DNA of 64,000 bases, from contig CAWGSK010000003.1 in assembly GCA_963825055.1 (NCBI GenBank), positions 1 to 64,000 on the forward strand, written 5' to 3'. Within the stretch, counting starts at the first letter, position 1, and each line of letters starts with the position of its first letter. The notes under the pieces were generated by a model. The model saw only the letters and a list, made by a program, of their open reading frames with translations. It ran no database searches and was not told where the DNA came from. The position numbers and the translations under genes are program-made. This stretch comes from an uncultured Gemmatimonadales bacterium (GTDB lineage: Bacteria > Gemmatimonadota > Gemmatimonadetes > Gemmatimonadales > GWC2-71-9). Shown piece by piece: positions 1-64,000 of the stretch.

Positions 1-362
1 TGGGCATCGGTCACCACCAGGCCGTCACGAACCTTCCCACGATAGCTCACGACGCTGACCAGGCTGTCGCCCCGGCGGCCGCGCACGGGAATCAGGACCA
101 GGTCTCCCTCGCGTTTCCAGTCGTGGCTCGGCTGGCCGGCGACGCGCACGGCCGTCACCTCCAGGGCGGAATCGAGTTCCAGCCGGAGCGGCTCCGCCGA
201 GCGCAGGCGCCAGCGGGTTTCCACGGCCCCTACGATCACCGACCCCGTATCGGGCAGCCGGAGGGTGATGCCATAACTCAGCGCGTCATGCGCGGGCGGC
301 GGGGTGTTGGCCGGGGTCGGAAGGGGTGCCTGCTGCAACGCGAGGAGAAGCGTGAGCAGCAT
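1..362 (-). CDS. Secreted protein, probably M1-family aminopeptidase N-terminus (partial, runs off window)
   Basis: Hand translation from ATG at 362: MLLTLLLALQQAPLPTPANTPPPAHDALSYGITLRLPD...LELDSALEVTAVRV...YRGKVRDGL. Signal-like start and M1 N-terminal-like pattern; catalytic motif not in window. Confidence 0.55.
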   Translation of the reverse strand, partial: MLLTLLLALQQAPLPTPANTPPPAHDALSYGITLRLPDTGSVIVGAVETRWRLRSAEPLRLELDSALEVTAVRVAGQPSHDWKREGDLVLIPVRGRRGDSLVSVVSYRGKVRDGLVVTDA

Positions 363-364
363 GG

Positions 365-1189
365 TCAGCGGCCGAGTTGCGTGGCGTAGAAACCCATGAT
401 GCGGGCCCACGCGCTGTCCACTGCCGGCGTATCGTTTCCGCGCCGGCCCGGCTTCAGGAATCCGTGGCCGGTGCCCGGGTAGATATCGTACTCGTATGAC
501 TTGCCCAGCCTGGACATCGTGGAATCCACCCGGGGGAGGTCGGTGTTGATCCGGGCGTCGCCCTCGCCATAGACACCCAGTACCGGCGCCTCGATGCGCG
601 CGAGGGCTTCATCGGAGGGAGCACTGCCATAGCAGACCACGGCCGCCTTCAGTCGCGGGTTGCTGGTGGCGTACGCGAAGCTCTGGCTCCCGCCCCAGCA
701 GAACCCGATCACGCCGACCTCCTCGCGATCCACCGCCTTGAGCCCCGTCACATAGCCGTACGTCGCGTCGAGATCGGCAGCCACGCCCTCGCTCGAGAGA
801 TCACCCACGAGCCGGCGCGCCGAGTCGGCCACCGCCCCGGTGCTGCCGTAACGGGAAGAGAGCAGGTCCGGCACGATCGCCACGTAACCGTTGCCCGCCA
901 GCCGGTCGGCCACGGTGGGTTCCCAGTCCGTCATGCCGAAGATCTCGTGAATGACAATGATCGCGGGTGCCGGATCGCTCCGCTCGGGGTAGGCCACGTA
1001 GGCGTGAATAGAATCGCCGCCACGCCGGATGTAGACCCACTCCCCGTGCGTCGTGACTGCATCGAGAGGAGCCGCGGCATGCCGGTCACCCAGCAACCAC
1101 ATGCCGGCAGCGCCCAGCGCCGCGGCGGCCACCAGGGCCAGCCAGGATGCCGCCCCTCGGCGGGAGCGGCGGGTTCGATGCTGCTTCAT
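365..1189 (-). CDS. Dienelactone hydrolase family protein
   Basis: HEIFG, GFCWGG nucleophile motif and GHGF. GGAGG RBS before ATG at 1189. Confidence 0.9.
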   Translation of the reverse strand: MKQHRTRRSRRGAASWLALVAAAALGAAGMWLLGDRHAAAPLDAVTTHGEWVYIRRGGDSIHAYVAYPERSDPAPAIIVIHEIFGMTDWEPTVADRLAGNGYVAIVPDLLSSRYGSTGAVADSARRLVGDLSSEGVAADLDATYGYVTGLKAVDREEVGVIGFCWGGSQSFAYATSNPRLKAAVVCYGSAPSDEALARIEAPVLGVYGEGDARINTDLPRVDSTMSRLGKSYEYDIYPGTGHGFLKPGRRGNDTPAVDSAWARIMGFYATQLGR

Positions 1190-1217
1190 ATGGACCTCCA
1201 GCCCGTTGATCCTGGAA

Positions 1218-2303
1218 TCAGGACGCGTAGACATTGTCGAGTGCACTCTCCGGCCGGGGCAGGTTCTCCCGGTCCTCCAGTGCGCGGGCGGCCGCTGCCT
1301 CCACCTCGGCTTCAACTTCTGCCTCGATCGACGCAAGCGTCTCCGGATTGATATCCCGCCCCTTCAGGTATTCCTCATAGAGTCCGATCGGGTCGCGACG
1401 GCCCCAGTGCGCAAACAGCTCGGCGGGGAAGGTCTCCCGCGCCTCGCGCTCGTCGTGCGTCGCATGGCCACCCATCCGGAATGTCTCCGCCATGAGCAGC
1501 ACCGGCCCCTCGCCCGCCAGGCAGCGCTCCACCGCCAGTGCGGTTGCGGCCCAGGCATCCAGCACGTGGTTGCCGTCGAACGTCCACCCCGGCACTCCGT
1601 AGGCCTTCGGCCAGTCGGCGAAGTCGCCCGCGCGGTGGTGCTGGTCCAGACGGGTACCAAGGGCCACCTGATTGTTCTGCAGGATGAAAATCGCAGGCAC
1701 GTGCTGGACGGCGGCGAAGTTGAGGCCCTCGTGCGTCACACCGGCGTTGGCGGTACCGTCGCCTACCCAGGTCAGGGCGACCCGGTGCTCTCCCCGTATC
1801 CGGGCAGACAGCGCGACGCCCATCGTCACGGGTACGACCACGCCGAGCGGGGAGATGGGGGCGATCACGTGATGCTCGAAGTCTCCGATATGCACGTCAC
1901 GTCCGCGGCTCGGCGAGTTGTCCGTCGCCAGGTAGCCCCGGAACATGTCCGCGAGCGGCATCCCCATGTCGCAGCACGCGGAGGCATTCCGGATCATCGG
2001 GGTGACGTAGTCGCGGGTCGGGTCAAGAGCATAGACCGGCCCCGTGGTGGTCGCTTCTTCCCCCGTACCCAGCCATGCCTTCGAGATCACACCCTGGCGC
2101 ACCCAGCGCTTGAGACCGATGTCGTGAAGGCGGGCGCGCAGCATGCGACGATACAGCTGCAGCAGGTCCTCGGCCGTGAGCCGGGCAATCAACGCCGCGC
2201 GTGACTCGTCTTCATGGACCCGGCGGCCAAACGCCTCCACCAGCTCCGGGTCGGGTTCCCACTGGACGTACTCCGGCGGGTCGAAGGCGGGATATCGCTT
2301 CAT
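1218..2303 (-). CDS. TPP-dependent 2-oxoacid dehydrogenase E1 alpha subunit
   Basis: GDG...NN TPP-binding motif (VGDGTANAG...LQNN) and RMGGHATHD loop. Confidence 0.9.
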   Translation of the reverse strand: MKRYPAFDPPEYVQWEPDPELVEAFGRRVHEDESRAALIARLTAEDLLQLYRRMLRARLHDIGLKRWVRQGVISKAWLGTGEEATTTGPVYALDPTRDYVTPMIRNASACCDMGMPLADMFRGYLATDNSPSRGRDVHIGDFEHHVIAPISPLGVVVPVTMGVALSARIRGEHRVALTWVGDGTANAGVTHEGLNFAAVQHVPAIFILQNNQVALGTRLDQHHRAGDFADWPKAYGVPGWTFDGNHVLDAWAATALAVERCLAGEGPVLLMAETFRMGGHATHDEREARETFPAELFAHWGRRDPIGLYEEYLKGRDINPETLASIEAEVEAEVEAAAARALEDRENLPRPESALDNVYAS

Positions 2304-3370
2304 GAGGTCCGCCGGCCCGGCATGCGGTACGTCTCCACGCTGAGCAGCGCGTCGGCAAACCTGGCCATCGAGTGGTACCGGTCGGCCGGTTCGCGGCCCA
2401 GCGCACGGGAGATCACCGCCTCGAGGTCATCCGGCAGGTCGGGCCTGACCTTGCGGAGGGGCGTCGCCTCTCCCCTGAGCCGTGCGATCATCATGTCCTG
2501 TGCGTTTCGCCCCTCGAACGGCAGGCGCCCGGTGAACAGCTCGAACGCGAGAATGCCGAGCGCAAATACATCGCTCCGTCCGTCGAGCGGCCGGCCCCGG
2601 ATCTGCTCGGGGCTCAGGAACTCCGGCGTTCCCAGCACCACGCCCGTCTGGGTGAGCTTGACCACCTCGGGCCCCGTCTGCCGTTCCTTGGCCAGTCCGA
2701 AGTCCATGACGATGGCCCGGTCACCGCCAGGCGCCGCGGCATCGGGCACCAGCATGATGTTCTCGGGCTTCAGGTCCCGATGGATCACCTGCTGCTCGTG
2801 CGCGTGCTGCAGGCCGTGGCAGAGCTGGATCAGGAGCGGCAGCCCATGGGCCGGGGCGATGGGGCCCCGGCGTACCTCGCGCTGGCTCAGCAGTTCGCCC
2901 TGGAGCCACGGCATGACGACGTAGATCAGGCCCCGGTCGGTTTCACCCAGCCGGAGGATCGGGCAGACGTTGGGGTGGTCCAGCCGCATCGCCAGTCCGG
3001 CCTCGCGCCGAAGTCGCTCGGCGCTGGTCGGGTCGCGGCTCAACCGGGGCGACAATACCTTGATGGCGACTTCCCGACCGGTCGCCAGTTCGCGGCCGAG
3101 GTACACGTAGGACATTCCGCCCTCGCCGAGGCGGCGGAGGATGTCGTAGCGCTGGTCGAGCACGCTCCTGGTCAGGGTGGCCGCCTCGTCGGGCTCGGGC
3201 GCGGCGGTGACCAGGGTGCGGGTGAGCGTCGCGCGCAGGGAGCCCGCCTGGCTGCTCCCCCGCCCCGACGTGCGCTCCTGCACGTCCAGCAGCGGCGCCC
3301 CGTCCTGCTGGCAGAAGCGCGCCGGGGCAGGGAAAACGCTGCCGCAGGTCGGGCACCGGCGCTTCATCAC
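2300..3370 (-). CDS. Hanks-type Ser/Thr protein kinase with N-terminal zinc-ribbon-like motif
   Basis: GEGGMS, VAIK, HRDLKPEN, DFG and GTPEFLSPE motifs; N-terminal CPTC...FC. Confidence 0.92.
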   Translation of the reverse strand: MMKRRCPTCGSVFPAPARFCQQDGAPLLDVQERTSGRGSSQAGSLRATLTRTLVTAAPEPDEAATLTRSVLDQRYDILRRLGEGGMSYVYLGRELATGREVAIKVLSPRLSRDPTSAERLRREAGLAMRLDHPNVCPILRLGETDRGLIYVVMPWLQGELLSQREVRRGPIAPAHGLPLLIQLCHGLQHAHEQQVIHRDLKPENIMLVPDAAAPGGDRAIVMDFGLAKERQTGPEVVKLTQTGVVLGTPEFLSPEQIRGRPLDGRSDVFALGILAFELFTGRLPFEGRNAQDMMIARLRGEATPLRKVRPDLPDDLEAVISRALGREPADRYHSMARFADALLSVETYRMPGRRTS

Positions 3371-4797
3371 TCCCGGTACCGGTTCCGGCCGTCCCGCTTG
3401 GCCTTGTACAGATTCTCGTCCGCCAGCCGGAGCAGTCCCTCGTAGTCCCGCACCCGCTCGTCGGGGAACGTGGCAATGCCGATGCTCACCGTCACCCTGA
3501 CGCTCTGGCCGGACTGCCCGAAGTCATGCCCGCTCACCCGGCGCAGGATCCGTTCGGCAAACATCCTCGCCCCGCCAATCCCCGTTTCGGGAAGCACCAC
3601 GACGAATTCCTCGCCCCCGTAGCGGGCGACCATGTCCACCGCCCGCTGCTCCCGGCGGAGCAGGACCACCAGCTGCTGGAGCACGCGATCCCCGACCAGG
3701 TGGCCGTGGGTGTCATTGATGGTCTTGAAGTTGTCCAGGTCCACCATGAGCGCGGCCAGCGCAGTGCCATAACGCTCGGTGCGCTCCATCTCCTTCACCA
3801 GTCGATCGAGCAGGGCCCGCCGGTTGAACGCCTCGGTGAGCGGGTCGATCTCGGCAAGGTGCCGGAATTCTTCCTGCCCGGCCACCGCGTTCTCCATGTC
3901 ATAGGCATTCTCGAGCGACGCCACCGCCGCCTTGGTCACCTGCTCCGCGAACTGGACATCCATGTCATTGAACGGGGGGTCGTCTTCCGTCGTGCGGAGG
4001 AAGAAGACCCCGGCCACTTCCTCCCGGAGCCGGAAGGGGAGCGCCAGCGCCGAGCGGGTCGGGACATGGGTACCCTCGCTGTCCCACTCCTGGCGGGCGG
4101 TATGGTACAGCGGATCCGTCAACACATCCTGGACCAGGACGATCCTCTGGGTCTGGAGCGCTTCCTGGATCTCGGGGTAACGGCGCAGTTCAATCCGCAG
4201 GTTCCGGAGGTTCGGGTTCTCGTTGGCGGAAACGACCGTCGCAGCCTCCTCCCCGGCGTTGGCCAGCACGATGGAGCACTTCGAGATCCGGAGCCCGCGC
4301 GCCACGCGCCGGACGAGGATCTGATAGATCTCGTCCGCCTTGAGGGAGGCGGTTACTTCCTGGAGGATCTCGACCATCTCGGAGCGGGACCGCGCCTCGG
4401 CCTTGGCCTGGTTGAGTTCCCGGCCCACCCGGAGGTGCGCCTTCACCCGGGCCAGGAGCTCGCGCACCCGGAACGGCTTGGAGATGAAGTCGGCGGCCCC
4501 CAGGCCCAGGGCCTGGACCGTCGCCTCCTCGGGCGGCATGGAGGAAATCATCAGGACCGGCAGGTCCTTGAAGCGACTGTCGGTCTTCACCTTCTCCAGC
4601 AGCTGGAGACCGTCCACCTTCGGCATCATGATGTCGAGCAGGAGCAGGTCGTACGAGTCGGCGGCAAGCCGCTCGACCAGGTTTTCCCCGTTCGGTACGC
4701 TGGTAACCTCGTAACCGTTTTCCTTGAGGATCCAGGTGAGGGTCCGGGAGAGGGCCTGGTCGTCATCCGCGACGATGATCCGGGGATCCCGGCTCAT
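3367..4797 (-). CDS. Response-regulator diguanylate cyclase (REC-GAF-GGDEF)
   Basis: REC (ADDD, LLDIMMP, KPF), GAF-like middle, RxxD I-site and GGEEF. Confidence 0.92.
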   Translation of the reverse strand: MSRDPRIIVADDDQALSRTLTWILKENGYEVTSVPNGENLVERLAADSYDLLLLDIMMPKVDGLQLLEKVKTDSRFKDLPVLMISSMPPEEATVQALGLGAADFISKPFRVRELLARVKAHLRVGRELNQAKAEARSRSEMVEILQEVTASLKADEIYQILVRRVARGLRISKCSIVLANAGEEAATVVSANENPNLRNLRIELRRYPEIQEALQTQRIVLVQDVLTDPLYHTARQEWDSEGTHVPTRSALALPFRLREEVAGVFFLRTTEDDPPFNDMDVQFAEQVTKAAVASLENAYDMENAVAGQEEFRHLAEIDPLTEAFNRRALLDRLVKEMERTERYGTALAALMVDLDNFKTINDTHGHLVGDRVLQQLVVLLRREQRAVDMVARYGGEEFVVVLPETGIGGARMFAERILRRVSGHDFGQSGQSVRVTVSIGIATFPDERVRDYEGLLRLADENLYKAKRDGRNRYRE

Positions 4798-5759
4798 GCG
4801 CCGACGAGCCGGTCGAAACGTTCCTGGTCGACATTGCCGCCGCTGACGATTGCGACCGTGGGGCCGGTCAGGGCGACCGCACCCGAAAGGAGGGCCGCGG
4901 TCGTGGCAGCGCCCGACGGCTCCACGCGCAGCCCCTCCTCGCGAGACAGAATTCCCATCGCCTCCGCAATCGCGTCGTCACTCACCAACACCGATTCGCG
5001 CACGGTCCCTGCGAGCACCGCCCACGGAATCTCCCCGATCGACAGCGGCATGAGCCCGTCCGCCACCGATTCCGTCGAATCCAGCCGGACGGGATGCCCC
5101 TCGGCCAGGGCGCGGTACAGCTTGGGCGCGCCCTCCGGCTCGACCCCGATGACCCGCACGTCGGGCCTCAGCTCGCGGACCACCAGCGCGGTCCCGGCGA
5201 TGAGGCCACCGCCGCCGACCGGCACCAGGATGGTGTCGATCTCGGGGCGTTCCTCGAGGATCTCGAGCGCGCAGGTCCCCTGCCCGGCCACCACGTCGTT
5301 GTGCTCGAACGGCGGGATCATCACCAGGCCCTGCTCCGCCACCAGCTGCTCCGCCCGCTCGAACCGGTCCACGCTGCGGGTACCGGCGAATTCCACCTCG
5401 CCGCCGTGACGCTTCACGCCCTCCACCTTCACCTTCGGCGCGGTCTCGGGCATGACGATCACCGCCCGAAGGCCAAGGAGCTTTGCGGCCCATGCCACCG
5501 CCTGGCCGTGGTTGCCGCTGGAGTAGGTGATGACGCCGCGAGCGCGCTCTTCGGGCGACAGCCGCGCGATGGCCGTGTAGGCCCCACGCGCCTTGAAGGC
5601 GCCGACCGGCTGCTCCTGTTCCGCCTTCAGAAACACCGGCACCCCGCACCGCCGGGACAAGGCGGCGGCGGGGTGCAGGCGGGTCCGGACCCCGACACCA
5701 TCGAGGATCCGGGCCGCGTCACGAACGGAATCAAGCCCCAGAGAGGCCGTTTCTGTCAT
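4794..5759 (-). CDS. PLP-dependent threonine/serine dehydratase
   Basis: GAFKARGA PLP lysine, SSGNHG, PVGGGGL and SGGN. Confidence 0.9.
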   Translation of the reverse strand: MTETASLGLDSVRDAARILDGVGVRTRLHPAAALSRRCGVPVFLKAEQEQPVGAFKARGAYTAIARLSPEERARGVITYSSGNHGQAVAWAAKLLGLRAVIVMPETAPKVKVEGVKRHGGEVEFAGTRSVDRFERAEQLVAEQGLVMIPPFEHNDVVAGQGTCALEILEERPEIDTILVPVGGGGLIAGTALVVRELRPDVRVIGVEPEGAPKLYRALAEGHPVRLDSTESVADGLMPLSIGEIPWAVLAGTVRESVLVSDDAIAEAMGILSREEGLRVEPSGAATTAALLSGAVALTGPTVAIVSGGNVDQERFDRLVGA

Positions 5760-5790
5760 CAGTGCTGCTCCGGCCCCTCAGGGGGCAGCT

Positions 5791-8325
<2,535 letters not shown>

Positions 8326-8466
8326 GGGTGTCCTGGTATCAATAAGGAATGCCCGGGCAGAATCGCCCACATTAGACGAAATCTAGCCGGTTTGCGGCTG
8401 GGATTCAACTGTGGGAATGGGCTACAAGTGGAGGCGGGACAATCAGTTAGAGCGTCAAGAAGCTGA

Positions 8467-8552
8467 GAGGTCGAGGAGTCGAGAAATCGCGGGTCGAAAG
8501 CACCGTTGTACGCTAAGCACTCGACCTCTCGACTTCTCGACTTCTCGACCTC
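8467..8552. repeat. Inverted arms built of ~8-mer (GTCGAGAA-like) tandem repeats
   Basis: Left arm gaggtcgaggagtcgagaaatcgcgggtcga matches the reverse complement of right arm ctcgacctctcgacttctcgacttctcgacctc. Confidence 0.8.
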
Positions 8553-11500
8553 CGTGACACCACCAGCAACGGCACCACGAACAGCGCCCCGAGCGTCCCG
8601 GCCAGGGTGCCACCCACTGTGGCCAGGGCGATCGAGCCGAACAACTCGTCCGCGTCAGCCCCGATGGCAAGAGGCAGGAGGCTGGCGAGTGTCGTGAGAG
8701 TAACCAGGACGACCATGCCCGCGCGGTCACGGCAGGCGGCAACGACCCCGAGTCCGGAGACGCGGGGGCGGCCACCCTCCGCTTTCGCCCGCCGGCGCCG
8801 TTCCAGCGCCGCATCGATCACCAGAATCGCCTGGTTGACGGCGAGGCCCACCACCAGGATCACCCCGACCGCGGCCTCCCGGCTGAACGCCGTGCCGGAG
8901 GCCCAGAAAGCGGCTGCGGACCCCGCCAGCGCCACCGGCAGGCTCAGGAAGACGGCGGCGCTCGCCCAGGACGAGTCGAACACCATGGCGACCGACAGCA
9001 GGACCAGGATGATCCCGAGCGCGAACACGAGCCACAGGCCCTTCCCGCTCTCGTCCGTCTCCCAGGCGAAGACGTCATCCGACACGGAATAGCCCGGCGG
9101 TACACTGATCGACTCCATGAAGGCATCATGGGTACGGTTGGCGAGCTTCTGCGGGCCCCGGAACTCGTAGCTCACGATCCGGACGTACTGCTGGTCCTCC
9201 CGGTTGATCCGGGAGAGCGCTTCCTCCTCGTCCACCCGGGCCAGGTCACGGATGCGGGCCGGGCTTTCACTGGACGTCGGCACGATGGCGTCCCGGAGCT
9301 GTTCGAGGGTCCGCTCCCTTGCTCCGGCCGCCTTCAGGCTGACACCGACTTCTTCGCCGCCCAGCTCGATCATCGTCCGCCCCACCGCGCCACGCACTTC
9401 CCGCGAGACGGCGCCGGCCAGGTCGGCCGCGGTGACGCCGAATCGCGACATCGCCGCGCGATCGGGATCGAGGGTGACGGTGAAGGCCTTCTCGTCACCG
9501 AAGAAACTGGCCGCGTTGGCATTGACGTCCCGGACGCGCGGGATCTGCTCCAGCCGCCGCTTGATGTCGAACGCCATTCGTTCAACGCCGCCGAACGAGT
9601 ACCCGAGCACCTTGATCCGGAACCGCGAGCTGCCACCACCACCCCCCGAATAGAATCCCGGACCCTGCCCTGACACGCTGATACTGGCGCCGCCTACCAG
9701 TACCGCGCGCTGGGTCAGCGCCTCCTGCATCTCGAACGGGATCGGGCCGAACTCCTCTTCGCGCGTGAACACGACCCGCATGGACGCGCCGCTCGGCGAC
9801 CCCTGGGTGACCACCTGCTCCACGCCGGGCTGCCCCACCACGATCTGCTCGAATTCGCGCATCGCCACATCCAGGCTCGCGGGATCCGACCCGCGGGGAA
9901 AGCGGAGCCAGGCCTGAAGCGTGGTCCGCTGCCCGAACCAGTTCCCGAACGAACTGCGCGGCACCTTGGTCGCGAAGGCCCAGCCCAGGTAGCCGAGTCC
10001 GGCGGCCACGATGAGCAGCACCGGGTACCGTACCTTGAGCAGCAGCACGAGGCTCTTCCCGTAGATCCGGCTCATCTTCGGCCAGTGCCCTCGGCGAAGG
10101 CCGTGCCCGGCGCCGAGGGCCGGGATCATCACCAGCGCCGAGATGACCGACCATCCCAGCGCGAGGGCAAACGCGACCGCAAACGGCACGAATTCCGTCC
10201 GCGCGTTGCCCTGGAGATAAAGGAAGGGGAAGAGCACCACCGCTGTCGTGAGCGTGGCGCCGATGACGGCGGGCATGATCCGCCGGCCCGCCGCTGCCCG
10301 CCCGTCCGGCGTGTCCGGCGCGGTCCTGAGCCGGTCCACCACCACCAGTCCGTTCTGCACCAGGATGCCGACACCCATCCCGAGACCGGCCAGCGTGAGC
10401 AGATTGGCCGGAATCTTCAGCAGATAAAGCCCCAGCGCCGTTCCGGCGATCGCCACGGCCGCGCTCCCCATCACCAGGCCGACGCTCTTCACGTTCCGGA
10501 GCGCCAGGGCCAGGACGATGAGCACGGAGAGGAAGGCGATGCCGCCGCGCAGCAGCAGGTTGTTCAACTGTTTCCGGAGCTCGACGCTCTCGTCGCTCTC
10601 CAGCCGCACGCGGATCCCCGGTGGCAGCCGCCGGCCGATCCCCGTCATCGCTGCGCGCACCCGGGCCGCCGTCCGGATGGCGTCGGCACCCGGGAGCCGG
10701 GCGATCTCCATGCTCACCGCCGGTTCGCCATTCACCCGGTAAAACCGGTCGCGCGAGTCCTCCTCCAGCCGCACATCGGCCAGGTCACCCAGGCGAAAGA
10801 TCCGCCCGCCCGGCGCCGTGACCGGCAGCTCCGCCAGGTCCGCCGCGACATCGGGCTGGTCGCGCAGCACCACCGGGCGCTGGCTGACGCCGGCCCGCTC
10901 GACGCCCAGCGAGCGCACCACCCGTGCATTCGAGAGCGCCTGGCTCAGGGTCGCGGGCGAGATGCCAAGCTGCCGGAGCCGCTGGTCGTCATACGTGACC
11001 GAGATGCCGCGCTCGGCTCCGCCCCCGCTGTTGACACCCGCCACGCCCTCGATGGCAGAGAGCTGCGGGACGATCTCGTCGGCGGAAAGCTTCGCGAGCG
11101 TGCCCGCCGTGTACGGACCGTACACCGTGTACAGGAGAAGCGGTTGCTCCTCCAGGTCCTGCGGGACGTAGTTGCTCACGCGCGGGATCGACGCGCCCTG
11201 CGGAAAATCCTTGCGGAGGATCTCGATCCGCTCGAGGATGGCCAGTCGGGTCAGCTGGACGTCGGCATCGGGCTCCAGGTCCACGGTGAGCCGGGCGTCG
11301 CCGTCACTGGACTCGCTGCTGATCTTCCGGACATCCCGCACACCCTGGATGGCGGACTCGAGGGGCGAGGTGATATACGACTCGAGCAGCTCCGCGGAGG
11401 CGCCGGGCCAGGTGGACGACACGACCAGGCGCGGCAGCTCCACCACCGTCCGCGTCGCGAGCGGCAGGCGGAGGAACGCCAGCACTCCCGCACAGATGAG

Positions 11501-11554
11501 CGCCGCGCTCGCCGCCCACACGACGGCCGGCCGCCTGGTGGCCCAGCCGATCAT
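8513..11554 (-). CDS. RND efflux permease (AcrB/MdtB-like), second subunit
   Basis: 1013 aa with typical RND layout (RRP N-terminus, large periplasmic loops, 12 TM pattern). Confidence 0.92.
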   Translation of the reverse strand: MIGWATRRPAVVWAASAALICAGVLAFLRLPLATRTVVELPRLVVSSTWPGASAELLESYITSPLESAIQGVRDVRKISSESSDGDARLTVDLEPDADVQLTRLAILERIEILRKDFPQGASIPRVSNYVPQDLEEQPLLLYTVYGPYTAGTLAKLSADEIVPQLSAIEGVAGVNSGGGAERGISVTYDDQRLRQLGISPATLSQALSNARVVRSLGVERAGVSQRPVVLRDQPDVAADLAELPVTAPGGRIFRLGDLADVRLEEDSRDRFYRVNGEPAVSMEIARLPGADAIRTAARVRAAMTGIGRRLPPGIRVRLESDESVELRKQLNNLLLRGGIAFLSVLIVLALALRNVKSVGLVMGSAAVAIAGTALGLYLLKIPANLLTLAGLGMGVGILVQNGLVVVDRLRTAPDTPDGRAAAGRRIMPAVIGATLTTAVVLFPFLYLQGNARTEFVPFAVAFALALGWSVISALVMIPALGAGHGLRRGHWPKMSRIYGKSLVLLLKVRYPVLLIVAAGLGYLGWAFATKVPRSSFGNWFGQRTTLQAWLRFPRGSDPASLDVAMREFEQIVVGQPGVEQVVTQGSPSGASMRVVFTREEEFGPIPFEMQEALTQRAVLVGGASISVSGQGPGFYSGGGGGSSRFRIKVLGYSFGGVERMAFDIKRRLEQIPRVRDVNANAASFFGDEKAFTVTLDPDRAAMSRFGVTAADLAGAVSREVRGAVGRTMIELGGEEVGVSLKAAGARERTLEQLRDAIVPTSSESPARIRDLARVDEEEALSRINREDQQYVRIVSYEFRGPQKLANRTHDAFMESISVPPGYSVSDDVFAWETDESGKGLWLVFALGIILVLLSVAMVFDSSWASAAVFLSLPVALAGSAAAFWASGTAFSREAAVGVILVVGLAVNQAILVIDAALERRRRAKAEGGRPRVSGLGVVAACRDRAGMVVLVTLTTLASLLPLAIGADADELFGSIALATVGGTLAGTLGALFVVPLLVVSRRSRSREVERSSA

Positions 11555-14500
11555 CCCGCCCCTCCGTGTTCCTCGACGGGGATGCCGACCGGCACCGATT
11601 GCGCCCGCCGAAGCTTCCGCCGCTCCATCAGCACGTAGGCGGCCGGCAGCAGGAAGAACGTCACCAGCGTGGCCGTCACCGCGCCACCGATCACCCCGGC
11701 AGCGAGGGGCTGGTAGAGGGCGCCGCCGCTGCCCAGGCCCAGCATCAGCGGCAGGACGCCGGCGATGGTAGTGAGCGAGGTCATGACGATCGGCCGAAGC
11801 CGCTGGAGCCCGCCGGCCAGAATCGCTTTTTCGAGCGGCATGCCCGCTTCCCGGAAGCGCCTGATGGCATCCAGCTTCACCACGGCGTCATTGTCCGCCA
11901 CGCCGATCATCACCACCAGGCCGATCAGGGCCACGGCGTTGATGCTTTGTCCTGTCACCCAGAGGAGCAGGATGCCGCCGGCCGCCGCGAGCGGAACGGT
12001 GAGCATGACCACGATCGGTGTCGTGAACGAGGCGAACTCGCCGGCCAGCACGAGGAACACGAGCGAGATGGAAAGAATCGCCACCACGCCCAGCTCGCCC
12101 GCCGTGCGCCGCTGCTCGATGTCGGCGCCGGTCAGGATCCAGGTGAGGCCGGGTGGCGCATCAATCGAGGCGAGCGCGTGCTCCACGTCCCCGGTGGCTT
12201 TCGCGGTTCCGCCGCGCTCCACTACCCCCTCCACGATGGACACGGGCCGCTGGTTCACCCGGACGACCTCGATCGGTGCCCGGGTCTGCTGCACTTTCAC
12301 CAGCTGTCGGAGCGGCACCCCGCCGACCACGGACGAGAGGGCGGCATCCAGGTCCTCATTGGCGCCGCCGCCCAGCCGGACGGTGATGGGGGTCCGGCGG
12401 TCGGTCTCCCGGAACTCCGTCGCTTCGACGCCGCCGAGTCCGCCGGCCAATGCCCCCGCCACCTGCTCGACCGACAGCCCGCGCTCCGCGATGCGACGGC
12501 GCTCCAGCGTGACCTGGACGATCTCCTGGGTTCCGCTGTAGGCGTCCCGCACATCCGTCAGGCTGGGGAGCTGCTGGAGCACCCGACGCACCGAGTCGGC
12601 ATAGCGGTCCGCGGCGTCCTGCTTGAGGGCGCTCACCTCCACCCGGACAATGCGCCCTTCCCGGCCGATCAGGCTGCCGAACTCCGACTGGCCGGCCAGG
12701 TCCAGCGCGAGCCTGCCCTGCGCCAGGTCGGGCACGGCGGCTCGGAGTTTCTCCGCAAAGTCGGCCGCGTCCATTCCGTCCGGCACCGGAATCACCATCT
12801 GCGCGCCACTCGGGCTTCCGGGGTCGGCGCCGGCCAGGACTTCCTCGTCCGTCGCGACGCCGACCCGACTGTAGACGTCGGTCGCACCGAGCTGGCGGGC
12901 GGCGGCCTCGAGCCGTCCCGCCTGCCGCCGGGTTTCCTCGATGGCGGTGCCCTCCTCCAGCTGGAGCTCGGCCACCACCGTGCCCTCGTCCACCTGCGGC
13001 AGGATTTCCCGCGGCATGTTCACCGCCACCGCCGCCGTGAGTATCACGATCACCGCGGAGATCCCGATCACCCGCCACGGGTGGGCGAGCGACCAGATCA
13101 TTCCGTGCTCGTACCACTCCGTGAATCGGGCGCCGAAGCGGCCCAGCGGCGCGTAGATCCACTCCAGACGGGAGGAGGTCGGCGCGGGCAGGGCGACCCG
13201 GTTCCGACGGGCGGCCAGCATCACCGGCATCAGCGTCAGCGCCAGGATGAGTGACGCGCCCACCGACGTCACCACGCTCAGGCTCAGGTCACGGAAAAGG
13301 GCGGCGGCGAGGCCACGCACGAAGACGATCGGCCCGAACACCAGGAGCGTCGTGAGGGTACCCGCGATGAGCGGCCCGGCCACCTCTTCGGAGGCCTGGA
13401 GCGCTGCCGGCCGCGGTGCCATGCCCTCGTCCCGCAATCGCGCCGAGGCCTCCGACACCACGATCGCGTTATCCACCAGCATGCCGACGCCCAGCGCCAG
13501 CCCGCCCAGCGACAGTACGTTGATCGAGACGTCCAGCAGCTGGAGGAGCACCAGCGCCACCATCACCGACAGCGGGATCACCAGCGCGATCGCCAGGCTG
13601 CTCCGGAGATCCTTCAGGAACAGCATCATGATCAGGATCGCGAGGAAGCCGCCGACCACGATCTCCTGCTCCAGGTTGCCGAGCGCGTCCTCCACGAAGC
13701 GCGCCTGGGCGGCAACCACCGTCAGGTGGATGTCGGGAAATTCGGTCGTGAGCGTCCCGATCGCCTCGGTGATCTTGCGCGTGACCGCGACCGTGTTCGA
13801 GCCGGCATCCTTGTAGATCACGAGCCCCACCGCGGGGCGGCCATCCAGCTGCACCAGCGTCCGCGGGTCGGCCAGGCCCAGGTGTGCGGTGCCGATGTCC
13901 TCCAGCCGGACCGTGCCCCCCGGCGTGAGCGGCGTGCGGCCGATCTCCTCGAGCGAGCGGAACTCGGTCAGCGCCCGGACGCTGAACCGGAATTGCCCGC
14001 GGCGGATGGTGCCGCCCGGCGCACTCCAGTTGGCCTGACGGAGCGCATCGGCGACAGCGCTGGTGGTCAGGTTCAGGGCGCGGAGCCGGTCCGGGTCCAG
14101 GTCCACCCGGATCTCATCTTCCGGGGCGCCCACCACCGCGACGCTGGCCACGCCGTCCAGCTGTTCCAGCCGGCGCGCGTGCACCTCGCGCGCCGTCTGC
14201 GCGATGGAGCGCAGGTCACCGGGGCCGGTGAGCCCCAGCATCGCGATCGGGCGTTCGCCCGGGTCGCTGGTAAGCAGTGTCGGGCGCTCGGCGTTTTCCG
14301 GCAGCCGGCTCCGGGCGTTGTCGAGCCGTTCGCGCACGTTGAGCACGGTGGACGGCATGTCCGTCCCCCACGCGAAGCGCGCGGTGGTCGTGACCTCCTC
14401 GTTCCGGCTCACCGACCGGAGTTCGACCAGCCCGGGCGTGGCGGCGATGGATTCCTCGATGGGTTCCGCCACCAGCCGGGACACTTCCTCGGCCGCGGCG

Positions 14501-14658
14501 CCCGGGTAGGCGGTGCGGATCGTGAGGACGGGGAGCGTGACATCGGGAAGGAGGGCGACGGGGAGGCGGGAGAACGAAACCGCGCCCACCAGCACGAAGG
14601 CCAGCACGGTGGCGATGGTCGTGACCGGCCGCCGGATGGATGAACTGCTCAGCGACAT
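11551..14658 (-). CDS. RND efflux permease (AcrB/MdtB-like), first subunit
   Basis: IRRPVTT, GMLVDNAIVV and RLRPIVMTSLTT motifs. Start at ATG 14658. Confidence 0.93.
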   Translation of the reverse strand: MSLSSSSIRRPVTTIATVLAFVLVGAVSFSRLPVALLPDVTLPVLTIRTAYPGAAAEEVSRLVAEPIEESIAATPGLVELRSVSRNEEVTTTARFAWGTDMPSTVLNVRERLDNARSRLPENAERPTLLTSDPGERPIAMLGLTGPGDLRSIAQTAREVHARRLEQLDGVASVAVVGAPEDEIRVDLDPDRLRALNLTTSAVADALRQANWSAPGGTIRRGQFRFSVRALTEFRSLEEIGRTPLTPGGTVRLEDIGTAHLGLADPRTLVQLDGRPAVGLVIYKDAGSNTVAVTRKITEAIGTLTTEFPDIHLTVVAAQARFVEDALGNLEQEIVVGGFLAILIMMLFLKDLRSSLAIALVIPLSVMVALVLLQLLDVSINVLSLGGLALGVGMLVDNAIVVSEASARLRDEGMAPRPAALQASEEVAGPLIAGTLTTLLVFGPIVFVRGLAAALFRDLSLSVVTSVGASLILALTLMPVMLAARRNRVALPAPTSSRLEWIYAPLGRFGARFTEWYEHGMIWSLAHPWRVIGISAVIVILTAAVAVNMPREILPQVDEGTVVAELQLEEGTAIEETRRQAGRLEAAARQLGATDVYSRVGVATDEEVLAGADPGSPSGAQMVIPVPDGMDAADFAEKLRAAVPDLAQGRLALDLAGQSEFGSLIGREGRIVRVEVSALKQDAADRYADSVRRVLQQLPSLTDVRDAYSGTQEIVQVTLERRRIAERGLSVEQVAGALAGGLGGVEATEFRETDRRTPITVRLGGGANEDLDAALSSVVGGVPLRQLVKVQQTRAPIEVVRVNQRPVSIVEGVVERGGTAKATGDVEHALASIDAPPGLTWILTGADIEQRRTAGELGVVAILSISLVFLVLAGEFASFTTPIVVMLTVPLAAAGGILLLWVTGQSINAVALIGLVVMIGVADNDAVVKLDAIRRFREAGMPLEKAILAGGLQRLRPIVMTSLTTIAGVLPLMLGLGSGGALYQPLAAGVIGGAVTATLVTFFLLPAAYVLMERRKLRRAQSVPVGIPVEEHGGAG

Positions 14659-14665
14659 GACGGGA

Positions 14666-15793
14666 TCAGTCGCGCGCGGCAGGCGTTTCGCGCATTGACG
14701 ACACCCTGACCGGCGCGTCATGCGTGAGCGTCAGGTGCCCCTCGACCAGAACCGTATCACCGGCCGCGACGGGGATTTGCCCGCTCACCGAGTCGGGCAG
14801 CACCTCCGTCTCGCTCCCGTTCGAGAGCCCGGGATTGATATAGACCCACTGGGCCCGGCCGCTCTTCACCACGAACACCAGCGGCCGGCCGTCCCGCTCG
14901 ATAACAGAGCGGGCCGGCACCAGCATCCGGTCATCCAGCCGGCGCGCCTCGAGCCGCACGTCGGCATACATCCCGGGTCGGAGCACGCCGTTGTTCCGGG
15001 CCCGCACCAGCGCCCGGCCCGCGCGGCGGGTTGTATCGATCATCGGCAGGACGGCGGTCACCGTGCCCGTCACCGGCTTGTCCGGCGCCGCGGCCGCGGT
15101 GATGATCGCCTGCCCGCCCACCCTGATGAGCGGCAGGTCGTGCTCCAGCACCTGCGCCTCGATCCGCAGGTTGTTCATGTCCACGATGCTCGCCACGTCC
15201 TGGCCCGCGCTCACCCGCTCGCCAGCCGCGACGTTCACCTCGTTGATCACCCCGTTGAACGGCGCGGTGATCGTGGCGCGCTCCTGGTCCAGCTTCGCCT
15301 TCTCCAGTCTTACCCGTGCGCCCGACAGTCCGGCCCGGGTCTCCGCAATCTCGATCCGCTCCGGGGGGAGCGCCTTGCCGGTGACGATGCTGTCCGGGAT
15401 CACCTGGTCCCGGAAACGCACCATCGCCTCGTCCACCGCCGCCTGGGCCTCCTGCACAGCCAGGTCGAACGGGCGCGGGTCCAACTGCACCAGCGGCTGG
15501 CCCTTCGACACCCGGCTCCCGGGCCGGACCAGCACTTCCTGCACCGTCCCGCTGGTCTCGGCCTTGAGGTCGGCCATGGCCTCGGACTCCACCTGGCCAG
15601 TCGTGGTGACCGACAGGACCAGGTCTCCCCGGCGGGCGACTTCGCCCACCACGGGCAGGGTCATCGAACTGCCGGAATCGCGCGCCTCGGTCCCGTCGCC
15701 GTCATCGGCCGCGGCGGGTTTGTCCTTACAGCCCGGGAGGGCCAGGACGATCAGTATGGAAGGGAGCAGGATGGAACGGAGCCGCAGGGCCAT
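14666..15793 (-). CDS. RND periplasmic adaptor (membrane fusion protein), lipoprotein
   Basis: Signal with LPGC lipobox, lipoyl-like ITAPFNGVI and LRPGM motifs. Start at ATG 15793. Confidence 0.92.
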   Translation of the reverse strand: MALRLRSILLPSILIVLALPGCKDKPAAADDGDGTEARDSGSSMTLPVVGEVARRGDLVLSVTTTGQVESEAMADLKAETSGTVQEVLVRPGSRVSKGQPLVQLDPRPFDLAVQEAQAAVDEAMVRFRDQVIPDSIVTGKALPPERIEIAETRAGLSGARVRLEKAKLDQERATITAPFNGVINEVNVAAGERVSAGQDVASIVDMNNLRIEAQVLEHDLPLIRVGGQAIITAAAAPDKPVTGTVTAVLPMIDTTRRAGRALVRARNNGVLRPGMYADVRLEARRLDDRMLVPARSVIERDGRPLVFVVKSGRAQWVYINPGLSNGSETEVLPDSVSGQIPVAAGDTVLVEGHLTLTHDAPVRVSSMRETPAARD

Positions 15794-15932
15794 GCCGGGT
15801 GCCTCCCGTGGGGGTGCCTCCGGCTCCGGGTAGAGCCGAGGCAAGGGGACAGGGAGTCTAGTGTGCAGTCTGGGGCCGCTGCCCGCAAGGCGGCTGGGGG
15901 ATGGATGCCGGGAGGGGCTGGATGGTTGCGTG
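15772..15932 (-). repeat. Repeat copy R1: MFP promoter and 5' end
   Basis: Clearly similar to 18509-18659; exact 20-mer acagggagtctagtgtgcag shared. Confidence 0.9.
15860..15888 (-). promoter_or_regulatory. Putative sigma70-type promoter of the MFP-RND operon
   Basis: Minus strand TTGCGG-N17-CACACT (overlapping TAGACT), conserved in copy R2. Confidence 0.5.
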
Positions 15933-15944
15933 TGGCCTGGCTGG

Positions 15945-17111
15945 TCAGGGAGCGACCGAGTCGCGGGGTGCGGGAGAATCAGCATCTCGACCGTTGGCTT
16001 CTACTATCCGGTAAAGCTGCAACTCGGCATCGTAGTCCCCACCATCCTCCACGGTGCACATTAGTGCAAGCCAGTGCCCGTTGAGGGAGACACTCCCCCG
16101 CGGTTGCAGGCACGGAATCATGATCCGCGTAAGGAATGTGGTGTCCGCGAACACGTCCGCAAAGGTCGAATCGTTCGACTCCCCCACAACCCAAAGTCGG
16201 CCACGTTCGTCGAACCCCAGGCCGTGCCGGTAAAAGTGGGGTAGTGGCGTAGACTTGAGAGAGTCAAGCCGAGCCTCAAGCCCGGTGATGGCGACGGCTC
16301 CGTTAGGGCCCTTGAAACCACCCTTCATCAGGGATCTGATGCGCTCGCTATCCCGTTCCAACTCCCTGGCCGTGCGACGCCGTGGCTCGAGATCACGGCC
16401 GAATTCCCGCCTGAGACTGCCATCCGCGCCGTAGTATCGAATGGCATACTGCATGGGATCCGCGATAGCGAGAAGACCCCCGGAGGTCGCGTAAGGAGGA
16501 ATGTCCTGCCCTGCCATCCGATTGCCGGATGTCACCGTCTGCAGGAAGGAGTCCGAGCTGGTGAGGAGTACGCGGCTCCCGGCGTGGTCCCCGGGTCCTC
16601 GACGCAGCTCCGCCCGCCCTCCCCCGACTCGATTCATCCAGTCCAGAGAGTCAGGTGAAATGCCAACAAGTCGGAACTCAACTGGAATCCGGAATTCGCT
16701 GGCGACCTTCCCAGCCCGGTCGTAAGTCAGAAGCCTCGCCTGATCCAGGTCAAGAACAATCGCATGACGACCCTGGAAGCGAAGCTCTGAAACATTGACG
16801 AGTTCACCGGGACCATGTCCCCTTCGAGCGAAACGCCGCACCAGCGCACCGGTACTGTCCAGCATGGTCAGCACAGTGTCTTGTTGCTGTCTGGTGTGAC
16901 GGTAAACCGTGTATCCGCCGGATACGGCGATCGGCTGGTTAGGGCTTTCGGGGATCCAGTCTGGCAGGACATCTATCCGGACCCGCTTCAGGCCCGGTGT
17001 TCGGGCATCGGGTTCCACTGCGCGAGTCGTCGGAACTGATCGGGTATCTTCGGCTTTCCCACACCCCGCGACTATGCCAAGGGAAACGAGCAGAATCCAT
17101 CTCGTGAGCAC
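15945..17111 (-). CDS. Beta-propeller (6-bladed/NHL-like) lipoprotein, cassette 1
   Basis: VAGC lipobox, FARRGHGPGEL motif and FDERGRLWV blade. Confidence 0.8.
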   Translation of the reverse strand: MLTRWILLVSLGIVAGCGKAEDTRSVPTTRAVEPDARTPGLKRVRIDVLPDWIPESPNQPIAVSGGYTVYRHTRQQQDTVLTMLDSTGALVRRFARRGHGPGELVNVSELRFQGRHAIVLDLDQARLLTYDRAGKVASEFRIPVEFRLVGISPDSLDWMNRVGGGRAELRRGPGDHAGSRVLLTSSDSFLQTVTSGNRMAGQDIPPYATSGGLLAIADPMQYAIRYYGADGSLRREFGRDLEPRRRTARELERDSERIRSLMKGGFKGPNGAVAITGLEARLDSLKSTPLPHFYRHGLGFDERGRLWVVGESNDSTFADVFADTTFLTRIMIPCLQPRGSVSLNGHWLALMCTVEDGGDYDAELQLYRIVEANGRDADSPAPRDSVAP

Positions 17112-17187
17112 AGTTGATGGTCTCCGTCATTGCATGGAACGAGCTGGTTGGTGCTCCCTGGAGAGGGGGCACCAACGGCTCATGCAA

Positions 17188-17403
17188 TCAAGCGCCGCTG
17201 CAACTGATCGACCAGTGGGCACCGTCCCCGGTGTCACAGTCATACATGCAAGGCTGCGTAACTGCCCCGTTATGATAAGAGCAGCATGTCCCGTTGTAGC
17301 ACCACCACTGGCCCTGTTCAGCGGCCGAAGCCATCGAGGCGACTCCAACGGTTAGAGCAGCAGCAACTAGCATTCGTCGCATCGCCTTCGACATTGTCAG
17401 CAT
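17188..17403 (-). CDS. Small secreted Cys-rich peptide (cassette 1)
   Basis: AGAGG RBS; Sec signal ending ASA; ~44-aa mature part with 6 Cys. Confidence 0.78.
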   Translation of the reverse strand: MLTMSKAMRRMLVAAALTVGVASMASAAEQGQWWCYNGTCCSYHNGAVTQPCMYDCDTGDGAHWSISCSGA

Positions 17404-17545
17404 AGAAGCCTCTAGGAGTGTGAAAGATGCCGGCACGAGCCAGCAGGAACAACGAATGATATGATGGCCTGAGATCGAGTTCTGATCTCTCGGGACTATA
17501 TAGCTCGATTCACAAACAAGAATCCAGTAACGCTTCCATGTTGAA

Positions 17546-18103
17546 TTAGGGCGATGGAGAGTGACTTGGGGTTAGGTATTTCTGGATGACTGAGGAGTGT
17601 TCGGTCATAACACCAAGCCAGGCATCTCGTACGATCATGGCAGAGTCGAGAATCATGAGGGTTGGAACTCCCCGTAACCCGGCAGCTACGAGCGTATTCT
17701 GACTCAGGTATTTTGGAGATGGGAGCCGCCCGTCCCAATACGATTCTGTGATCTCGGGTGGCTCCGAAGAAGCCGATATGAAATTCTCCGGGGGGATCCT
17801 TCGTGCCAAAGCTACGATGAAGTCCTTTTGATAGGTACACGCCTCGCAGGTCGTCAAGAAACTGTAGAATACTTTATACTCGCTCCCGTCGTCCCTCGCC
17901 ACGGCGGAGAACGAAACCTCCGACCCAAGTAGAGCGCCGAAATCCGTCCCGACAAGCTCTGTCATATGTACGGGACCCGCCTCTAACCGCGGATTCAGGC
18001 GTTTCCACACTGATCTTCCCGCCATGGCCAAGGAGGCAACCAGAAGGATGACCGTAGAACTGTTTAGAAACAGTTCAGAACGACTCTTTGGTATCGCTGA
18101 CAT
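17546..18103 (-). CDS. Membrane-anchored thioredoxin-fold protein (TlpA/ResA-like)
   Basis: N-terminal TM segment, TCEAC CxxC and GVPT cis-Pro motif. Confidence 0.75.
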   Translation of the reverse strand: MSAIPKSRSELFLNSSTVILLVASLAMAGRSVWKRLNPRLEAGPVHMTELVGTDFGALLGSEVSFSAVARDDGSEYKVFYSFLTTCEACTYQKDFIVALARRIPPENFISASSEPPEITESYWDGRLPSPKYLSQNTLVAAGLRGVPTLMILDSAMIVRDAWLGVMTEHSSVIQKYLTPSHSPSP

Positions 18104-18385
18104 TCCCGATTCCGGTCGCTTTAAGCTGGGTCTCACACCGAGGGTGCCCCGCATGTCTCACACTGGCGCTCAGTAACACAAATTGGTGGCGGGCAACATA
18201 ACGTTGGGGGGGGGGGGGCAGCGCAAGCCACCAGTGTTGATAGGATAGGCTGCGAGGTGGCTCTGCAGGTGTATAGACGCGAGCAGAGGCCCCGCAATGG
18301 AGCCGGGTGACTTGACTAGGCTGCGTGTGCACGGAAAGCCCACGTTGCCGCTCGCCTTCTGTTCCTTGCAGCGAGACCACGGCCA

Positions 18386-18659
18386 GGTCTACAACGACCC
18401 GTCCTCCCTGCGGTCTGATCTCGCCGCGGTCGCCCCCTGCTCATGCGGATTTCAACGAAGCCCGTGCTTAAGCCCACCCCGCAGGGGGCCTGCTCGGAAG
18501 CAGGCCAGTGGAACGGAGCCGCAGGGCCATGCCCCCCCGTGGGGGTGCCGCCCCGGGGGTCATCCGGGGAGAGGTACAGGGAGTCTAGTGTGCAGACTGG
18601 GGCCGCGGGCCGCAAGGCGGCTGGAGGATAGATGCTGGGAAGGGCTGGATGGTTGCGTG
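18386..18659 (-). repeat. Repeat copy R2: degenerate MFP promoter/5' remnant plus ~120 bp extension
   Basis: 18509-18659 matches R1 and encodes MALRLRSTGLLPS then a stop; 18386-18424 is 36/39 identical to 20883-20921. Confidence 0.88.
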
Positions 18660-18708
18660 GGGGAGGCGTCCGGAAAGAGCCAGTCATGAGGGATCGTCCA
18701 CCGGCGGC

Positions 18709-19131
18709 TCATGCCGGGGGGGGGGGCGAACACGCCTCGACGAACCGGTCGATGGTCCAGTCGAGACCTTGGTCGCAGAGCTCCCTCCAGCCGAGACCTG
18801 TGAGTCGCTTCGCCATTCTGTAGCGGTAGGCTGGATCCAGGCCCTCCGCCAGAGTCTGGGCGCAGAGTGACCGGCCCTCGTTCTCAGCGGTCTCTACCCA
18901 CCCCAGAAGGGCCATCCAGCCTGCAAGCTCGCGATACGGCGGCAGCCCGTTCCGCTTCAGGTGGTAAGCAAGTTGGTACCTTGATCGGAATCCTGCTTCC
19001 TCCGTCAGCACCTTCAACCGCGGCCGTACTTGCTCGCCGGTATGCAGTGCTCTCACAACCATCCAGCCGCGCTCGGAAACCCAAGTCAAGCGGGTCCGGA
19101 GTCTCGCCAATAACCTTACTTTCCCGCCCAT
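18709..19131 (-). CDS. Stand-alone AraC-like helix-turn-helix protein
   Basis: GGAGAAGG RBS; helical pattern GFRSRYQLAYHLKRNGLPP...YRMAKRLTG resembling an AraC C-terminal domain. Confidence 0.6.
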   Translation of the reverse strand: MGGKVRLLARLRTRLTWVSERGWMVVRALHTGEQVRPRLKVLTEEAGFRSRYQLAYHLKRNGLPPYRELAGWMALLGWVETAENEGRSLCAQTLAEGLDPAYRYRMAKRLTGLGWRELCDQGLDWTIDRFVEACSPPPPA

Positions 19132-19187
19132 GCCTTCTCCCCGTGTCGTTCCGAGCGAGTATGTACAGCCAAAGGGAAGGCGCAAGT

Positions 19188-19251
19188 GCGCGGAGAGGCA
19201 TAAGCGCGGAGAGACATAGCGCCATGAAGGCTCAAGCCATAGAGTCTTCAT
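19188..19251. promoter_or_regulatory. Putative operator (15-bp direct repeat) and hairpin in divergent intergenic region
   Basis: gcgcggagaggcata / gcgcggagagacata with 16-bp period; ATGAAGGCTC-N8-GAGTCTTCAT inverted repeat. Confidence 0.5.
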
Positions 19252-20361
19252 ATGGCAATGAGTCGAAGGCTCGGAATGGCTAGGGGTGTGCTCCCGATTC
19301 TATTTGCATTGTATGGCCTTGCCTGTGGGGAATCACGTGGACCGGAGCAATCCACGTCCTTAAGCTCACCGAAGCTTGTGTGCGACACATGTAGAATTCA
19401 ATTCCGTTCGGAAGCACTTCTCGGTGAAAATGACGCCAAAGCGCCGATAGTTGCGTTTTCCGAGGCCCGGACGTTCCACCACGGGAATTATCTCGTGGCT
19501 CCCGTCGGGGGCATGGACTACATCGCACTATTTGCTCCCGCAGGTAACGAGGTTGCGGTGATTGGCCGATCCGGAGAGGGGCCCGGCGAATACCGGACCG
19601 TTCAGGACGTGGCCGTTCGATCTGATGATTCAGTAGTTGTTCTCAGCCAGAGACTCACACTCCTCACCCCTGATCTGTCATTTGCTCGCGCGGTGTCCTT
19701 CCCTCGGGGGGTACGCGCATCCCGGCTACTTCCCCTACCAAGTGGGAAGGTTCTTCTCAATAACTACAGCGTGCCTGGTCGTCCGTTCATCGTTCTAGAC
19801 GCGGATTTACGAATGGTACGCCAGGTAGGCGAGGAAACATCAGGGTCCCCCGAGGAGTTGCAGCATGTTTTGGCCAGCGCGGGGAGTGAAGGTTTTTGGA
19901 GCGCCAGAACTAGTGGTCGATATCTCATAGAACATTGGTCGCTTGACGGGAAGCGCATTCGAACCATTCAGCCGAAGTCGGCGTGGTTTGAAGCAGGTGA
20001 GCTTTGGGCAGGTCATGACCCACGGCGCACCCGCCCATCGCCGAGAATCGGCGGCATATGGCTCGATAATGAGCGTCTCTGGGTCATAGGGATTGTTTCA
20101 GATATCGACTGGAAGCCTCAACTCCTCGCGGCAGGAGACCCACACGTAGAAGTGGACGCTCCAATGCCACAGCCTGAGGAATGGCCGAGCTTGTTCGACA
20201 CGATGGTCGAGGTATTGGATTTACGAACCGGTGCGGTCATGAGCACGCGCAGGTATGACGGCGTCCTTATGGGCTTCATGGACGATGGTAAGGCATCGGA
20301 ACTCATTAGTGACGCAGTGGGCCTCAAAATCCGAATAATTTCACTTCACCTTGGCGACTAG
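19252..20361 (+). CDS. Beta-propeller (6-bladed-like) lipoprotein, cassette 2
   Basis: GLAC lipobox and IGRSGEGPGEY motif. Confidence 0.8.
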   Translation: MAMSRRLGMARGVLPILFALYGLACGESRGPEQSTSLSSPKLVCDTCRIQFRSEALLGENDAKAPIVAFSEARTFHHGNYLVAPVGGMDYIALFAPAGNEVAVIGRSGEGPGEYRTVQDVAVRSDDSVVVLSQRLTLLTPDLSFARAVSFPRGVRASRLLPLPSGKVLLNNYSVPGRPFIVLDADLRMVRQVGEETSGSPEELQHVLASAGSEGFWSARTSGRYLIEHWSLDGKRIRTIQPKSAWFEAGELWAGHDPRRTRPSPRIGGIWLDNERLWVIGIVSDIDWKPQLLAAGDPHVEVDAPMPQPEEWPSLFDTMVEVLDLRTGAVMSTRRYDGVLMGFMDDGKASELISDAVGLKIRIISLHLGD

Positions 20362-20384
20362 TTCGCATAGAAAGGAGTTCCATC

Positions 20385-20633
20385 ATGTCACGTATTCGGA
20401 AATTCCCCTGGTACCTTGGCCTAGTTCTAGTGGTACTCTTAGCCTATTCGACAATAGGTGCTCCAAACGCTTCGGGAGAAGAGTCGAATGGGACAAAATG
20501 CAATGAGTTCACCAACTCTCTGGGAACATTCCATTCCTTCGGCGGAGGGGCATGCTACGAGGGGGCTCCAAACAGTGCTCACGCCAACAATCAAGTGGGC
20601 TATTGTCACCAATATCACTATTCCTGTAGCTAG
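20385..20633 (+). CDS. Small secreted Cys-containing peptide (cassette 2)
   Basis: Strong AAAGGAG RBS; basic plus hydrophobic signal; ~50-aa mature part with 4 Cys, ending CS. Confidence 0.8.
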   Translation: MSRIRKFPWYLGLVLVVLLAYSTIGAPNASGEESNGTKCNEFTNSLGTFHSFGGGACYEGAPNSAHANNQVGYCHQYHYSCS

Positions 20634-20882
20634 GGAGTGGTGAGCAGCGACCATGCAAGAGAAGGCGTGCCTCCAGCCCTTTGAAGGCGCGCCCCTCTCC
20701 CTGCAAACTTGACACTCCCGAGGGTCCGGAGAGTGTTTCCGCTGCTCGGACTTGTCATGCCTGGCGGGAACATGCGGAGTCCGGGTACGCACCAAGGATC
20801 ACAGACAACGAGCGAAGGCCCGGACAGCGCTGTTCCAAAGTCCGGGCCTTCGGGCCGTGCCCGCAGGATATGGAACTTGGGG

Positions 20883-21095
20883 GGTCTACAGCGACCCATC
20901 CTCCCTGCGGTCTGACCTCGCTCCCGCCCCTCCGCCCTGCGGCTGACCCTTACCCCGCGTCTCGTGCTGCCGTCCACCGGGCAGCGGCCTGCCCGGCAGC
21001 AGGATAGTGGGCTTGAGCTGGTACGCCGACGCCCGGCTCACGGCCCTGAGGCGGGAGGAACTGGTGGATCCGGGGCTGGATTGATGGATGGTCGG
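20883..21095 (-). repeat. Repeat copy R3 (more degenerate)
   Basis: Collinear with R2: 36/39 block at 20883 and ~29/42 block at 20986-21027 vs 18487-18528 at the same offset; ggggctggat tail. Confidence 0.75.
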
Positions 21096-21197
21096 CGACA
21101 TGGCACAACTCCCAAAGGGGTTCTGCCTGGTTAGATGCGGTGAGGCTGCGAAGGGTTGCATGCGGGGTCGCGGGGTCACGGGGTCGAGGAGTCGAGG

Positions 21198-22012
21198 GTC
21201 ACTTGAGTGACAGTTCGGCCGAGTCGTGGCTTCAGCCACGAAGGTCACGGCGAGGGGACTTGTTCCGTGGGTCTCTTTCGCGGCTGAGAGTCACGACTCG
21301 GCCGAAATGTTGCCTGAGAGCGACGGGATCTCGCCTGGGTGCCGTGTCGCTCACGTCGCAGGTTCCCTCCGGTCACGACTCAGCGAGCCTGGCCCTGACA
21401 GCGACCCGATCTTCAACCATTCACGATCGCCTCTTCCGGGTGCCGCTCCGGCTGCCCCTCCACGTACCGCCGGACGATCTCCAGCGCCCGCCCGCTCACC
21501 GATTCGATGTCATATCCGCGCTCCCACTTGAGGGGCAGATATGCCGGGCAGTGGCCTTCGCGGGACGCCAGTACCGAGCTCCCGCCCTTCAGCCGCTGAA
21601 CCAGCCTTGGAATGCTGGTAAGGGGATGAAGCTGAAGCAGCACATGGACATGCGTCGTCACCATGCCGAGGGCAATGATCCGGGCCCGCTCCTGCCGCGC
21701 AACCGCCGGCAGGAAGCGTCGGAGAAACCCCGCGACGCCGGATGTGATGAGCGGGGCACGGTCGCGGGTGGTCCAGATGAGATGAACATAGAGACGGTGC
21801 CGGATGAGTTGCTCCCGAGGAAGTCGGGAGTCAGTCTCGATGGCCAGGTCGGAAACCATCGCATCGGATTCCCGCGACTCGTACCTTTTTTCGTGGCTAA
21901 AGCCACGACTCGGCCGGTCTGTCACTCAAGTGACGGCGTTTCTCTTATCAGGAGATCGTCATTGCGTCGCTCTCAGCGATAGACCGGCCGAGTCGCGGCT
22001 CTTAGCCGCGAA
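21198..22012. mobile_element. Y1 transposase element flanked by REP-like double-hairpin repeats (REPtron/IS200-like)
   Basis: 45-bp inverted repeats 21198-21242 and 21890-21934 (42/45 identical); further copies at ~21277-21323 and ~21967-22012. Confidence 0.8.
21413..21805 (-). CDS. IS200/IS605 TnpA or RAYT-like HUH (Y1) transposase
   Basis: HLIWTT..R.PLI, HVH (HUH), LKGGSS, WERGY..SVS and catalytic YVEGQ. Best RBS precedes ATC at 21805. Confidence 0.85.
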   Translation of the reverse strand: MRHRLYVHLIWTTRDRAPLITSGVAGFLRRFLPAVARQERARIIALGMVTTHVHVLLQLHPLTSIPRLVQRLKGGSSVLASREGHCPAYLPLKWERGYDIESVSGRALEIVRRYVEGQPERHPEEAIVNG

Positions 22013-22072
22013 AAAGAGCGTGGCCGGCGTCGCCGACCTTGCGCTACCCGCCAGGAGAACTACGCTATCGAG

Positions 22073-23221
22073 ATGGCTTCCATCCCTCGCGCTGCCGCCT
22101 TGTTCCTCACCACTGCGCTGATCTCCCTGTCCTCTGCCTGCTCGAGCGAGCAGGCCCCGGAGGCCGGAGAGTTCACCGGGTCACCCACCGGCCAGGCGAA
22201 GCGGGCCCTGGTTCGCGACCTGGTCATCCCCGGTGAAACCCCAGACTACGCCTTCAGCAGCATCGCCGGCATCGCCGAGAATCCCACAGACGGCCGCCTC
22301 GCCGTCATCGATCGGCAGGACCGCCGCGTATTCATCTTCGACAGCACTGGGACTCTGCTCGCGAAGGTGGGGCGCGAGGGCTCCGGGCCAGGTGAGTTCA
22401 GGTTCCCGATGGATCCCCATTGGACAACCGATACACTGTGGATCGCAGATCCGAACCTCGGCCGGCTGACCCCGATTGTGGATGGCGCTCCAGGGAAGAG
22501 CGTACCTGCTCCGGCTGGTGGGCGCCATCTGCGCATGCTGCACGACGGACGCATCGCCGACGTGCCGTGGAGATCTGGCTTCATCGCCAATATGCCGGAC
22601 ACCCAGCGGCTTGCTGTCACCGTCTATCCGCGCGGGAAGAGCCGGGTGGATACGGTGTTCCAGATGGTTCGCCACCTGCGCAGCCTCGAGATTCCGACCA
22701 CCACGGGCTGGAGCATCGGAGGACAGCCCTTCGAAGACGGCGAGCTGTACGAAATCTGCGAGGATGGTTCCGGAATAGTCATCGTCGACCGCCGAACCGA
22801 CCGGACATCATACGCCGTCACCCGGATCTCCATGGACGGCGACACCGTCTTTGACCGGCACTTCGATTATGACCCGCTACCCCTGACGGACGAACAGGTG
22901 GAGGCTGTCATTACCCGACGGGGAGCGACGGCACCCGGCGGCGAACCGGCCGTCCGGAAAGCCCTGTTCCTCCCACCCCACCTGACTCCGGCTCGCCAGG
23001 TTCTTACCGGCAGCGACGGCACCACCTGGCTGGAGCTGGAGACGGCCGACCCCGACTCAGCGATATGGCAGGCGCTGGATCGGGACGGCAATTCCGTATT
23101 CAGGCTCTCGCTCCCGCGCCGCGAATTCCTCACGGCGGCCGCGCTGGATCACATCTGGACAACCGAATTCGATGAGAATGGTGTGCCGTCGCTGACCCGG
23201 TACCAGTTGAACGGAGGCTGA
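22073..23221 (+). CDS. Beta-propeller (6-bladed) lipoprotein
   Basis: SSAC lipobox, VGREGSGPGEF and GSDGTTW. Confidence 0.85.
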   Translation: MASIPRAAALFLTTALISLSSACSSEQAPEAGEFTGSPTGQAKRALVRDLVIPGETPDYAFSSIAGIAENPTDGRLAVIDRQDRRVFIFDSTGTLLAKVGREGSGPGEFRFPMDPHWTTDTLWIADPNLGRLTPIVDGAPGKSVPAPAGGRHLRMLHDGRIADVPWRSGFIANMPDTQRLAVTVYPRGKSRVDTVFQMVRHLRSLEIPTTTGWSIGGQPFEDGELYEICEDGSGIVIVDRRTDRTSYAVTRISMDGDTVFDRHFDYDPLPLTDEQVEAVITRRGATAPGGEPAVRKALFLPPHLTPARQVLTGSDGTTWLELETADPDSAIWQALDRDGNSVFRLSLPRREFLTAAALDHIWTTEFDENGVPSLTRYQLNGG

Positions 23222-23269
23222 CTTCGATCCCGGGCCGCCTCACGGGCGGCCGGCAGGCCGCCCCTACAC

Positions 23270-23312
23270 CCGTTTACCGTTCACCGCTCACCGCTTACCG
23301 CTTACTGTTCAC
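23270..23312. repeat. 7-mer tandem repeat (CCGCTTA/CCGTTCA-like)
   Basis: ccgtttaccgttcaccgctcaccgcttaccgcttactgttcac between convergent genes. Confidence 0.8.
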
Positions 23313-23316
23313 ACTG

Positions 23317-24249
23317 TTAGTAGGACTGCAGATCTCTCCCACTCACAACCTTCCCCTCATACCCCGCGCTCTTCACCTCGTTCACCAGGTCCTCGTCCGT
23401 CGCACCCCAGTACAGCTGGTGGTACAGCACCAGCAGCTTCGGCCGGGCCTCTGCGGCCAGCTTCGCCAGCTCGGTCGTCGAGGTATGGAAATCGGCGTGG
23501 TACCGCTGCCACGGCCCGGGAAGCCCCTGGAAGGTCCGTGCGGAGTAGACCTCGTGCACCAGCACGTCGCAGCCGCTGCACGCCTCGGCGATGGCGGCGG
23601 TCGGCGTCTCGTCCCCGGAAATGACGATCACCCGGTCAGGCGTTTTGAAACGGTAGCCCCAGGCCACGGGCCAGCTGCCGTGGTGTACCGGCACCGCGGT
23701 GACGGTCACCAGCGAGTCCTGGTAAACGACACCGGGTGAGGGAATCTCATGGACGTTCGCGCGCCAGCCCTCGGTGTTCTCGCGGGGCTCGAGTCCGTTG
23801 ATCCGGATGTCGATGTCCTCGCTCCAGGCGGCCTCGATGTGGCGGGCCATGGCCTCGATGCCCGGTGGGCCGTACACCTCGAGCGGGCCGGGGCGCTCCA
23901 GCACCCACGGCGTCAGCAGCAGGTCCGGGAGCCCGACCGTGTGATCGGAGTGGAGGTGCGTGATGAAGACCCGATTGAGCCGCGACGGTTCCAGGGCCGG
24001 GATACCGTTCCGCCATGCGGCCGCGGCACGCCGGACAATCCCGGGCCCTGCGTCCACCAGGTATGCGGTCGAATCCACGACTACAGCCACTGCCGGCCCT
24101 GAGCGTTCGGGGTCAGCGTTCGGCGTGCCGGTACCGAGCATGATCACGCGGGTTCGTCCCGGCGGACCTGCCGGCACGGACTGCTCCAGGTCCGACCGAC
24201 TGCATGCCGCCAGGGCCAGGACACTCAGGAGGAGGCGCGACAAGGACAC
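23317..24249 (-). CDS. MBL-fold hydrolase (RNase Z/arylsulfatase-like) with lipoprotein signal
   Basis: LGTG, THLHSDH, SGD, LVHE and HT motifs; LAAC lipobox; GTG start after GGAG. Confidence 0.88.
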   Translation of the reverse strand: MSLSRLLLSVLALAACSRSDLEQSVPAGPPGRTRVIMLGTGTPNADPERSGPAVAVVVDSTAYLVDAGPGIVRRAAAAWRNGIPALEPSRLNRVFITHLHSDHTVGLPDLLLTPWVLERPGPLEVYGPPGIEAMARHIEAAWSEDIDIRINGLEPRENTEGWRANVHEIPSPGVVYQDSLVTVTAVPVHHGSWPVAWGYRFKTPDRVIVISGDETPTAAIAEACSGCDVLVHEVYSARTFQGLPGPWQRYHADFHTSTTELAKLAAEARPKLLVLYHQLYWGATDEDLVNEVKSAGYEGKVVSGRDLQSY

Positions 24250-24280
24250 ATGGTCTCCCTGGTTGAGCTTCGCAACAGCA

Positions 24281-24356
24281 AACCACGGAGGCACGGAGTA
24301 CACGGAGCAGAAACAGTCTGGGTCTACTCCTCCGTGCTCTCCGTGTCTCCGTGGTT
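24281..24356. repeat. Palindromic element with 9-mer (CACGGAG..) repeat arms
   Basis: aaccacggaggcacggagtacacggag ... ctccgtgctctccgtgtctccgtggtt. Confidence 0.85.
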
Positions 24357-24372
24357 CAGGAAAGACTGTGGT

Positions 24373-25548
24373 TCAAATGCCATCCAGTCGCTCCAGTCCC
24401 ATCGCTTCCCACGCGGTCACCGTAATAGTCCCATCCGTGGAAGTGGACTTCACATAGATGCGGTTCCCCCGGAGGTACGGTGGCACGTCGGGATCCCGAG
24501 CCGGCGCATCCACCGTCGCAACCAGCCTGCCCTGGACCGTGAACAGGTCGAACACAAATCCACCAGGCACGGGCCGCTCGACCCAGATCCTGCCGGCATC
24601 ATCCAGCGTGACCGACCGGAAGGCCGGCCGCGCCTTCGGCCGCTCCTGCCGCCTGGGTTCGCACTCTGCGGGTCCGAGCCGGGCCCGCTCCGCGTTCAGG
24701 GTGTCCTGCGCCGCGGCCCACTCGGCGTCGGTGATCGCGACAGGAGGAACGTCATACGAAATCACCCGGACGCTGTCGCTTCTCGGGTCGCCAATCCGGA
24801 GCAGGTACTCGTCCGTGCGCCCGGTGAGCGGCACGAACGGCGGCACCCACGTCTCTACCCACTGGGGTGCAAAAGGAAAGTCGATGAAGGCAAACCCGCC
24901 GCCGGAAACGGTGCACTCCATGCCGCTCACCAGCTGCGGCCGCTCGGGCAGCGGCACCGTGTCCCGCGCTCCCCCTAGCCCGAACCGCACTCCTACTGGC
25001 AGCAGGCTCCCGTCAGGCCCGGGCAGGCGCCACGGCACCACGACGGACGCACTGTCCAGCGGAGCGAGGCGGATCACCCGGCCGCTGAGTGGCTGCACCG
25101 GCCAGCTGCCCAGCCACTCTCCCCGCGTTCCAAAGAGTTCGATCCGCGCATTGCCCGGGTCGAGCGCCGCCAGGGTGTTGCCGAGCCATGCAAGCGAGTT
25201 CAAGGCGGTGAACTCGGTCGGGCCGTGTCCCTCACGCCCGATGGTCTCCACGAACCGCCCGGTGCTGTCGAACACCAGCACACGCGACACACCTGCGTCG
25301 GCCACGAAGAGCCGTCCGTTCGGCAGGGACGCCAGCGCACGAATGTCTTCCAGCTCGCCAGGGCCGCTCCGGTTAGCGGTGTAGACATGCCGGATCTGGA
25401 ACCTCGGCGCTTCGCCGCTATTGGCGGCCGTAATGATGCTGCCGGTGGTGTCGAACGTCGTCACGACCGTGCCGCGTGGCGGATTCCGCGGATTGTCGCA
25501 GCCGGTGGCCAGGACCAGGCCGGCCGCCAGAACGAGCAAGCGCCTCAC
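24373..25548 (-). CDS. Beta-propeller (6-bladed) lipoprotein
   Basis: ATGC lipobox, IGREGHGPTEF and DDAGRIWV. Confidence 0.85.
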   Translation of the reverse strand: MRRLLVLAAGLVLATGCDNPRNPPRGTVVTTFDTTGSIITAANSGEAPRFQIRHVYTANRSGPGELEDIRALASLPNGRLFVADAGVSRVLVFDSTGRFVETIGREGHGPTEFTALNSLAWLGNTLAALDPGNARIELFGTRGEWLGSWPVQPLSGRVIRLAPLDSASVVVPWRLPGPDGSLLPVGVRFGLGGARDTVPLPERPQLVSGMECTVSGGGFAFIDFPFAPQWVETWVPPFVPLTGRTDEYLLRIGDPRSDSVRVISYDVPPVAITDAEWAAAQDTLNAERARLGPAECEPRRQERPKARPAFRSVTLDDAGRIWVERPVPGGFVFDLFTVQGRLVATVDAPARDPDVPPYLRGNRIYVKSTSTDGTITVTAWEAMGLERLDGI

Positions 25549-26753
25549 TTTGCGGTCGCCGACTGGTCCAGGTGGTACCGGGTCAGGACCGGAAGCCCAT
25601 CAGCATCCTGGCCCAGGCTGTAGAGCCGGCCGTCCGGCCCCCACTGGACGAGGAACGAGCCGAGGGAGGCTGGCACCGGCACTGTGCCAAGGAACACCCG
25701 GGACGAGTCGAATACGTCGAAGGACTCGCCCTGACCCAGGTCGATCCCCCGAAGCCAGATCCGGCCCGCGGGGTCGGCGTAGATGTCCCGCCAGGCCGGC
25801 GCGCTGGTCGGCATGTCACTCTTTTGGAAGGTGCGCCGGAGTTCGGCCGGTTCCATCCGCTGCCCGATCATGGCGACCAGGCCCTCGAAGACGCTGTCAC
25901 GACGGAAGGTGGGAATGGCCGGCGCCGTCCAGGTACGGCCAAACACCCGGAGCGTGTCGCCATCCGGCCCGAGCTCGGTGAGGCGGTACGTATCGCTGTA
26001 GCCCATGACCAGCCCGCCGTCGGGCAGGAATCCGTAATCGGTGGACGGAGACCAGGGGATGTTGAACACGCTCCGCGAACGGCTGGTGCCGCTGGTACGC
26101 TCGATCACCCAGTTGTGCCGGGGGCCGAGCATCGGCAGGTGGAGCGTATCGATGGGAGTGCCGTCGAGGCCGGCTCGCGCGAAGGTGATTGCGATGCTGT
26201 CGGAGGGCGGCTCCTGCACCGGCGTCGCGATCCGCCCCCGTGCATCCACGTGCAGCGGCATCCAGTAACAGCAGCCTGACGGCCAGCTGTCCAGGAACGT
26301 GCCCGCCGTGTCGAAGACACTCGTCCGGGCAGTCTGCGGATCCTGGACGATGAGCAGCGTATCGAATGCGGCGGGAAAGGCCACCTGGAACTCGCCCGGC
26401 CCCTGCCCTTCCCGGCCGATGGTATGCAGGAAGCTGCCGTCGGGGCCATAGACCTTGATGACCGTCGGCTTCGTGTCCACCACGTAGATCCGCCCCGCCG
26501 GGTCCACGGCAAAACCCATGGGCTGCACCAGCTCGCCCGGGCCCCCGGACTCCCCGGACCCGACCTGCAGGTCTTCCACCAGCTTCCACCCGCTCGTGTC
26601 GGCCCAGGCCGTGGGCCCGTGACTCATGATGGAGAGCACTCCGTTCGGCAGGGTATCCCGCACCACCGCGGCGTCGGTGCCCTCTCCCGCTCCGCCACAG
26701 GCCGGCGCGGCGAGGACAGGAAGGAGCAGGGCGAACAGGCGGCGAAACCTCAT
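25545..26753 (-). CDS. Beta-propeller (6-bladed) lipoprotein
   Basis: APAC lipobox-like site, IGREGQGPGEF and DPAGRIW. Start at ATG 26753. Confidence 0.85.
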   Translation of the reverse strand: MRFRRLFALLLPVLAAPACGGAGEGTDAAVVRDTLPNGVLSIMSHGPTAWADTSGWKLVEDLQVGSGESGGPGELVQPMGFAVDPAGRIYVVDTKPTVIKVYGPDGSFLHTIGREGQGPGEFQVAFPAAFDTLLIVQDPQTARTSVFDTAGTFLDSWPSGCCYWMPLHVDARGRIATPVQEPPSDSIAITFARAGLDGTPIDTLHLPMLGPRHNWVIERTSGTSRSRSVFNIPWSPSTDYGFLPDGGLVMGYSDTYRLTELGPDGDTLRVFGRTWTAPAIPTFRRDSVFEGLVAMIGQRMEPAELRRTFQKSDMPTSAPAWRDIYADPAGRIWLRGIDLGQGESFDVFDSSRVFLGTVPVPASLGSFLVQWGPDGRLYSLGQDADGLPVLTRYHLDQSATAK

Positions 26754-26831
26754 CGGAACCTCGGGCGTAGCGTGGGCGCGCACAGTGATGCTGTATTATA
26801 TCGATTCCTTCCCCTCGACCGGACTGCTGCC

Positions 26832-28868
26832 ATGCTCCGCCTCCCCCTGACGCTCAGTGCCCTGCTCCTTCTTGCCGGCCCGCTCCACGCCCAGACGGCC
26901 CTCTCCACCTACGCCGACGCGTTCGTCATGCGCTACGACCGTACGGCCCCGGCGGTGGACTACGAGGTCACGGTCAAGGATGGCGACCGGTCCGCCTATT
27001 TCGTCAGGATGCAGATCACCAACGCCCCGGACACCGCCCGGGTGGTGATCCCGGACTGGGCACCGGGCGCCTACCGGCTGGTCAACGCCGGCCGCAACAT
27101 CGCCGACATCTCCGCCCGGGACAGCCGCGGGAACGTCCTGTCCGTCTCACACCCGGATTCCATCACCTGGGCCATCGCCCGCGGGGCCCCGGACACAATC
27201 CTGCTCACCTACAGCGCCGGAATCCGGGAACCCCGGCAGTGGGCCCGCCCCAATAACCGCTGGTTCCTTCGCGAGACGTCGGGGTTGATCGACGGCCCCC
27301 ACACCTTCATGTACCTGCAGGGCCACAAACTGGTGCCGTCCCACATCAGCTTCAAACTCCCCGCCGGCTGGCAGATCGGCACCGGGCTCATCGGCACACC
27401 TGACAGCACGGTGTACTACGCCACCAGCTACGACGTGCTGATCGACAGCCCGGTCCTCCTCGGTGACTTCGTGACCTACCACTTCACGGCCGGCGGCGTG
27501 CCCCACCGGGCCGTGGTGGACCTCGGCGGCGCCAAGCCGGAATATGATGAAGCGGCCTTCGTGGACATGCTGCGGCGTATCTCTCAGGGCGCCATCAACA
27601 TCTTCGGCAGTGCCCCGTACAAGGATTACACCTACATCTTCGCCGGCAGCGGGGGCGGCCTCGAGCACCTGAACTCCACGACCATCGGCTTCAACCCTGC
27701 CGCCATGGCGCGCGATCCCCACACGCACCAGGGTGTCACGGCGCACGAGTTTTTCCACACCTGGAACGTGAAGCGGATCCGCCCGGTGGAGCTGGGGCCG
27801 TTCGACTACACCGGGCCTGTCCGCACCCTGAACCTGTGGGTCAGCGAAGGCAACACGAATTACTACGAGGCCCTGATCCTTGCGCGGAGCGGCCTCCACA
27901 CCGGGGGCGACTTCGTCCGGAACACCGAGAACACCATCGCCAGCCATCGCTCCAACCCGGCCCGGCTCAGCATTTCGCCGGAGCGCTCGAGCTGGACGGT
28001 CTGGGATCCGTCGTCCGTGAACGACGGCCTCAACATTTCCTACTACCAGCAGGGTGAACTGCTCGGCTTCATGCTGGACCTCGCCATCCGGGACTCGACC
28101 GGCAACCGGAAATCGTATGACGATGTCATGCGCTACCTCTACGACCACTACTCGGGCGAGCGCGGCTTCACCAGCGAAGACCTGCTCAACGCCATCCTGC
28201 ACGCCACCGGCCTCAACTTCCACGATTTCTGGCGCAAGTACGTGAGCGGCACCGCCGAGATTCCCTGGAACGACTTCCTGCGGTCGGCGGGTTGGCAGGT
28301 CGACATCCGGGAGCAGGAGGTCGCCACCCCCGGCATTCCGGCGCGACTGGACAACGGGCAGCTCGTGGTAACCCGGGATAAGGGCACGCTCAAGACGGGC
28401 GACCGGGTCGTCACCATCAACGGCGAGCAGCCCCAGGCCATGCGGCCGCCGGCCGTGGGCGACCGGCTCGCCCTCGAGATCCAGCGGGACGGCCGGACGA
28501 TGAACGCCACGGTCACCGCGCGGGCCGCGGCGGACGACCGGCTGTTCGCCCTCACCCCCGCCACGCAGGGCAGCCCCTGGCGGGCCTTCGTGGTGAGCGG
28601 CAGCGCCGCCGAAAAGGCCGGGCTCCAGACGGGTGACGAACTGGTCGAGGTGAATGGAAAAGCCATTGCCTCACGACAGGACCTGAACAATGCCCTCTCC
28701 GGCGCCGGCCTCAACGACAAGGTCACCGCCCGGATCAGGCGGGACGGCCGGGAACGGACGATCTCCTGGAAGGCTGGGAGCTACACCGCGATCCGGGCCC
28801 GGATGAGTGACCTCCCGCAGGTGACGGACGCCATGCGGGCGGTGAGACGGGGGATGCTGGGGAGATAG
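26832..28868 (+). CDS. M61 glycyl aminopeptidase with two PDZ domains
   Basis: Signal peptide, GGLEH, HEFFHTWNVKRIRP, WVSEG and C-terminal GD..V.VNG PDZ motifs. Confidence 0.9.
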   Translation: MLRLPLTLSALLLLAGPLHAQTALSTYADAFVMRYDRTAPAVDYEVTVKDGDRSAYFVRMQITNAPDTARVVIPDWAPGAYRLVNAGRNIADISARDSRGNVLSVSHPDSITWAIARGAPDTILLTYSAGIREPRQWARPNNRWFLRETSGLIDGPHTFMYLQGHKLVPSHISFKLPAGWQIGTGLIGTPDSTVYYATSYDVLIDSPVLLGDFVTYHFTAGGVPHRAVVDLGGAKPEYDEAAFVDMLRRISQGAINIFGSAPYKDYTYIFAGSGGGLEHLNSTTIGFNPAAMARDPHTHQGVTAHEFFHTWNVKRIRPVELGPFDYTGPVRTLNLWVSEGNTNYYEALILARSGLHTGGDFVRNTENTIASHRSNPARLSISPERSSWTVWDPSSVNDGLNISYYQQGELLGFMLDLAIRDSTGNRKSYDDVMRYLYDHYSGERGFTSEDLLNAILHATGLNFHDFWRKYVSGTAEIPWNDFLRSAGWQVDIREQEVATPGIPARLDNGQLVVTRDKGTLKTGDRVVTINGEQPQAMRPPAVGDRLALEIQRDGRTMNATVTARAAADDRLFALTPATQGSPWRAFVVSGSAAEKAGLQTGDELVEVNGKAIASRQDLNNALSGAGLNDKVTARIRRDGRERTISWKAGSYTAIRARMSDLPQVTDAMRAVRRGMLGR

Positions 28869-29055
28869 GCAGCAGGGAGTCGGCAGCAGGCAGTCGGCGA
28901 TCGGCAGTCGGCAGTCGGCAGTCGGCAATCGGCGGTCGGCAGGGGCGGGCGAGTGGCAAGCGGCAAGTGGACAACAACTTGTCCGTCCTGTCCGCCTTGT
29001 CCGCCCTGTCCGCCCTGTCCGCCTTGTCCGCCTTGTCCGTCCGTCCGTCCGTCCC
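28868..29055. repeat. Tandem 7-mer (GGCAGTC) and 9-mer (TGTCCGCCY) repeats
   Basis: Directly visible in the sequence. Confidence 0.9.
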
Positions 29056-29058
29056 GAC

Positions 29059-29084
29059 GCAACCCTTTCCGGCCCCCCCGTGTC
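29059..29084 (+). promoter_or_regulatory. Putative ECF sigma promoter (autoregulatory)
   Basis: GCAAC-N17-TGTC; same layout as 32861-32889. Confidence 0.6.
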
Positions 29085-29137
29085 CATCACACAGCCAGGC
29101 CGGGCAACCGCTGAAGTCGTAACTGATTGGGAGCCAC

Positions 29138-29677
29138 GTGGAAGAGCAAGAACTCATCCAGCGCGTGCTGCAGGGTGACGCATCGGCGGAGCGAACGCTC
29201 TACGAGGCGCACGTGGACCGGGTGTACCGGCTGGCGTACCGGATGACCGGGGAGCCCGACCAGGCCCAGGACTGTACGCAGGAAACCTTTGTCCGGGCGT
29301 TCGACCGGCTGGAGCAGTTCCGGGGCGATGCGGCATTCGCCACGTGGCTCACGGCCATCGCCACTTCGGTGGTCCTCAACACGCTCCGGAAGGTCAAGCG
29401 GTTCCGGCAGCGCGAGGCCAGCCTGGACGAATCGCTCCACGTGGCGGATGCGCCGCGCCGGAGCGACCCGGACCTGCGGGACCGGATGAAGGCCGCGATC
29501 GATGGACTGCCGACGGGGTACCGCACCGTCTTCGTGATGCATGACGTCGAGGGGTACACCCACGAGGAGATCGGCACGGCGCTGGGAGTGGCGGAAGGGA
29601 CATCCAAGGCCCAGCTCTCCAGGGCGCGGGCGCGGTTACGCGAGGTACTGGCGGATTTTGCCGGAGAGTGCGCATGA
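29138..29677 (+). CDS. ECF RNA polymerase sigma factor
   Basis: AQDCTQETF, F.TWL and HEEIG..LGV..GTSKAQLSRAR. Confidence 0.93.
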   Translation: MEEQELIQRVLQGDASAERTLYEAHVDRVYRLAYRMTGEPDQAQDCTQETFVRAFDRLEQFRGDAAFATWLTAIATSVVLNTLRKVKRFRQREASLDESLHVADAPRRSDPDLRDRMKAAIDGLPTGYRTVFVMHDVEGYTHEEIGTALGVAEGTSKAQLSRARARLREVLADFAGECA

Positions 29678-30303
29678 CGGACGACGATCGGTTCGAGGCC
29701 TGGCTGAAGGACGCGGCGGCGGAATACCACGCCCCGCCCCCGGCCCCTCGTGAGGAAATGTGGGAAGCCATCCAGGCCCGCCGCCGCCGCGGCGCGGCGA
29801 CGGGCCGGCGGCCGGTGCGCTGGCTGGCCTGGGCGGCAGGGATTGCCGCCGTGCTGGCGGTGGGTGTGGGCCTGGGGCGGTGGTCAAACTCCACCTCCAC
29901 CGGTACTACCGGAACCCCGCCGGCTCCCGTCGCGGCGGCTCCGGATTCCGGACCCGACCCGGCGTACCGGCTGGCGGCGACGGAATATCTGAGCCGCACG
30001 GAGGTGTTCCTGACCGATTTCCGGCAGGAAGAGGCGGCCGGCCGGGTGGATTCGGCGGCTGGCCGGCACGCCCGGGCGCTCCTGGCGGACAACCGGCTGC
30101 TACTGGATTCACCCGCGGCCCGGGACGCCCGGCTCAAGGCGCTGCTCGAGGAGTTGGAGCTGGTCCTGGCTGAAATCAGCCAGCTCTCCGAAACAGAGCA
30201 GCCCGGCGAGCGCGACATGATCACGAACGGACTGGACGATGGAGACCTGATGCTACGGCTGCGCACCGCAGTCCCGGCGGGTCTCACGATTGCAGGAACC
30301 TGA
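29674..30303 (+). CDS. Putative single-TM anti-sigma factor
   Basis: ATGA overlap with the sigma gene; short N-domain, TM segment and periplasmic helical domain. Confidence 0.7.
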   Translation: MTDDDRFEAWLKDAAAEYHAPPPAPREEMWEAIQARRRRGAATGRRPVRWLAWAAGIAAVLAVGVGLGRWSNSTSTGTTGTPPAPVAAAPDSGPDPAYRLAATEYLSRTEVFLTDFRQEEAAGRVDSAAGRHARALLADNRLLLDSPAARDARLKALLEELELVLAEISQLSETEQPGERDMITNGLDDGDLMLRLRTAVPAGLTIAGT

Positions 30304-30313
30304 GGAGATACTG

Positions 30314-31774
30314 ATGCGACCGATGACCACGATGATGCTGGCGCTGGCCTTCACGCTTCCCCTGGCGGGGGGCGGAGCCGCGCCCAGGTTCCGGAGCGCG
30401 CCGGCCAGCCCGGCGGCGGCGCCCCAGGACGGCCCGGCCACGATGCCGCCGGCCTCCTGGCTCCCGGACGACCCCGCCGACTCGCTCTATCGCGAGGCGC
30501 GGGCGGCGCTCCGGCGGAACGAGTACAGCCAGGCCGCCCGGCTCTTCAACGAGATTCGCGTGAAGTACCCGAAGTCCGGGTACGTGGCCGACGCCTACTA
30601 CTGGGAGGCGTTCGCCCTCTACCGGACCGGTGAGACGGACAAGTTGCGGCGGTCGGTGGCCCTGCTCGAGCGCCAGTCGGAGCAGTACCCGAAGGCGTCC
30701 ACCCACGGCGATGCGGATGCCCTCCTGGCGCGGGTGCATGGGGAGCTGGCAAAGCGCGGCGACCAGAACTCGGTGATCTACATCAATGATGCGGTCGAAC
30801 CACCCTCGCCGCCGGAACCGGCCGCGATCGGCAGGGCCCCCCGCCCGCCTCGCGCACCGCGGGTCGGTCGGGACGCGCGGGTGGCCGTCTCCAGCAACGA
30901 CTGCGACGATGCCGATGACACCCGGATGATGGCGCTCAACGCGCTGCTCCAGATGGACTCCGAGCGCGCCATGCCCATCCTGGAGAAGGTGCTGGCCCGT
31001 CGGGAGGAGGGCACGGTCTGCCTCCGGCGGAAGGCCGTGTTCCTCCTCTCCCAGAAGGGTGGCGACCGGACGACCACGGTGCTGCTGGACGTGATCCGGA
31101 ACGACCCGGACCCGGAGGTGAAGAGCAGCGCCGTATTCTGGCTGTCGCAGGCCGACGCCAGCGCGGCCGTGCCGGCGCTCGATTCCATCCTGCGCAGTAC
31201 GAACGATCCCGAACTCCGCGGGAAGGCGCTCTTCGCCCTCTCGCAGCAGGACTCCCCGGTCGCGCGGAAATCCCTCCGCGATATCGCCCGTCGGACGGAC
31301 GTACCGGAGGAGACCCGGGCCCAGGCCATTTTCTGGCTCGGCCAGCAGAAGGCGCCGGAATCCGGCGAGTTCCTCCGCTCGCTCTATTCGAGCGCCAACA
31401 GCAGCGAGCTGAAAGAGCGGATCCTCTTCTCCGTTGCCCAGAGTAACGATCCGCAGGCCAGGCAGTGGCTGCTCGGCATTGCGAAGAACCAGAACGAGAA
31501 CGTCGAGCAACGGAAGAAGGCGCTCTTCTGGTTCGGGCAGATGAAGGGCAGCGCCGGGGAGCTGGTCAGCCTGTACGACCAGGGCGACCGCGAGATGAAG
31601 GAACAGCTCATCTTCGGCTTCGCCCAGAGCAACGACAAGGCGGCCATGGACAAGCTGCTGGAGATCGCGAAGAACGAGAAGGATCCCGAGTTGCGCAAGA
31701 AGGCCATCTTCTGGCTCGGCCAGAGCAAGGACCCGCGAGCCATCGAGGTGCTGCAGTCGGTGATTGAGCAATAG
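30314..31774 (+). CDS. Secreted TPR + HEAT-repeat protein
   Basis: Signal peptide, YPKS..DAYYW TPR and repeated 'RKKAIFWLGQ' HEAT units. Confidence 0.85.
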   Translation: MRPMTTMMLALAFTLPLAGGGAAPRFRSAPASPAAAPQDGPATMPPASWLPDDPADSLYREARAALRRNEYSQAARLFNEIRVKYPKSGYVADAYYWEAFALYRTGETDKLRRSVALLERQSEQYPKASTHGDADALLARVHGELAKRGDQNSVIYINDAVEPPSPPEPAAIGRAPRPPRAPRVGRDARVAVSSNDCDDADDTRMMALNALLQMDSERAMPILEKVLARREEGTVCLRRKAVFLLSQKGGDRTTTVLLDVIRNDPDPEVKSSAVFWLSQADASAAVPALDSILRSTNDPELRGKALFALSQQDSPVARKSLRDIARRTDVPEETRAQAIFWLGQQKAPESGEFLRSLYSSANSSELKERILFSVAQSNDPQARQWLLGIAKNQNENVEQRKKALFWFGQMKGSAGELVSLYDQGDREMKEQLIFGFAQSNDKAAMDKLLEIAKNEKDPELRKKAIFWLGQSKDPRAIEVLQSVIEQ

Positions 31775-31872
31775 GCGGACAGGCGGACAGGCGGACAGAG
31801 CACCGCCTGTTCCACTTGCCACTCGCCACTCGCCACTCGCCATTTGCCGATTGCCGATTGCCGATTGCCGAT
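31775..31872. repeat. Tandem 8-mer (AGGCGGAC) and 7-mer (GCCACTC, GCCGATT) repeats
   Basis: Directly visible in the sequence. Confidence 0.9.
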
Positions 31873-31885
31873 AAACGGAGGAACA

Positions 31886-32665
31886 ATGCTCAAACGAATC
31901 ACTACCCTCGCGCTCCTGGGCGTTACCATCGGCGTCACCGGTCTTCCCGCCCAGGACCTCAGCACCCGCATCCAGCGGCTGGGGGACGGCACCGCGCACT
32001 TCGCCTTCACCTCCCGCCCGGGGATCTGCGGGAACGGTGGAGGCATGATCAATGACCGCCCCCGCGGCATGGTACGCAACCAGCGAGATGGGTGGAGCGA
32101 GGCGTGCACGGAGGGGCCGATACAGGTGGTGGTGCGCGTCTCGAACGGCAGGGCGACGAAACTGGATGCCTACGTCGGCGGCGACGGGAACCGCGGGTCC
32201 GCGGGAACTGACCTGGGCCGGGTCAGCGCGCCGGCGGCGGTGGACTGGTTGCTGAAGACGGCCGAAACCGCTGATGACCGGCCCGGAAGCGAGGCAATCT
32301 TTATCGCCACCCTGGCCGACAGTGTGACACCGTGGCCCCGGCTGTTCCGGATCGCCCGGAACCAGGACATCCGGCGCGATACCCGCCGGGCCGCAATCTT
32401 CTGGCTCGGCCAGGCCGCCGGCGACGCGGCCACCGAGGGGCTGGCAGGCATGGCGGAGGACGAGGCCGAGGACGACGATATCCGCTCCCACGCCATCTTT
32501 GCCCTCTCGCAGATGAAGGACCCTGCGGCCGTTACGGCGCTGATCCGGGTGGCGAAGACCAGCCCGAGCATCGAGGCCCGCAAGAAATCCATCTTCTGGC
32601 TGGGACAATCGGAGGACCCACGGGCGCTGGCGCTGTTCGAGGACCTGCTGACGAACGGGAGGTAG
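31886..32665 (+). CDS. Secreted HEAT-repeat protein
   Basis: GGAGG RBS, signal peptide and AIFWLGQ repeats. Confidence 0.85.
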   Translation: MLKRITTLALLGVTIGVTGLPAQDLSTRIQRLGDGTAHFAFTSRPGICGNGGGMINDRPRGMVRNQRDGWSEACTEGPIQVVVRVSNGRATKLDAYVGGDGNRGSAGTDLGRVSAPAAVDWLLKTAETADDRPGSEAIFIATLADSVTPWPRLFRIARNQDIRRDTRRAAIFWLGQAAGDAATEGLAGMAEDEAEDDDIRSHAIFALSQMKDPAAVTALIRVAKTSPSIEARKKSIFWLGQSEDPRALALFEDLLTNGR

Positions 32666-32679
32666 GGGGAGGCTGGGGG

Positions 32680-32840
32680 GCGGGTGTCGGGTATCGGGTA
32701 TCGGGCATCGGGTCGTTGAGCCGTTGGGGCGGCAGTAGAAGCGGCAAGTGGCAAGTGGCAAATGGAAGGGGGAGGCGGCTCAGGCCATCCCCATTTTCCG
32801 GTCCACCCTGTCCGTCCTGTCCGTCCTGTCCGCCCTGACA
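32680..32840. repeat. Tandem 7-mer (CGGGTAT, GGCAAGT) and 9-mer (TGTCCGTCC) repeats
   Basis: Directly visible in the sequence. Confidence 0.85.
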
Positions 32841-32860
32841 AATCCCTGACATTTCCCCGT

Positions 32861-32889
32861 GCAACCTTTTCGGGCCGGATTCCGTCTAA
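32861..32889 (+). promoter_or_regulatory. Putative ECF sigma promoter
   Basis: GCAAC-N17-CGTCTAA, a typical ECF -35 AAC / -10 CGTC pattern. Confidence 0.65.
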
Positions 32890-32934
32890 TAGGGTGCAAA
32901 CTGAAACGTTCACCCAACAGCCGGAAATGTCATA

Positions 32935-35586
32935 ATGGCCCTCCTCTCAGCCGGCCTGCTGCTGGCCACTGCGCTTCAGGCCACATCAGCGGCCCCCGTG
33001 AAGACCGAGCCCGCCAGGCCCCCTGCCATCCACGCCGCGCGGGTCAGCGCCGCCATCGCCATCGATGGCGCGCTGACCGAGAGCGTCTGGAGCGGCAGCC
33101 CGGTGACCGGCTTCCTGCAGCGGGATCCGAACGAGGGCCAGGCAGCCACGGAGCGGACCGAGGTCCTCGTCAAGTACGACGATGAGGCGATCTACATCGG
33201 CGCCCGGCTGTTCGACAGCTCCCCCGACTCCATCGTCGCGCGGCTGGCCCGGCGCGACACCTACACACCGGCTGACCGCTTCATGGTCTACCTCGACCCG
33301 TACCACGACGGCCGGAGCGGCTTCTACTTCGGGGTCAATGCCGCCGGCACGCTCTACGACGGGACCCTGCTCAACGACGACTGGGACGACGATTCCTGGG
33401 ACGGGGTCTGGCAGGCCGCCACCGTGCGGGACAGCGCCGGCTGGTCGGTGGAGATGCGGATCCCCTATTCCCAGCTCCGCTTCCAGCAGGCCGACGTCCA
33501 GACCTGGGGCGTCAACTTCGCGCGGGATATTGCCCGCCGGAACGAGCGGGACTACCTGGTCTACACGCCACGAAACGGCAGCGGGTTCGTGTCCCGGTTC
33601 GTCAACCTCTCCGGACTCGATAATATCCGGCCCCCCACCCGGTTCGAGGTGACGCCGTACGTCACCAGCCGGGCGGAGTTCACCGACCACGCGGCAGGCG
33701 ACCCGTTCAACGACGGCTCGACGTTCGGCAGCAATGTCGGCGCCGACGTCAAGCTCGGCCTCGGCAGCAACCTCACCCTGGACGGGACCATCAACCCCGA
33801 TTTCGGCCAGGTGGAGGTGGACCCGGCCGTGGTGAACCTGAGCGACTTCGAGACCTTCTTCCCGGAGAAGCGGCCGTTCTTCATCGAGGGGTCGAACATC
33901 TTCGATTTCGGTTCCGGCGGTGCGAACAACAACTGGGGCTTCAACTGGGGCAACCCGGACTTCTTCTATTCCCGGCGCGTGGGCCGAGCCCCGCAGGGCA
34001 GTGTTCCCGATGCCGACTACGTGCACAGCCCGAGCGGCTCGAGCATCATCAGCGCCCTCAAGCTCTCCGGCAAGGTCGGGAGCAACTGGAGCGTGGGCAC
34101 CATGCACGCGTTCACCGCACGCGAGATGGCGGACGTGGACCTGGCCGGCAGCCGCTCGAAGGTGGAGGTGGAGCCCCGCACGTACTACAGCGTGAGCCGG
34201 GCGCAGAAGGAGATCAACAACGGCGCGCAGGGCATCGGGTTCATCGGCACGGCCTCCGTCCGCGATTTCAATGACCCCCGCCTCCGTGACGAGATCAACA
34301 GCAGCGCCTTCACCGGCGGTGTGGACGGGTGGACGTTCCTGGACAGCGACCGCAAGTGGGTCGTGACCGGCTGGTTCGGCGCGAGCCGCGTGGCCGGCAC
34401 CGCGAGCCGGATCACGGACGTGCAGCGCACCTCGCTCCACTATTTCCAGCGCCCCGACGTCGATTACGTCAGCGTGGACTCCGGCGCCACCTCGCTCGCG
34501 GGCTACGGCGGCCGCGTGGCCCTCAACAAACAGAAAGGCAACTGGACGTTCAACTCCGCGGTCGGCGTGATGAGCCCCGGGCTGGACATGAACGACCTGG
34601 GCTTCCAGTTCCGGAGCGACATCATCAATACCCACGTCGTGGGCGGCTACAGCTGGACGAAGCCCGGCCGCATCATCCGCAACGCCCGGCTGAACACCGC
34701 GCTGTTCCGGAGCTGGAACTATGGCGGGGACGTCACCTGGACCGGGATCTGGGCCAACTCGAACGTCAACTTCACCAATTACTGGTGGGCTGGTGGGTTC
34801 TTCGCATACAATCCGGAAACCGTGAATACCCGCCTCACCCGGGGCGGCCCCGCGACCATCGGGCAGTCGGGCTTCGAGACCGGCGCCTGGGTCGGCACGG
34901 ACGACCGGAAGCCGGTCGTGTTAAGCCTCGAGGGACACCTGAGCCGCTACCAGGAAGACGCCGACCGCGGCTGGTCCGTCTACCCCGGCATCGAATACAA
35001 GCCATCGAGCAGCATGTCGCTCCGGGTGAGCCCTTCGTACGAGCGGAGCTACACCAGCGCGCAGTACGTCGGCACGTTCGGGGACCCCCAGGCCACCACG
35101 ACCTTCGGGAACCGGTATGTCTTCGCAAACCTCCAGCAGACATCCCTGTCGGCGAGCATCCGGCTCAACTGGATCTTCACCCCGACCATGAGCCTGGAGC
35201 TGTATGCCCAGCCGCTCATTGCCTCCGGCGACTACACCGGCTTCAAGGAACTGAAGCGGCCCCGGAGCTATGACTTCCTGACATACGGCGAGGACGGAAG
35301 CACGTTTGACGAGGCCACCCTGACCGCCGATCCGGACGGCGCCGGGCCCGCCGCGCCAATCCAGATCAGCAACCCGGATTTCAACTTCCGCTCGCTCCGC
35401 GGCAACGCGGTGCTCCGCTGGGAGTACATGCCCGGCTCCACGCTGTTCCTGGTGTGGACCCAGAGCCGCTCCGACTTCGAGGACATCGGCACCTTCCGGT
35501 TCGGGCACTCGGTCGGCCGTCTCCTCGATGCGAAGGCAGACAATATCTTCGCGGTGAAGCTGACGTACTGGTGGAATCCGCTGTGA
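32935..35586 (+). CDS. CBM9-like/DUF5916 outer-membrane protein
   Basis: IDG.L.E..W, WSVEMRIP, NPDFGQVE.D and FPEKRPFF motifs; beta-barrel-like C-terminus KLTYWW. Confidence 0.85.
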   Translation: MALLSAGLLLATALQATSAAPVKTEPARPPAIHAARVSAAIAIDGALTESVWSGSPVTGFLQRDPNEGQAATERTEVLVKYDDEAIYIGARLFDSSPDSIVARLARRDTYTPADRFMVYLDPYHDGRSGFYFGVNAAGTLYDGTLLNDDWDDDSWDGVWQAATVRDSAGWSVEMRIPYSQLRFQQADVQTWGVNFARDIARRNERDYLVYTPRNGSGFVSRFVNLSGLDNIRPPTRFEVTPYVTSRAEFTDHAAGDPFNDGSTFGSNVGADVKLGLGSNLTLDGTINPDFGQVEVDPAVVNLSDFETFFPEKRPFFIEGSNIFDFGSGGANNNWGFNWGNPDFFYSRRVGRAPQGSVPDADYVHSPSGSSIISALKLSGKVGSNWSVGTMHAFTAREMADVDLAGSRSKVEVEPRTYYSVSRAQKEINNGAQGIGFIGTASVRDFNDPRLRDEINSSAFTGGVDGWTFLDSDRKWVVTGWFGASRVAGTASRITDVQRTSLHYFQRPDVDYVSVDSGATSLAGYGGRVALNKQKGNWTFNSAVGVMSPGLDMNDLGFQFRSDIINTHVVGGYSWTKPGRIIRNARLNTALFRSWNYGGDVTWTGIWANSNVNFTNYWWAGGFFAYNPETVNTRLTRGGPATIGQSGFETGAWVGTDDRKPVVLSLEGHLSRYQEDADRGWSVYPGIEYKPSSSMSLRVSPSYERSYTSAQYVGTFGDPQATTTFGNRYVFANLQQTSLSASIRLNWIFTPTMSLELYAQPLIASGDYTGFKELKRPRSYDFLTYGEDGSTFDEATLTADPDGAGPAAPIQISNPDFNFRSLRGNAVLRWEYMPGSTLFLVWTQSRSDFEDIGTFRFGHSVGRLLDAKADNIFAVKLTYWWNPL

Positions 35587-35736
35587 TAGTGACTGGTGAC
35601 TGGTGACTAGTGAGTAGTGCTTGGAGTGCAGGCTCGTTCCTGGAGGACGATGCCTGGCGGTTACACCGGACTCACCCGTACCGACCGGGTGCCCACCCCC
35701 AAAGCACTAGTCACTAATCACTAGTCACCAGTCACT
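35587..35736. repeat. Inverted-arm element of 7-mer (TAGTGAC/TGGTGAC) repeats
   Basis: tagtgactggtgac...tagtgcttgg / aaagcactagtcact...gtcact; same family as 45297-45410. Confidence 0.85.
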
Positions 35737-35757
35737 GCCCTCCACTACCTTCCCTCC

Positions 35758-36846
35758 ATGTCCCACCGCTACCTCGTTGTAGTGCTTGGCCTCATCGCTG
35801 CCGCCTGCGACCATGCGCCTCCCGCGCCGGAGATGATCCACCTGGCCGCGGCGCGTGATACGGTGCTGGCTCCATACAACGAGATCACCGACGCTGCGTG
35901 GCTCAGCGATGACCGGTGGGTGCTCATCGCTCCCAACGAACCCGCCGTGGCCGTGGTGGACTTTGCCAGCGGAACCGCCTCACCATTCGGTGACCCGGCG
36001 GCGTTCAACCAGCCCTTCTCCATCTTCCGCTTCGGCGACAGCCTCTACATCGCGGACTGGGCCCGGGCGCAGCTCACGGTCTGGAGCCTCGACGGTCAGC
36101 TGCTCGACAGCGTGCCGGCCTCGGCAGCGGTTGCCGGGCACCTCCCGCGTGGCCGGGATGGCGAGGGCCGGTTCTACGTCCAGTCGAACCCCTCGCCGGG
36201 GCCGGACGGCAGCGGGCTGCTCGACAGTTCTTATGTGGTGCGGGGACCGGCGGACTTCGCAACGATCGACACCGTGGCGCAGCTTGCCCCACGGGACGTG
36301 GTCGAGGTCAGCGGAGCTGCGGGGAGGCGCTTCGAGCCCAGGCTGCTGAGCGGTTCGGACCTGTGGGGGGCGGAACCGGACGGATCAGTCTGGGTGGCAC
36401 GCGTGGACCAGAACCGGGTCCAGTGGGTGCGGCCCGACGGCTCGAGGGTGAAGGGCTCCGGCCTGCCCGACCCGGTGCTCACCGTGGAGGAGGGGGACCG
36501 GCGGCTGTTCCTGAACGAGTTCCCCGAGGAGCTCCGGAGCAACGCCGCCGAGATCCCCTTCGCGATCATCAAGCCGCCATTTACCGGGGCCATGACGGCT
36601 CCGGATGGCCACGTCTGGCTCCGGAAGACGGCCGCATACATCGACACCACCCGCACCGTTCAGGACGTGGATCGTGACGGTCGCCTCGCGGCCCACTACA
36701 GCTTTCCCGGCTACGGCCAGTTGATGGCCGCGGGCCGGGACAGGATTCTCGTGGTGGAAACGTGGAAACAGGGCGTTCGCCTGCTGCGCTATGACCTCAC
36801 GAGCCGGGCCGCTCCTCCCGGGCCCGATACCGCCGGAACGAACTAG
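35758..36846 (+). CDS. Beta-propeller-like lipoprotein
   Basis: AAAC lipobox; blade-like motifs (DGEGRFY, PDGSVW, PDGHVW). Confidence 0.75.
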   Translation: MSHRYLVVVLGLIAAACDHAPPAPEMIHLAAARDTVLAPYNEITDAAWLSDDRWVLIAPNEPAVAVVDFASGTASPFGDPAAFNQPFSIFRFGDSLYIADWARAQLTVWSLDGQLLDSVPASAAVAGHLPRGRDGEGRFYVQSNPSPGPDGSGLLDSSYVVRGPADFATIDTVAQLAPRDVVEVSGAAGRRFEPRLLSGSDLWGAEPDGSVWVARVDQNRVQWVRPDGSRVKGSGLPDPVLTVEEGDRRLFLNEFPEELRSNAAEIPFAIIKPPFTGAMTAPDGHVWLRKTAAYIDTTRTVQDVDRDGRLAAHYSFPGYGQLMAAGRDRILVVETWKQGVRLLRYDLTSRAAPPGPDTAGTN

Positions 36847-36875
36847 CCCTTACCTGTCCGCCCCGTCCGCCTTCT

Positions 36876-37598
36876 CTACTCCGACCTGTCCGCCGCCGCC
36901 GCCGCCGCGGCCGCGGCGGCCTTGTCCGCCTTCCGCCGGTTCCGCAGCTGCCCTTCCTCGTACCAGCGCCGGGTGATCTCGCCCGCCAGGTCGCGGTTAC
37001 CAAGCCCGAACGCCAGTCCGCTCGCCAGGGCGATCGCGCCCATGATCAGGACGAAGGCAGCGGTCACGATTTCCTCCGCCACCCCGATCTGCTGCAGCGC
37101 CATGAACACCGCGATGATCACTACGGCGGTCTTCGCCAGCTTCGCCACCATCGGCACGCCTTCGACCCGGCCGGCCGACGCGAGAATCAGGCCCCGGACG
37201 AACTCGCCCACGATGATGCCCATGATCACGATCACGATCCCGGCGATCAGCGTGGGGATGAAGGAGAGCATGAGCCCGAACATCTGGTTGATGCTCTCCA
37301 TGCCGAGCGCCGCGCTGGCAAGGAGGATCACGACGAGCATCACCAGCCAGAACAAGAGCTTGCCGACCGCGTGCACCGGGTCGAGATGCGGCCGGGCGCG
37401 GTCCACCGCCTCGGCAATGCCGCCTTCGCTCGCCATGCGGTTGAAATCGATGCGCTTGAGGAGCTGGTCCACCCAGCGCTCCACCTGCCGCGCAAGGATG
37501 TAACCGGCAAGCAGCACCAGCGCCGCGCCGATCAGCGCCGGCGCGAGCCGCACCAGCTCCTCGGCGCCCATCTGCAGCCGATTCAGAAGGTCATTCAC
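36876..37598 (-). CDS. TM-helix repeat / small mechanosensitive channel-like membrane protein (CmpX-like)
   Basis: Multi-TM; FIPTLIAG and LAFGLG motifs. Confidence 0.8.
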   Translation of the reverse strand: MNDLLNRLQMGAEELVRLAPALIGAALVLLAGYILARQVERWVDQLLKRIDFNRMASEGGIAEAVDRARPHLDPVHAVGKLLFWLVMLVVILLASAALGMESINQMFGLMLSFIPTLIAGIVIVIMGIIVGEFVRGLILASAGRVEGVPMVAKLAKTAVVIIAVFMALQQIGVAEEIVTAAFVLIMGAIALASGLAFGLGNRDLAGEITRRWYEEGQLRNRRKADKAAAAAAAAAADRSE

Positions 37599-37599
37599 G

Positions 37600-38634
37600 T
37601 CAGGTTACCTCGAGCACGAGTTTGCCTGCCTGCTCCCCAGCCTGGAGCCTGGCGACTGCTTCAGCGCCCTGCTCCAGCGGAAAGACACGATCGATCACGG
37701 GCCACAGCCTGCCGGCCCCCGCCAGCCGGACGATCTCCTGGTACTCCGCGTGATTGCCCATCGTGCTGCCCAGGATGGACCACTGGTACCAGAAGAGCTT
37801 CCGGACATCCGTCCGCACCATGGGGCCGGACGTCCCGCCACACGTCACGAGCCGGCCCTGACGGGCAAGACAGCGGAGGGATTGTTCCCAGGTCGCTTCG
37901 CCGACATGGTCCAGCACCACGTCCACACCACGCCGGCCTGTGAGGGAACGCACCTCGCGTGCCACGTCCTCGTTTGCGTGGTTCAGCGTGACGTCCGCCC
38001 CAAGGGTGCGGGCCAGGTCCAGCTTCGCGTCCGAGGAACTCGTCACGATGGCCGTCGCCCCGTTCAGCTTCGCAATCTGCAGTGCCGCGAGTGCGACGCC
38101 GCCGCCGATACCCCATATGAGCACCGTCTCCCCCGGACGGATATGCGCCCGGGTTACCAGCATCCGCCACGCGGTGAGGTTCGCCAGGCTGAAGGCCGCC
38201 GCCTCGGGCCACGGCATCGTTTCAGGCACGCGGCCGAGGTTGTGCGCGGGAACCACGGCGTACTCGGCCGCGGTGCCGGGGACGTGCTCGCCCAGCAGGC
38301 GGTACTGAATGCACAGCGAATGCTCGCCCGCCAGGCAGGGCTCGCACCGGTAACAGGAAATACCCGGGTTCACCATGACCCTGTCTCCGGGGGCGAAATC
38401 CCGTACGGTCGGGCCGACCGTCTCGACGATTCCCGCGGCATCACCGGCCATCACGTGCGGGAAATCGAGCGCCACGCCGGGCAGCCCGTCCATGACGAAC
38501 AGGTCGAGGTGGTTCAGCCCCGCGGCGTGCACCCGGATACGCACGTCGTCCGGCTCGCGCAGGTCCGGAATCGGAACATCCTGGACGACGAGCCGGTCCA
38601 GACCGCCGTGCGCGGTGAGGGTAAGTGCTTTCAT
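37600..38634 (-). CDS. Zn-binding alcohol dehydrogenase/quinone reductase family protein
   Basis: LNHLD, CxxCxxC..C structural zinc site and GIGGGVA. Confidence 0.9.
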   Translation of the reverse strand: MKALTLTAHGGLDRLVVQDVPIPDLREPDDVRIRVHAAGLNHLDLFVMDGLPGVALDFPHVMAGDAAGIVETVGPTVRDFAPGDRVMVNPGISCYRCEPCLAGEHSLCIQYRLLGEHVPGTAAEYAVVPAHNLGRVPETMPWPEAAAFSLANLTAWRMLVTRAHIRPGETVLIWGIGGGVALAALQIAKLNGATAIVTSSSDAKLDLARTLGADVTLNHANEDVAREVRSLTGRRGVDVVLDHVGEATWEQSLRCLARQGRLVTCGGTSGPMVRTDVRKLFWYQWSILGSTMGNHAEYQEIVRLAGAGRLWPVIDRVFPLEQGAEAVARLQAGEQAGKLVLEVT

Positions 38635-38682
38635 GGGTCGCGCAACAAGGTGCAGAGCCGGCACGTTCCGGTCAACCTGGAG

Positions 38683-40638
38683 TCAGAACGCAATCCGGCT
38701 CACCCTCGTCGTCGGCCCGAGCGGCAGGGTCTCACCCAGGCCGGCCAGGTCCATGAGATGCAGGCGGCCAGCCTCCCCCACACCGGTAAGCCAGGCGATC
38801 ATGGAACCGTCACGCGAAACCGTGAGGTCCAGCACCGGCCCGGCGCTCCGGAACAGGACGACAGGCAGCGTACCGCCCGCCGGCAGGCGGACGACCTCCC
38901 AGGGACCCGTCGCTGGATCGCGCGCGTACACCAGGCTGCCGTCGGGCAGGAACGCCGGCCCCGATTCCGGCCCCACGCCGCGGGTCAGCCGGACCTGGTC
39001 ACTCCCGTCCTGCTTCATCCCGTACACGTGCGCCTCCCCGTCACGGGTCGACAGGAAGGCGATCAGGTCGCCTGACGGGCTGACGACGGGCGAGCTGTTC
39101 GACCCGCCGCCGGTCAGGCGAAGCGAGCGTCCCGTGTCGAGCTCGACGCTCCAGACCTGGGAGACGGAGTCACCCACCGACACCACCGCCCGGTCTCCCG
39201 ATGGAAACCACGCCAGGCCCCTGGCCGAGCCGGCGTTGGTGAGCACTGTCCTCGGTGAGGCACCGTGCGCATCGGCCAGCAGGATGGATCCGTGGTCAGC
39301 CTGCGTCCGCGCCAGCACCCGGGTCCGCTCGGGCGACCGTACGGCTTCGGTCACCGCTGGCAGCTGCCCGCCCAGCCGGGCGCGGAGGTCGGGCCGGGTG
39401 CTGAGGATCTCCAGGGCACGCCAGGCGCCATCCAGTTCGGCGGTCGCGAGGAGATCTCCCACGCCGTGAACGATCAGCGTCGCTTCACTCCCTGAACGGG
39501 ACCGGGCGATGACCGTTGCCCGGCCCAGGCCCTCGATCCGGATCCGGCCGGTCGAGTCCGGCACCGCTACGGCGGCATTGCTCGTCCGCCAGGCGGCGAT
39601 GTCCCCCCGGGACCCCTGTGCGGCGCCGAAGCGAGTGCTGAGGACCGCGCTCTCGCCCGGGAGGAGCGCCAGGCTGCTCTCGCTGAATCCGAAACGCTCG
39701 TCCGCCACGCGCACGATCCAGGTCACCGTAGCCGGCCCGCTCCGGGCGATGAGGGTCGTGATGCCGGGTTCGAGAGCCCGGGCTTCGCCCAGTGCCGGCT
39801 CGAAGCCGAGGACACTGGAATCCCCACTGATCCACTCGATCCTGGCCTCAGGCACCGGATTGCCCGAAGCGTCGAGCGCCACGGCGCTGAAAGGCGCGCG
39901 GCCCCTGAGAGGAAGCACGACCGGTTCCCGTCCAGCCGGAGGGGCGACCGCCAGTCCGCGTACGGGCGCATGGACGATGACGGGAATCCGCGTGGAGTGG
40001 AGCGTGGTTCCCGCCTGCAGCGTGGTTCGCCCGGGACCCATGGCCTGTACGATTCCGGTGGGCCCGACCCGCAGGACCGCTGAGTCACCAGACATCCAGG
40101 TCATGCTGCGGCCCGTTTCCTCATCCGCCAGGGTGTCCAGTATGCCGGAGGCGAGGACCAGGGTATCGATCTGGAGGGGGTCCGCATACGGGATATCCGG
40201 CCGGGGGACGGGGTTCACGCGCACCGGTGTGCCCGGGGCGGATACTCCCACGGACACCGCGACGTCCGCCCGGACTCCACCGCCCTGGACCATGACCCGG
40301 GTCACTCCGGGCTCGACCCCCGTCACACCACCCTCCCCGTCCGCCCGGGCCACGGCGGTGTCCAGCGAGAGGTAGGTAAACACGATACCCCTCACCACCC
40401 GCCCATCCCCATCGAACACTGCCGGGAAGAGCCGCTGGCGCTCCCCCGGCGCAAGCCGGAGTTCGGAAGGGTTGGTGCGCAGCTCCGCCCCGGCCTGTGC
40501 CTGAAGGGCGCCGGCAAGGGTGAGGGCTGAGGTCAGCAGAGCAGCAATGCGAATGATCGACCACCCGGGGGGAGAGACGTTCGAGCAACGTGCAAAGCCC
40601 GCGCCTCGGGAAGGGCCAGGGACAGTAGTTGGGCGCAT
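38683..40638 (-). CDS. Secreted Ig-like (Big_2) repeat + TolB/PD40 propeller protein
   Basis: W.S.D..V...G.V.A..PG Ig repeats and SPSGD.IAF.STRDG PD40 motifs. Start uncertain. Confidence 0.75.
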   Translation of the reverse strand: MRPTTVPGPSRGAGFARCSNVSPPGWSIIRIAALLTSALTLAGALQAQAGAELRTNPSELRLAPGERQRLFPAVFDGDGRVVRGIVFTYLSLDTAVARADGEGGVTGVEPGVTRVMVQGGGVRADVAVSVGVSAPGTPVRVNPVPRPDIPYADPLQIDTLVLASGILDTLADEETGRSMTWMSGDSAVLRVGPTGIVQAMGPGRTTLQAGTTLHSTRIPVIVHAPVRGLAVAPPAGREPVVLPLRGRAPFSAVALDASGNPVPEARIEWISGDSSVLGFEPALGEARALEPGITTLIARSGPATVTWIVRVADERFGFSESSLALLPGESAVLSTRFGAAQGSRGDIAAWRTSNAAVAVPDSTGRIRIEGLGRATVIARSRSGSEATLIVHGVGDLLATAELDGAWRALEILSTRPDLRARLGGQLPAVTEAVRSPERTRVLARTQADHGSILLADAHGASPRTVLTNAGSARGLAWFPSGDRAVVSVGDSVSQVWSVELDTGRSLRLTGGGSNSSPVVSPSGDLIAFLSTRDGEAHVYGMKQDGSDQVRLTRGVGPESGPAFLPDGSLVYARDPATGPWEVVRLPAGGTLPVVLFRSAGPVLDLTVSRDGSMIAWLTGVGEAGRLHLMDLAGLGETLPLGPTTRVSRIAF

Positions 40639-40925
40639 TGAGTAGTTGTCTATGCTACTACTTAGCATAAGTCTTTGATCTGTAGCCGATTGGCGTGATG
40701 CCTCCGAGAGTAGCTGCGTGCCTGTCGCCTCAGCCCGTCTGGCGACACGCACGCCCATGGTCTCTCTCTTCTCGCAATTCCCCCGGGACCATGCAGAGAA
40801 CTGCGCAGAAGCCAGCCCGTCTTGCAGAAGTTCAGCGGATGTGCAAGTATATCGCCAATCCCGTTTGCATCACTCCGCACCACCCGCGCGGCGGGGAACG
40901 CCGCCCAGAGCGCCTGGAGGGTATG

Positions 40926-41420
40926 ATGGCCATGAGTGACCTCGAGATGGGCTGGTCGGGATCGGGCTGGATGGATCCCTCACCCGTTCAGCGGGAGCCG
41001 GAACCTCCTTTCGCTCCGATCAATGTTCCGCCACCAAGCGCTCCACCACCGCCAGCTCCGGTCGCCGAACAGGCCCGGAAGAGCGCCACCGTGAAACGCA
41101 AGCCGAGCGGGCCGAAGAAGAAGGCGGCGAAGAAAAAGACCGTGAAGAAGGCGGTGAAGAAGAAAGCCGCAAAGAAGAAGGCGGCGAAAAAGAAGAAGGC
41201 CACGAAGAAGAAGGCCACCAGGAAGAAAGCGGTGAAACGCCGGCCCGCGAAGAAGGCCGCGCGGCGGAAGCCCGCCCGGAAAAAGGCGACGAAGAAGAAA
41301 GCGACGAAGAGAAAGGCAGCCAGGAAGGCCCCACGGCGCCGTGCCACAAAGAAGGCAGCGCGGAAGAAGACCACCCGCCGGCCGGCAAGGAAGAAGACGG
41401 CCGCAAGGAAAAAGAAGTAG
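40926..41420 (+). CDS. Histone H1-like Lys/Arg/Ala-rich protein
   Basis: GGAGG RBS; Pro-rich N-terminus followed by KKKAA/RRPA repeats. Confidence 0.75.
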   Translation: MAMSDLEMGWSGSGWMDPSPVQREPEPPFAPINVPPPSAPPPPAPVAEQARKSATVKRKPSGPKKKAAKKKTVKKAVKKKAAKKKAAKKKKATKKKATRKKAVKRRPAKKAARRKPARKKATKKKATKRKAARKAPRRRATKKAARKKTTRRPARKKTAARKKK

Positions 41421-41430
41421 CAGGATCGAG

Positions 41431-41457
41431 CGGCGCCCCTCGAAGGGGCGCCGTTTC
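41431..41457. terminator. Intrinsic terminator-like hairpin between convergent genes
   Basis: cggcgcccct-cga-aggggcgccg followed by ttt. Confidence 0.65.
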
Positions 41458-41458
41458 G

Positions 41459-42235
41459 TCATCGGGCCGCGGTTCTTCCCAACCGCTCCTGGGCCAGCCG
41501 GGCGAGCCAGCGGGCCAGTGTCGCGGGCGAGGGCGTCCGGAAGCGGGCTGCGGTCGGCCGGCGCCCCACAAGGATCGTCGTTCCCTTCCGGAGCGCACGG
41601 AAGGCATCCTCGTCGGTCGTGTCGTCGCCGGCATAGAGAATTTCCGGTCCGGGTGGCCGGCCGTCGAGCCAGCGCAGCACCGCTTCACCCTTGTGGATGC
41701 CCGAGAACCGCACGTCAATCACGCGCCGCCCGGTGAGCGCCGCGATCTCCCTGTCCCCGGCAGTGCGAAGGGTCCACCCGGCCAGCTCCCGGGCTTCCCG
41801 ATGGTCGAGCCGGTGATGAATGGCTGCGGAGAGCCCCTTGTGTTCCAGCCGGGCCCCGGGCCAGTCGCGATGGAGTGCCGCGCCCAGGCGTTCCACCACC
41901 CGCCCCATCCGGCCGGCATCGCCCGCGATCCAGGGTTCCAGACCGCCATCCCGGAGAATCTCCCCACCATGGTTACCCAGGATCGCATCGGCGATGGGCC
42001 CGGCGACCATGGCGGCTCCTTCAGCGGAGCGCCCCGAGACCAGCACGACCTCGCACCCGCGCCGCCGGAGCAGCCGGATCGTCGCGCGGGTTCCGGCCGG
42101 CACCCGGGCCCGGTCCGGCCGGTCAACGATGGGCGCGAGGGTTCCATCCACGTCCAGGAAGAGGACCGGGCGCTCCGCCCGGGCGAGATGCTGCCGCGCC
42201 GACCGTCCCTGCCTTCCGGAGAGCGGCCCGGTCAC
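41459..42235 (-). CDS. otsB: Trehalose-6-phosphate phosphatase
   Basis: FLDVDGTL, SGR, HKG and GDDTTDEDAF. Confidence 0.9.
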   Translation of the reverse strand: MTGPLSGRQGRSARQHLARAERPVLFLDVDGTLAPIVDRPDRARVPAGTRATIRLLRRRGCEVVLVSGRSAEGAAMVAGPIADAILGNHGGEILRDGGLEPWIAGDAGRMGRVVERLGAALHRDWPGARLEHKGLSAAIHHRLDHREARELAGWTLRTAGDREIAALTGRRVIDVRFSGIHKGEAVLRWLDGRPPGPEILYAGDDTTDEDAFRALRKGTTILVGRRPTAARFRTPSPATLARWLARLAQERLGRTAAR

Positions 42236-43698
42236 CGTTTGCGGGCCTTGCGCAGCTTCTCCACGTCGGTGAAGACCGCGCGGACCCAGTCGTAGATGGT
42301 GTGGGAGTGGAGCTGGCGTCGCATCGCGGCCAGACGGACCCGGCGCTCACGCGGACTCATGTCCAGGGCGGCCTTGATGGACCGGGCCATCCCACCGGCA
42401 TCGTACGGGTTGATGATGACGGCGCCGCTCATCTCCTCGGCCGCCCCGGCGAACCGGGACAACAGCAGCGCCCCGGTGCCCTCCACCTGCGCGGCCACAA
42501 ACTCCTTGGCCACCAGGTTCATCCCGTCCTGGAGGCTGCTCACAAGGCAGACATCGGCCGCGCGGTAGTACGCCGCGAGCGTATCGGCATCCAGGTTGTC
42601 GCGGATCAGGACCACTGGCTGCCAGCGTTCCGTTTCGTATTTCCGGTTGAGCTTGCGGGCCATGGATACCACCGACCGCTCCAGCGCGCGATAGGAGCCG
42701 ATCGCCAGCCGGGAGGGAACCGCGATCTGCACCAGCGTCACCTTGCCCCTGAGTGCCGGCTCTTCCTCCAGGAGTCGGCCAAAGGCGTTGAAACGCCTGG
42801 GAATGCCCTTGCTGTAGTCGATCCGGTCTACGCCCAGGAGGATTCGCCCGCGCGGCGCGAGGGTGCGCCGGATCCGCCGGGCCGCTTCCACCACGGGCTG
42901 GGAGGCCGCGAGTTCCTCGAACTGCTGGACGTCAATCGAGATCGGATGCGCCCGCACCGCCGTCGCGTGGCCGGCGAACGTCACCGATCCGGCCTCGAGA
43001 TCAACCTCCGCGCCGGACAGGAACTCTGCGACCGACGACAGGAAATTCACCACGTAGCGCTCAGTCTGGAATACGAGCAGGTCATTTCCGAGGAGCCCCC
43101 GGATGAGGCGCCGGGCGACGGGCAGCGCCCGCAGGACATCGGCGGGCGGCCAGGGGATGTGCCAGAACTGGTGGATGAACATCTTCGTCCGGCGGCGCAG
43201 CACCTGGGCGGCGAGTCCGAAGTGGTAGTCCTGGATCCAGACGGTGGCATCGTCGTCGCCCGCGACCTCCTCCACCGCGTGAGCGAAGCGGTGATTCACC
43301 TTTCGATACACTTCCCAGTGGTCATAATCAAAACTGAAGTGATTGAACTGGAGGTGGCAGAGAGGCCAGAGCGCCCGGTTGGCGATCTCGACATAATAGG
43401 ACTGGACTTCATCCGGCGTGAGCCGGACCCGCCTCAGGGAATAGGCCTCGGTCTCCGGGGGAACGCGGACCTCGTCGTTCCCGTCGGTCACGTCGAAGTC
43501 GGCTGACCCGCTGCCCCAGGCCACCCAGCACCCCCCCGCCGACTCCATGAGCGGCTGCAGGGCCGAGGTCAGCCCGCCGGCCGGTCGCGAAACGGTGACC
43601 TCGCCGCCCTTCGACTTCTGGTGCTCGAATGGCTCCCGGTTACTCAGGAGAATCAGCCGGCCCGGTCCGGAGTACTTGTACTGCTTGCTATTATTCAT
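42232..43698 (-). CDS. otsA: Trehalose-6-phosphate synthase
   Basis: GGL, WIQDYH, HIPWP, GVDRIDYSKG and DGMNLVAKE. Confidence 0.93.
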   Translation of the reverse strand: MNNSKQYKYSGPGRLILLSNREPFEHQKSKGGEVTVSRPAGGLTSALQPLMESAGGCWVAWGSGSADFDVTDGNDEVRVPPETEAYSLRRVRLTPDEVQSYYVEIANRALWPLCHLQFNHFSFDYDHWEVYRKVNHRFAHAVEEVAGDDDATVWIQDYHFGLAAQVLRRRTKMFIHQFWHIPWPPADVLRALPVARRLIRGLLGNDLLVFQTERYVVNFLSSVAEFLSGAEVDLEAGSVTFAGHATAVRAHPISIDVQQFEELAASQPVVEAARRIRRTLAPRGRILLGVDRIDYSKGIPRRFNAFGRLLEEEPALRGKVTLVQIAVPSRLAIGSYRALERSVVSMARKLNRKYETERWQPVVLIRDNLDADTLAAYYRAADVCLVSSLQDGMNLVAKEFVAAQVEGTGALLLSRFAGAAEEMSGAVIINPYDAGGMARSIKAALDMSPRERRVRLAAMRRQLHSHTIYDWVRAVFTDVEKLRKARKR

Positions 43699-43922
43699 TA
43701 GTCTCGACTCTCCATTCCGATGCGCCGGCGTGCAACTGCTGGCACTGTCAACATAAACCCTCCGGAAACGCTGCCGCGGCAACTCATGACACACCGTATT
43801 CTCGCTCAGGTGGTCCTGCTTGCCACCGGCCGGTCGGGTGGCCTCGAGGTGTTCCCGTCCGATTACGCACCGGAGGGGCAATCAACCTTCATGGCTCGAA
43901 GACGAGCGATGGCTCATCCTGC

Positions 43923-45296
43923 ATGACCATTCGTCGAGCGACTGAACTCGCGGTGGCCGTCGCAATCGCAGCCGGCCTCCTGGCCGGCTGCCGCGAAGGT
44001 CCGCCGGAACGGATCGCCCTCATCGGGGCCACGGTCATCGACGGGTCGGGTGGCCCCGAGCTGGACGATGCGATCGTGATCCTGCACGGGAGCGAGATCG
44101 AGACGGTCGCGGCCCGGGAGGGATTCGAGATCCCGCGCCATACCCGGCAGATCGACGTTACCGGCAAGTGGATCATGCCGGGCATGATCGATGCCCACGC
44201 GCACACCGGCCGCTGGGCCCTGGCCCGGTACCTCGGCTGGGGCGTCACCAGCCTGCGGGACGTGCACGGGCAGCACGACTCGATCTTCCAGCTCCGCGAT
44301 GACGTGAACCTGGGTTCGATTCCCGGCCCCCGCATGTTCATCGCCGGCTCCATGATTGACGGCGCCCCGGCCACCTGGCCCGATGCCAGCGAGGTGACAA
44401 CAGGGCCGGACGCCCGCCGGGTCGTGGATGCGCTCGCGGTGGACGGCGCGGATTTCATCAAGACGTACACGCGCATCACCCCGGAGCTGATGGAGCCCCT
44501 GGTGGACGAGGCGAGTGCCCTCCAGCTCCGGGTCACCGCCCACCTTGGCCTGACCGACGCCATCCGTGCCGCGACCATTGGCGTACGCGCGATTGAACAC
44601 ATGAGCGGCGTCCCCGAAGCGTCGCTCGCCAACCCGGCGCCGCTCTTCGCGGCGCACCGCCGTTCGTTCTTCGAGGGGTGGACCGCGTTCGAGACCGCCT
44701 GGGCAGGCATTGACTCCACGACGCTTTCCCGGGTGGCCGGCCGCCTGGCCACTGACCGGATATTCCTTATCCCGACCCTGGTCCTGCACGACACGTACAG
44801 CCGGCTGGACGAGAAGGATCTCTACCAGAGCCCCGACCTGGCGGCCGTGCCGGATTCCATCCAGCGCACCTGGGACGTGGCCGGCATGGTGCAGCGGGCC
44901 GGGTGGACCGAGCAGGACTTCGTGAATTTCCGTGCGAGCCGGGCCAAACAGGACCTCTTCCTCCGCGAGTTCATCCGGCAGGGCGGCATCGTGGCCGCCG
45001 GCACGGATGCCGCCAACCAGATGCTGATCCCCGGCCTGTCCGAGCACCGCGAGCTGGAACTGCTGGTCCAGGCCGGGGTGCCCCCGCGCGATGCCCTGCT
45101 GACGGCCACCCGCAACGCTGCCCGCCTCCTCGGCGCCGACTCCCTCGGGGTCCTGGCCCCCGGCCGCGCCGCAGACCTGCTGGTGCTTTCCCGCAATCCG
45201 CTCGAGGACATCCGCAACACCCGCTCGATCGAGCTGGTCGTACTGCGGGGGCTGGTGATGTCGGCGGACAGCATCCGGCAGGGGTGGGCCCGGTAA
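43923..45296 (+). CDS. Amidohydrolase family lipoprotein
   Basis: LAGC lipobox; PGMIDAHAH, GTDA and G..ADL. Confidence 0.88.
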   Translation: MTIRRATELAVAVAIAAGLLAGCREGPPERIALIGATVIDGSGGPELDDAIVILHGSEIETVAAREGFEIPRHTRQIDVTGKWIMPGMIDAHAHTGRWALARYLGWGVTSLRDVHGQHDSIFQLRDDVNLGSIPGPRMFIAGSMIDGAPATWPDASEVTTGPDARRVVDALAVDGADFIKTYTRITPELMEPLVDEASALQLRVTAHLGLTDAIRAATIGVRAIEHMSGVPEASLANPAPLFAAHRRSFFEGWTAFETAWAGIDSTTLSRVAGRLATDRIFLIPTLVLHDTYSRLDEKDLYQSPDLAAVPDSIQRTWDVAGMVQRAGWTEQDFVNFRASRAKQDLFLREFIRQGGIVAAGTDAANQMLIPGLSEHRELELLVQAGVPPRDALLTATRNAARLLGADSLGVLAPGRAADLLVLSRNPLEDIRNTRSIELVVLRGLVMSADSIRQGWAR

Positions 45297-45410
45297 TGGT
45301 GAGTAGTGAGTAGTGCCTGGGGGGCAGGTGTCGAGGTTGAGTGGGCTGGACTCCCTCCTTTTCGGCCGTAATCTGCCTTGAAGCACTAATCACTACTCAC
45401 TACTCACTGG
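45297..45410. repeat. Inverted-arm element of 7-mer (TAGTGAG) repeats
   Basis: tggtgagtagtgagtagtgcctgg ... aagcactaatcactactcactactcact. Confidence 0.85.
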
Positions 45411-45435
45411 TGCCTTCTTCCACCCCGGACTCCCC

Positions 45436-46503
45436 ATGTCTCCCACTCCCGACCAGCGCCCCTCCATCCGGCTCAGTTCGCTCAGCCACGGCGCCGGCTG
45501 AGCCTGCAAGCTCGGCGCGGCCGAACTGACGCAGGTCCTGCGTCACCTGCCCCCCATCGTTGATCCCCGGGTCCTGGCCGACGCCTCGAACCGGGACGAT
45601 GCGGCTGTCTACCGCATCGCCGACGACCGGGCCCTGGTCGCAACCGTGGATTTCTTTACTCCCATCGTGGACGCGCCGGACGACTGGGGCCGAATCGCCG
45701 CGGCCAATGCCCTGAGCGATGTGTATGCCATGGGCGCGACGCCGCTCTTTGCGCTCTCCATGGTAGGCTGGCCGCGCGACGTGTTGCCGTTCGACATGCT
45801 GGGAGAGGTGATGCGGGGCGCCGCCGAGGTTACCACTCGCGCCGGCTGCCTGCTGGTCGGCGGGCATTCTGTGGATGACCCGGAGCCCAAGTTCGGGCTG
45901 TGTGTCATCGGCGAGGCGCATCCCGCGCGCCTGTGGACCAACGATGGGGCCCGGCCCGGTGACGTCCTCGTGCTCACCAAGCCGATTGGTACGGGCATCC
46001 TCACCACCGCCCTCAAGCGCGGCCGCCTCGATGAGGCCGCGCTTTCCCAGGCGATCCGCGTGATGGCGGCCCTGAACGACGCCGCAGCCCAGGCGGGGCA
46101 TGAACACGCTGTCCGCGCCGCGACGGATGTCACCGGGTTCGGCCTGCTGGGCCACCTCGGCAACATTCTCCGCGCCAGCGGCGTGGGTGCCGACCTCGTC
46201 TTCGAGGCAATCCCCCTGCTGGCCGGGGCGATGGGTCTGGCGCGGGAGGGCTTCATCCCCGGCGGGAGCGAGCGGAACCTCGCGTCCGCCGCGGGGACGG
46301 ACTGGGGCGACCTGGACGACGTCGAGCGGCTGCTCTGCTGCGATGCCCAGACGAGTGGCGGGCTGCTGCTGTGCGTCGCCCCGGACGAGGCGGCGGGGCT
46401 CGTCGCATCGCTGACCCGCCGGGGCACGCCGGCGGCGGCCATCATCGGGCGGATTACCTACCATCCGGACCGGATTCGTGTCCGTCGCCGGGGGGAAACC
46501 TGA
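45436..46503 (+). CDS. selD: Selenide, water dikinase (selenocysteine-containing)
   Basis: In-frame ATG 45436: ...LSHGAG-TGA-ACKL (TGA at 45499-45501), DDAAVY, DFFTP, ANALSDVYAMG and DAQTSGGLL. Confidence 0.95.
45527..45545 (+). promoter_or_regulatory. Putative bacterial SECIS hairpin
   Basis: TGACGCAG-GTC-CTGCGTCA starting ~25 nt after the UGA; GCAGGUC apical motif like that of E. coli fdhF. Confidence 0.75.
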
Positions 46504-46727
46504 TGGGGCGCTACCGCTGGACGGCCCAGCGCATGGACCAGCTCGAGCGCGCGGTGCGCGACGGGCGCCGGGTCGCCCTCAACCGGCGAGGCACCGAGTA
46601 TGTCGTGACCGCCCGGCGCCTCACCACGGTGCGGCAGCGTGACGCGCTCGTCGGCCACCTTCCCATGACCGGCGAAGAGGAAGTGTTCATGCTGGATGAT
46701 CTCGACGCATTCCAGGTGGTCGACTAG
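46503..46727 (+). CDS. Small hypothetical protein (74 aa)
   Basis: TGATG overlap with the selD stop; natural-looking protein sequence. Confidence 0.65.
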   Translation: MGRYRWTAQRMDQLERAVRDGRRVALNRRGTEYVVTARRLTTVRQRDALVGHLPMTGEEEVFMLDDLDAFQVVD

Positions 46728-46806
46728 GCCTCCGCCTGTTTCAATGCTGATGCAGCCCGCCGCGCCTCCGTGGTTCAAACCGCTGGACTCCCACTATCTT
46801 TCCCCC

Positions 46807-47463
46807 GTGTCCAGCATCGCCTCCACCATCATCCTGCACCTCGATGAAAGCTGCCTCGGTAATGGCCGCGAGGGGGACAATCCCGGCGGCGCCGGCGGCC
46901 TCGTGGAGGTGCGCAAGGCCGACGGGATTGCCCGGCGGGACTTCGCCATCCACTCGACGGCGACCACCAATAACCGCATGGCCATCGCCAGCGCCCTGAC
47001 GGCACTCGAACTCCTGAGTACCGGTCGGACCGAACGGACCGTGCTCATCGTCTCCGACTCGCAGTACCTGATCCGGGGCATGCGGGAATGGGTCCCGGGG
47101 TGGGTGTCACGCGGATGGACCCGCAAGGGGGGGCCGATCGAGAATCTCGAGCTGTGGCAGGCACTGTACGTGGCCGCACGGGCCCGGCGGGTGCGCTGGA
47201 CCTGGGTGCGCGGCCACGCGAAACACCCGAAGAACGAGTATGCGAATGACCTCGCCGTCGGCGCCGCCACCAGCCAGCGATCCACCAGCGGCCTCGAGGA
47301 GTCCGGGTTCCCGGGGTGGCTCGACCACGAGCGCGGGCGGAAGCGGTATCTGGATTATGACCCGGACCGCGCGTACGACGTGCTGGACCGTCTGCTCCGT
47401 GAGGACCGGGATGTGCCCCTGAACCTCGACCTGGTCGAGTCGGCGCGCGCCGCGGGGGCCTGA
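46807..47463 (+). CDS. rnhA: Ribonuclease HI
   Basis: DESCLGN, TTNNRMA, SDSQY, WVRGH and NEYANDLA. GTG start inferred. Confidence 0.9.
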   Translation: MSSIASTIILHLDESCLGNGREGDNPGGAGGLVEVRKADGIARRDFAIHSTATTNNRMAIASALTALELLSTGRTERTVLIVSDSQYLIRGMREWVPGWVSRGWTRKGGPIENLELWQALYVAARARRVRWTWVRGHAKHPKNEYANDLAVGAATSQRSTSGLEESGFPGWLDHERGRKRYLDYDPDRAYDVLDRLLREDRDVPLNLDLVESARAAGA

Positions 47464-47465
47464 CC

Positions 47466-48116
47466 ATGGACGATCTCGCCCACTTCGTGCGCGCCCTGGC
47501 CCTTGCGACCCGGCCCCATTCCCGGCCGGGCCAGTCCGTTGAACTCGGGGACATTGCCGGAACCATCCTGCCGTACCGTACCCATCGCGACGCGCTCGAC
47601 CTGGCCAGCATCGAGGACTACGATGCGATGCTGGTCCGTCTTGCCGCGGGAGAGGGTGGCTATGCGACAACGGAGCCGGCCGATGCCGCGGGTGCTTTTC
47701 GCGCCCAGGCCGGCTCCCCCAATCCGGACCTGGACATCGTCCGGTCGCTTGGCGCGACCCGGCTCGTCCTGACCGCCGCGGCCTGGCGGCTCCTGGAGGC
47801 GGAACCCGGCAGCGACTACGCGCCGCCCGCCCCGGCTGAGGCACCCATGGCCCCAGAGCCGCCGCCGGAGCCACCCGCGGGCCCGGATCGGTCACCCCCG
47901 TTCATCATTGCCCCCGATGAACTGGAGCGGATATCGCCGGACGATCCGGACGGACCAGCCTGCGAATTCTGCGGTGGCAGGCTTCCTGAGGGCCGGGTCG
48001 TGAGCTACTGCCCCCACTGCGGCCAGAGCCAGTCCCAGCCCCACTGCCCCGCATGCGGGCAGGACATCGAACCCGCCTGGCACCACTGCGTCGCGTGCGG
48101 CCAGCGCCTGATGTGA
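47466..48116 (+). CDS. Double zinc-ribbon domain protein
   Basis: Four C-terminal CxxC motifs. Confidence 0.8.
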   Translation: MDDLAHFVRALALATRPHSRPGQSVELGDIAGTILPYRTHRDALDLASIEDYDAMLVRLAAGEGGYATTEPADAAGAFRAQAGSPNPDLDIVRSLGATRLVLTAAAWRLLEAEPGSDYAPPAPAEAPMAPEPPPEPPAGPDRSPPFIIAPDELERISPDDPDGPACEFCGGRLPEGRVVSYCPHCGQSQSQPHCPACGQDIEPAWHHCVACGQRLM

Positions 48117-48126
48117 GGTTCCCGGG

Positions 48127-49170
48127 ATGAAGCCCCTTCGGATCGCGGTCATACCCGGCGACGGTATCGGACCGGAGGTGGTCGACGCGGGGCTCGCGGT
48201 CCTCCGCCACGCGGCCTCCCTGGACGGGCTCGACCTGGCGGTGGACCGGCAGCCGTGGTCGGCATCCCACTACCTGGAGACGGGCGAGACCCTGCCGGAC
48301 CACGCCTTCGAGGCCCTCCGCCGGGATGCCGATGCGATCCTCCTCGGCGCGCTGGGCGACCCGCGTGTACCGGGAAATGAGCACGCGCGCGACATCCTCC
48401 TCGGCCTCCGGTTCCGGCTCGACCTCTACATCAACTTCCGGCCGGTCACCCTGCTGCACCCCCGGCTGTGCCCGCTGAAAGGCGAGCCGGCCATCGACTT
48501 CGTGATCTTCCGCGAGAACACCGAGGGGCAGTACCTCGGCCGGGGCCACGGATCCGGCGAGGGAACCGCAGGCGAGGAACAGGTCGCCGAAGAGCTGCAT
48601 ACACGGAAGGGCGTGGAACGGATCATCCGCGCGGCCTTCGACTGGGCCGCGGCCAATGGCCGCACGCGGGTCACCATGAGCGACAAGTCGAACGCCATCC
48701 CGTTCCAGCGTATCTGGGGACGGGTGTTCCGGGAGGTGGGCGAGGAGTTTCCCGGCATCGAACAGGAGCATCGGTACGTCGATGCCCTGGCGATGGAGCT
48801 GGTTCGCGAACCGGAGCGCTTCCAGGTGATCGTCGCCAACAATCTCTACGGCGACATTCTCTCCGACCTCGGCGCCGGACTCATCGGCGGGCTCGGCATC
48901 TCGGCCAGCGCGAACCTTCATCCCGGCCGGCCCGGCCTGTTCGAACCCGTGCACGGGTCTGCCCCGCCCCTTGCCGGAAAGGACGTGGCCAATCCGATGG
49001 CCACGGTGCTGACCAGCGCCCTCATGCTACGGGACCTGGGCCAGGACGGCACCGCCCGGAGGCTGGAACAGGCTGTCAGGCAGGTAGTTAAGACTGGGCC
49101 GATTCCCGCCGACCTGGGCGGGAAGGCGTCCACCAGCGAGGTGACCCGGGCCCTGGTCGAGGCCCTTTGA
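48127..49170 (+). CDS. 3-isopropylmalate/tartrate dehydrogenase family protein
   Basis: PGDGIGPEV, RENTEG, NLYGDILSD and EPVHGSAP. Confidence 0.9.
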   Translation: MKPLRIAVIPGDGIGPEVVDAGLAVLRHAASLDGLDLAVDRQPWSASHYLETGETLPDHAFEALRRDADAILLGALGDPRVPGNEHARDILLGLRFRLDLYINFRPVTLLHPRLCPLKGEPAIDFVIFRENTEGQYLGRGHGSGEGTAGEEQVAEELHTRKGVERIIRAAFDWAAANGRTRVTMSDKSNAIPFQRIWGRVFREVGEEFPGIEQEHRYVDALAMELVREPERFQVIVANNLYGDILSDLGAGLIGGLGISASANLHPGRPGLFEPVHGSAPPLAGKDVANPMATVLTSALMLRDLGQDGTARRLEQAVRQVVKTGPIPADLGGKASTSEVTRALVEAL

Positions 49171-49260
49171 GGGACAACCTGCCCACCAGTTGACTGGCGT
49201 CACAGAAATACACCGCAAATGGTTGCACTGTGTGCCCCTGACCATTTTTGGAGGCATACC

Positions 49261-49716
49261 ATGAGGTTCGCAATCATGATGGCGTCGGCAGGCCTTCTCG
49301 CCGCCTGCGCCTCGAATCCTTCACCGGACATGGAACCCGAGTCAGGGGCCACGGTCGCCACCTCTCCCGAACCCCCGGCCACGGGCCAGCCCATCCTGAC
49401 CCACGCATTCACCCAGGGGTCCAGCGATTTCGTGCGGCTCGACATGAAGAAGGGGATGACCTATCGCGCCGAGCTGGACCAGCCGGGTGTACAGCTCACG
49501 ATTGACCCGATCGGCGCCGGTACGCCCCGGCCATACGTGGCTCCGCTCATGTCGGGTGTCGGGGCCTCCGGCGGCTCCACCTACCAGATCCGGCCGGCGG
49601 CTGACGGCGTTTACCAGATACGGACCGTCGGTCCGTCCGGGGCGCACACCGCAACCCTGACCGTGTACGAGGCGCCTGCGCGCCGGAAAGCCCCGGCGGA
49701 CAGTTCAGGGATGTAG
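49261..49716 (+). CDS. Hypothetical lipoprotein
   Basis: GGAGG RBS and LAAC lipobox. Confidence 0.75.
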
Positions 49717-49729
49717 AACAGGAGAACCG

Positions 49730-50131
49730 ATGACAGACCGGGCAACGAAAGCTGAGCAGGACTGGGCCGGCAAGCTGTCCCCCGAGGAGTACCGGATCAC
49801 CCGCCAGAAGGGCACCGAGCGGGCTTTCAGCGGCCGGTACTGGGACACGAAGGAACCGGGGACATACCGCTGCGTATGCTGCGGGAATCCCCTCTTCTCC
49901 TCGGAGACGAAATACGATTCGGGCACCGGCTGGCCCAGCTTCACCGATGTCGCCACCCCGGAGAGCGTGCGATCGGAGGAAGACCACACCCTCTTCATGC
50001 GGCGCACCGAAGTCCTTTGCCGGCAGTGCGACGCCCACCTCGGACACGTCTTCCCCGACGGCCCGGGCCCGAACGGGCTCAGGTACTGCATCAATTCGGC
50101 ATCGCTGAAGCTGGAAAAGGACGGGGAGTAG
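49730..50131 (+). CDS. msrB: Methionine-R-sulfoxide reductase
   Basis: [23 protein letters not shown] and RYCINS. Confidence 0.96.
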
Positions 50132-50199
50132 GCAGAGGCAGGAGGCAGTAGGGCATACCGCCACTGCCCATCGCCCACCTGGCGGCTGCCTGCTGCCAA

Positions 50200-50285
50200 T
50201 TTGCCGACTGCCGACTCCCGACTCCCGACTGCCGACTATCCCTACTCCCTACTCCCTACTCCCTACTCCCCTCTGCCCTCTGCCT
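50200..50285. repeat. Tandem 7-mer (GCCGACT/CCCGACT/CCCTACT) repeats
   Basis: Directly visible in the sequence. Confidence 0.9.
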
Positions 50286-50347
50286 TTTCTGCCCCATCCG
50301 GTGCCCCCATCCCCCCATGTATATTCCAGATTCACCAGCAACGAGAC

Positions 50348-51574
50348 ATGACAGGCATGAAAACCCAGGGACAACAGAAGGACGTGCTCTTCCTCTCGGG
50401 CGTCCGCACCGGCTTCGGCTCGTTCGGCGGCACGCTCAAGGACTTCACCGCCACCGATCTCGGCACCATCGCGGCGGCAGGCGCGCTCGAGCGCTCGGGG
50501 GTGGCCCCCGGCGATATCGATCACGTCGTGTTCGGGAACGCACTCCAGACCTCCGCGGATGCCATTTACCTGGCCCGGCACGTGGGCCTCCGGGCCGGCC
50601 TCCCCATCGAGACCCCGGCCGTCACGGTCAACCGCCTGTGCGGCAGCGGCTTCGAGAGCATCATCCAGGGCGCCCAGCAGATCCTGCTGGGTGAGTCCGA
50701 CATTGTCCTGGCGGGCGGGGCCGAGTCGATGAGCCAGGCCCCGCACGTCGTGCGTGGTGCCCGCTGGGGACTCCGTCTCGGGCCGGCACCGCCGTTCGAG
50801 GACCTGCTCTGGGAGTCGCTCAAGGATCCGCAGTGCGGATTCTCCATGGCGGAAACGGCCGAGAACCTCGCGGACAAGCACGGTATCAGCCGGGAGGCAG
50901 TGGACGCCTATGCCCTCCGGAGCCAGCAGGCAGCGCGTGATGCCTGGGCCGAGGGTCGCTACGCCGACGAGGTCATCGAGGTACCGGTGAAGAATCGCCG
51001 GACGAAACAGACCGAGGGGTGGGCGGCCGACGAGCACATGCGCCCGGAGACCACCGCGGAAGGCCTTGCCAGGCTCCCCCCGTACTTCAAGAAGGATGGC
51101 GTCGTCACGGCCGGGAATGCCTCCGGCATCTGTGATGGCGCGGCGGCGGTGGTGATCGCCGGTGAGGATGTCGCGGCGAAACACGGCGCGCCGATCGGGC
51201 GTCTGGTCGCGTGGGCGGTGGCCGGGGTCGAGCCGAAGTTCATGGGCATCGGTCCGGTACCGGCAGCGCGGAAGGCCCTCGCGAAAGCGGGCATGTCGCT
51301 CGACCAGATGGACCTGGTCGAGGTGAACGAGGCCTTCTCCGCCCAGTACCTGGCCGTGGAGCGCGAACTGGGCCTGGACCGCGAGCGCACCAACGTGGAC
51401 GGGGGCGCGATCGCAATCGGGCACCCGCTCGCCGCCACCGGGAGCCGGATCACCCTGCACCTGCTGCATGCGCTCAGGCGGCGGGGCCAGCGCTACGGGC
51501 TCGGGAGCGCCTGCATCGGCGGCGGCCAGGGCGCGGCGGTGATCGTCGAAGCCTTCCCCAGCCAGGAGTCCTGA
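50348..51574 (+). CDS. Acetyl-CoA acyltransferase (thiolase)
   Basis: NRLCGSG, NEAF, GHP and CIGGGQG. Confidence 0.95.
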
Positions 51575-51575
51575 C

Positions 51576-52436
51576 ATGGAAGTCCTACTTGGCGTGCTGG
51601 GTGTCGTCGCAGCCTACTCGTTCGCGAGCCTCAGGGTCATCAAGCAGTACGAGCGCGCCGTCACCTTCTTCCTGGGCCGGTACTGGGGGACAAAGGGGCC
51701 GGGGCTGATATTCGTCCCGGCCCTGATCGCCAACCAGCGGCGGGTGTCGCTCCGGATCATGGCACTCGACATCCCGCCGCAGGACGTCATTACCCGGGAC
51801 AACGTCTCGGTGAAGGTGAACGCCGTCCTGTACATGAAGGTGAGTGACCCGGGTCGCGCGGTGATCGAGATCGAGGATTACCGCTACGCCTGCAGCCAGC
51901 TGGCCCAGACGACTCTCCGGTCGGTCCTGGGCGAGGTGGAGCTGGACGAACTGCTGGCCGACCGTGAGAAGATCAACGGCATCCTCAAGCGGATCATCGA
52001 CGAACGCACCGATCCCTGGGGCATCGAGGTGTCCGCGGTCGAGGTGAAGGACGTGGATCTGCCGACGGAAATGAAGCGCGCCATGGCGCGGCAGGCCGAA
52101 GCCGAGCGGGAACGTCGCGCCAAGGTGATCGCGGCGCAGGGCGAGCTGCAGGCAAGCCAGACCCTCGCGGATGCCGCGCGGACCCTCGCCCAGGAGCCGA
52201 GCGCGATCCAGTTGCGCTACCTGCAGACGGTCACCGAGATCGCCGCGGAGAACAACTCCACCACGATATTCCCGATCCCCATCGACCTGTTCAAGCCGTT
52301 CATGAAGATGGCCGAACAGATGAGCGAGAAATCCGGGGGCGCCCCGGCCCTGCCCTCGGGCGCGGAGTCGATGACCCTCCCGCGCTTCGCGACGGAAGGT
52401 GCAGCCGAGCCCGCGCGCCGGAAGTCACAGGACTGA
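51576..52436 (+). CDS. SPFH/stomatin-like (slipin) protein
   Basis: [19 protein letters not shown] and [11 protein letters not shown]. Confidence 0.92.
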
Positions 52437-52440
52437 GCCG

Positions 52441-53262
52441 ATGGCGGGCGGGCTCCCAGCGCGCATCAACCGGGACGCGCTCGAGCGCATCATCCAGCGC
52501 GCGGCCGAGCTCCAGACCGGTAACCGGGAAATCGGCGATGCGCTGACGCCCGAGGAAGTCATCGCGCTCGGGCGTGATGTCGGCATCCCCGAGGGTTACC
52601 TCCGCCAGGCGATGCTCGAGGAGCAGACCCGGACCGAGGTTATCCCCGGTTCCGGGATCCTCGATCACTGGGTCGGCGTGCCGGAATGCGCCGCCGAGCG
52701 TGTGCTCGCCGGGACGGTGGAAGGCCTCGAGGACACTCTCCTCCGGTGGATGGCCGAGGAGGAGACCCTGACCGTCCAGCGCCACACGCCCGGTCGCATC
52801 ACCTGGGAACCCCTGACCGACTTTCAGGCCCACATGCGGCGCGCGTTCCGGTCCGGTCGGCGCCCCTTCATGCTGATCAAGGCCGACATCGTGACGGCGA
52901 CGCTCTCGCCGCTGGAAACCGGCTACGTGCACGTCGCGCTCCGTGCAACCGCGCTGAAGCAGCGCAGCGCCTGGGTGGGCGGCAGCGCCGCGCTCGCGAC
53001 CGGAGGGATTGCGGCGGCTGGAATCATGACGGCGCTCGGTGCATTCCTCCCCGTCGCCCTCGCCCCCATCGTGGTGATGTCCGCCCTCGGATACGGGGTC
53101 GGCCGCCAGTATCGCCGCGTCCCCCAGCGGCTGCAACTCGGGCTGGAGCGAATCCTGGACCAGCTTGAGCGCGGCACCATCCGCGCCAGGCATGAACTCC
53201 CCAGGCGATCCCCCGGCGTCCTCGGCATCATCGAGGAAGTCCGGAAGGCCCTGAACCCCTGA
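52441..53262 (+). CDS. Hypothetical membrane protein
   Basis: IIQRAAELQ...GRDVGI N-domain and C-terminal TM hairpin. Confidence 0.75.
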   Translation: MAGGLPARINRDALERIIQRAAELQTGNREIGDALTPEEVIALGRDVGIPEGYLRQAMLEEQTRTEVIPGSGILDHWVGVPECAAERVLAGTVEGLEDTLLRWMAEEETLTVQRHTPGRITWEPLTDFQAHMRRAFRSGRRPFMLIKADIVTATLSPLETGYVHVALRATALKQRSAWVGGSAALATGGIAAAGIMTALGAFLPVALAPIVVMSALGYGVGRQYRRVPQRLQLGLERILDQLERGTIRARHELPRRSPGVLGIIEEVRKALNP

Positions 53263-53280
53263 CACGACGAGTGAAATCGC

Positions 53281-54168
53281 ATGGCTGAAATCAAGAAGGT
53301 CGGCGTCCTTGGCTGCGGTCTCATGGGCAGCGGCATCGCCCAGGTCGCGGCCGCGGCCGGGTATGAAACCGTGGTCCGCGAAGTCGCCCAGGCGCCCCTG
53401 GACAAGGGCCGGGCGGGGATCACAAAATCCCTCGACAAGTTCGTCGAGAAGGGCAAGCTGGTCCAGGCGGACCGGGACGCGACCCTGGGCCGGCTGTCCT
53501 TCGTGACGGACCTGAAGGCGCTGGCCGACTGCGACATCGTCATCGAGGCAGTGACCGAAGACCTGGAACTCAAGAACGGCATGTGGAAGGAGCTTGATGG
53601 ACTGTGTCCGGAGCACACCATCTTCGCGTCGAACACCTCGAGCCTGACCATCGCGGCGATGGCCGCCGCCACATCCCGCGCGGACCGCTTCGTGGGCCTC
53701 CACTTCTTCAACCCCGTCCCGCTCATGAAGCTGGTCGAGGTGGTTCGCACGGTCACGACGAGCCCGGCCGCGTTCGACCGCGCGCTGGCCTTCGCGAAAA
53801 GCCTGGGGAAGGAGGCCGTCGCGGCGAAGGACAACTCGGGTTTCATCGTGAACCTGCTCCTGGTGCCGTACCTCCTCGACGCCATTCGCGCCCTGGAGCA
53901 CGGAGTCGGCAGCATCGTGGACATCGACAACGCCATGAAACTCGGATGCGGATACCCGATGGGACCGCTCACCCTGCTCGACTTCGTGGGCAACGACACG
54001 ACGTACAAGATCGCGGAGATCATGTTCGACGAATACCGGGAGGCGCGGTACGCGCCGCCCCCGCTGCTCAAGCGTATGGTTCTGGCTGGCTACTACGGAC
54101 GGAAGAGCGGCCGGGGGTTCTACGATTACGCGGGTGACCAGCCGGCACCGATGGACCTCGGGCTCTGA
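53281..54168 (+). CDS. hbd: 3-hydroxybutyryl-CoA dehydrogenase
   Basis: GCGLMGSGIA, ASNTSS, HFFNP and PMGP. Confidence 0.9.
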   Translation: MAEIKKVGVLGCGLMGSGIAQVAAAAGYETVVREVAQAPLDKGRAGITKSLDKFVEKGKLVQADRDATLGRLSFVTDLKALADCDIVIEAVTEDLELKNGMWKELDGLCPEHTIFASNTSSLTIAAMAAATSRADRFVGLHFFNPVPLMKLVEVVRTVTTSPAAFDRALAFAKSLGKEAVAAKDNSGFIVNLLLVPYLLDAIRALEHGVGSIVDIDNAMKLGCGYPMGPLTLLDFVGNDTTYKIAEIMFDEYREARYAPPPLLKRMVLAGYYGRKSGRGFYDYAGDQPAPMDLGL

Positions 54169-54665
54169 GACAGCAACAGGCGTCATCCGCCCGTTTCACC
54201 CTGGCTCTCGTGGCCGTGCTGGCCGCGTGCCAGCCGGCCACAACCCGGCCGACCTACACGCCCTTCCCGCAGGACGTCGCCCTCGCCCTGCACCTGCCCG
54301 TCGACAGTGCCACCCGGGCCATCACGGACGCCCTGCGGGCGGACAGCATCCCCGTGGCCCGCAGCGCCCCCCGGGACGGCTACGTGGAGACCCCGTGGTT
54401 CGACGCCATGACGCTGCGTCCCGCGGGTGACCGCAGTTTCGGTGCGGGCCACGTGCGGATCCGTGCCTGGATCGATCCGACCCGACCACGGGAATCCGAG
54501 GCCCGGATCGAGGGAGTGTACCGCCCCCTGGCGGATCCGTCTCTCCCTGGGCGCGAGCTGGAGAAACCGCTGCCCGCCGGCCATCCGGTGGCGCTGCGTC
54601 TCGCGGCGATCATCCGGACCCTGCTCGAGGAACATGGCGAGCTGCCCCCATCCGCAGGGACCTGA
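54165..54665 (+). CDS. Hypothetical lipoprotein
   Basis: LAAC lipobox; a complete signal peptide needs a start upstream of GTG 54210 (CTG 54165). Confidence 0.7.
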   Translation: MRQQQASSARFTLALVAVLAACQPATTRPTYTPFPQDVALALHLPVDSATRAITDALRADSIPVARSAPRDGYVETPWFDAMTLRPAGDRSFGAGHVRIRAWIDPTRPRESEARIEGVYRPLADPSLPGRELEKPLPAGHPVALRLAAIIRTLLEEHGELPPSAGT

Positions 54666-57584
54666 TCAGCCGGCCTTGCGTCTCCGAGCGCCCGCAGCTG
54701 GCACCGCGAGCCGGTGGTCATCGCGCAGCAGGGTCGAAAAGACCTCGGCGGTCACCGGCCGCGCGAAGAGATAGCCCTGGACCTCTTCGCAGCCCTGCGC
54801 CGAGAGGAACGCGAGTTGTTCCAGCGTCTCCACCCCTTCCGCAATGACGTGCAGGTCCATGGCGTGGGCCATCGCGATGATGGCCGACGCGATCGCGGTG
54901 TGCTCGGCGTCGTCGGGCACGCCGCAGACGAACGACCGGTCGACCTTCAGCGTGTCCAGCGGGAAGTGCTTGAGGTAGCTGAGGGAGGAATAGCCCGTCC
55001 CGAAATCGTCGATCGAAAGCCGGACCCCCATCGCCTTGAAGGCATTGAGGGTGGCGATGTTCTCGTCAACCTGCTGCATCAGGATGCTCTCGGTCAGCTC
55101 CAGTTCCAGCGAGGCCGGGTCCAGTCGGGTGTCCCGGAGCGTCCGCCGGACCATGTCGATCAGGTCGCGCTGGCGGAACTGGCGGCTCGAGAGGTTGACG
55201 GCCACACGCACCGGGGGCAACCCGGCCTCGCGCCACGCCTGCGACTGGGCGCAGGCGGTCCGGAGGATCCACTCGCCGAGCGGGGCGATGAGGCCGGTTT
55301 CCTCCGCAAGGGGAATGAACGACAGCGGCGAGACGAGCCCGAGCCGGGGATGCTGCCAGCGGACCAGCGCCTCCATGCCGACAATGCGTCCCGTGGCCAG
55401 GTCCGCGAGCGGCTGGTAATGCATGACGAACTCCTTCCGCTCGATCCCGTGGCGGAGTTCGTTCTCCAGCGTCAGGCGGGTCAGGGCCATCTCGTTCATG
55501 GACCGTGAGTACATCTGGAAGTTGTTCCGGCCCTGCTGCTTGGCGTGGTACATGGCGCTGTCGGCGTTCTTCAGCAGGCCCTCGATATCGTCGCCGTCAT
55601 CGGGGAATACCGCGATCCCGATGCTGGCGGTCACGAACACCTCCTGTCCCCCGAGCGCGAAGGGTTCGCTGAACGTCTGCAGCAGGCGCTGGGCCACTCG
55701 CGCGGCCGCCTGGGGCTCATGGATATCGGGAAGAATGATCGTGAATTCGTCACCGCCGAGCCGGGCGACGCTGGTCTGCTGGCGGACCTTCCCCCGCCCC
55801 ACCTCATCGCTGGTGCGGCAGCAGGCGGAAATCCGGCTGGCGACGTCCCGTACGAGCTGGTCCCCGAGGTCATGGCCCAGCGTGTCGTTGATCCGGCCGA
55901 AATGGTCCAGGTCGAGGAAGAACACCGCGACCTGCAGGCGCTCACGGCGTGCGCGCGCCAGTGCCTGCTGCAGGCGCTCACGGTTGAGTACGCGGTTCGG
56001 CAGGTGGGTGAGGCTGTCGTAATAGGCCAGGAACCTGACCTGGTCAAGCATGCGCACGTTGGAGAGCGCCACCGCCACCTGGTCGGCAATGCCGCGCGCG
56101 TGCTCGAGATCTTCCGGCATGGTCGGCATCGTGTTCGCATTGCCAAGCACGATGACGCCGGAGAGCTCGTCCTTCACGATCAGGGGCAGGAGCACGAAGG
56201 ACCGTGCGCCGGCCGCCGCGGGAACCGCGAGATATTCCGGGCTCCTCTGGCTGTCCTCGGGGAGCAGGACGATCATGCGCGGGTTGCGCTCGAGGAACTT
56301 CCGGTCCCCTTCCGTCAGGCTGCAGGGAGACTCCGAGGTATCGGCCTGGGGTCCGGCGATGCGCGTAAAGGTCCGCGCCAGTGACGCCTCACCCGGGTCG
56401 AGCATGGTCACCGCGACCACGTCGCACGGATATACCTCACGCAGGCGCGACAGGACCGTATCGATGATGTGTGACGTGTCCAGCGCGGAAAGAATCGCGC
56501 GATCGATCGCCGCCCCGGTGCGAAGCGCGCTGAACTGGCGACCCAGTCGCGTCGCCATGGCATTGAAGGCGTCGCCCAGTTCCTCGAATTCGTCCCGGCT
56601 CCGGATGGTGACCCGACTCTCGAAATCCCGGCCCGCGATGCGACGGGTGCCGTGCTGCAGGGCACGAAGCGGCCCGAGGCCGCGGCGGATCTGGCGCACG
56701 CCCATGAGCATCACCACCCACAGGCAGAGCAGCAGCAGCAGGATGAAGTTGCGACGGAATGAGGCCAGAGGCGCGAAGATGTCGGCCTGCGACTCGCTCA
56801 CCACCAGCGTCCACCGCGGGGCGAAGAAGGAGCTCTTGAGGGGCACCGACCACCAGGTGGCACGATGGGCACCGCCCTCGCCGATCCACTCGAAGGTGCC
56901 GCTCGGCGACCGCCCAATCGCACTCACATGTTCAGAGGCGAAGGCGGAAGGGGCATCCACCGAGCGAAACAGCACGCGATTGTCACTGTCGAGCACCGCC
57001 AGCTGCATGGACGCGGACACGACGTTCTGCTGCGGGAGTCCCCAGAGCTGATCCTGGTTGAGCAGTGCCACGATCGTGCCCAGTTCGGGGCGATCCTCCG
57101 CCACCCGCCGGACCATGAACAGCAGCCGGCGACCATCCGTGGCGTCCACCGTGGTGATCAGCGTGCGACCAAGTCGCACATGGCCCAGTTCATTCCTGGT
57201 CAGCGTGGGAACCGTGTCGACAAACCCGGACAGCGGGATCTCCGTCCCGTACGAGGAAACGATACTCACGCCGCTGAACCAGCGATCGCTCTGCTCGTCG
57301 AGGCCGGGGAGCCGGCGGGCTCCCGCCTTCTTGAGCAGTTCCTCCGGACGGAGGCGGCGCAATTCCGCATCGAGGAATGTCAGGCGGTCATACACCGCCA
57401 TCCCGATGGACCGGGTGGCCTGGGTGAGTCGCGCCTGGCTCTGCTCGTCCAGTTGCCGCCTCACCTGCCGGAAGGACAGTATGGCCAGGATCGTGAGGGG
57501 AACGATGGTGCACGTCACGAACATGAAGAGCAGGCGGCGGCCAAAACGGCTCCGCACGACGTAACGGCTCAGCAACCCCGCCAC
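54666..57584 (-). CDS. Membrane HAMP-GAF-GGDEF-EAL protein
   Basis: Two TM segments, periplasmic domain, HAMP, GGDEF, EAL and DDFGTGYSSL. Confidence 0.92.
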   Translation of the reverse strand: MAGLLSRYVVRSRFGRRLLFMFVTCTIVPLTILAILSFRQVRRQLDEQSQARLTQATRSIGMAVYDRLTFLDAELRRLRPEELLKKAGARRLPGLDEQSDRWFSGVSIVSSYGTEIPLSGFVDTVPTLTRNELGHVRLGRTLITTVDATDGRRLLFMVRRVAEDRPELGTIVALLNQDQLWGLPQQNVVSASMQLAVLDSDNRVLFRSVDAPSAFASEHVSAIGRSPSGTFEWIGEGGAHRATWWSVPLKSSFFAPRWTLVVSESQADIFAPLASFRRNFILLLLLCLWVVMLMGVRQIRRGLGPLRALQHGTRRIAGRDFESRVTIRSRDEFEELGDAFNAMATRLGRQFSALRTGAAIDRAILSALDTSHIIDTVLSRLREVYPCDVVAVTMLDPGEASLARTFTRIAGPQADTSESPCSLTEGDRKFLERNPRMIVLLPEDSQRSPEYLAVPAAAGARSFVLLPLIVKDELSGVIVLGNANTMPTMPEDLEHARGIADQVAVALSNVRMLDQVRFLAYYDSLTHLPNRVLNRERLQQALARARRERLQVAVFFLDLDHFGRINDTLGHDLGDQLVRDVASRISACCRTSDEVGRGKVRQQTSVARLGGDEFTIILPDIHEPQAAARVAQRLLQTFSEPFALGGQEVFVTASIGIAVFPDDGDDIEGLLKNADSAMYHAKQQGRNNFQMYSRSMNEMALTRLTLENELRHGIERKEFVMHYQPLADLATGRIVGMEALVRWQHPRLGLVSPLSFIPLAEETGLIAPLGEWILRTACAQSQAWREAGLPPVRVAVNLSSRQFRQRDLIDMVRRTLRDTRLDPASLELELTESILMQQVDENIATLNAFKAMGVRLSIDDFGTGYSSLSYLKHFPLDTLKVDRSFVCGVPDDAEHTAIASAIIAMAHAMDLHVIAEGVETLEQLAFLSAQGCEEVQGYLFARPVTAEVFSTLLRDDHRLAVPAAGARRRKAG

Positions 57585-57585
57585 G

Positions 57586-58089
57586 TCAGTAGTCCCGTGC
57601 GAGGCCGAAGAAGGCGCCGCTCCCGGCCCGGACGATGTCGTCCAGGCTTTCCGCCGCGGTTACCAGCTGGGCTGACCGGCCGTCCGGGCCCGAGCTGTAG
57701 AGGTCGTAGTCTGAATTGAGCGGATAGCGGAACTTGTCGGCCCGGGGTGGCAGCCGGCGGTCGGCCAGGCGGCGGTAGACGTATGGCCGATCCCAGGGGT
57801 CGCGGAGCCCGGCCATCCCGATCGCATCCAGGTCGGCCGGAGGCCGGCCGCGGCTCATCGAGTAGGAGACGAGCCGGGCCTCGATATCGCGAAGGTCATG
57901 AAGTGCGTGGCGCACCTCCCGCTCCCGGCGATAGGCCCGCATTCCCGGCACGGTGATGGCCGCCAGCGTCCCGGCGATGGCGATGACCAGGACCACCTCG
58001 AGAACGGTGAACCCCAGGAGCACGGGACCCGCCAGGGAATCGATCCACCTTCGAGACCGATTCTTTTCGCCGAACCCCGGCTGGTCCAT
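57586..58089 (-). CDS. Prepilin-type (GspG-like) pseudopilin
   Basis: G|FTVLE cleavage/methylation motif, DPW..PY.Y and YDLYSSGPDG. Confidence 0.85.
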   Translation of the reverse strand: MDQPGFGEKNRSRRWIDSLAGPVLLGFTVLEVVLVIAIAGTLAAITVPGMRAYRREREVRHALHDLRDIEARLVSYSMSRGRPPADLDAIGMAGLRDPWDRPYVYRRLADRRLPPRADKFRYPLNSDYDLYSSGPDGRSAQLVTAAESLDDIVRAGSGAFFGLARDY

Positions 58090-58280
58090 TCCACCCCCCT
58101 GAGCGTTCAGTGCACGGCCACTTCGCTTGCATACACCCAGCAAAGCAATGACCATGCCCCCGGGGGGCAGTTTTCCAAGACATTGTACAACAGTGACTTA
58201 GGGAGAGTGCCACAGCCGGATGGAGGGATGCCACCGTGGGGTTCTGCGAGAGGGGAGTTCCCGGGCGGACCGGACGGCGA

Positions 58281-59090
58281 TCAGTCGAGGTAGGCCCGGA
58301 CCCACTCCTCGAGCTTCACGAGATCCAGTCCGGCATCCTTGCACGGCCCGGAGGGGAGGGTCATCGTCAGCCCCAGGACGGGGATCTTGCCGGCGACGTC
58401 ATGCAGCCCGCTCACCATGTCGCGCTCGCAGGCGACCGCCACCACAGCCCGCGGACGGCGCTCACGGATCACCCGGCGGGCGAGCTGCCCCCGGGTCGCC
58501 ACAAACACGGGCACCTCATGGCGCCCGGCGATCTGGAGCACGCCGTCCAGTGTCTGTTTCGAGAGACAACGCGGGATGAGCAGGAGCAGCTCTCCCTTTC
58601 CCACCTTCCGGCCACGCTCGAGCGCCAGCGCGTTATAAACCTTGACCGCGGCGTTCTCCACCCAGTCCCGCCGGCCAAATGCCCCGGCCACCCTCGAGCT
58701 GAGTCTCATCACCCGGAGAAAGGGACCGCGCTCGGCCAGCCGCTCGGGCAGCAGCGACCTGCGGAATACGTAGCTGCCCGCGAGCAGGAAATACCAGAGC
58801 CACGCGACAACCGCCACCAGGCCGAGGCCAACCCAGAGCGCGGGGGGAAGAACGGGATGCACGAGTGCAAGACGGGGCGCCAGGAGAAAGAGCAGCAGCG
58901 CCGCGGCACCGAGCGCGACGATCATGGCTCCGGCCGACCAGCCGAAGAACAGCGCGGGCGAGGAATCGAAATTGCCCTGATTGGGCAGGGGGGCCCCGTC
59001 CCATTCGTCCCATTCATGGCCCAGACGCCGGTCCACCTCGAGGTGGATCAACTGTGCGCGCGTGGAAGTCCCGGTCATGGGGAAGAACAT
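58281..59090 (-). CDS. DUF116-family membrane protein
   Basis: LLLIPRCL, VAVACERD and PCKD. Confidence 0.8.
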   Translation of the reverse strand: MFFPMTGTSTRAQLIHLEVDRRLGHEWDEWDGAPLPNQGNFDSSPALFFGWSAGAMIVALGAAALLLFLLAPRLALVHPVLPPALWVGLGLVAVVAWLWYFLLAGSYVFRRSLLPERLAERGPFLRVMRLSSRVAGAFGRRDWVENAAVKVYNALALERGRKVGKGELLLLIPRCLSKQTLDGVLQIAGRHEVPVFVATRGQLARRVIRERRPRAVVAVACERDMVSGLHDVAGKIPVLGLTMTLPSGPCKDAGLDLVKLEEWVRAYLD

Positions 59091-59148
59091 AGCGACTCAG
59101 GTCTGTCGACGCATACCGGTCACGTCACCGGGCCGGTACCTTTCTGCC

Positions 59149-60756
59149 ATGCAGCCTCCTCCAGAGTTCCGGGGCGCCTTCCGCACCGATTTCCGGGCCC
59201 GGGCAGCCTACGCCGAAGGCGCGGGGATTTACCGGATCGTGCCGGTGGCCGTCGCGGTGCCCGCCGATCATGCCGATCTGGCGCTGCTCCTCCGCTGGGC
59301 CTCCGCGGGCAGGATTCCGATCGTCCCCCGGGGCGCCGGCAGCGCCGTGACCGGCAGCAGCGTAGGGCCCGGTGTCGTCATGGACCTGACCACCATGGCA
59401 GGCCCGGGCGTCGAGATCGATCCGGAGCGACGGCGGGCTGTGACCGGGGCGGCGGTTACGGCTGCACAACTCCAGGATGCGGCCGCGCGTCACGGGCTTC
59501 GGCTCCCCCCCGACCCGTCCAGCAGCCGCTGGGCCACCCTCGGAGGGATGGTTTCCACCAACGCTGCCGGGGCGCGCAGCGTCCGCTACGGAAGCGTCCG
59601 GCAGTGGGTACGGCGGCTCGACGTGATCGACGGCGCCGGCGAACCATTCACCCTGCGGCGCGAGGGCCCGGACGACGGGCCCGCCGCCGCCCGGCTCGCG
59701 GCCCTGCTGCCCGACCTGGAGGCGGCGGCACCGCTCATTCGCAAGCATTACCCGCACACCAGGAAGAACGCGGCCGGCTACGCACTCGATGCCTGGCTCG
59801 AATCGGGAGACCTGATCGACCTCGTGATCGGTGCGGAAGGCACCCTAGGGTGCGTCACGGCCATCGAATGGACGCTCGCCCCCGCTCCGGCGTACCGGGC
59901 CGCCATCCGCCTCGGTCTGGGCGACCTGGCGGACCTCGCCCCAGCCGTCCAGGCCCTCCTGCCGCTCGAGCCCTCCGCCCTCGAAGTCCTGGATCACAGC
60001 TTCCTGGAGATCGCGGGGGTGACGGCTGCACTGGCCGCCGGCACCCGCGCAGTGCTGCTGGCCGAGTTCGAGGCCGACGATGCCGCTGCGCTCCGTGGCC
60101 GGGTTGGGGACGCGGTTCGGCGCACCCGGGACCAGGCGCTGGATGTGGTCACCGCGCTCTCGCCGGAGGAGGAACATGAGATCTGGGCGCTCCGCCATGC
60201 TGCCAGCCCGCGGATCGCGAGCCTCCCGGACGACCGGCGATCACTGCAGGTCATCGAGGATGCGTGCATTCCGGTGGAGCATCTGGGCCGTTATATCACA
60301 GGCGTCCGGGCGGCTGCCGCCCGGGAGAATGTTCCCGCCGTCATCTTCGGACATGCGGGAGACGGCAATGTGCACGTCAACCTCATTCCCCGGGTCGACG
60401 AGCCCGGCTGGCCCGGCGCCGTGGGCCGCATCTATGACGAGGTGAGCGCGCTCGTACTTTCACTGGGGGGTACGCCGTCGGGGGAGCACGGGGATGGCCG
60501 GATCCGCGCGGGGCTGGCCGAGCGGCAGTTCGGCCCGGAGTTGACGGGGCTCTTCCGGCGGATCCGGGCCGCGTGCGATCCGGCGGGCATCATGAATCCG
60601 GGCGTGAAGGTGGATCCGGCGATCGGCCCGCTCGAGTCCCTCAAGGCCGGCCCCGGCGCGGCCCCGATTCCCGATGATATCGCCCGCGCGCTGCGCGAGA
60701 TCGAGCGCGGCGGCGGGTATGCGGTGAACCGACTTTCCCTGGCGGGACCGACATGA
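59149..60756 (+). CDS. FAD-linked oxidoreductase (GlcD/D-lactate dehydrogenase-like)
   Basis: [27 protein letters not shown] and SGEHGDG. Confidence 0.9.
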
Positions 60757-61547
60757 AACAGTATCTCGATCTGCTGCGCGACGTGCTCGAACACGGGGCG
60801 CCGAAGGCCGACCGGACCGGGACCGGGACGCGGAGCGTGTTCGGGCGGCAGTTGCGATTCGACCTGCGCGATGGCTTCCCGCTCGTCACGACCAAGCGGC
60901 TTCACCTGAAGTCGATCATCCATGAATTGCTCTGGTTCCTCCGGGGCGAGACGAGCATCGTGCCGCTCAATGCGGTGGGCGTCCGTATCTGGGATGCCTG
61001 GGCCGACGCGCAGGGCGAGCTCGGGCCGATCTACGGATACCAGTGGCGCTCCTGGCCCGCGCCTGACGGGCGCCACATTGACCAGATCAGCAGCGTCCTC
61101 GAAACCATCCGCCGCGATCCCGACTCGCGCCGGCTCGTGGTGAGCGCCTGGAATGTTGCTGACCTCGACCGCATGGCCCTCGCGCCCTGCCACACCCTGT
61201 TCCAGTTTTACGTGGCGGAAGGCCGGCTGTCCTGCCAGCTCTACCAGCGCAGCGCCGATCTCTTCCTGGGCGTGCCGTTCAACATCGCATCCTACGCGCT
61301 GCTCACGCTCATGGTGGCGCAGAGCACCGGGCTCGAACCCGCCGAATTCATACACACATTCGGTGACGCGCACCTCTACACCAATCACGAGGAAGCCGCG
61401 CGCGAGCAGCTCTCGCGTGAGCCCCGTCCGCTTCCGGTCATGCGGCTCAATCCGGAGGTCCGTTCCCTCTTCGATTTCCGTTTCGAGGACTTCAGTCTCG
61501 AGCAGTACGACCCCTGCCCGCATATCTCCGCTCCGGTGGCGGTGTGA
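60753..61547 (+). CDS. thyA: Thymidylate synthase
   Basis: DRTGTG, ELLWFL, LAPCH and YQRSAD.FLGVPFN. Confidence 0.97.
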
Positions 61548-62032
61548 CCCTCGTCGTCATCGCCGCGGTGGCCGCCAACGGTGTCATCGGGCGCGACAAC
61601 AACCTTCCCTGGCGGCTCCCCGAGGACCTCCGGCGGTTCAAGGCACTCACGATGGGGCACGCGATCATCGTGGGTCGTCGCACCTGGGAATCCATCGGCC
61701 GGCCTCTGCCGGGGCGGCGGATGGTCGTGCTCACGGGACAGGAGGGATGGACGGCGCCGGGCGTGGAGGTCGCGCATTCCCTGGACGAGGCGCTGGAGCT
61801 GGCGGGGGACGACACGGCCTTCGTGGCCGGCGGCGAAGCGGTGTACCGGGGGGCGCTTCCCCGGGCGGACGTGCTGGAACTGACGCGCGTGCATGCCGAC
61901 GTGGAGGGAGATGCGTGCTTCCCCGCGTTCGACGCCGGTTCGTGGCGGCGGGTCTGGCACAAGGACCATCCCGCCGACGCGGCGCACGCGTGGCCGTTCA
62001 CGTTTGAGCGTTACGAGCCGCTGTCAGCCTGA
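61544..62032 (+). CDS. folA: Dihydrofolate reductase
   Basis: VIG....LPW..PED...F, GRRTWES, RPLPGR and GD..FP. Confidence 0.95.
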
Positions 62033-63672
62033 GCGGCGTGCGGTGGCGCGCCGCCGCGCGGCCGGTCCTCCAGTGTCCAGGATGGCAACCCGGCCAGCCA
62101 GCTGAACGGGTCGACATGCACATTGCCGACCCGGTCGGCAATGGCGGCGACATTGGTCGGGGCGTAGAGGAACACCGCCGGCGCGTCCGCCCGCAGGGTG
62201 TCAAACGCGGCTTTCCAGATCGGCCGGGACTTCGACGGATCGTTGATGCCGAGCGCCACACGGAACAGGGAATCGAAGACGGGGCGGTCGTAATGCCCGT
62301 AGTTGAGCACATCCCACCCCTCGCGTGTCCACTGGTCACCCAGCCCGCGGGGGCTCGGTTCGTCCAGCCACGCCCCGATGTAGGCCTCGAAGTTCCCCGC
62401 TGCCAGCCTGGACTGGAATACCGGGAAGTCCACCGCCGTGATCGTCGCCGCGATGCCCGCGGCACGCCACTGTTCCTGGATGATCTCAGCAATGTGGCGG
62501 CGGGTAGAGCTCGTGGACGGCACCAGGATCGCCACTTCCAGCCGCCGGCCCCCACGCCGACGGACGCCGTCGCCGCCGGGCCGCCAGCCGGCATCGTCCA
62601 GGATCCGCCCGGCGGCGAGCGAGTCGAACGCCTTCCCCGCATTGCCGGACGAGCCAACCCACAGCAGCTGGGAATAGGGCCCCGAGGGCACCCGGGTCTC
62701 CGGGCCGAACACGGACAGCGCCAGGGCGCGGCGGTTGATCGCCGCGGCCAGTCCGCGCCGGACTTCGCGGTCTCCCAGCACCGGATCCGGCTTCCCCCGC
62801 TCGTCCGCGACCCGGAATCCCATGAATCCGTAGACCGCGGAGGGATACGGCAGGAGGCGATAAGTCGTGTCCGGCGCCATCTGCCTGACCATGTCCAGCG
62901 TCAGCGACTCGAAGACGTCGGCTTCATGGCTCGCGACCAGATTGAACGCGGCCTCGGGATCTCCGGCAAACCGCCAGATGACGCGAGGGATGGAGGCGCG
63001 CGGGTCGCCGTCCGACGGCTCGACCCGGTCCAGTTCGAGGGACTGTCCGCGCCGCCAGCGTGTCACGCGGTACGGCCCGCTCCCGACGAGGCGCGCCAGG
63101 GAAGTGTCGCCCTCCCACTGGTCGGTCGGGATATCGCGCCAGATATGTGCCGGTATGATGCGCACATGCCAGGTGGCGTCATACAGCTGCTCCGGATAGG
63201 CCATGGTGAAACGGACGAGCAGGGTTGACGAGTCCTCGGGAATCACCTCGCCGACGCGGGACAGCTGCTCGCGGGCGAGGGCATCCACCTCGTCCGCGCG
63301 GAAGACATCGAAGCTCCAGGCTACGTCATCCGAGGTGACCGGTGTGCCGTCCTGCCATCGGGCACCGTCGCGCAGGTGGAAGCGGATGCTGAGGGAATCC
63401 ACCCGGTCCCAGCTCCGCGCGAGCGCCGGGGCGAACGCGGACTCATCCGTGGTGGGCTGGTCGGTGCGGAAATTCGCCAGCCGCTCATACACCTGGTCGC
63501 TGATGTCGCGACCGACGGTTTCCACCACGAGCGGAGGGAAGATGCTCGGCGGTTCGCCGATGGCAGAGATGACCAGGGTGTGGCAGGTGGGGCAGTCCCG
63601 TTCCCCGCCGCAGGAGAGGGCCGGAAGGGCCAGCAGGGTCACCGCGACAACGCGGAGCCAGGGGGATGACAT
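62011..63672 (-). CDS. ABC peptide/nickel substrate-binding lipoprotein (family 5)
   Basis: ALSC lipobox, WQDGTPVT..DV, GSGPY and VRR.LA.AINR; 22-bp convergent overlap with folA. Confidence 0.9.
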   Translation of the reverse strand: MSSPWLRVVAVTLLALPALSCGGERDCPTCHTLVISAIGEPPSIFPPLVVETVGRDISDQVYERLANFRTDQPTTDESAFAPALARSWDRVDSLSIRFHLRDGARWQDGTPVTSDDVAWSFDVFRADEVDALAREQLSRVGEVIPEDSSTLLVRFTMAYPEQLYDATWHVRIIPAHIWRDIPTDQWEGDTSLARLVGSGPYRVTRWRRGQSLELDRVEPSDGDPRASIPRVIWRFAGDPEAAFNLVASHEADVFESLTLDMVRQMAPDTTYRLLPYPSAVYGFMGFRVADERGKPDPVLGDREVRRGLAAAINRRALALSVFGPETRVPSGPYSQLLWVGSSGNAGKAFDSLAAGRILDDAGWRPGGDGVRRRGGRRLEVAILVPSTSSTRRHIAEIIQEQWRAAGIAATITAVDFPVFQSRLAAGNFEAYIGAWLDEPSPRGLGDQWTREGWDVLNYGHYDRPVFDSLFRVALGINDPSKSRPIWKAAFDTLRADAPAVFLYAPTNVAAIADRVGNVHVDPFSWLAGLPSWTLEDRPRGGAPPHAAQADSGS

Positions 63673-64000
63673 CGGCTTCACCTCGGACGCTCTGGGGTAC
63701 GGGATGCGCGCATCAATTATAGGCGGGTCCCGGCCTCCTTGCCCTCCAGCCGGCTCCAGGCCTGCTGTGTCGTATCGGTACGGTCCCGGCTGTAACGATT
63801 CATTCCAGCGACGCAGAGGCACCCTGGGCGCCGCGAGGCCGCCGAAATGCCCTTGGGACAGCGAGTTAGTACATTTGGGGAGGGTCGGCACCGGCCTTGC
63901 CACTTCCATCGGGTGACAGCACACCAATCACCTGATGGGAGTCGGATATGCGAACCATGTGGAGTGTTGCCCTGGGGTTGGCAGCGGCCGGGAGTCTGGC

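Follow-up and report, generated by a model that had tools for sequence, protein, structure and literature searches.

Two low-GC3 cassettes are stacked in front of a two-permease RND pump in the genome of an uncultured Gemmatimonadales bacterium, where they are bounded by repeats, and the pump clade itself is linked to genes for propeller proteins. Each cassette encodes a small Cys-containing peptide; judged from sequence comparison, both peptides are members of undescribed secreted peptide families, and pairing of peptide and propeller holds at the family level; these pairings, like the link of pump and propeller, are found again in other members of the phylum. Although we put it forward with some reserve, the best explanation would be that the propellers act as periplasmic, peptide-specific adaptors for a two-step export of peptides through the pump.

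Organization of the cassette locus

The window (the whole stretch of 64,000 nucleotides that was analysed) carries every gene named at this locus in the original prediction, as found by ORF calls and by Pfam and profile searches, and the gene calls bore out the predicted layout of an RND-RND-MFP pump with two cassettes in front. The features are as follows:

8513-11554, minus strand: RND permease 2 (ACR_tran, E 2e-126; VQ[N/D] and [N/H]Q motifs, from an alignment of 31 orthologs)
11551-14658, minus strand: RND permease 1 (ACR_tran, E 2e-214; alignment to a solved RND pump; 31 orthologs)
14666-15793, minus strand: MFP, the membrane-fusion (periplasmic adaptor) protein (TIGR01730 above cut-off)
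15772-15935, minus strand: junction copy J1, made up of the first codons of the intact MFP gene and the sequence upstream of them
15945-17111, minus strand: cassette 1 propeller, NHL-like and predicted to be six-bladed, predicted lipoprotein (propeller HMM; invariant N-terminal Cys)
17188-17403, minus strand: cassette 1 6-Cys peptide of the WWCYNG family (predicted Sec signal and acidic mature part of 44 aa)
17546-18103, minus strand: cassette 1 membrane-anchored thioredoxin-fold (Trx) protein (CxxC, as CEAC, and V-P motif)
18376-18662, minus strand: junction copy J2, a pseudo 5' end of MFP whose frame stops after 20 codons
18709-19131, minus strand: AraC-like HTH protein, transcribed divergently from the propeller gene of cassette 2 (Atlas features HTH_18; neighbours in relatives)
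19258-20361, plus strand: cassette 2 propeller, predicted lipoprotein; its clade has a CxxC at the N-terminus
20385-20633, plus strand: cassette 2 peptide with 4 Cys and 3 conserved His (predicted Sec signal and acidic mature part of 51 aa)
20813-20852, no strand: 13-bp hairpin between convergent units, possibly a terminator (z -3.1)
20883-21172, minus strand: junction copy J3, decayed (39-nt block at 92% identity in common with J2)
21198-22017, minus strand: IS200/RAYT-like transposase (21413-21859) and palindromic repeats, the latter also elsewhere in the genome
22073-23221, plus strand: propeller, predicted lipoprotein, without adjoining peptide (DUF5128 above cut-off)
23317-24252, minus strand: metallo-beta-lactamase-fold hydrolase, probably a bystander
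24373-25548, minus strand: propeller, predicted lipoprotein; its clade is conserved and peptide-less (DUF5128 above cut-off)
25545-26753, minus strand: propeller, predicted lipoprotein; its clade is conserved and peptide-less, with a 47-member cluster (DUF5128 above cut-off)

The transposase gene and the metallo-beta-lactamase-fold gene had both escaped the first reading of the sequence. PADLOC gave no match for the 9 proteins tested, no tRNA integration site was found, and the search for a phage match of the cassette 2 propeller returned none. The stated absence of a RiPP-modifying enzyme was borne out among the window proteins scanned against Pfam, which included no maturase of the rSAM, YcaO, LanM, MNIO or similar types.

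The cassettes had been described as AT-richer than their surroundings; the spot counts behind this (27/60 and 43/60) were reproduced, and low GC3 agrees, with 0.51-0.72 in cassette genes versus 0.88-0.90 in gyrA, RND and MFP genes. Since the GC content of the whole gyrA gene is just 0.64, GC3 is the better contrast. Furthermore, J1 (15772-15935) and J2 (18509-18662) share 82% identity over 164 nt, first MFP codons included, and cassette 1 ends 10 bp before J1. J3 resembles J2 significantly (local score 127 vs a shuffle maximum of 52), but not J1 (40 vs 77). Of the predicted bounding by copies of the MFP promoter and 5' end, three diverged copies of the 5' region stand, whereas a scan there found no sigma-70-like site, and the word promoter is presumptive. 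J2 and J3 were also considered as structured RNA, which was ruled out (z -0.5 to -2.0; just two sub-threshold miRNA matches in Rfam).

The proposed stacking at a fixed locus agrees with the position of the cassettes between diverged direct repeats, and the region upstream of this MFP, when compared across relatives, proved variable in content. In 100 other genomes the sole match to J2 DNA was a 34-nt stretch in 1 genome, and no J2-like copy of the MFP 5' end occurred in 95 other loci; 8 matches of the J2 search, inspected for 7 loci, were propeller paralogs or short repeats. No close relative was found in GTDB or JGI (best MFP identity 70%), and exchange at the strain level is accordingly putative.

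Contigs of three soil metagenome runs from one study were further compared with the window. In run X1, possibly the sample of origin, cassette 1 (15788-18246) and cassette 2 (18222-21143) were present as separate near-identical contigs. X1 and X3 each have a single contig that connects 15931 to 20817, omitting both cassettes, and in X3 the flank pieces were identical, yet there was almost no cover across 16796-20779. This candidate cassette-less allele is not established, since the joint has a short side of 20 letters, was accepted at a likeness threshold of 80%, and lies on the hairpin.

The pump and its linkage to propellers

Permease 1 has a TM4 VDN motif and an unusual TM10 DN[D/E] (31 orthologs), and is predicted to be the energy-coupling subunit; permease 2 lacks the proton-relay charges of TM4 and TM10 and is predicted to be a passive or substrate-binding subunit. 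With TIGR00914 (CusA/CzcA) scores of 395 and 191 against a cut-off of 701, the permeases fall outside the HME metal pumps, and only 5 Met/His/Cys positions are conserved in each. Likewise, the best scores for NCBIfam MdtB and MdtC (369 and 322 vs cut-offs of 1774 and 1584) do not indicate orthology, and MdtB is among the best solved-structure matches. The locus itself contains no TolC gene; a TolC-like gene lies upstream in 55/160 MFP ortholog loci. A TolC-like gene on contig C30 was rejected as the pump's own, being located in a MacAB-like operon on another contig of the genome; it showed 58-60% to two control-locus TolCs versus up to 54% to operon TolCs.

The original prediction proposed a check of co-occurrence between propellers and this RND clade, and the two were linked at both levels. 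Counting only loci with at least 12 kb around the MFP, MFP orthologs had a propeller within the locus in 41/46 cases from genomes and in 20/21 from metagenomes, versus none of 40 paralogous MFP loci, 12 of these controls being from genomes with at least 6 propellers. The median number of propellers was 10 (3-34) in 17 genomes with this MFP clade and 1 (0-14) in 42 genomes without it, of which 18 had none. Moreover, in three more distant pumps (L041, L045, L047) the propeller gene lies between those of the two permeases or immediately follows permease 1, and stop and start codons overlap. One genome (G034) has 14 propellers and no detected pump ortholog. The linkage could instead reflect co-inheritance of the block, and loci of kin are not independent.

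Propellers

All five propellers of the window matched the DUF5128 model (PF17170), a family without described function; the literature search found no paper mentioning DUF5128 or NVEALA. The three paralogs predicted beyond the cassettes were confirmed above the cut-off of 22.9, and differ from the cassette genes in GC3 (0.77-0.86) and in having no adjoining peptide. The two cassette propellers scored below it (17.8 and 18.1), and both were detected by a locally built propeller HMM. For the clade of the cassette 1 propeller, the best profile matches were NHL structures, and from such matches a six-bladed fold is predicted. Across 146 aligned propellers there was no invariant His/Cys/Tyr catalytic set. 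An N-terminal CxxC was present in 7/9 scorable partner propellers of the His/Cys peptide family versus 2/168 others, and median GC3 was 0.68 (n=15) for peptide-adjacent propellers versus 0.83 (n=232) for the rest.

Peptide families and their partners

Both peptides are complete ORFs with their own predicted signal peptides; the N-termini are hydrophobic and Sec-type. Neither family had a meaningful match in Pfam or NCBIfam, nor did the His family in the PDB, and the literature search found no description of such peptide-propeller cassettes. Word-seeded homolog searches returned the peptides themselves only, which marks their limit of sensitivity, and relatives surfaced by other searches.

The cassette 1 order of Trx, peptide and propeller is kept in 4 other cassettes, and in a fifth case the three genes are next to the same pump in another arrangement. 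The 4-Cys peptide is a member of a His/Cys family of 63 clusters, in which a propeller directly adjoins the peptide in 10/11 other cassettes; 9 of those 10 propellers rank in the top 14 of 367 by similarity to the window's partner propeller. The window's genome has 18 propellers, and its 4 credible Cys peptides (among 7 screen candidates) each lie within 700 bp of one. Mature charge was net positive in 0/41 short His-family members (median -5; other peptides, -3), and Cys counts were even in 38/41 peptides, as expected for disulfides.

Peptide and propeller similarity correlated across 28 pairs (rho 0.23, p 2e-4), but not across the 19 pairs outside the His family (rho -0.02, p 0.61). Of the polymorphic cognate pairs originally proposed, the part that stands is that each of the two peptide families travels with its own propeller lineage, while those 19 pairs lend no correlation; the likeness to orphan toxin modules was not supported, the peptides being acidic, conserved within families and provided with signal peptides.

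Most cassettes of the two families are located away from the pump. Only 2/11 other His-family cassettes and 1/9 regions with a 6-Cys-family peptide are at this pump, a Cys-peptide candidate occurs in only 23/170 MFP ortholog loci, and 232/247 full-length near-pump propellers have no peptide detected beside them, by a screen that undercounts, having missed the window's own 4-Cys peptide. When 18 regions containing close homologs of the cassette 1 propeller were retrieved, 9 showed no family peptide.

The CEAC protein of cassette 1 has a thioredoxin fold (Atlas features, score 0.97); the window's cassette 2 has no dedicated thiol oxidoreductase, and DsbA-like genes adjoin His-family cassettes in relatives.

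Proposed export model and alternatives

In the adaptor model, the peptide would reach the periplasm by Sec, the thioredoxin-fold protein would form its disulfides, and the propeller lipoprotein would bind the folded peptide and hand it to the MFP-RND pump for passage of the outer membrane, presumably through a TolC encoded elsewhere in the genome. Of the two permeases, permease 1 may be the energised partner and permease 2 the passive one. Acquisition of cassettes would involve recombination at a terminal segment common to them, which at this locus is the MFP 5' region. Propellers without a peptide may act on peptides whose genes lie elsewhere or remove foreign peptides. This model draws on the pump-propeller linkage at locus and genome level, the propeller genes inside operons of more distant pumps, the His/Cys peptide-propeller adjacency together with conservation of the cassette 1 trio, the proximity of all 4 credible Cys peptides to propellers, and the lack of an invariant catalytic set. 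Precedents, as far as the cited texts describe them, are export of a small disulfide peptide by Sec, Dsb and a tripartite pump (PMC5985334) and asymmetric permeases (PMC4338810). Against it stand the many peptide-less propellers beside pumps and cassettes away from them, the absent correlation outside the His family, the pump-less propellers of G034, the peptide-less close homologs of the cassette 1 propeller, and the cited precedent pump, which is ABC-type and not RND.

An unlikely alternative is polymorphic toxin and immunity: the peptides would be narrow-range antibacterials that the propellers bind and neutralise, propellers without a peptide would be orphan immunity genes, and the pump would have an incidental or auxiliary part. 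Family-level pairing and the low GC3 of peptide-adjacent propellers agree with it, arrays of up to 8 peptide-less propellers (L033) resemble the orphan immunity arrays described in PMC5361080, and a thiol oxidoreductase also occurs in bacteroidetocin loci (PMC6671954). However, the acidic mature peptides are unlike typical bacteriocins, their His/Phe/Cys positions are conserved instead of hypervariable, the peptides lack a double-glycine leader, the scanned window proteins include no ABC transporter with a peptidase domain, and the propellers within the pump operon are left unexplained. We consider it rather more doubtful that the peptides are strain-specific signals perceived by propeller receptors and relayed via HTH proteins or response regulators encoded nearby, perhaps with participation of the atypical RND pair. 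The AraC-like HTH gene is divergent from a propeller in 5/29 further HTH loci, with intervening peptide genes in 3 of the 5, LuxR-type regulators adjoin other cassettes, and the proton relay of the permeases is atypical; but the cassettes have no dedicated sensor kinase or transmembrane transducer as a recurrent member, the regulators belong to several types that are not related to each other, and the HTH target is ambiguous, since the gene directly precedes MFP in G026 whereas in G643 it precedes the Trx gene.

It seems improbable that two separate things are seen, namely a pump whose resident propellers handle other substrates and cassettes that integrate by homology (to resident propeller genes or the pump 5' region), with peptides that are periplasmic and not cargo. 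The location of most cassettes elsewhere, the peptide-less state of most pump-side propellers, and the repeats flanking inserts in other genomes, which are propeller 3' ends or regulator fragments, fit such a separation; the tracking of propeller number with pump presence, the 10-bp spacing of cassette 1 from J1, and genome G289, where Trx and peptide genes are co-oriented directly before MFP, speak against it. Least probable of all is periplasmic metal handling, in which the peptides, above all those of the His/Cys family, would bind Cu/Zn, the propeller and thioredoxin would load or reduce them, and the pump would export the metal or its complex. The three conserved His of the 4-Cys family and the N-terminal CxxC of its partner propellers suit this role, and one cassette (L215) adjoins an apparent nos-type copper cluster; nevertheless, the His-rich family is only one of many, even Cys counts fit disulfides, and the permeases are far below the CusA/CzcA cut-off with few conserved Met/His/Cys positions.

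Returning to the adaptor model, we suggest, with still more reserve, that its extension could be an undescribed phylum-wide system in which exchangeable propellers reprogram one atypical RND pump, each with its own mini-protein family, for peptide secretion and clearance, new specificities being gained by cassette stacking. The specificity of RND pumps is usually attributed to the permease pocket; if folded peptides are indeed loaded by exchangeable protein adaptors, this would be a new efflux principle, and a new secretion route for disulfide mini-proteins. Even if the adaptor model fails, two undescribed secreted peptide families are defined, together with a context that constrains the function of DUF5128 and an RND clade whose proton relay is unusual.

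Comparison with known systems

The E. coli heat-stable enterotoxin STII is exported by Sec, DsbA and MacAB-TolC (PMC5985334), and the window shares with it a small peptide with a Sec signal, for which folding by a periplasmic thiol oxidoreductase and exit by a tripartite pump are predicted. Unlike STII, the pump is a two-permease RND and not a MacB-type ABC transporter, the oxidoreductase is cassette-encoded, each peptide family has a dedicated propeller, and neither a sequence link to STII nor an indication of toxicity is present. Bacteroidetocin (class IIf bacteriocin) loci also have a small 4-Cys peptide and their own thiol oxidoreductase; however, as described in PMC6671954, they have a double-glycine leader, an ABC peptidase-transporter, a 5-TM protein and no immunity gene, whereas a Sec signal, a propeller and RND permeases are found here, and the word propeller is absent from that paper.

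The heteromeric RND pumps MdtABC and MuxABC, in which proton-relay residues are unequal between the permeases (PMC4338810), likewise have one operon with an MFP and two different permease genes; the present pump differs by TM10 DN[D/E] in place of Lys, a permease 2 without the TM4 Asp, and its propeller partners. In Vibrio cholerae T6SS effector-immunity arrays, paired genes are added successively at a fixed site by recombination, and remnants and partner-less genes are left behind (PMC5361080), a pattern that the present locus resembles; in contrast, the present cassettes have no T6SS or known effector domain and are self-contained with their own signal peptides. Finally, NHLRC2/SOQ1 also associates a thioredoxin fold with an NHL-type propeller, six-bladed as is predicted here, but as a fusion of a Trx-like domain and an NHL propeller with a CC(I/V)NC motif and no conserved operon in the portrayal of PMC6107167, whereas here the genes are separate, the motif is CEAC, and a peptide and a pump are present.

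Organization and composition of the locus

The window spans positions 1-64000 of contig C3. The genome carrying the locus (G000; 3.5 Mb, 87% complete) is treated here as a member of the Gemmatimonadota without a close relative in genome collections. When its genes were re-read in the window, the gene set, order, and strands of the original prediction all matched.

8513-11554, minus strand, permease 2
11551-14658, minus strand, permease 1
14666-15793, minus strand, MFP
15772-15935, J1, junction copy of the MFP 5' region
15945-17111, propeller of cassette 1
17188-17403, 6-Cys peptide of cassette 1
17546-18103, thioredoxin-fold (Trx) CxxC protein of cassette 1
18376-18662, J2, second junction copy
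18709-19131, AraC-like HTH protein, divergent from the next propeller
19258-20361, propeller of cassette 2
20385-20633, 4-Cys His/Cys peptide of cassette 2
20883-21172, J3, third junction copy
21198-22017, IS200/RAYT-like gene with palindromic flanks, next after J3
22073-23221, 24373-25548, and 25545-26753, distal propellers

The cassettes were indeed AT-richer, with a GC3 of 0.51-0.72 in their genes vs. 0.88-0.90 in gyrA and the pump, the three distal propellers lying between (0.77-0.86). By Atlas features, the CxxC protein resembles thioredoxin/redoxin clusters and the HTH protein AraC-type HTH_18 clusters; neither had a meaningful Pfam match. Elsewhere in the window, positions 29138-36846 encode an ECF sigma factor, a putative anti-sigma factor, two HEAT-repeat proteins, a DUF5916 protein, and a sixth propeller, and 4-5 relatives have a similar ECF/anti-sigma/HEAT block upstream of their pump. 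Short intergenic tandem repeats (7-9 nt, several motif types) occur at 28878-29061, 32784-32863, 35587-35737, 45297-45409, and 50201-50237.

Assignment of the HTH gene to cassette 2 has some support but is tentative: the divergent HTH-propeller pair recurred in five of 29 other HTH loci (a set including L325 of genome G697, which lacks it), but the gene stands elsewhere in two genomes, directly before the MFP gene in G026, matching the HTH-J2 arrangement of the window, and before a Trx-peptide-propeller cassette in G643. The same HTH family also forms the N-terminal domain of ~480-aa proteins (L316:475-1917 and about 15 other loci), and the one scanned had a C-terminal propeller-like region with a weak Cytochrom_D1 match.

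Linkage between propellers and the pump

The pump-propeller link is well supported. Of 80 genome loci with MFP orthologs (57-70% identity), 79 are labelled Gemmatimonadota or a lower taxon thereof and the remaining one Bacillota, and the content upstream of the MFP differed between them, as had been anticipated for relatives. Where the upstream DNA covered 2 kb or more, a propeller was present upstream at 51/60 genome and 45/51 metagenome loci, and in loci of at least 12 kb a propeller was found within 41/46 and 20/21, respectively, the two sets partly overlapping. None of 40 paralogous MFP loci had a propeller by our locally built HMM, an imperfect control given that ortholog loci had served to train the HMM and that propellers are few in many of the control genomes; nevertheless, the genomes behind 12 of these loci have 6-34 propellers. 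In G000 itself, none of eight other MFP matches has a propeller within 6 kb.

The proposed co-occurrence of propellers and pump was also seen at genome level, with a median of 10 propellers in 17 relatives with the MFP clade (best E ≤1e-40) and one in 42 without; at a completeness of 95% or more, the medians were 14.5 (n = 12) and 1.5 (n = 24). These counts leave out G014, score at most about 33 candidates per genome, and include non-independent kin. Exceptions, propeller-rich without a clade call, were G034 (14), G001 (10), and G006 (7); in G001 a partial 40% MFP match lies on a contig also bearing propellers. In more distant pumps (MFP 32-38% identical) the operon itself includes a propeller gene, and at loci L045 and L047 the stop and start codons overlap. 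Of 160 loci, 55 have a TolC-like gene upstream of the MFP; the window locus does not.

Two side observations concern related genes. A 32% MFP paralog in G013 (L048:2841-8671) adjoins an NHLP-type secretion cluster and a GG-leader Cys peptide, a different system, and a single ORF in G000 (C9:269704-272577) joins a propeller to an amidohydrolase-like region, possibly by fusion or read-through.

Cys-peptide families

A strict screen gave 32 Cys-peptide candidates in 23/170 ortholog loci (two false, two duplicates of other loci), 25 of them no more than 1.2 kb from a propeller; the controls yielded five in 4/40 loci, one credible. The peptides are acidic, and most have an even number of Cys. Median GC3 was 0.68 in peptide-adjacent propellers (n = 15) vs. 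0.83 in the others (n = 232). There are thus two layers: propellers of long residence that lack peptides, and cassettes that came later. Peptide similarity tracked propeller similarity (rho 0.23, p 2e-4, 28 pairs), a correlation due entirely to the His family (rho -0.02 in the other 19 pairs).

Two further peptide-propeller pairs occur in G000, on contigs C12 and C17, not near any such pump. The C12 cassette (L217:6850-8871), whose 6-Cys peptide closely resembles that of L081 at another genome's pump locus, is flanked by large conserved genes that we take to be rpoC and rpsL; C17 (L219:5606-7375 and 9550-10599) holds the third pair and a low-GC3 propeller, with no RND pump nearby. In G059, where neither a pump ortholog nor a propeller was detected, a Cys-peptide gene precedes a broken propeller-like ORF and a CxxC protein (L238:2510-3895).

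The cassette 1 propeller had matches in 16 of 300 family genomes, and a WWCYNG-like peptide lay beside or within one gene of its homolog in 8/18 regions, a ninth being found with the family HMM. The order Trx, peptide, propeller is kept in all three closest matches (38-41% identity) and in G643, there with the HTH in front; in G289, Trx and peptide directly precede the MFP of the same pump, and the propeller is divergent. A search of 300 genomes that started from the peptide recovered the nine training members and added three weak matches, one adjoining a cassette 1 type propeller and two not.

The His/Cys family (63 clusters at 50% identity, from a profile of five sequences) had no meaningful match in Pfam, NCBIfam, or PDB, and occurs in six of 400 sampled genomes and two pump loci. 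A signal peptide is followed by C-x-H-x-F...G-x-C-Y...PN..H...G-x-C...H..C, in which C39, F52, C74, and H78 are invariant and H50, H66, G72, and C81 nearly so. Among 11 other cassettes, a propeller is directly adjacent in 10 and separated by a DsbA-like gene in one, with the propeller leading in eight and the peptide in three; nine of the 10 adjacent propellers rank in the top 14 of 367 for similarity to the window's partner, and the tenth ranks 28. An N-terminal CxxC marks 7/9 scorable propellers of this clade vs. 2/168 others. In L039 the peptide seems to have an N-terminal frameshift. About one third of the family (P0016, P0019, P0028, and others; L231:1886-2428; L235:9490-9963) has 140-177 aa and includes an additional conserved domain at the C-terminus, which matches no Pfam family.

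Junction repeats and cassette arrival

Copies of the MFP 5' region do bound the cassettes, and three are present. J1 and J2 are 82% identical across 164 nt, J2 keeping the first seven MFP codons in a frame that stops after 20; J3 aligns with J2 over ~290 nt (score 127 vs. a shuffle maximum of 52), and not significantly with J1. The upstream half of J2 is thus J1-like and its downstream half J3-like. In other genomes, too, inserts of lower GC ahead of the MFP are flanked by diverged direct repeats: in L156 a propeller 3' end in three copies, with a peptide cassette after copies one and two; in L082 a pair of propellers that are 72% identical; and in L083 two regulator fragments. From these sequences we infer that the cassettes arrived by successive integration through recombination at a shared terminal segment, J3 probably being the oldest. 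The window locus has no site-specific recombinase; the RAYT-like gene may have a role in integration, and such genes also adjoin cassettes in L114, L204, and L230. The palindromic repeats around it recur on contigs C7, C13, C17, C22, and C28.

Possible function and comparison with known systems

The gene system is real and widespread. No description of it was found in the literature searched (mostly open-access main texts), which contained no mention of DUF5128, PF17170, or NVEALA either, and thus we regard the system and both peptide families as new, as far as that search extends. What it does can only be inferred. The peptide is predicted to cross into the periplasm via Sec, where the thioredoxin-fold protein of the cassette or a general Dsb system would oxidise it; it would then require an outer-membrane route. 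The propellers are tied to particular peptide families and also to this pump, and their alignment revealed no conserved catalytic set. As a single role, that of an adaptor which binds the cargo and links it to the pump would be the simplest, and we put it forward tentatively.

Other roles have to be weighed against this. Toxin/immunity function, with peptide and propeller as the cognate modules originally proposed, seems unlikely, and signalling by the peptide more doubtful still. That the cassettes merely integrate at this locus is improbable, and metal handling slightly more so. The putative adaptor role of the propellers stands as the leading reading.

Among known systems, STII has such a route across the outer membrane, through MacAB-TolC (PMC5985334). 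Of the permeases studied here, the first shows a single Asp in TM4 and DN[D/E] in TM10, where a solved pump has DD and KN, and permease 2 has VQ[N/D] and [N/H]Q at the relay motifs; in alignments of 31 sequences for each permease, both patterns are kept. Such asymmetry would fit a division of labour like that of MdtB2C, with energy and substrate handled separately (PMC4338810).
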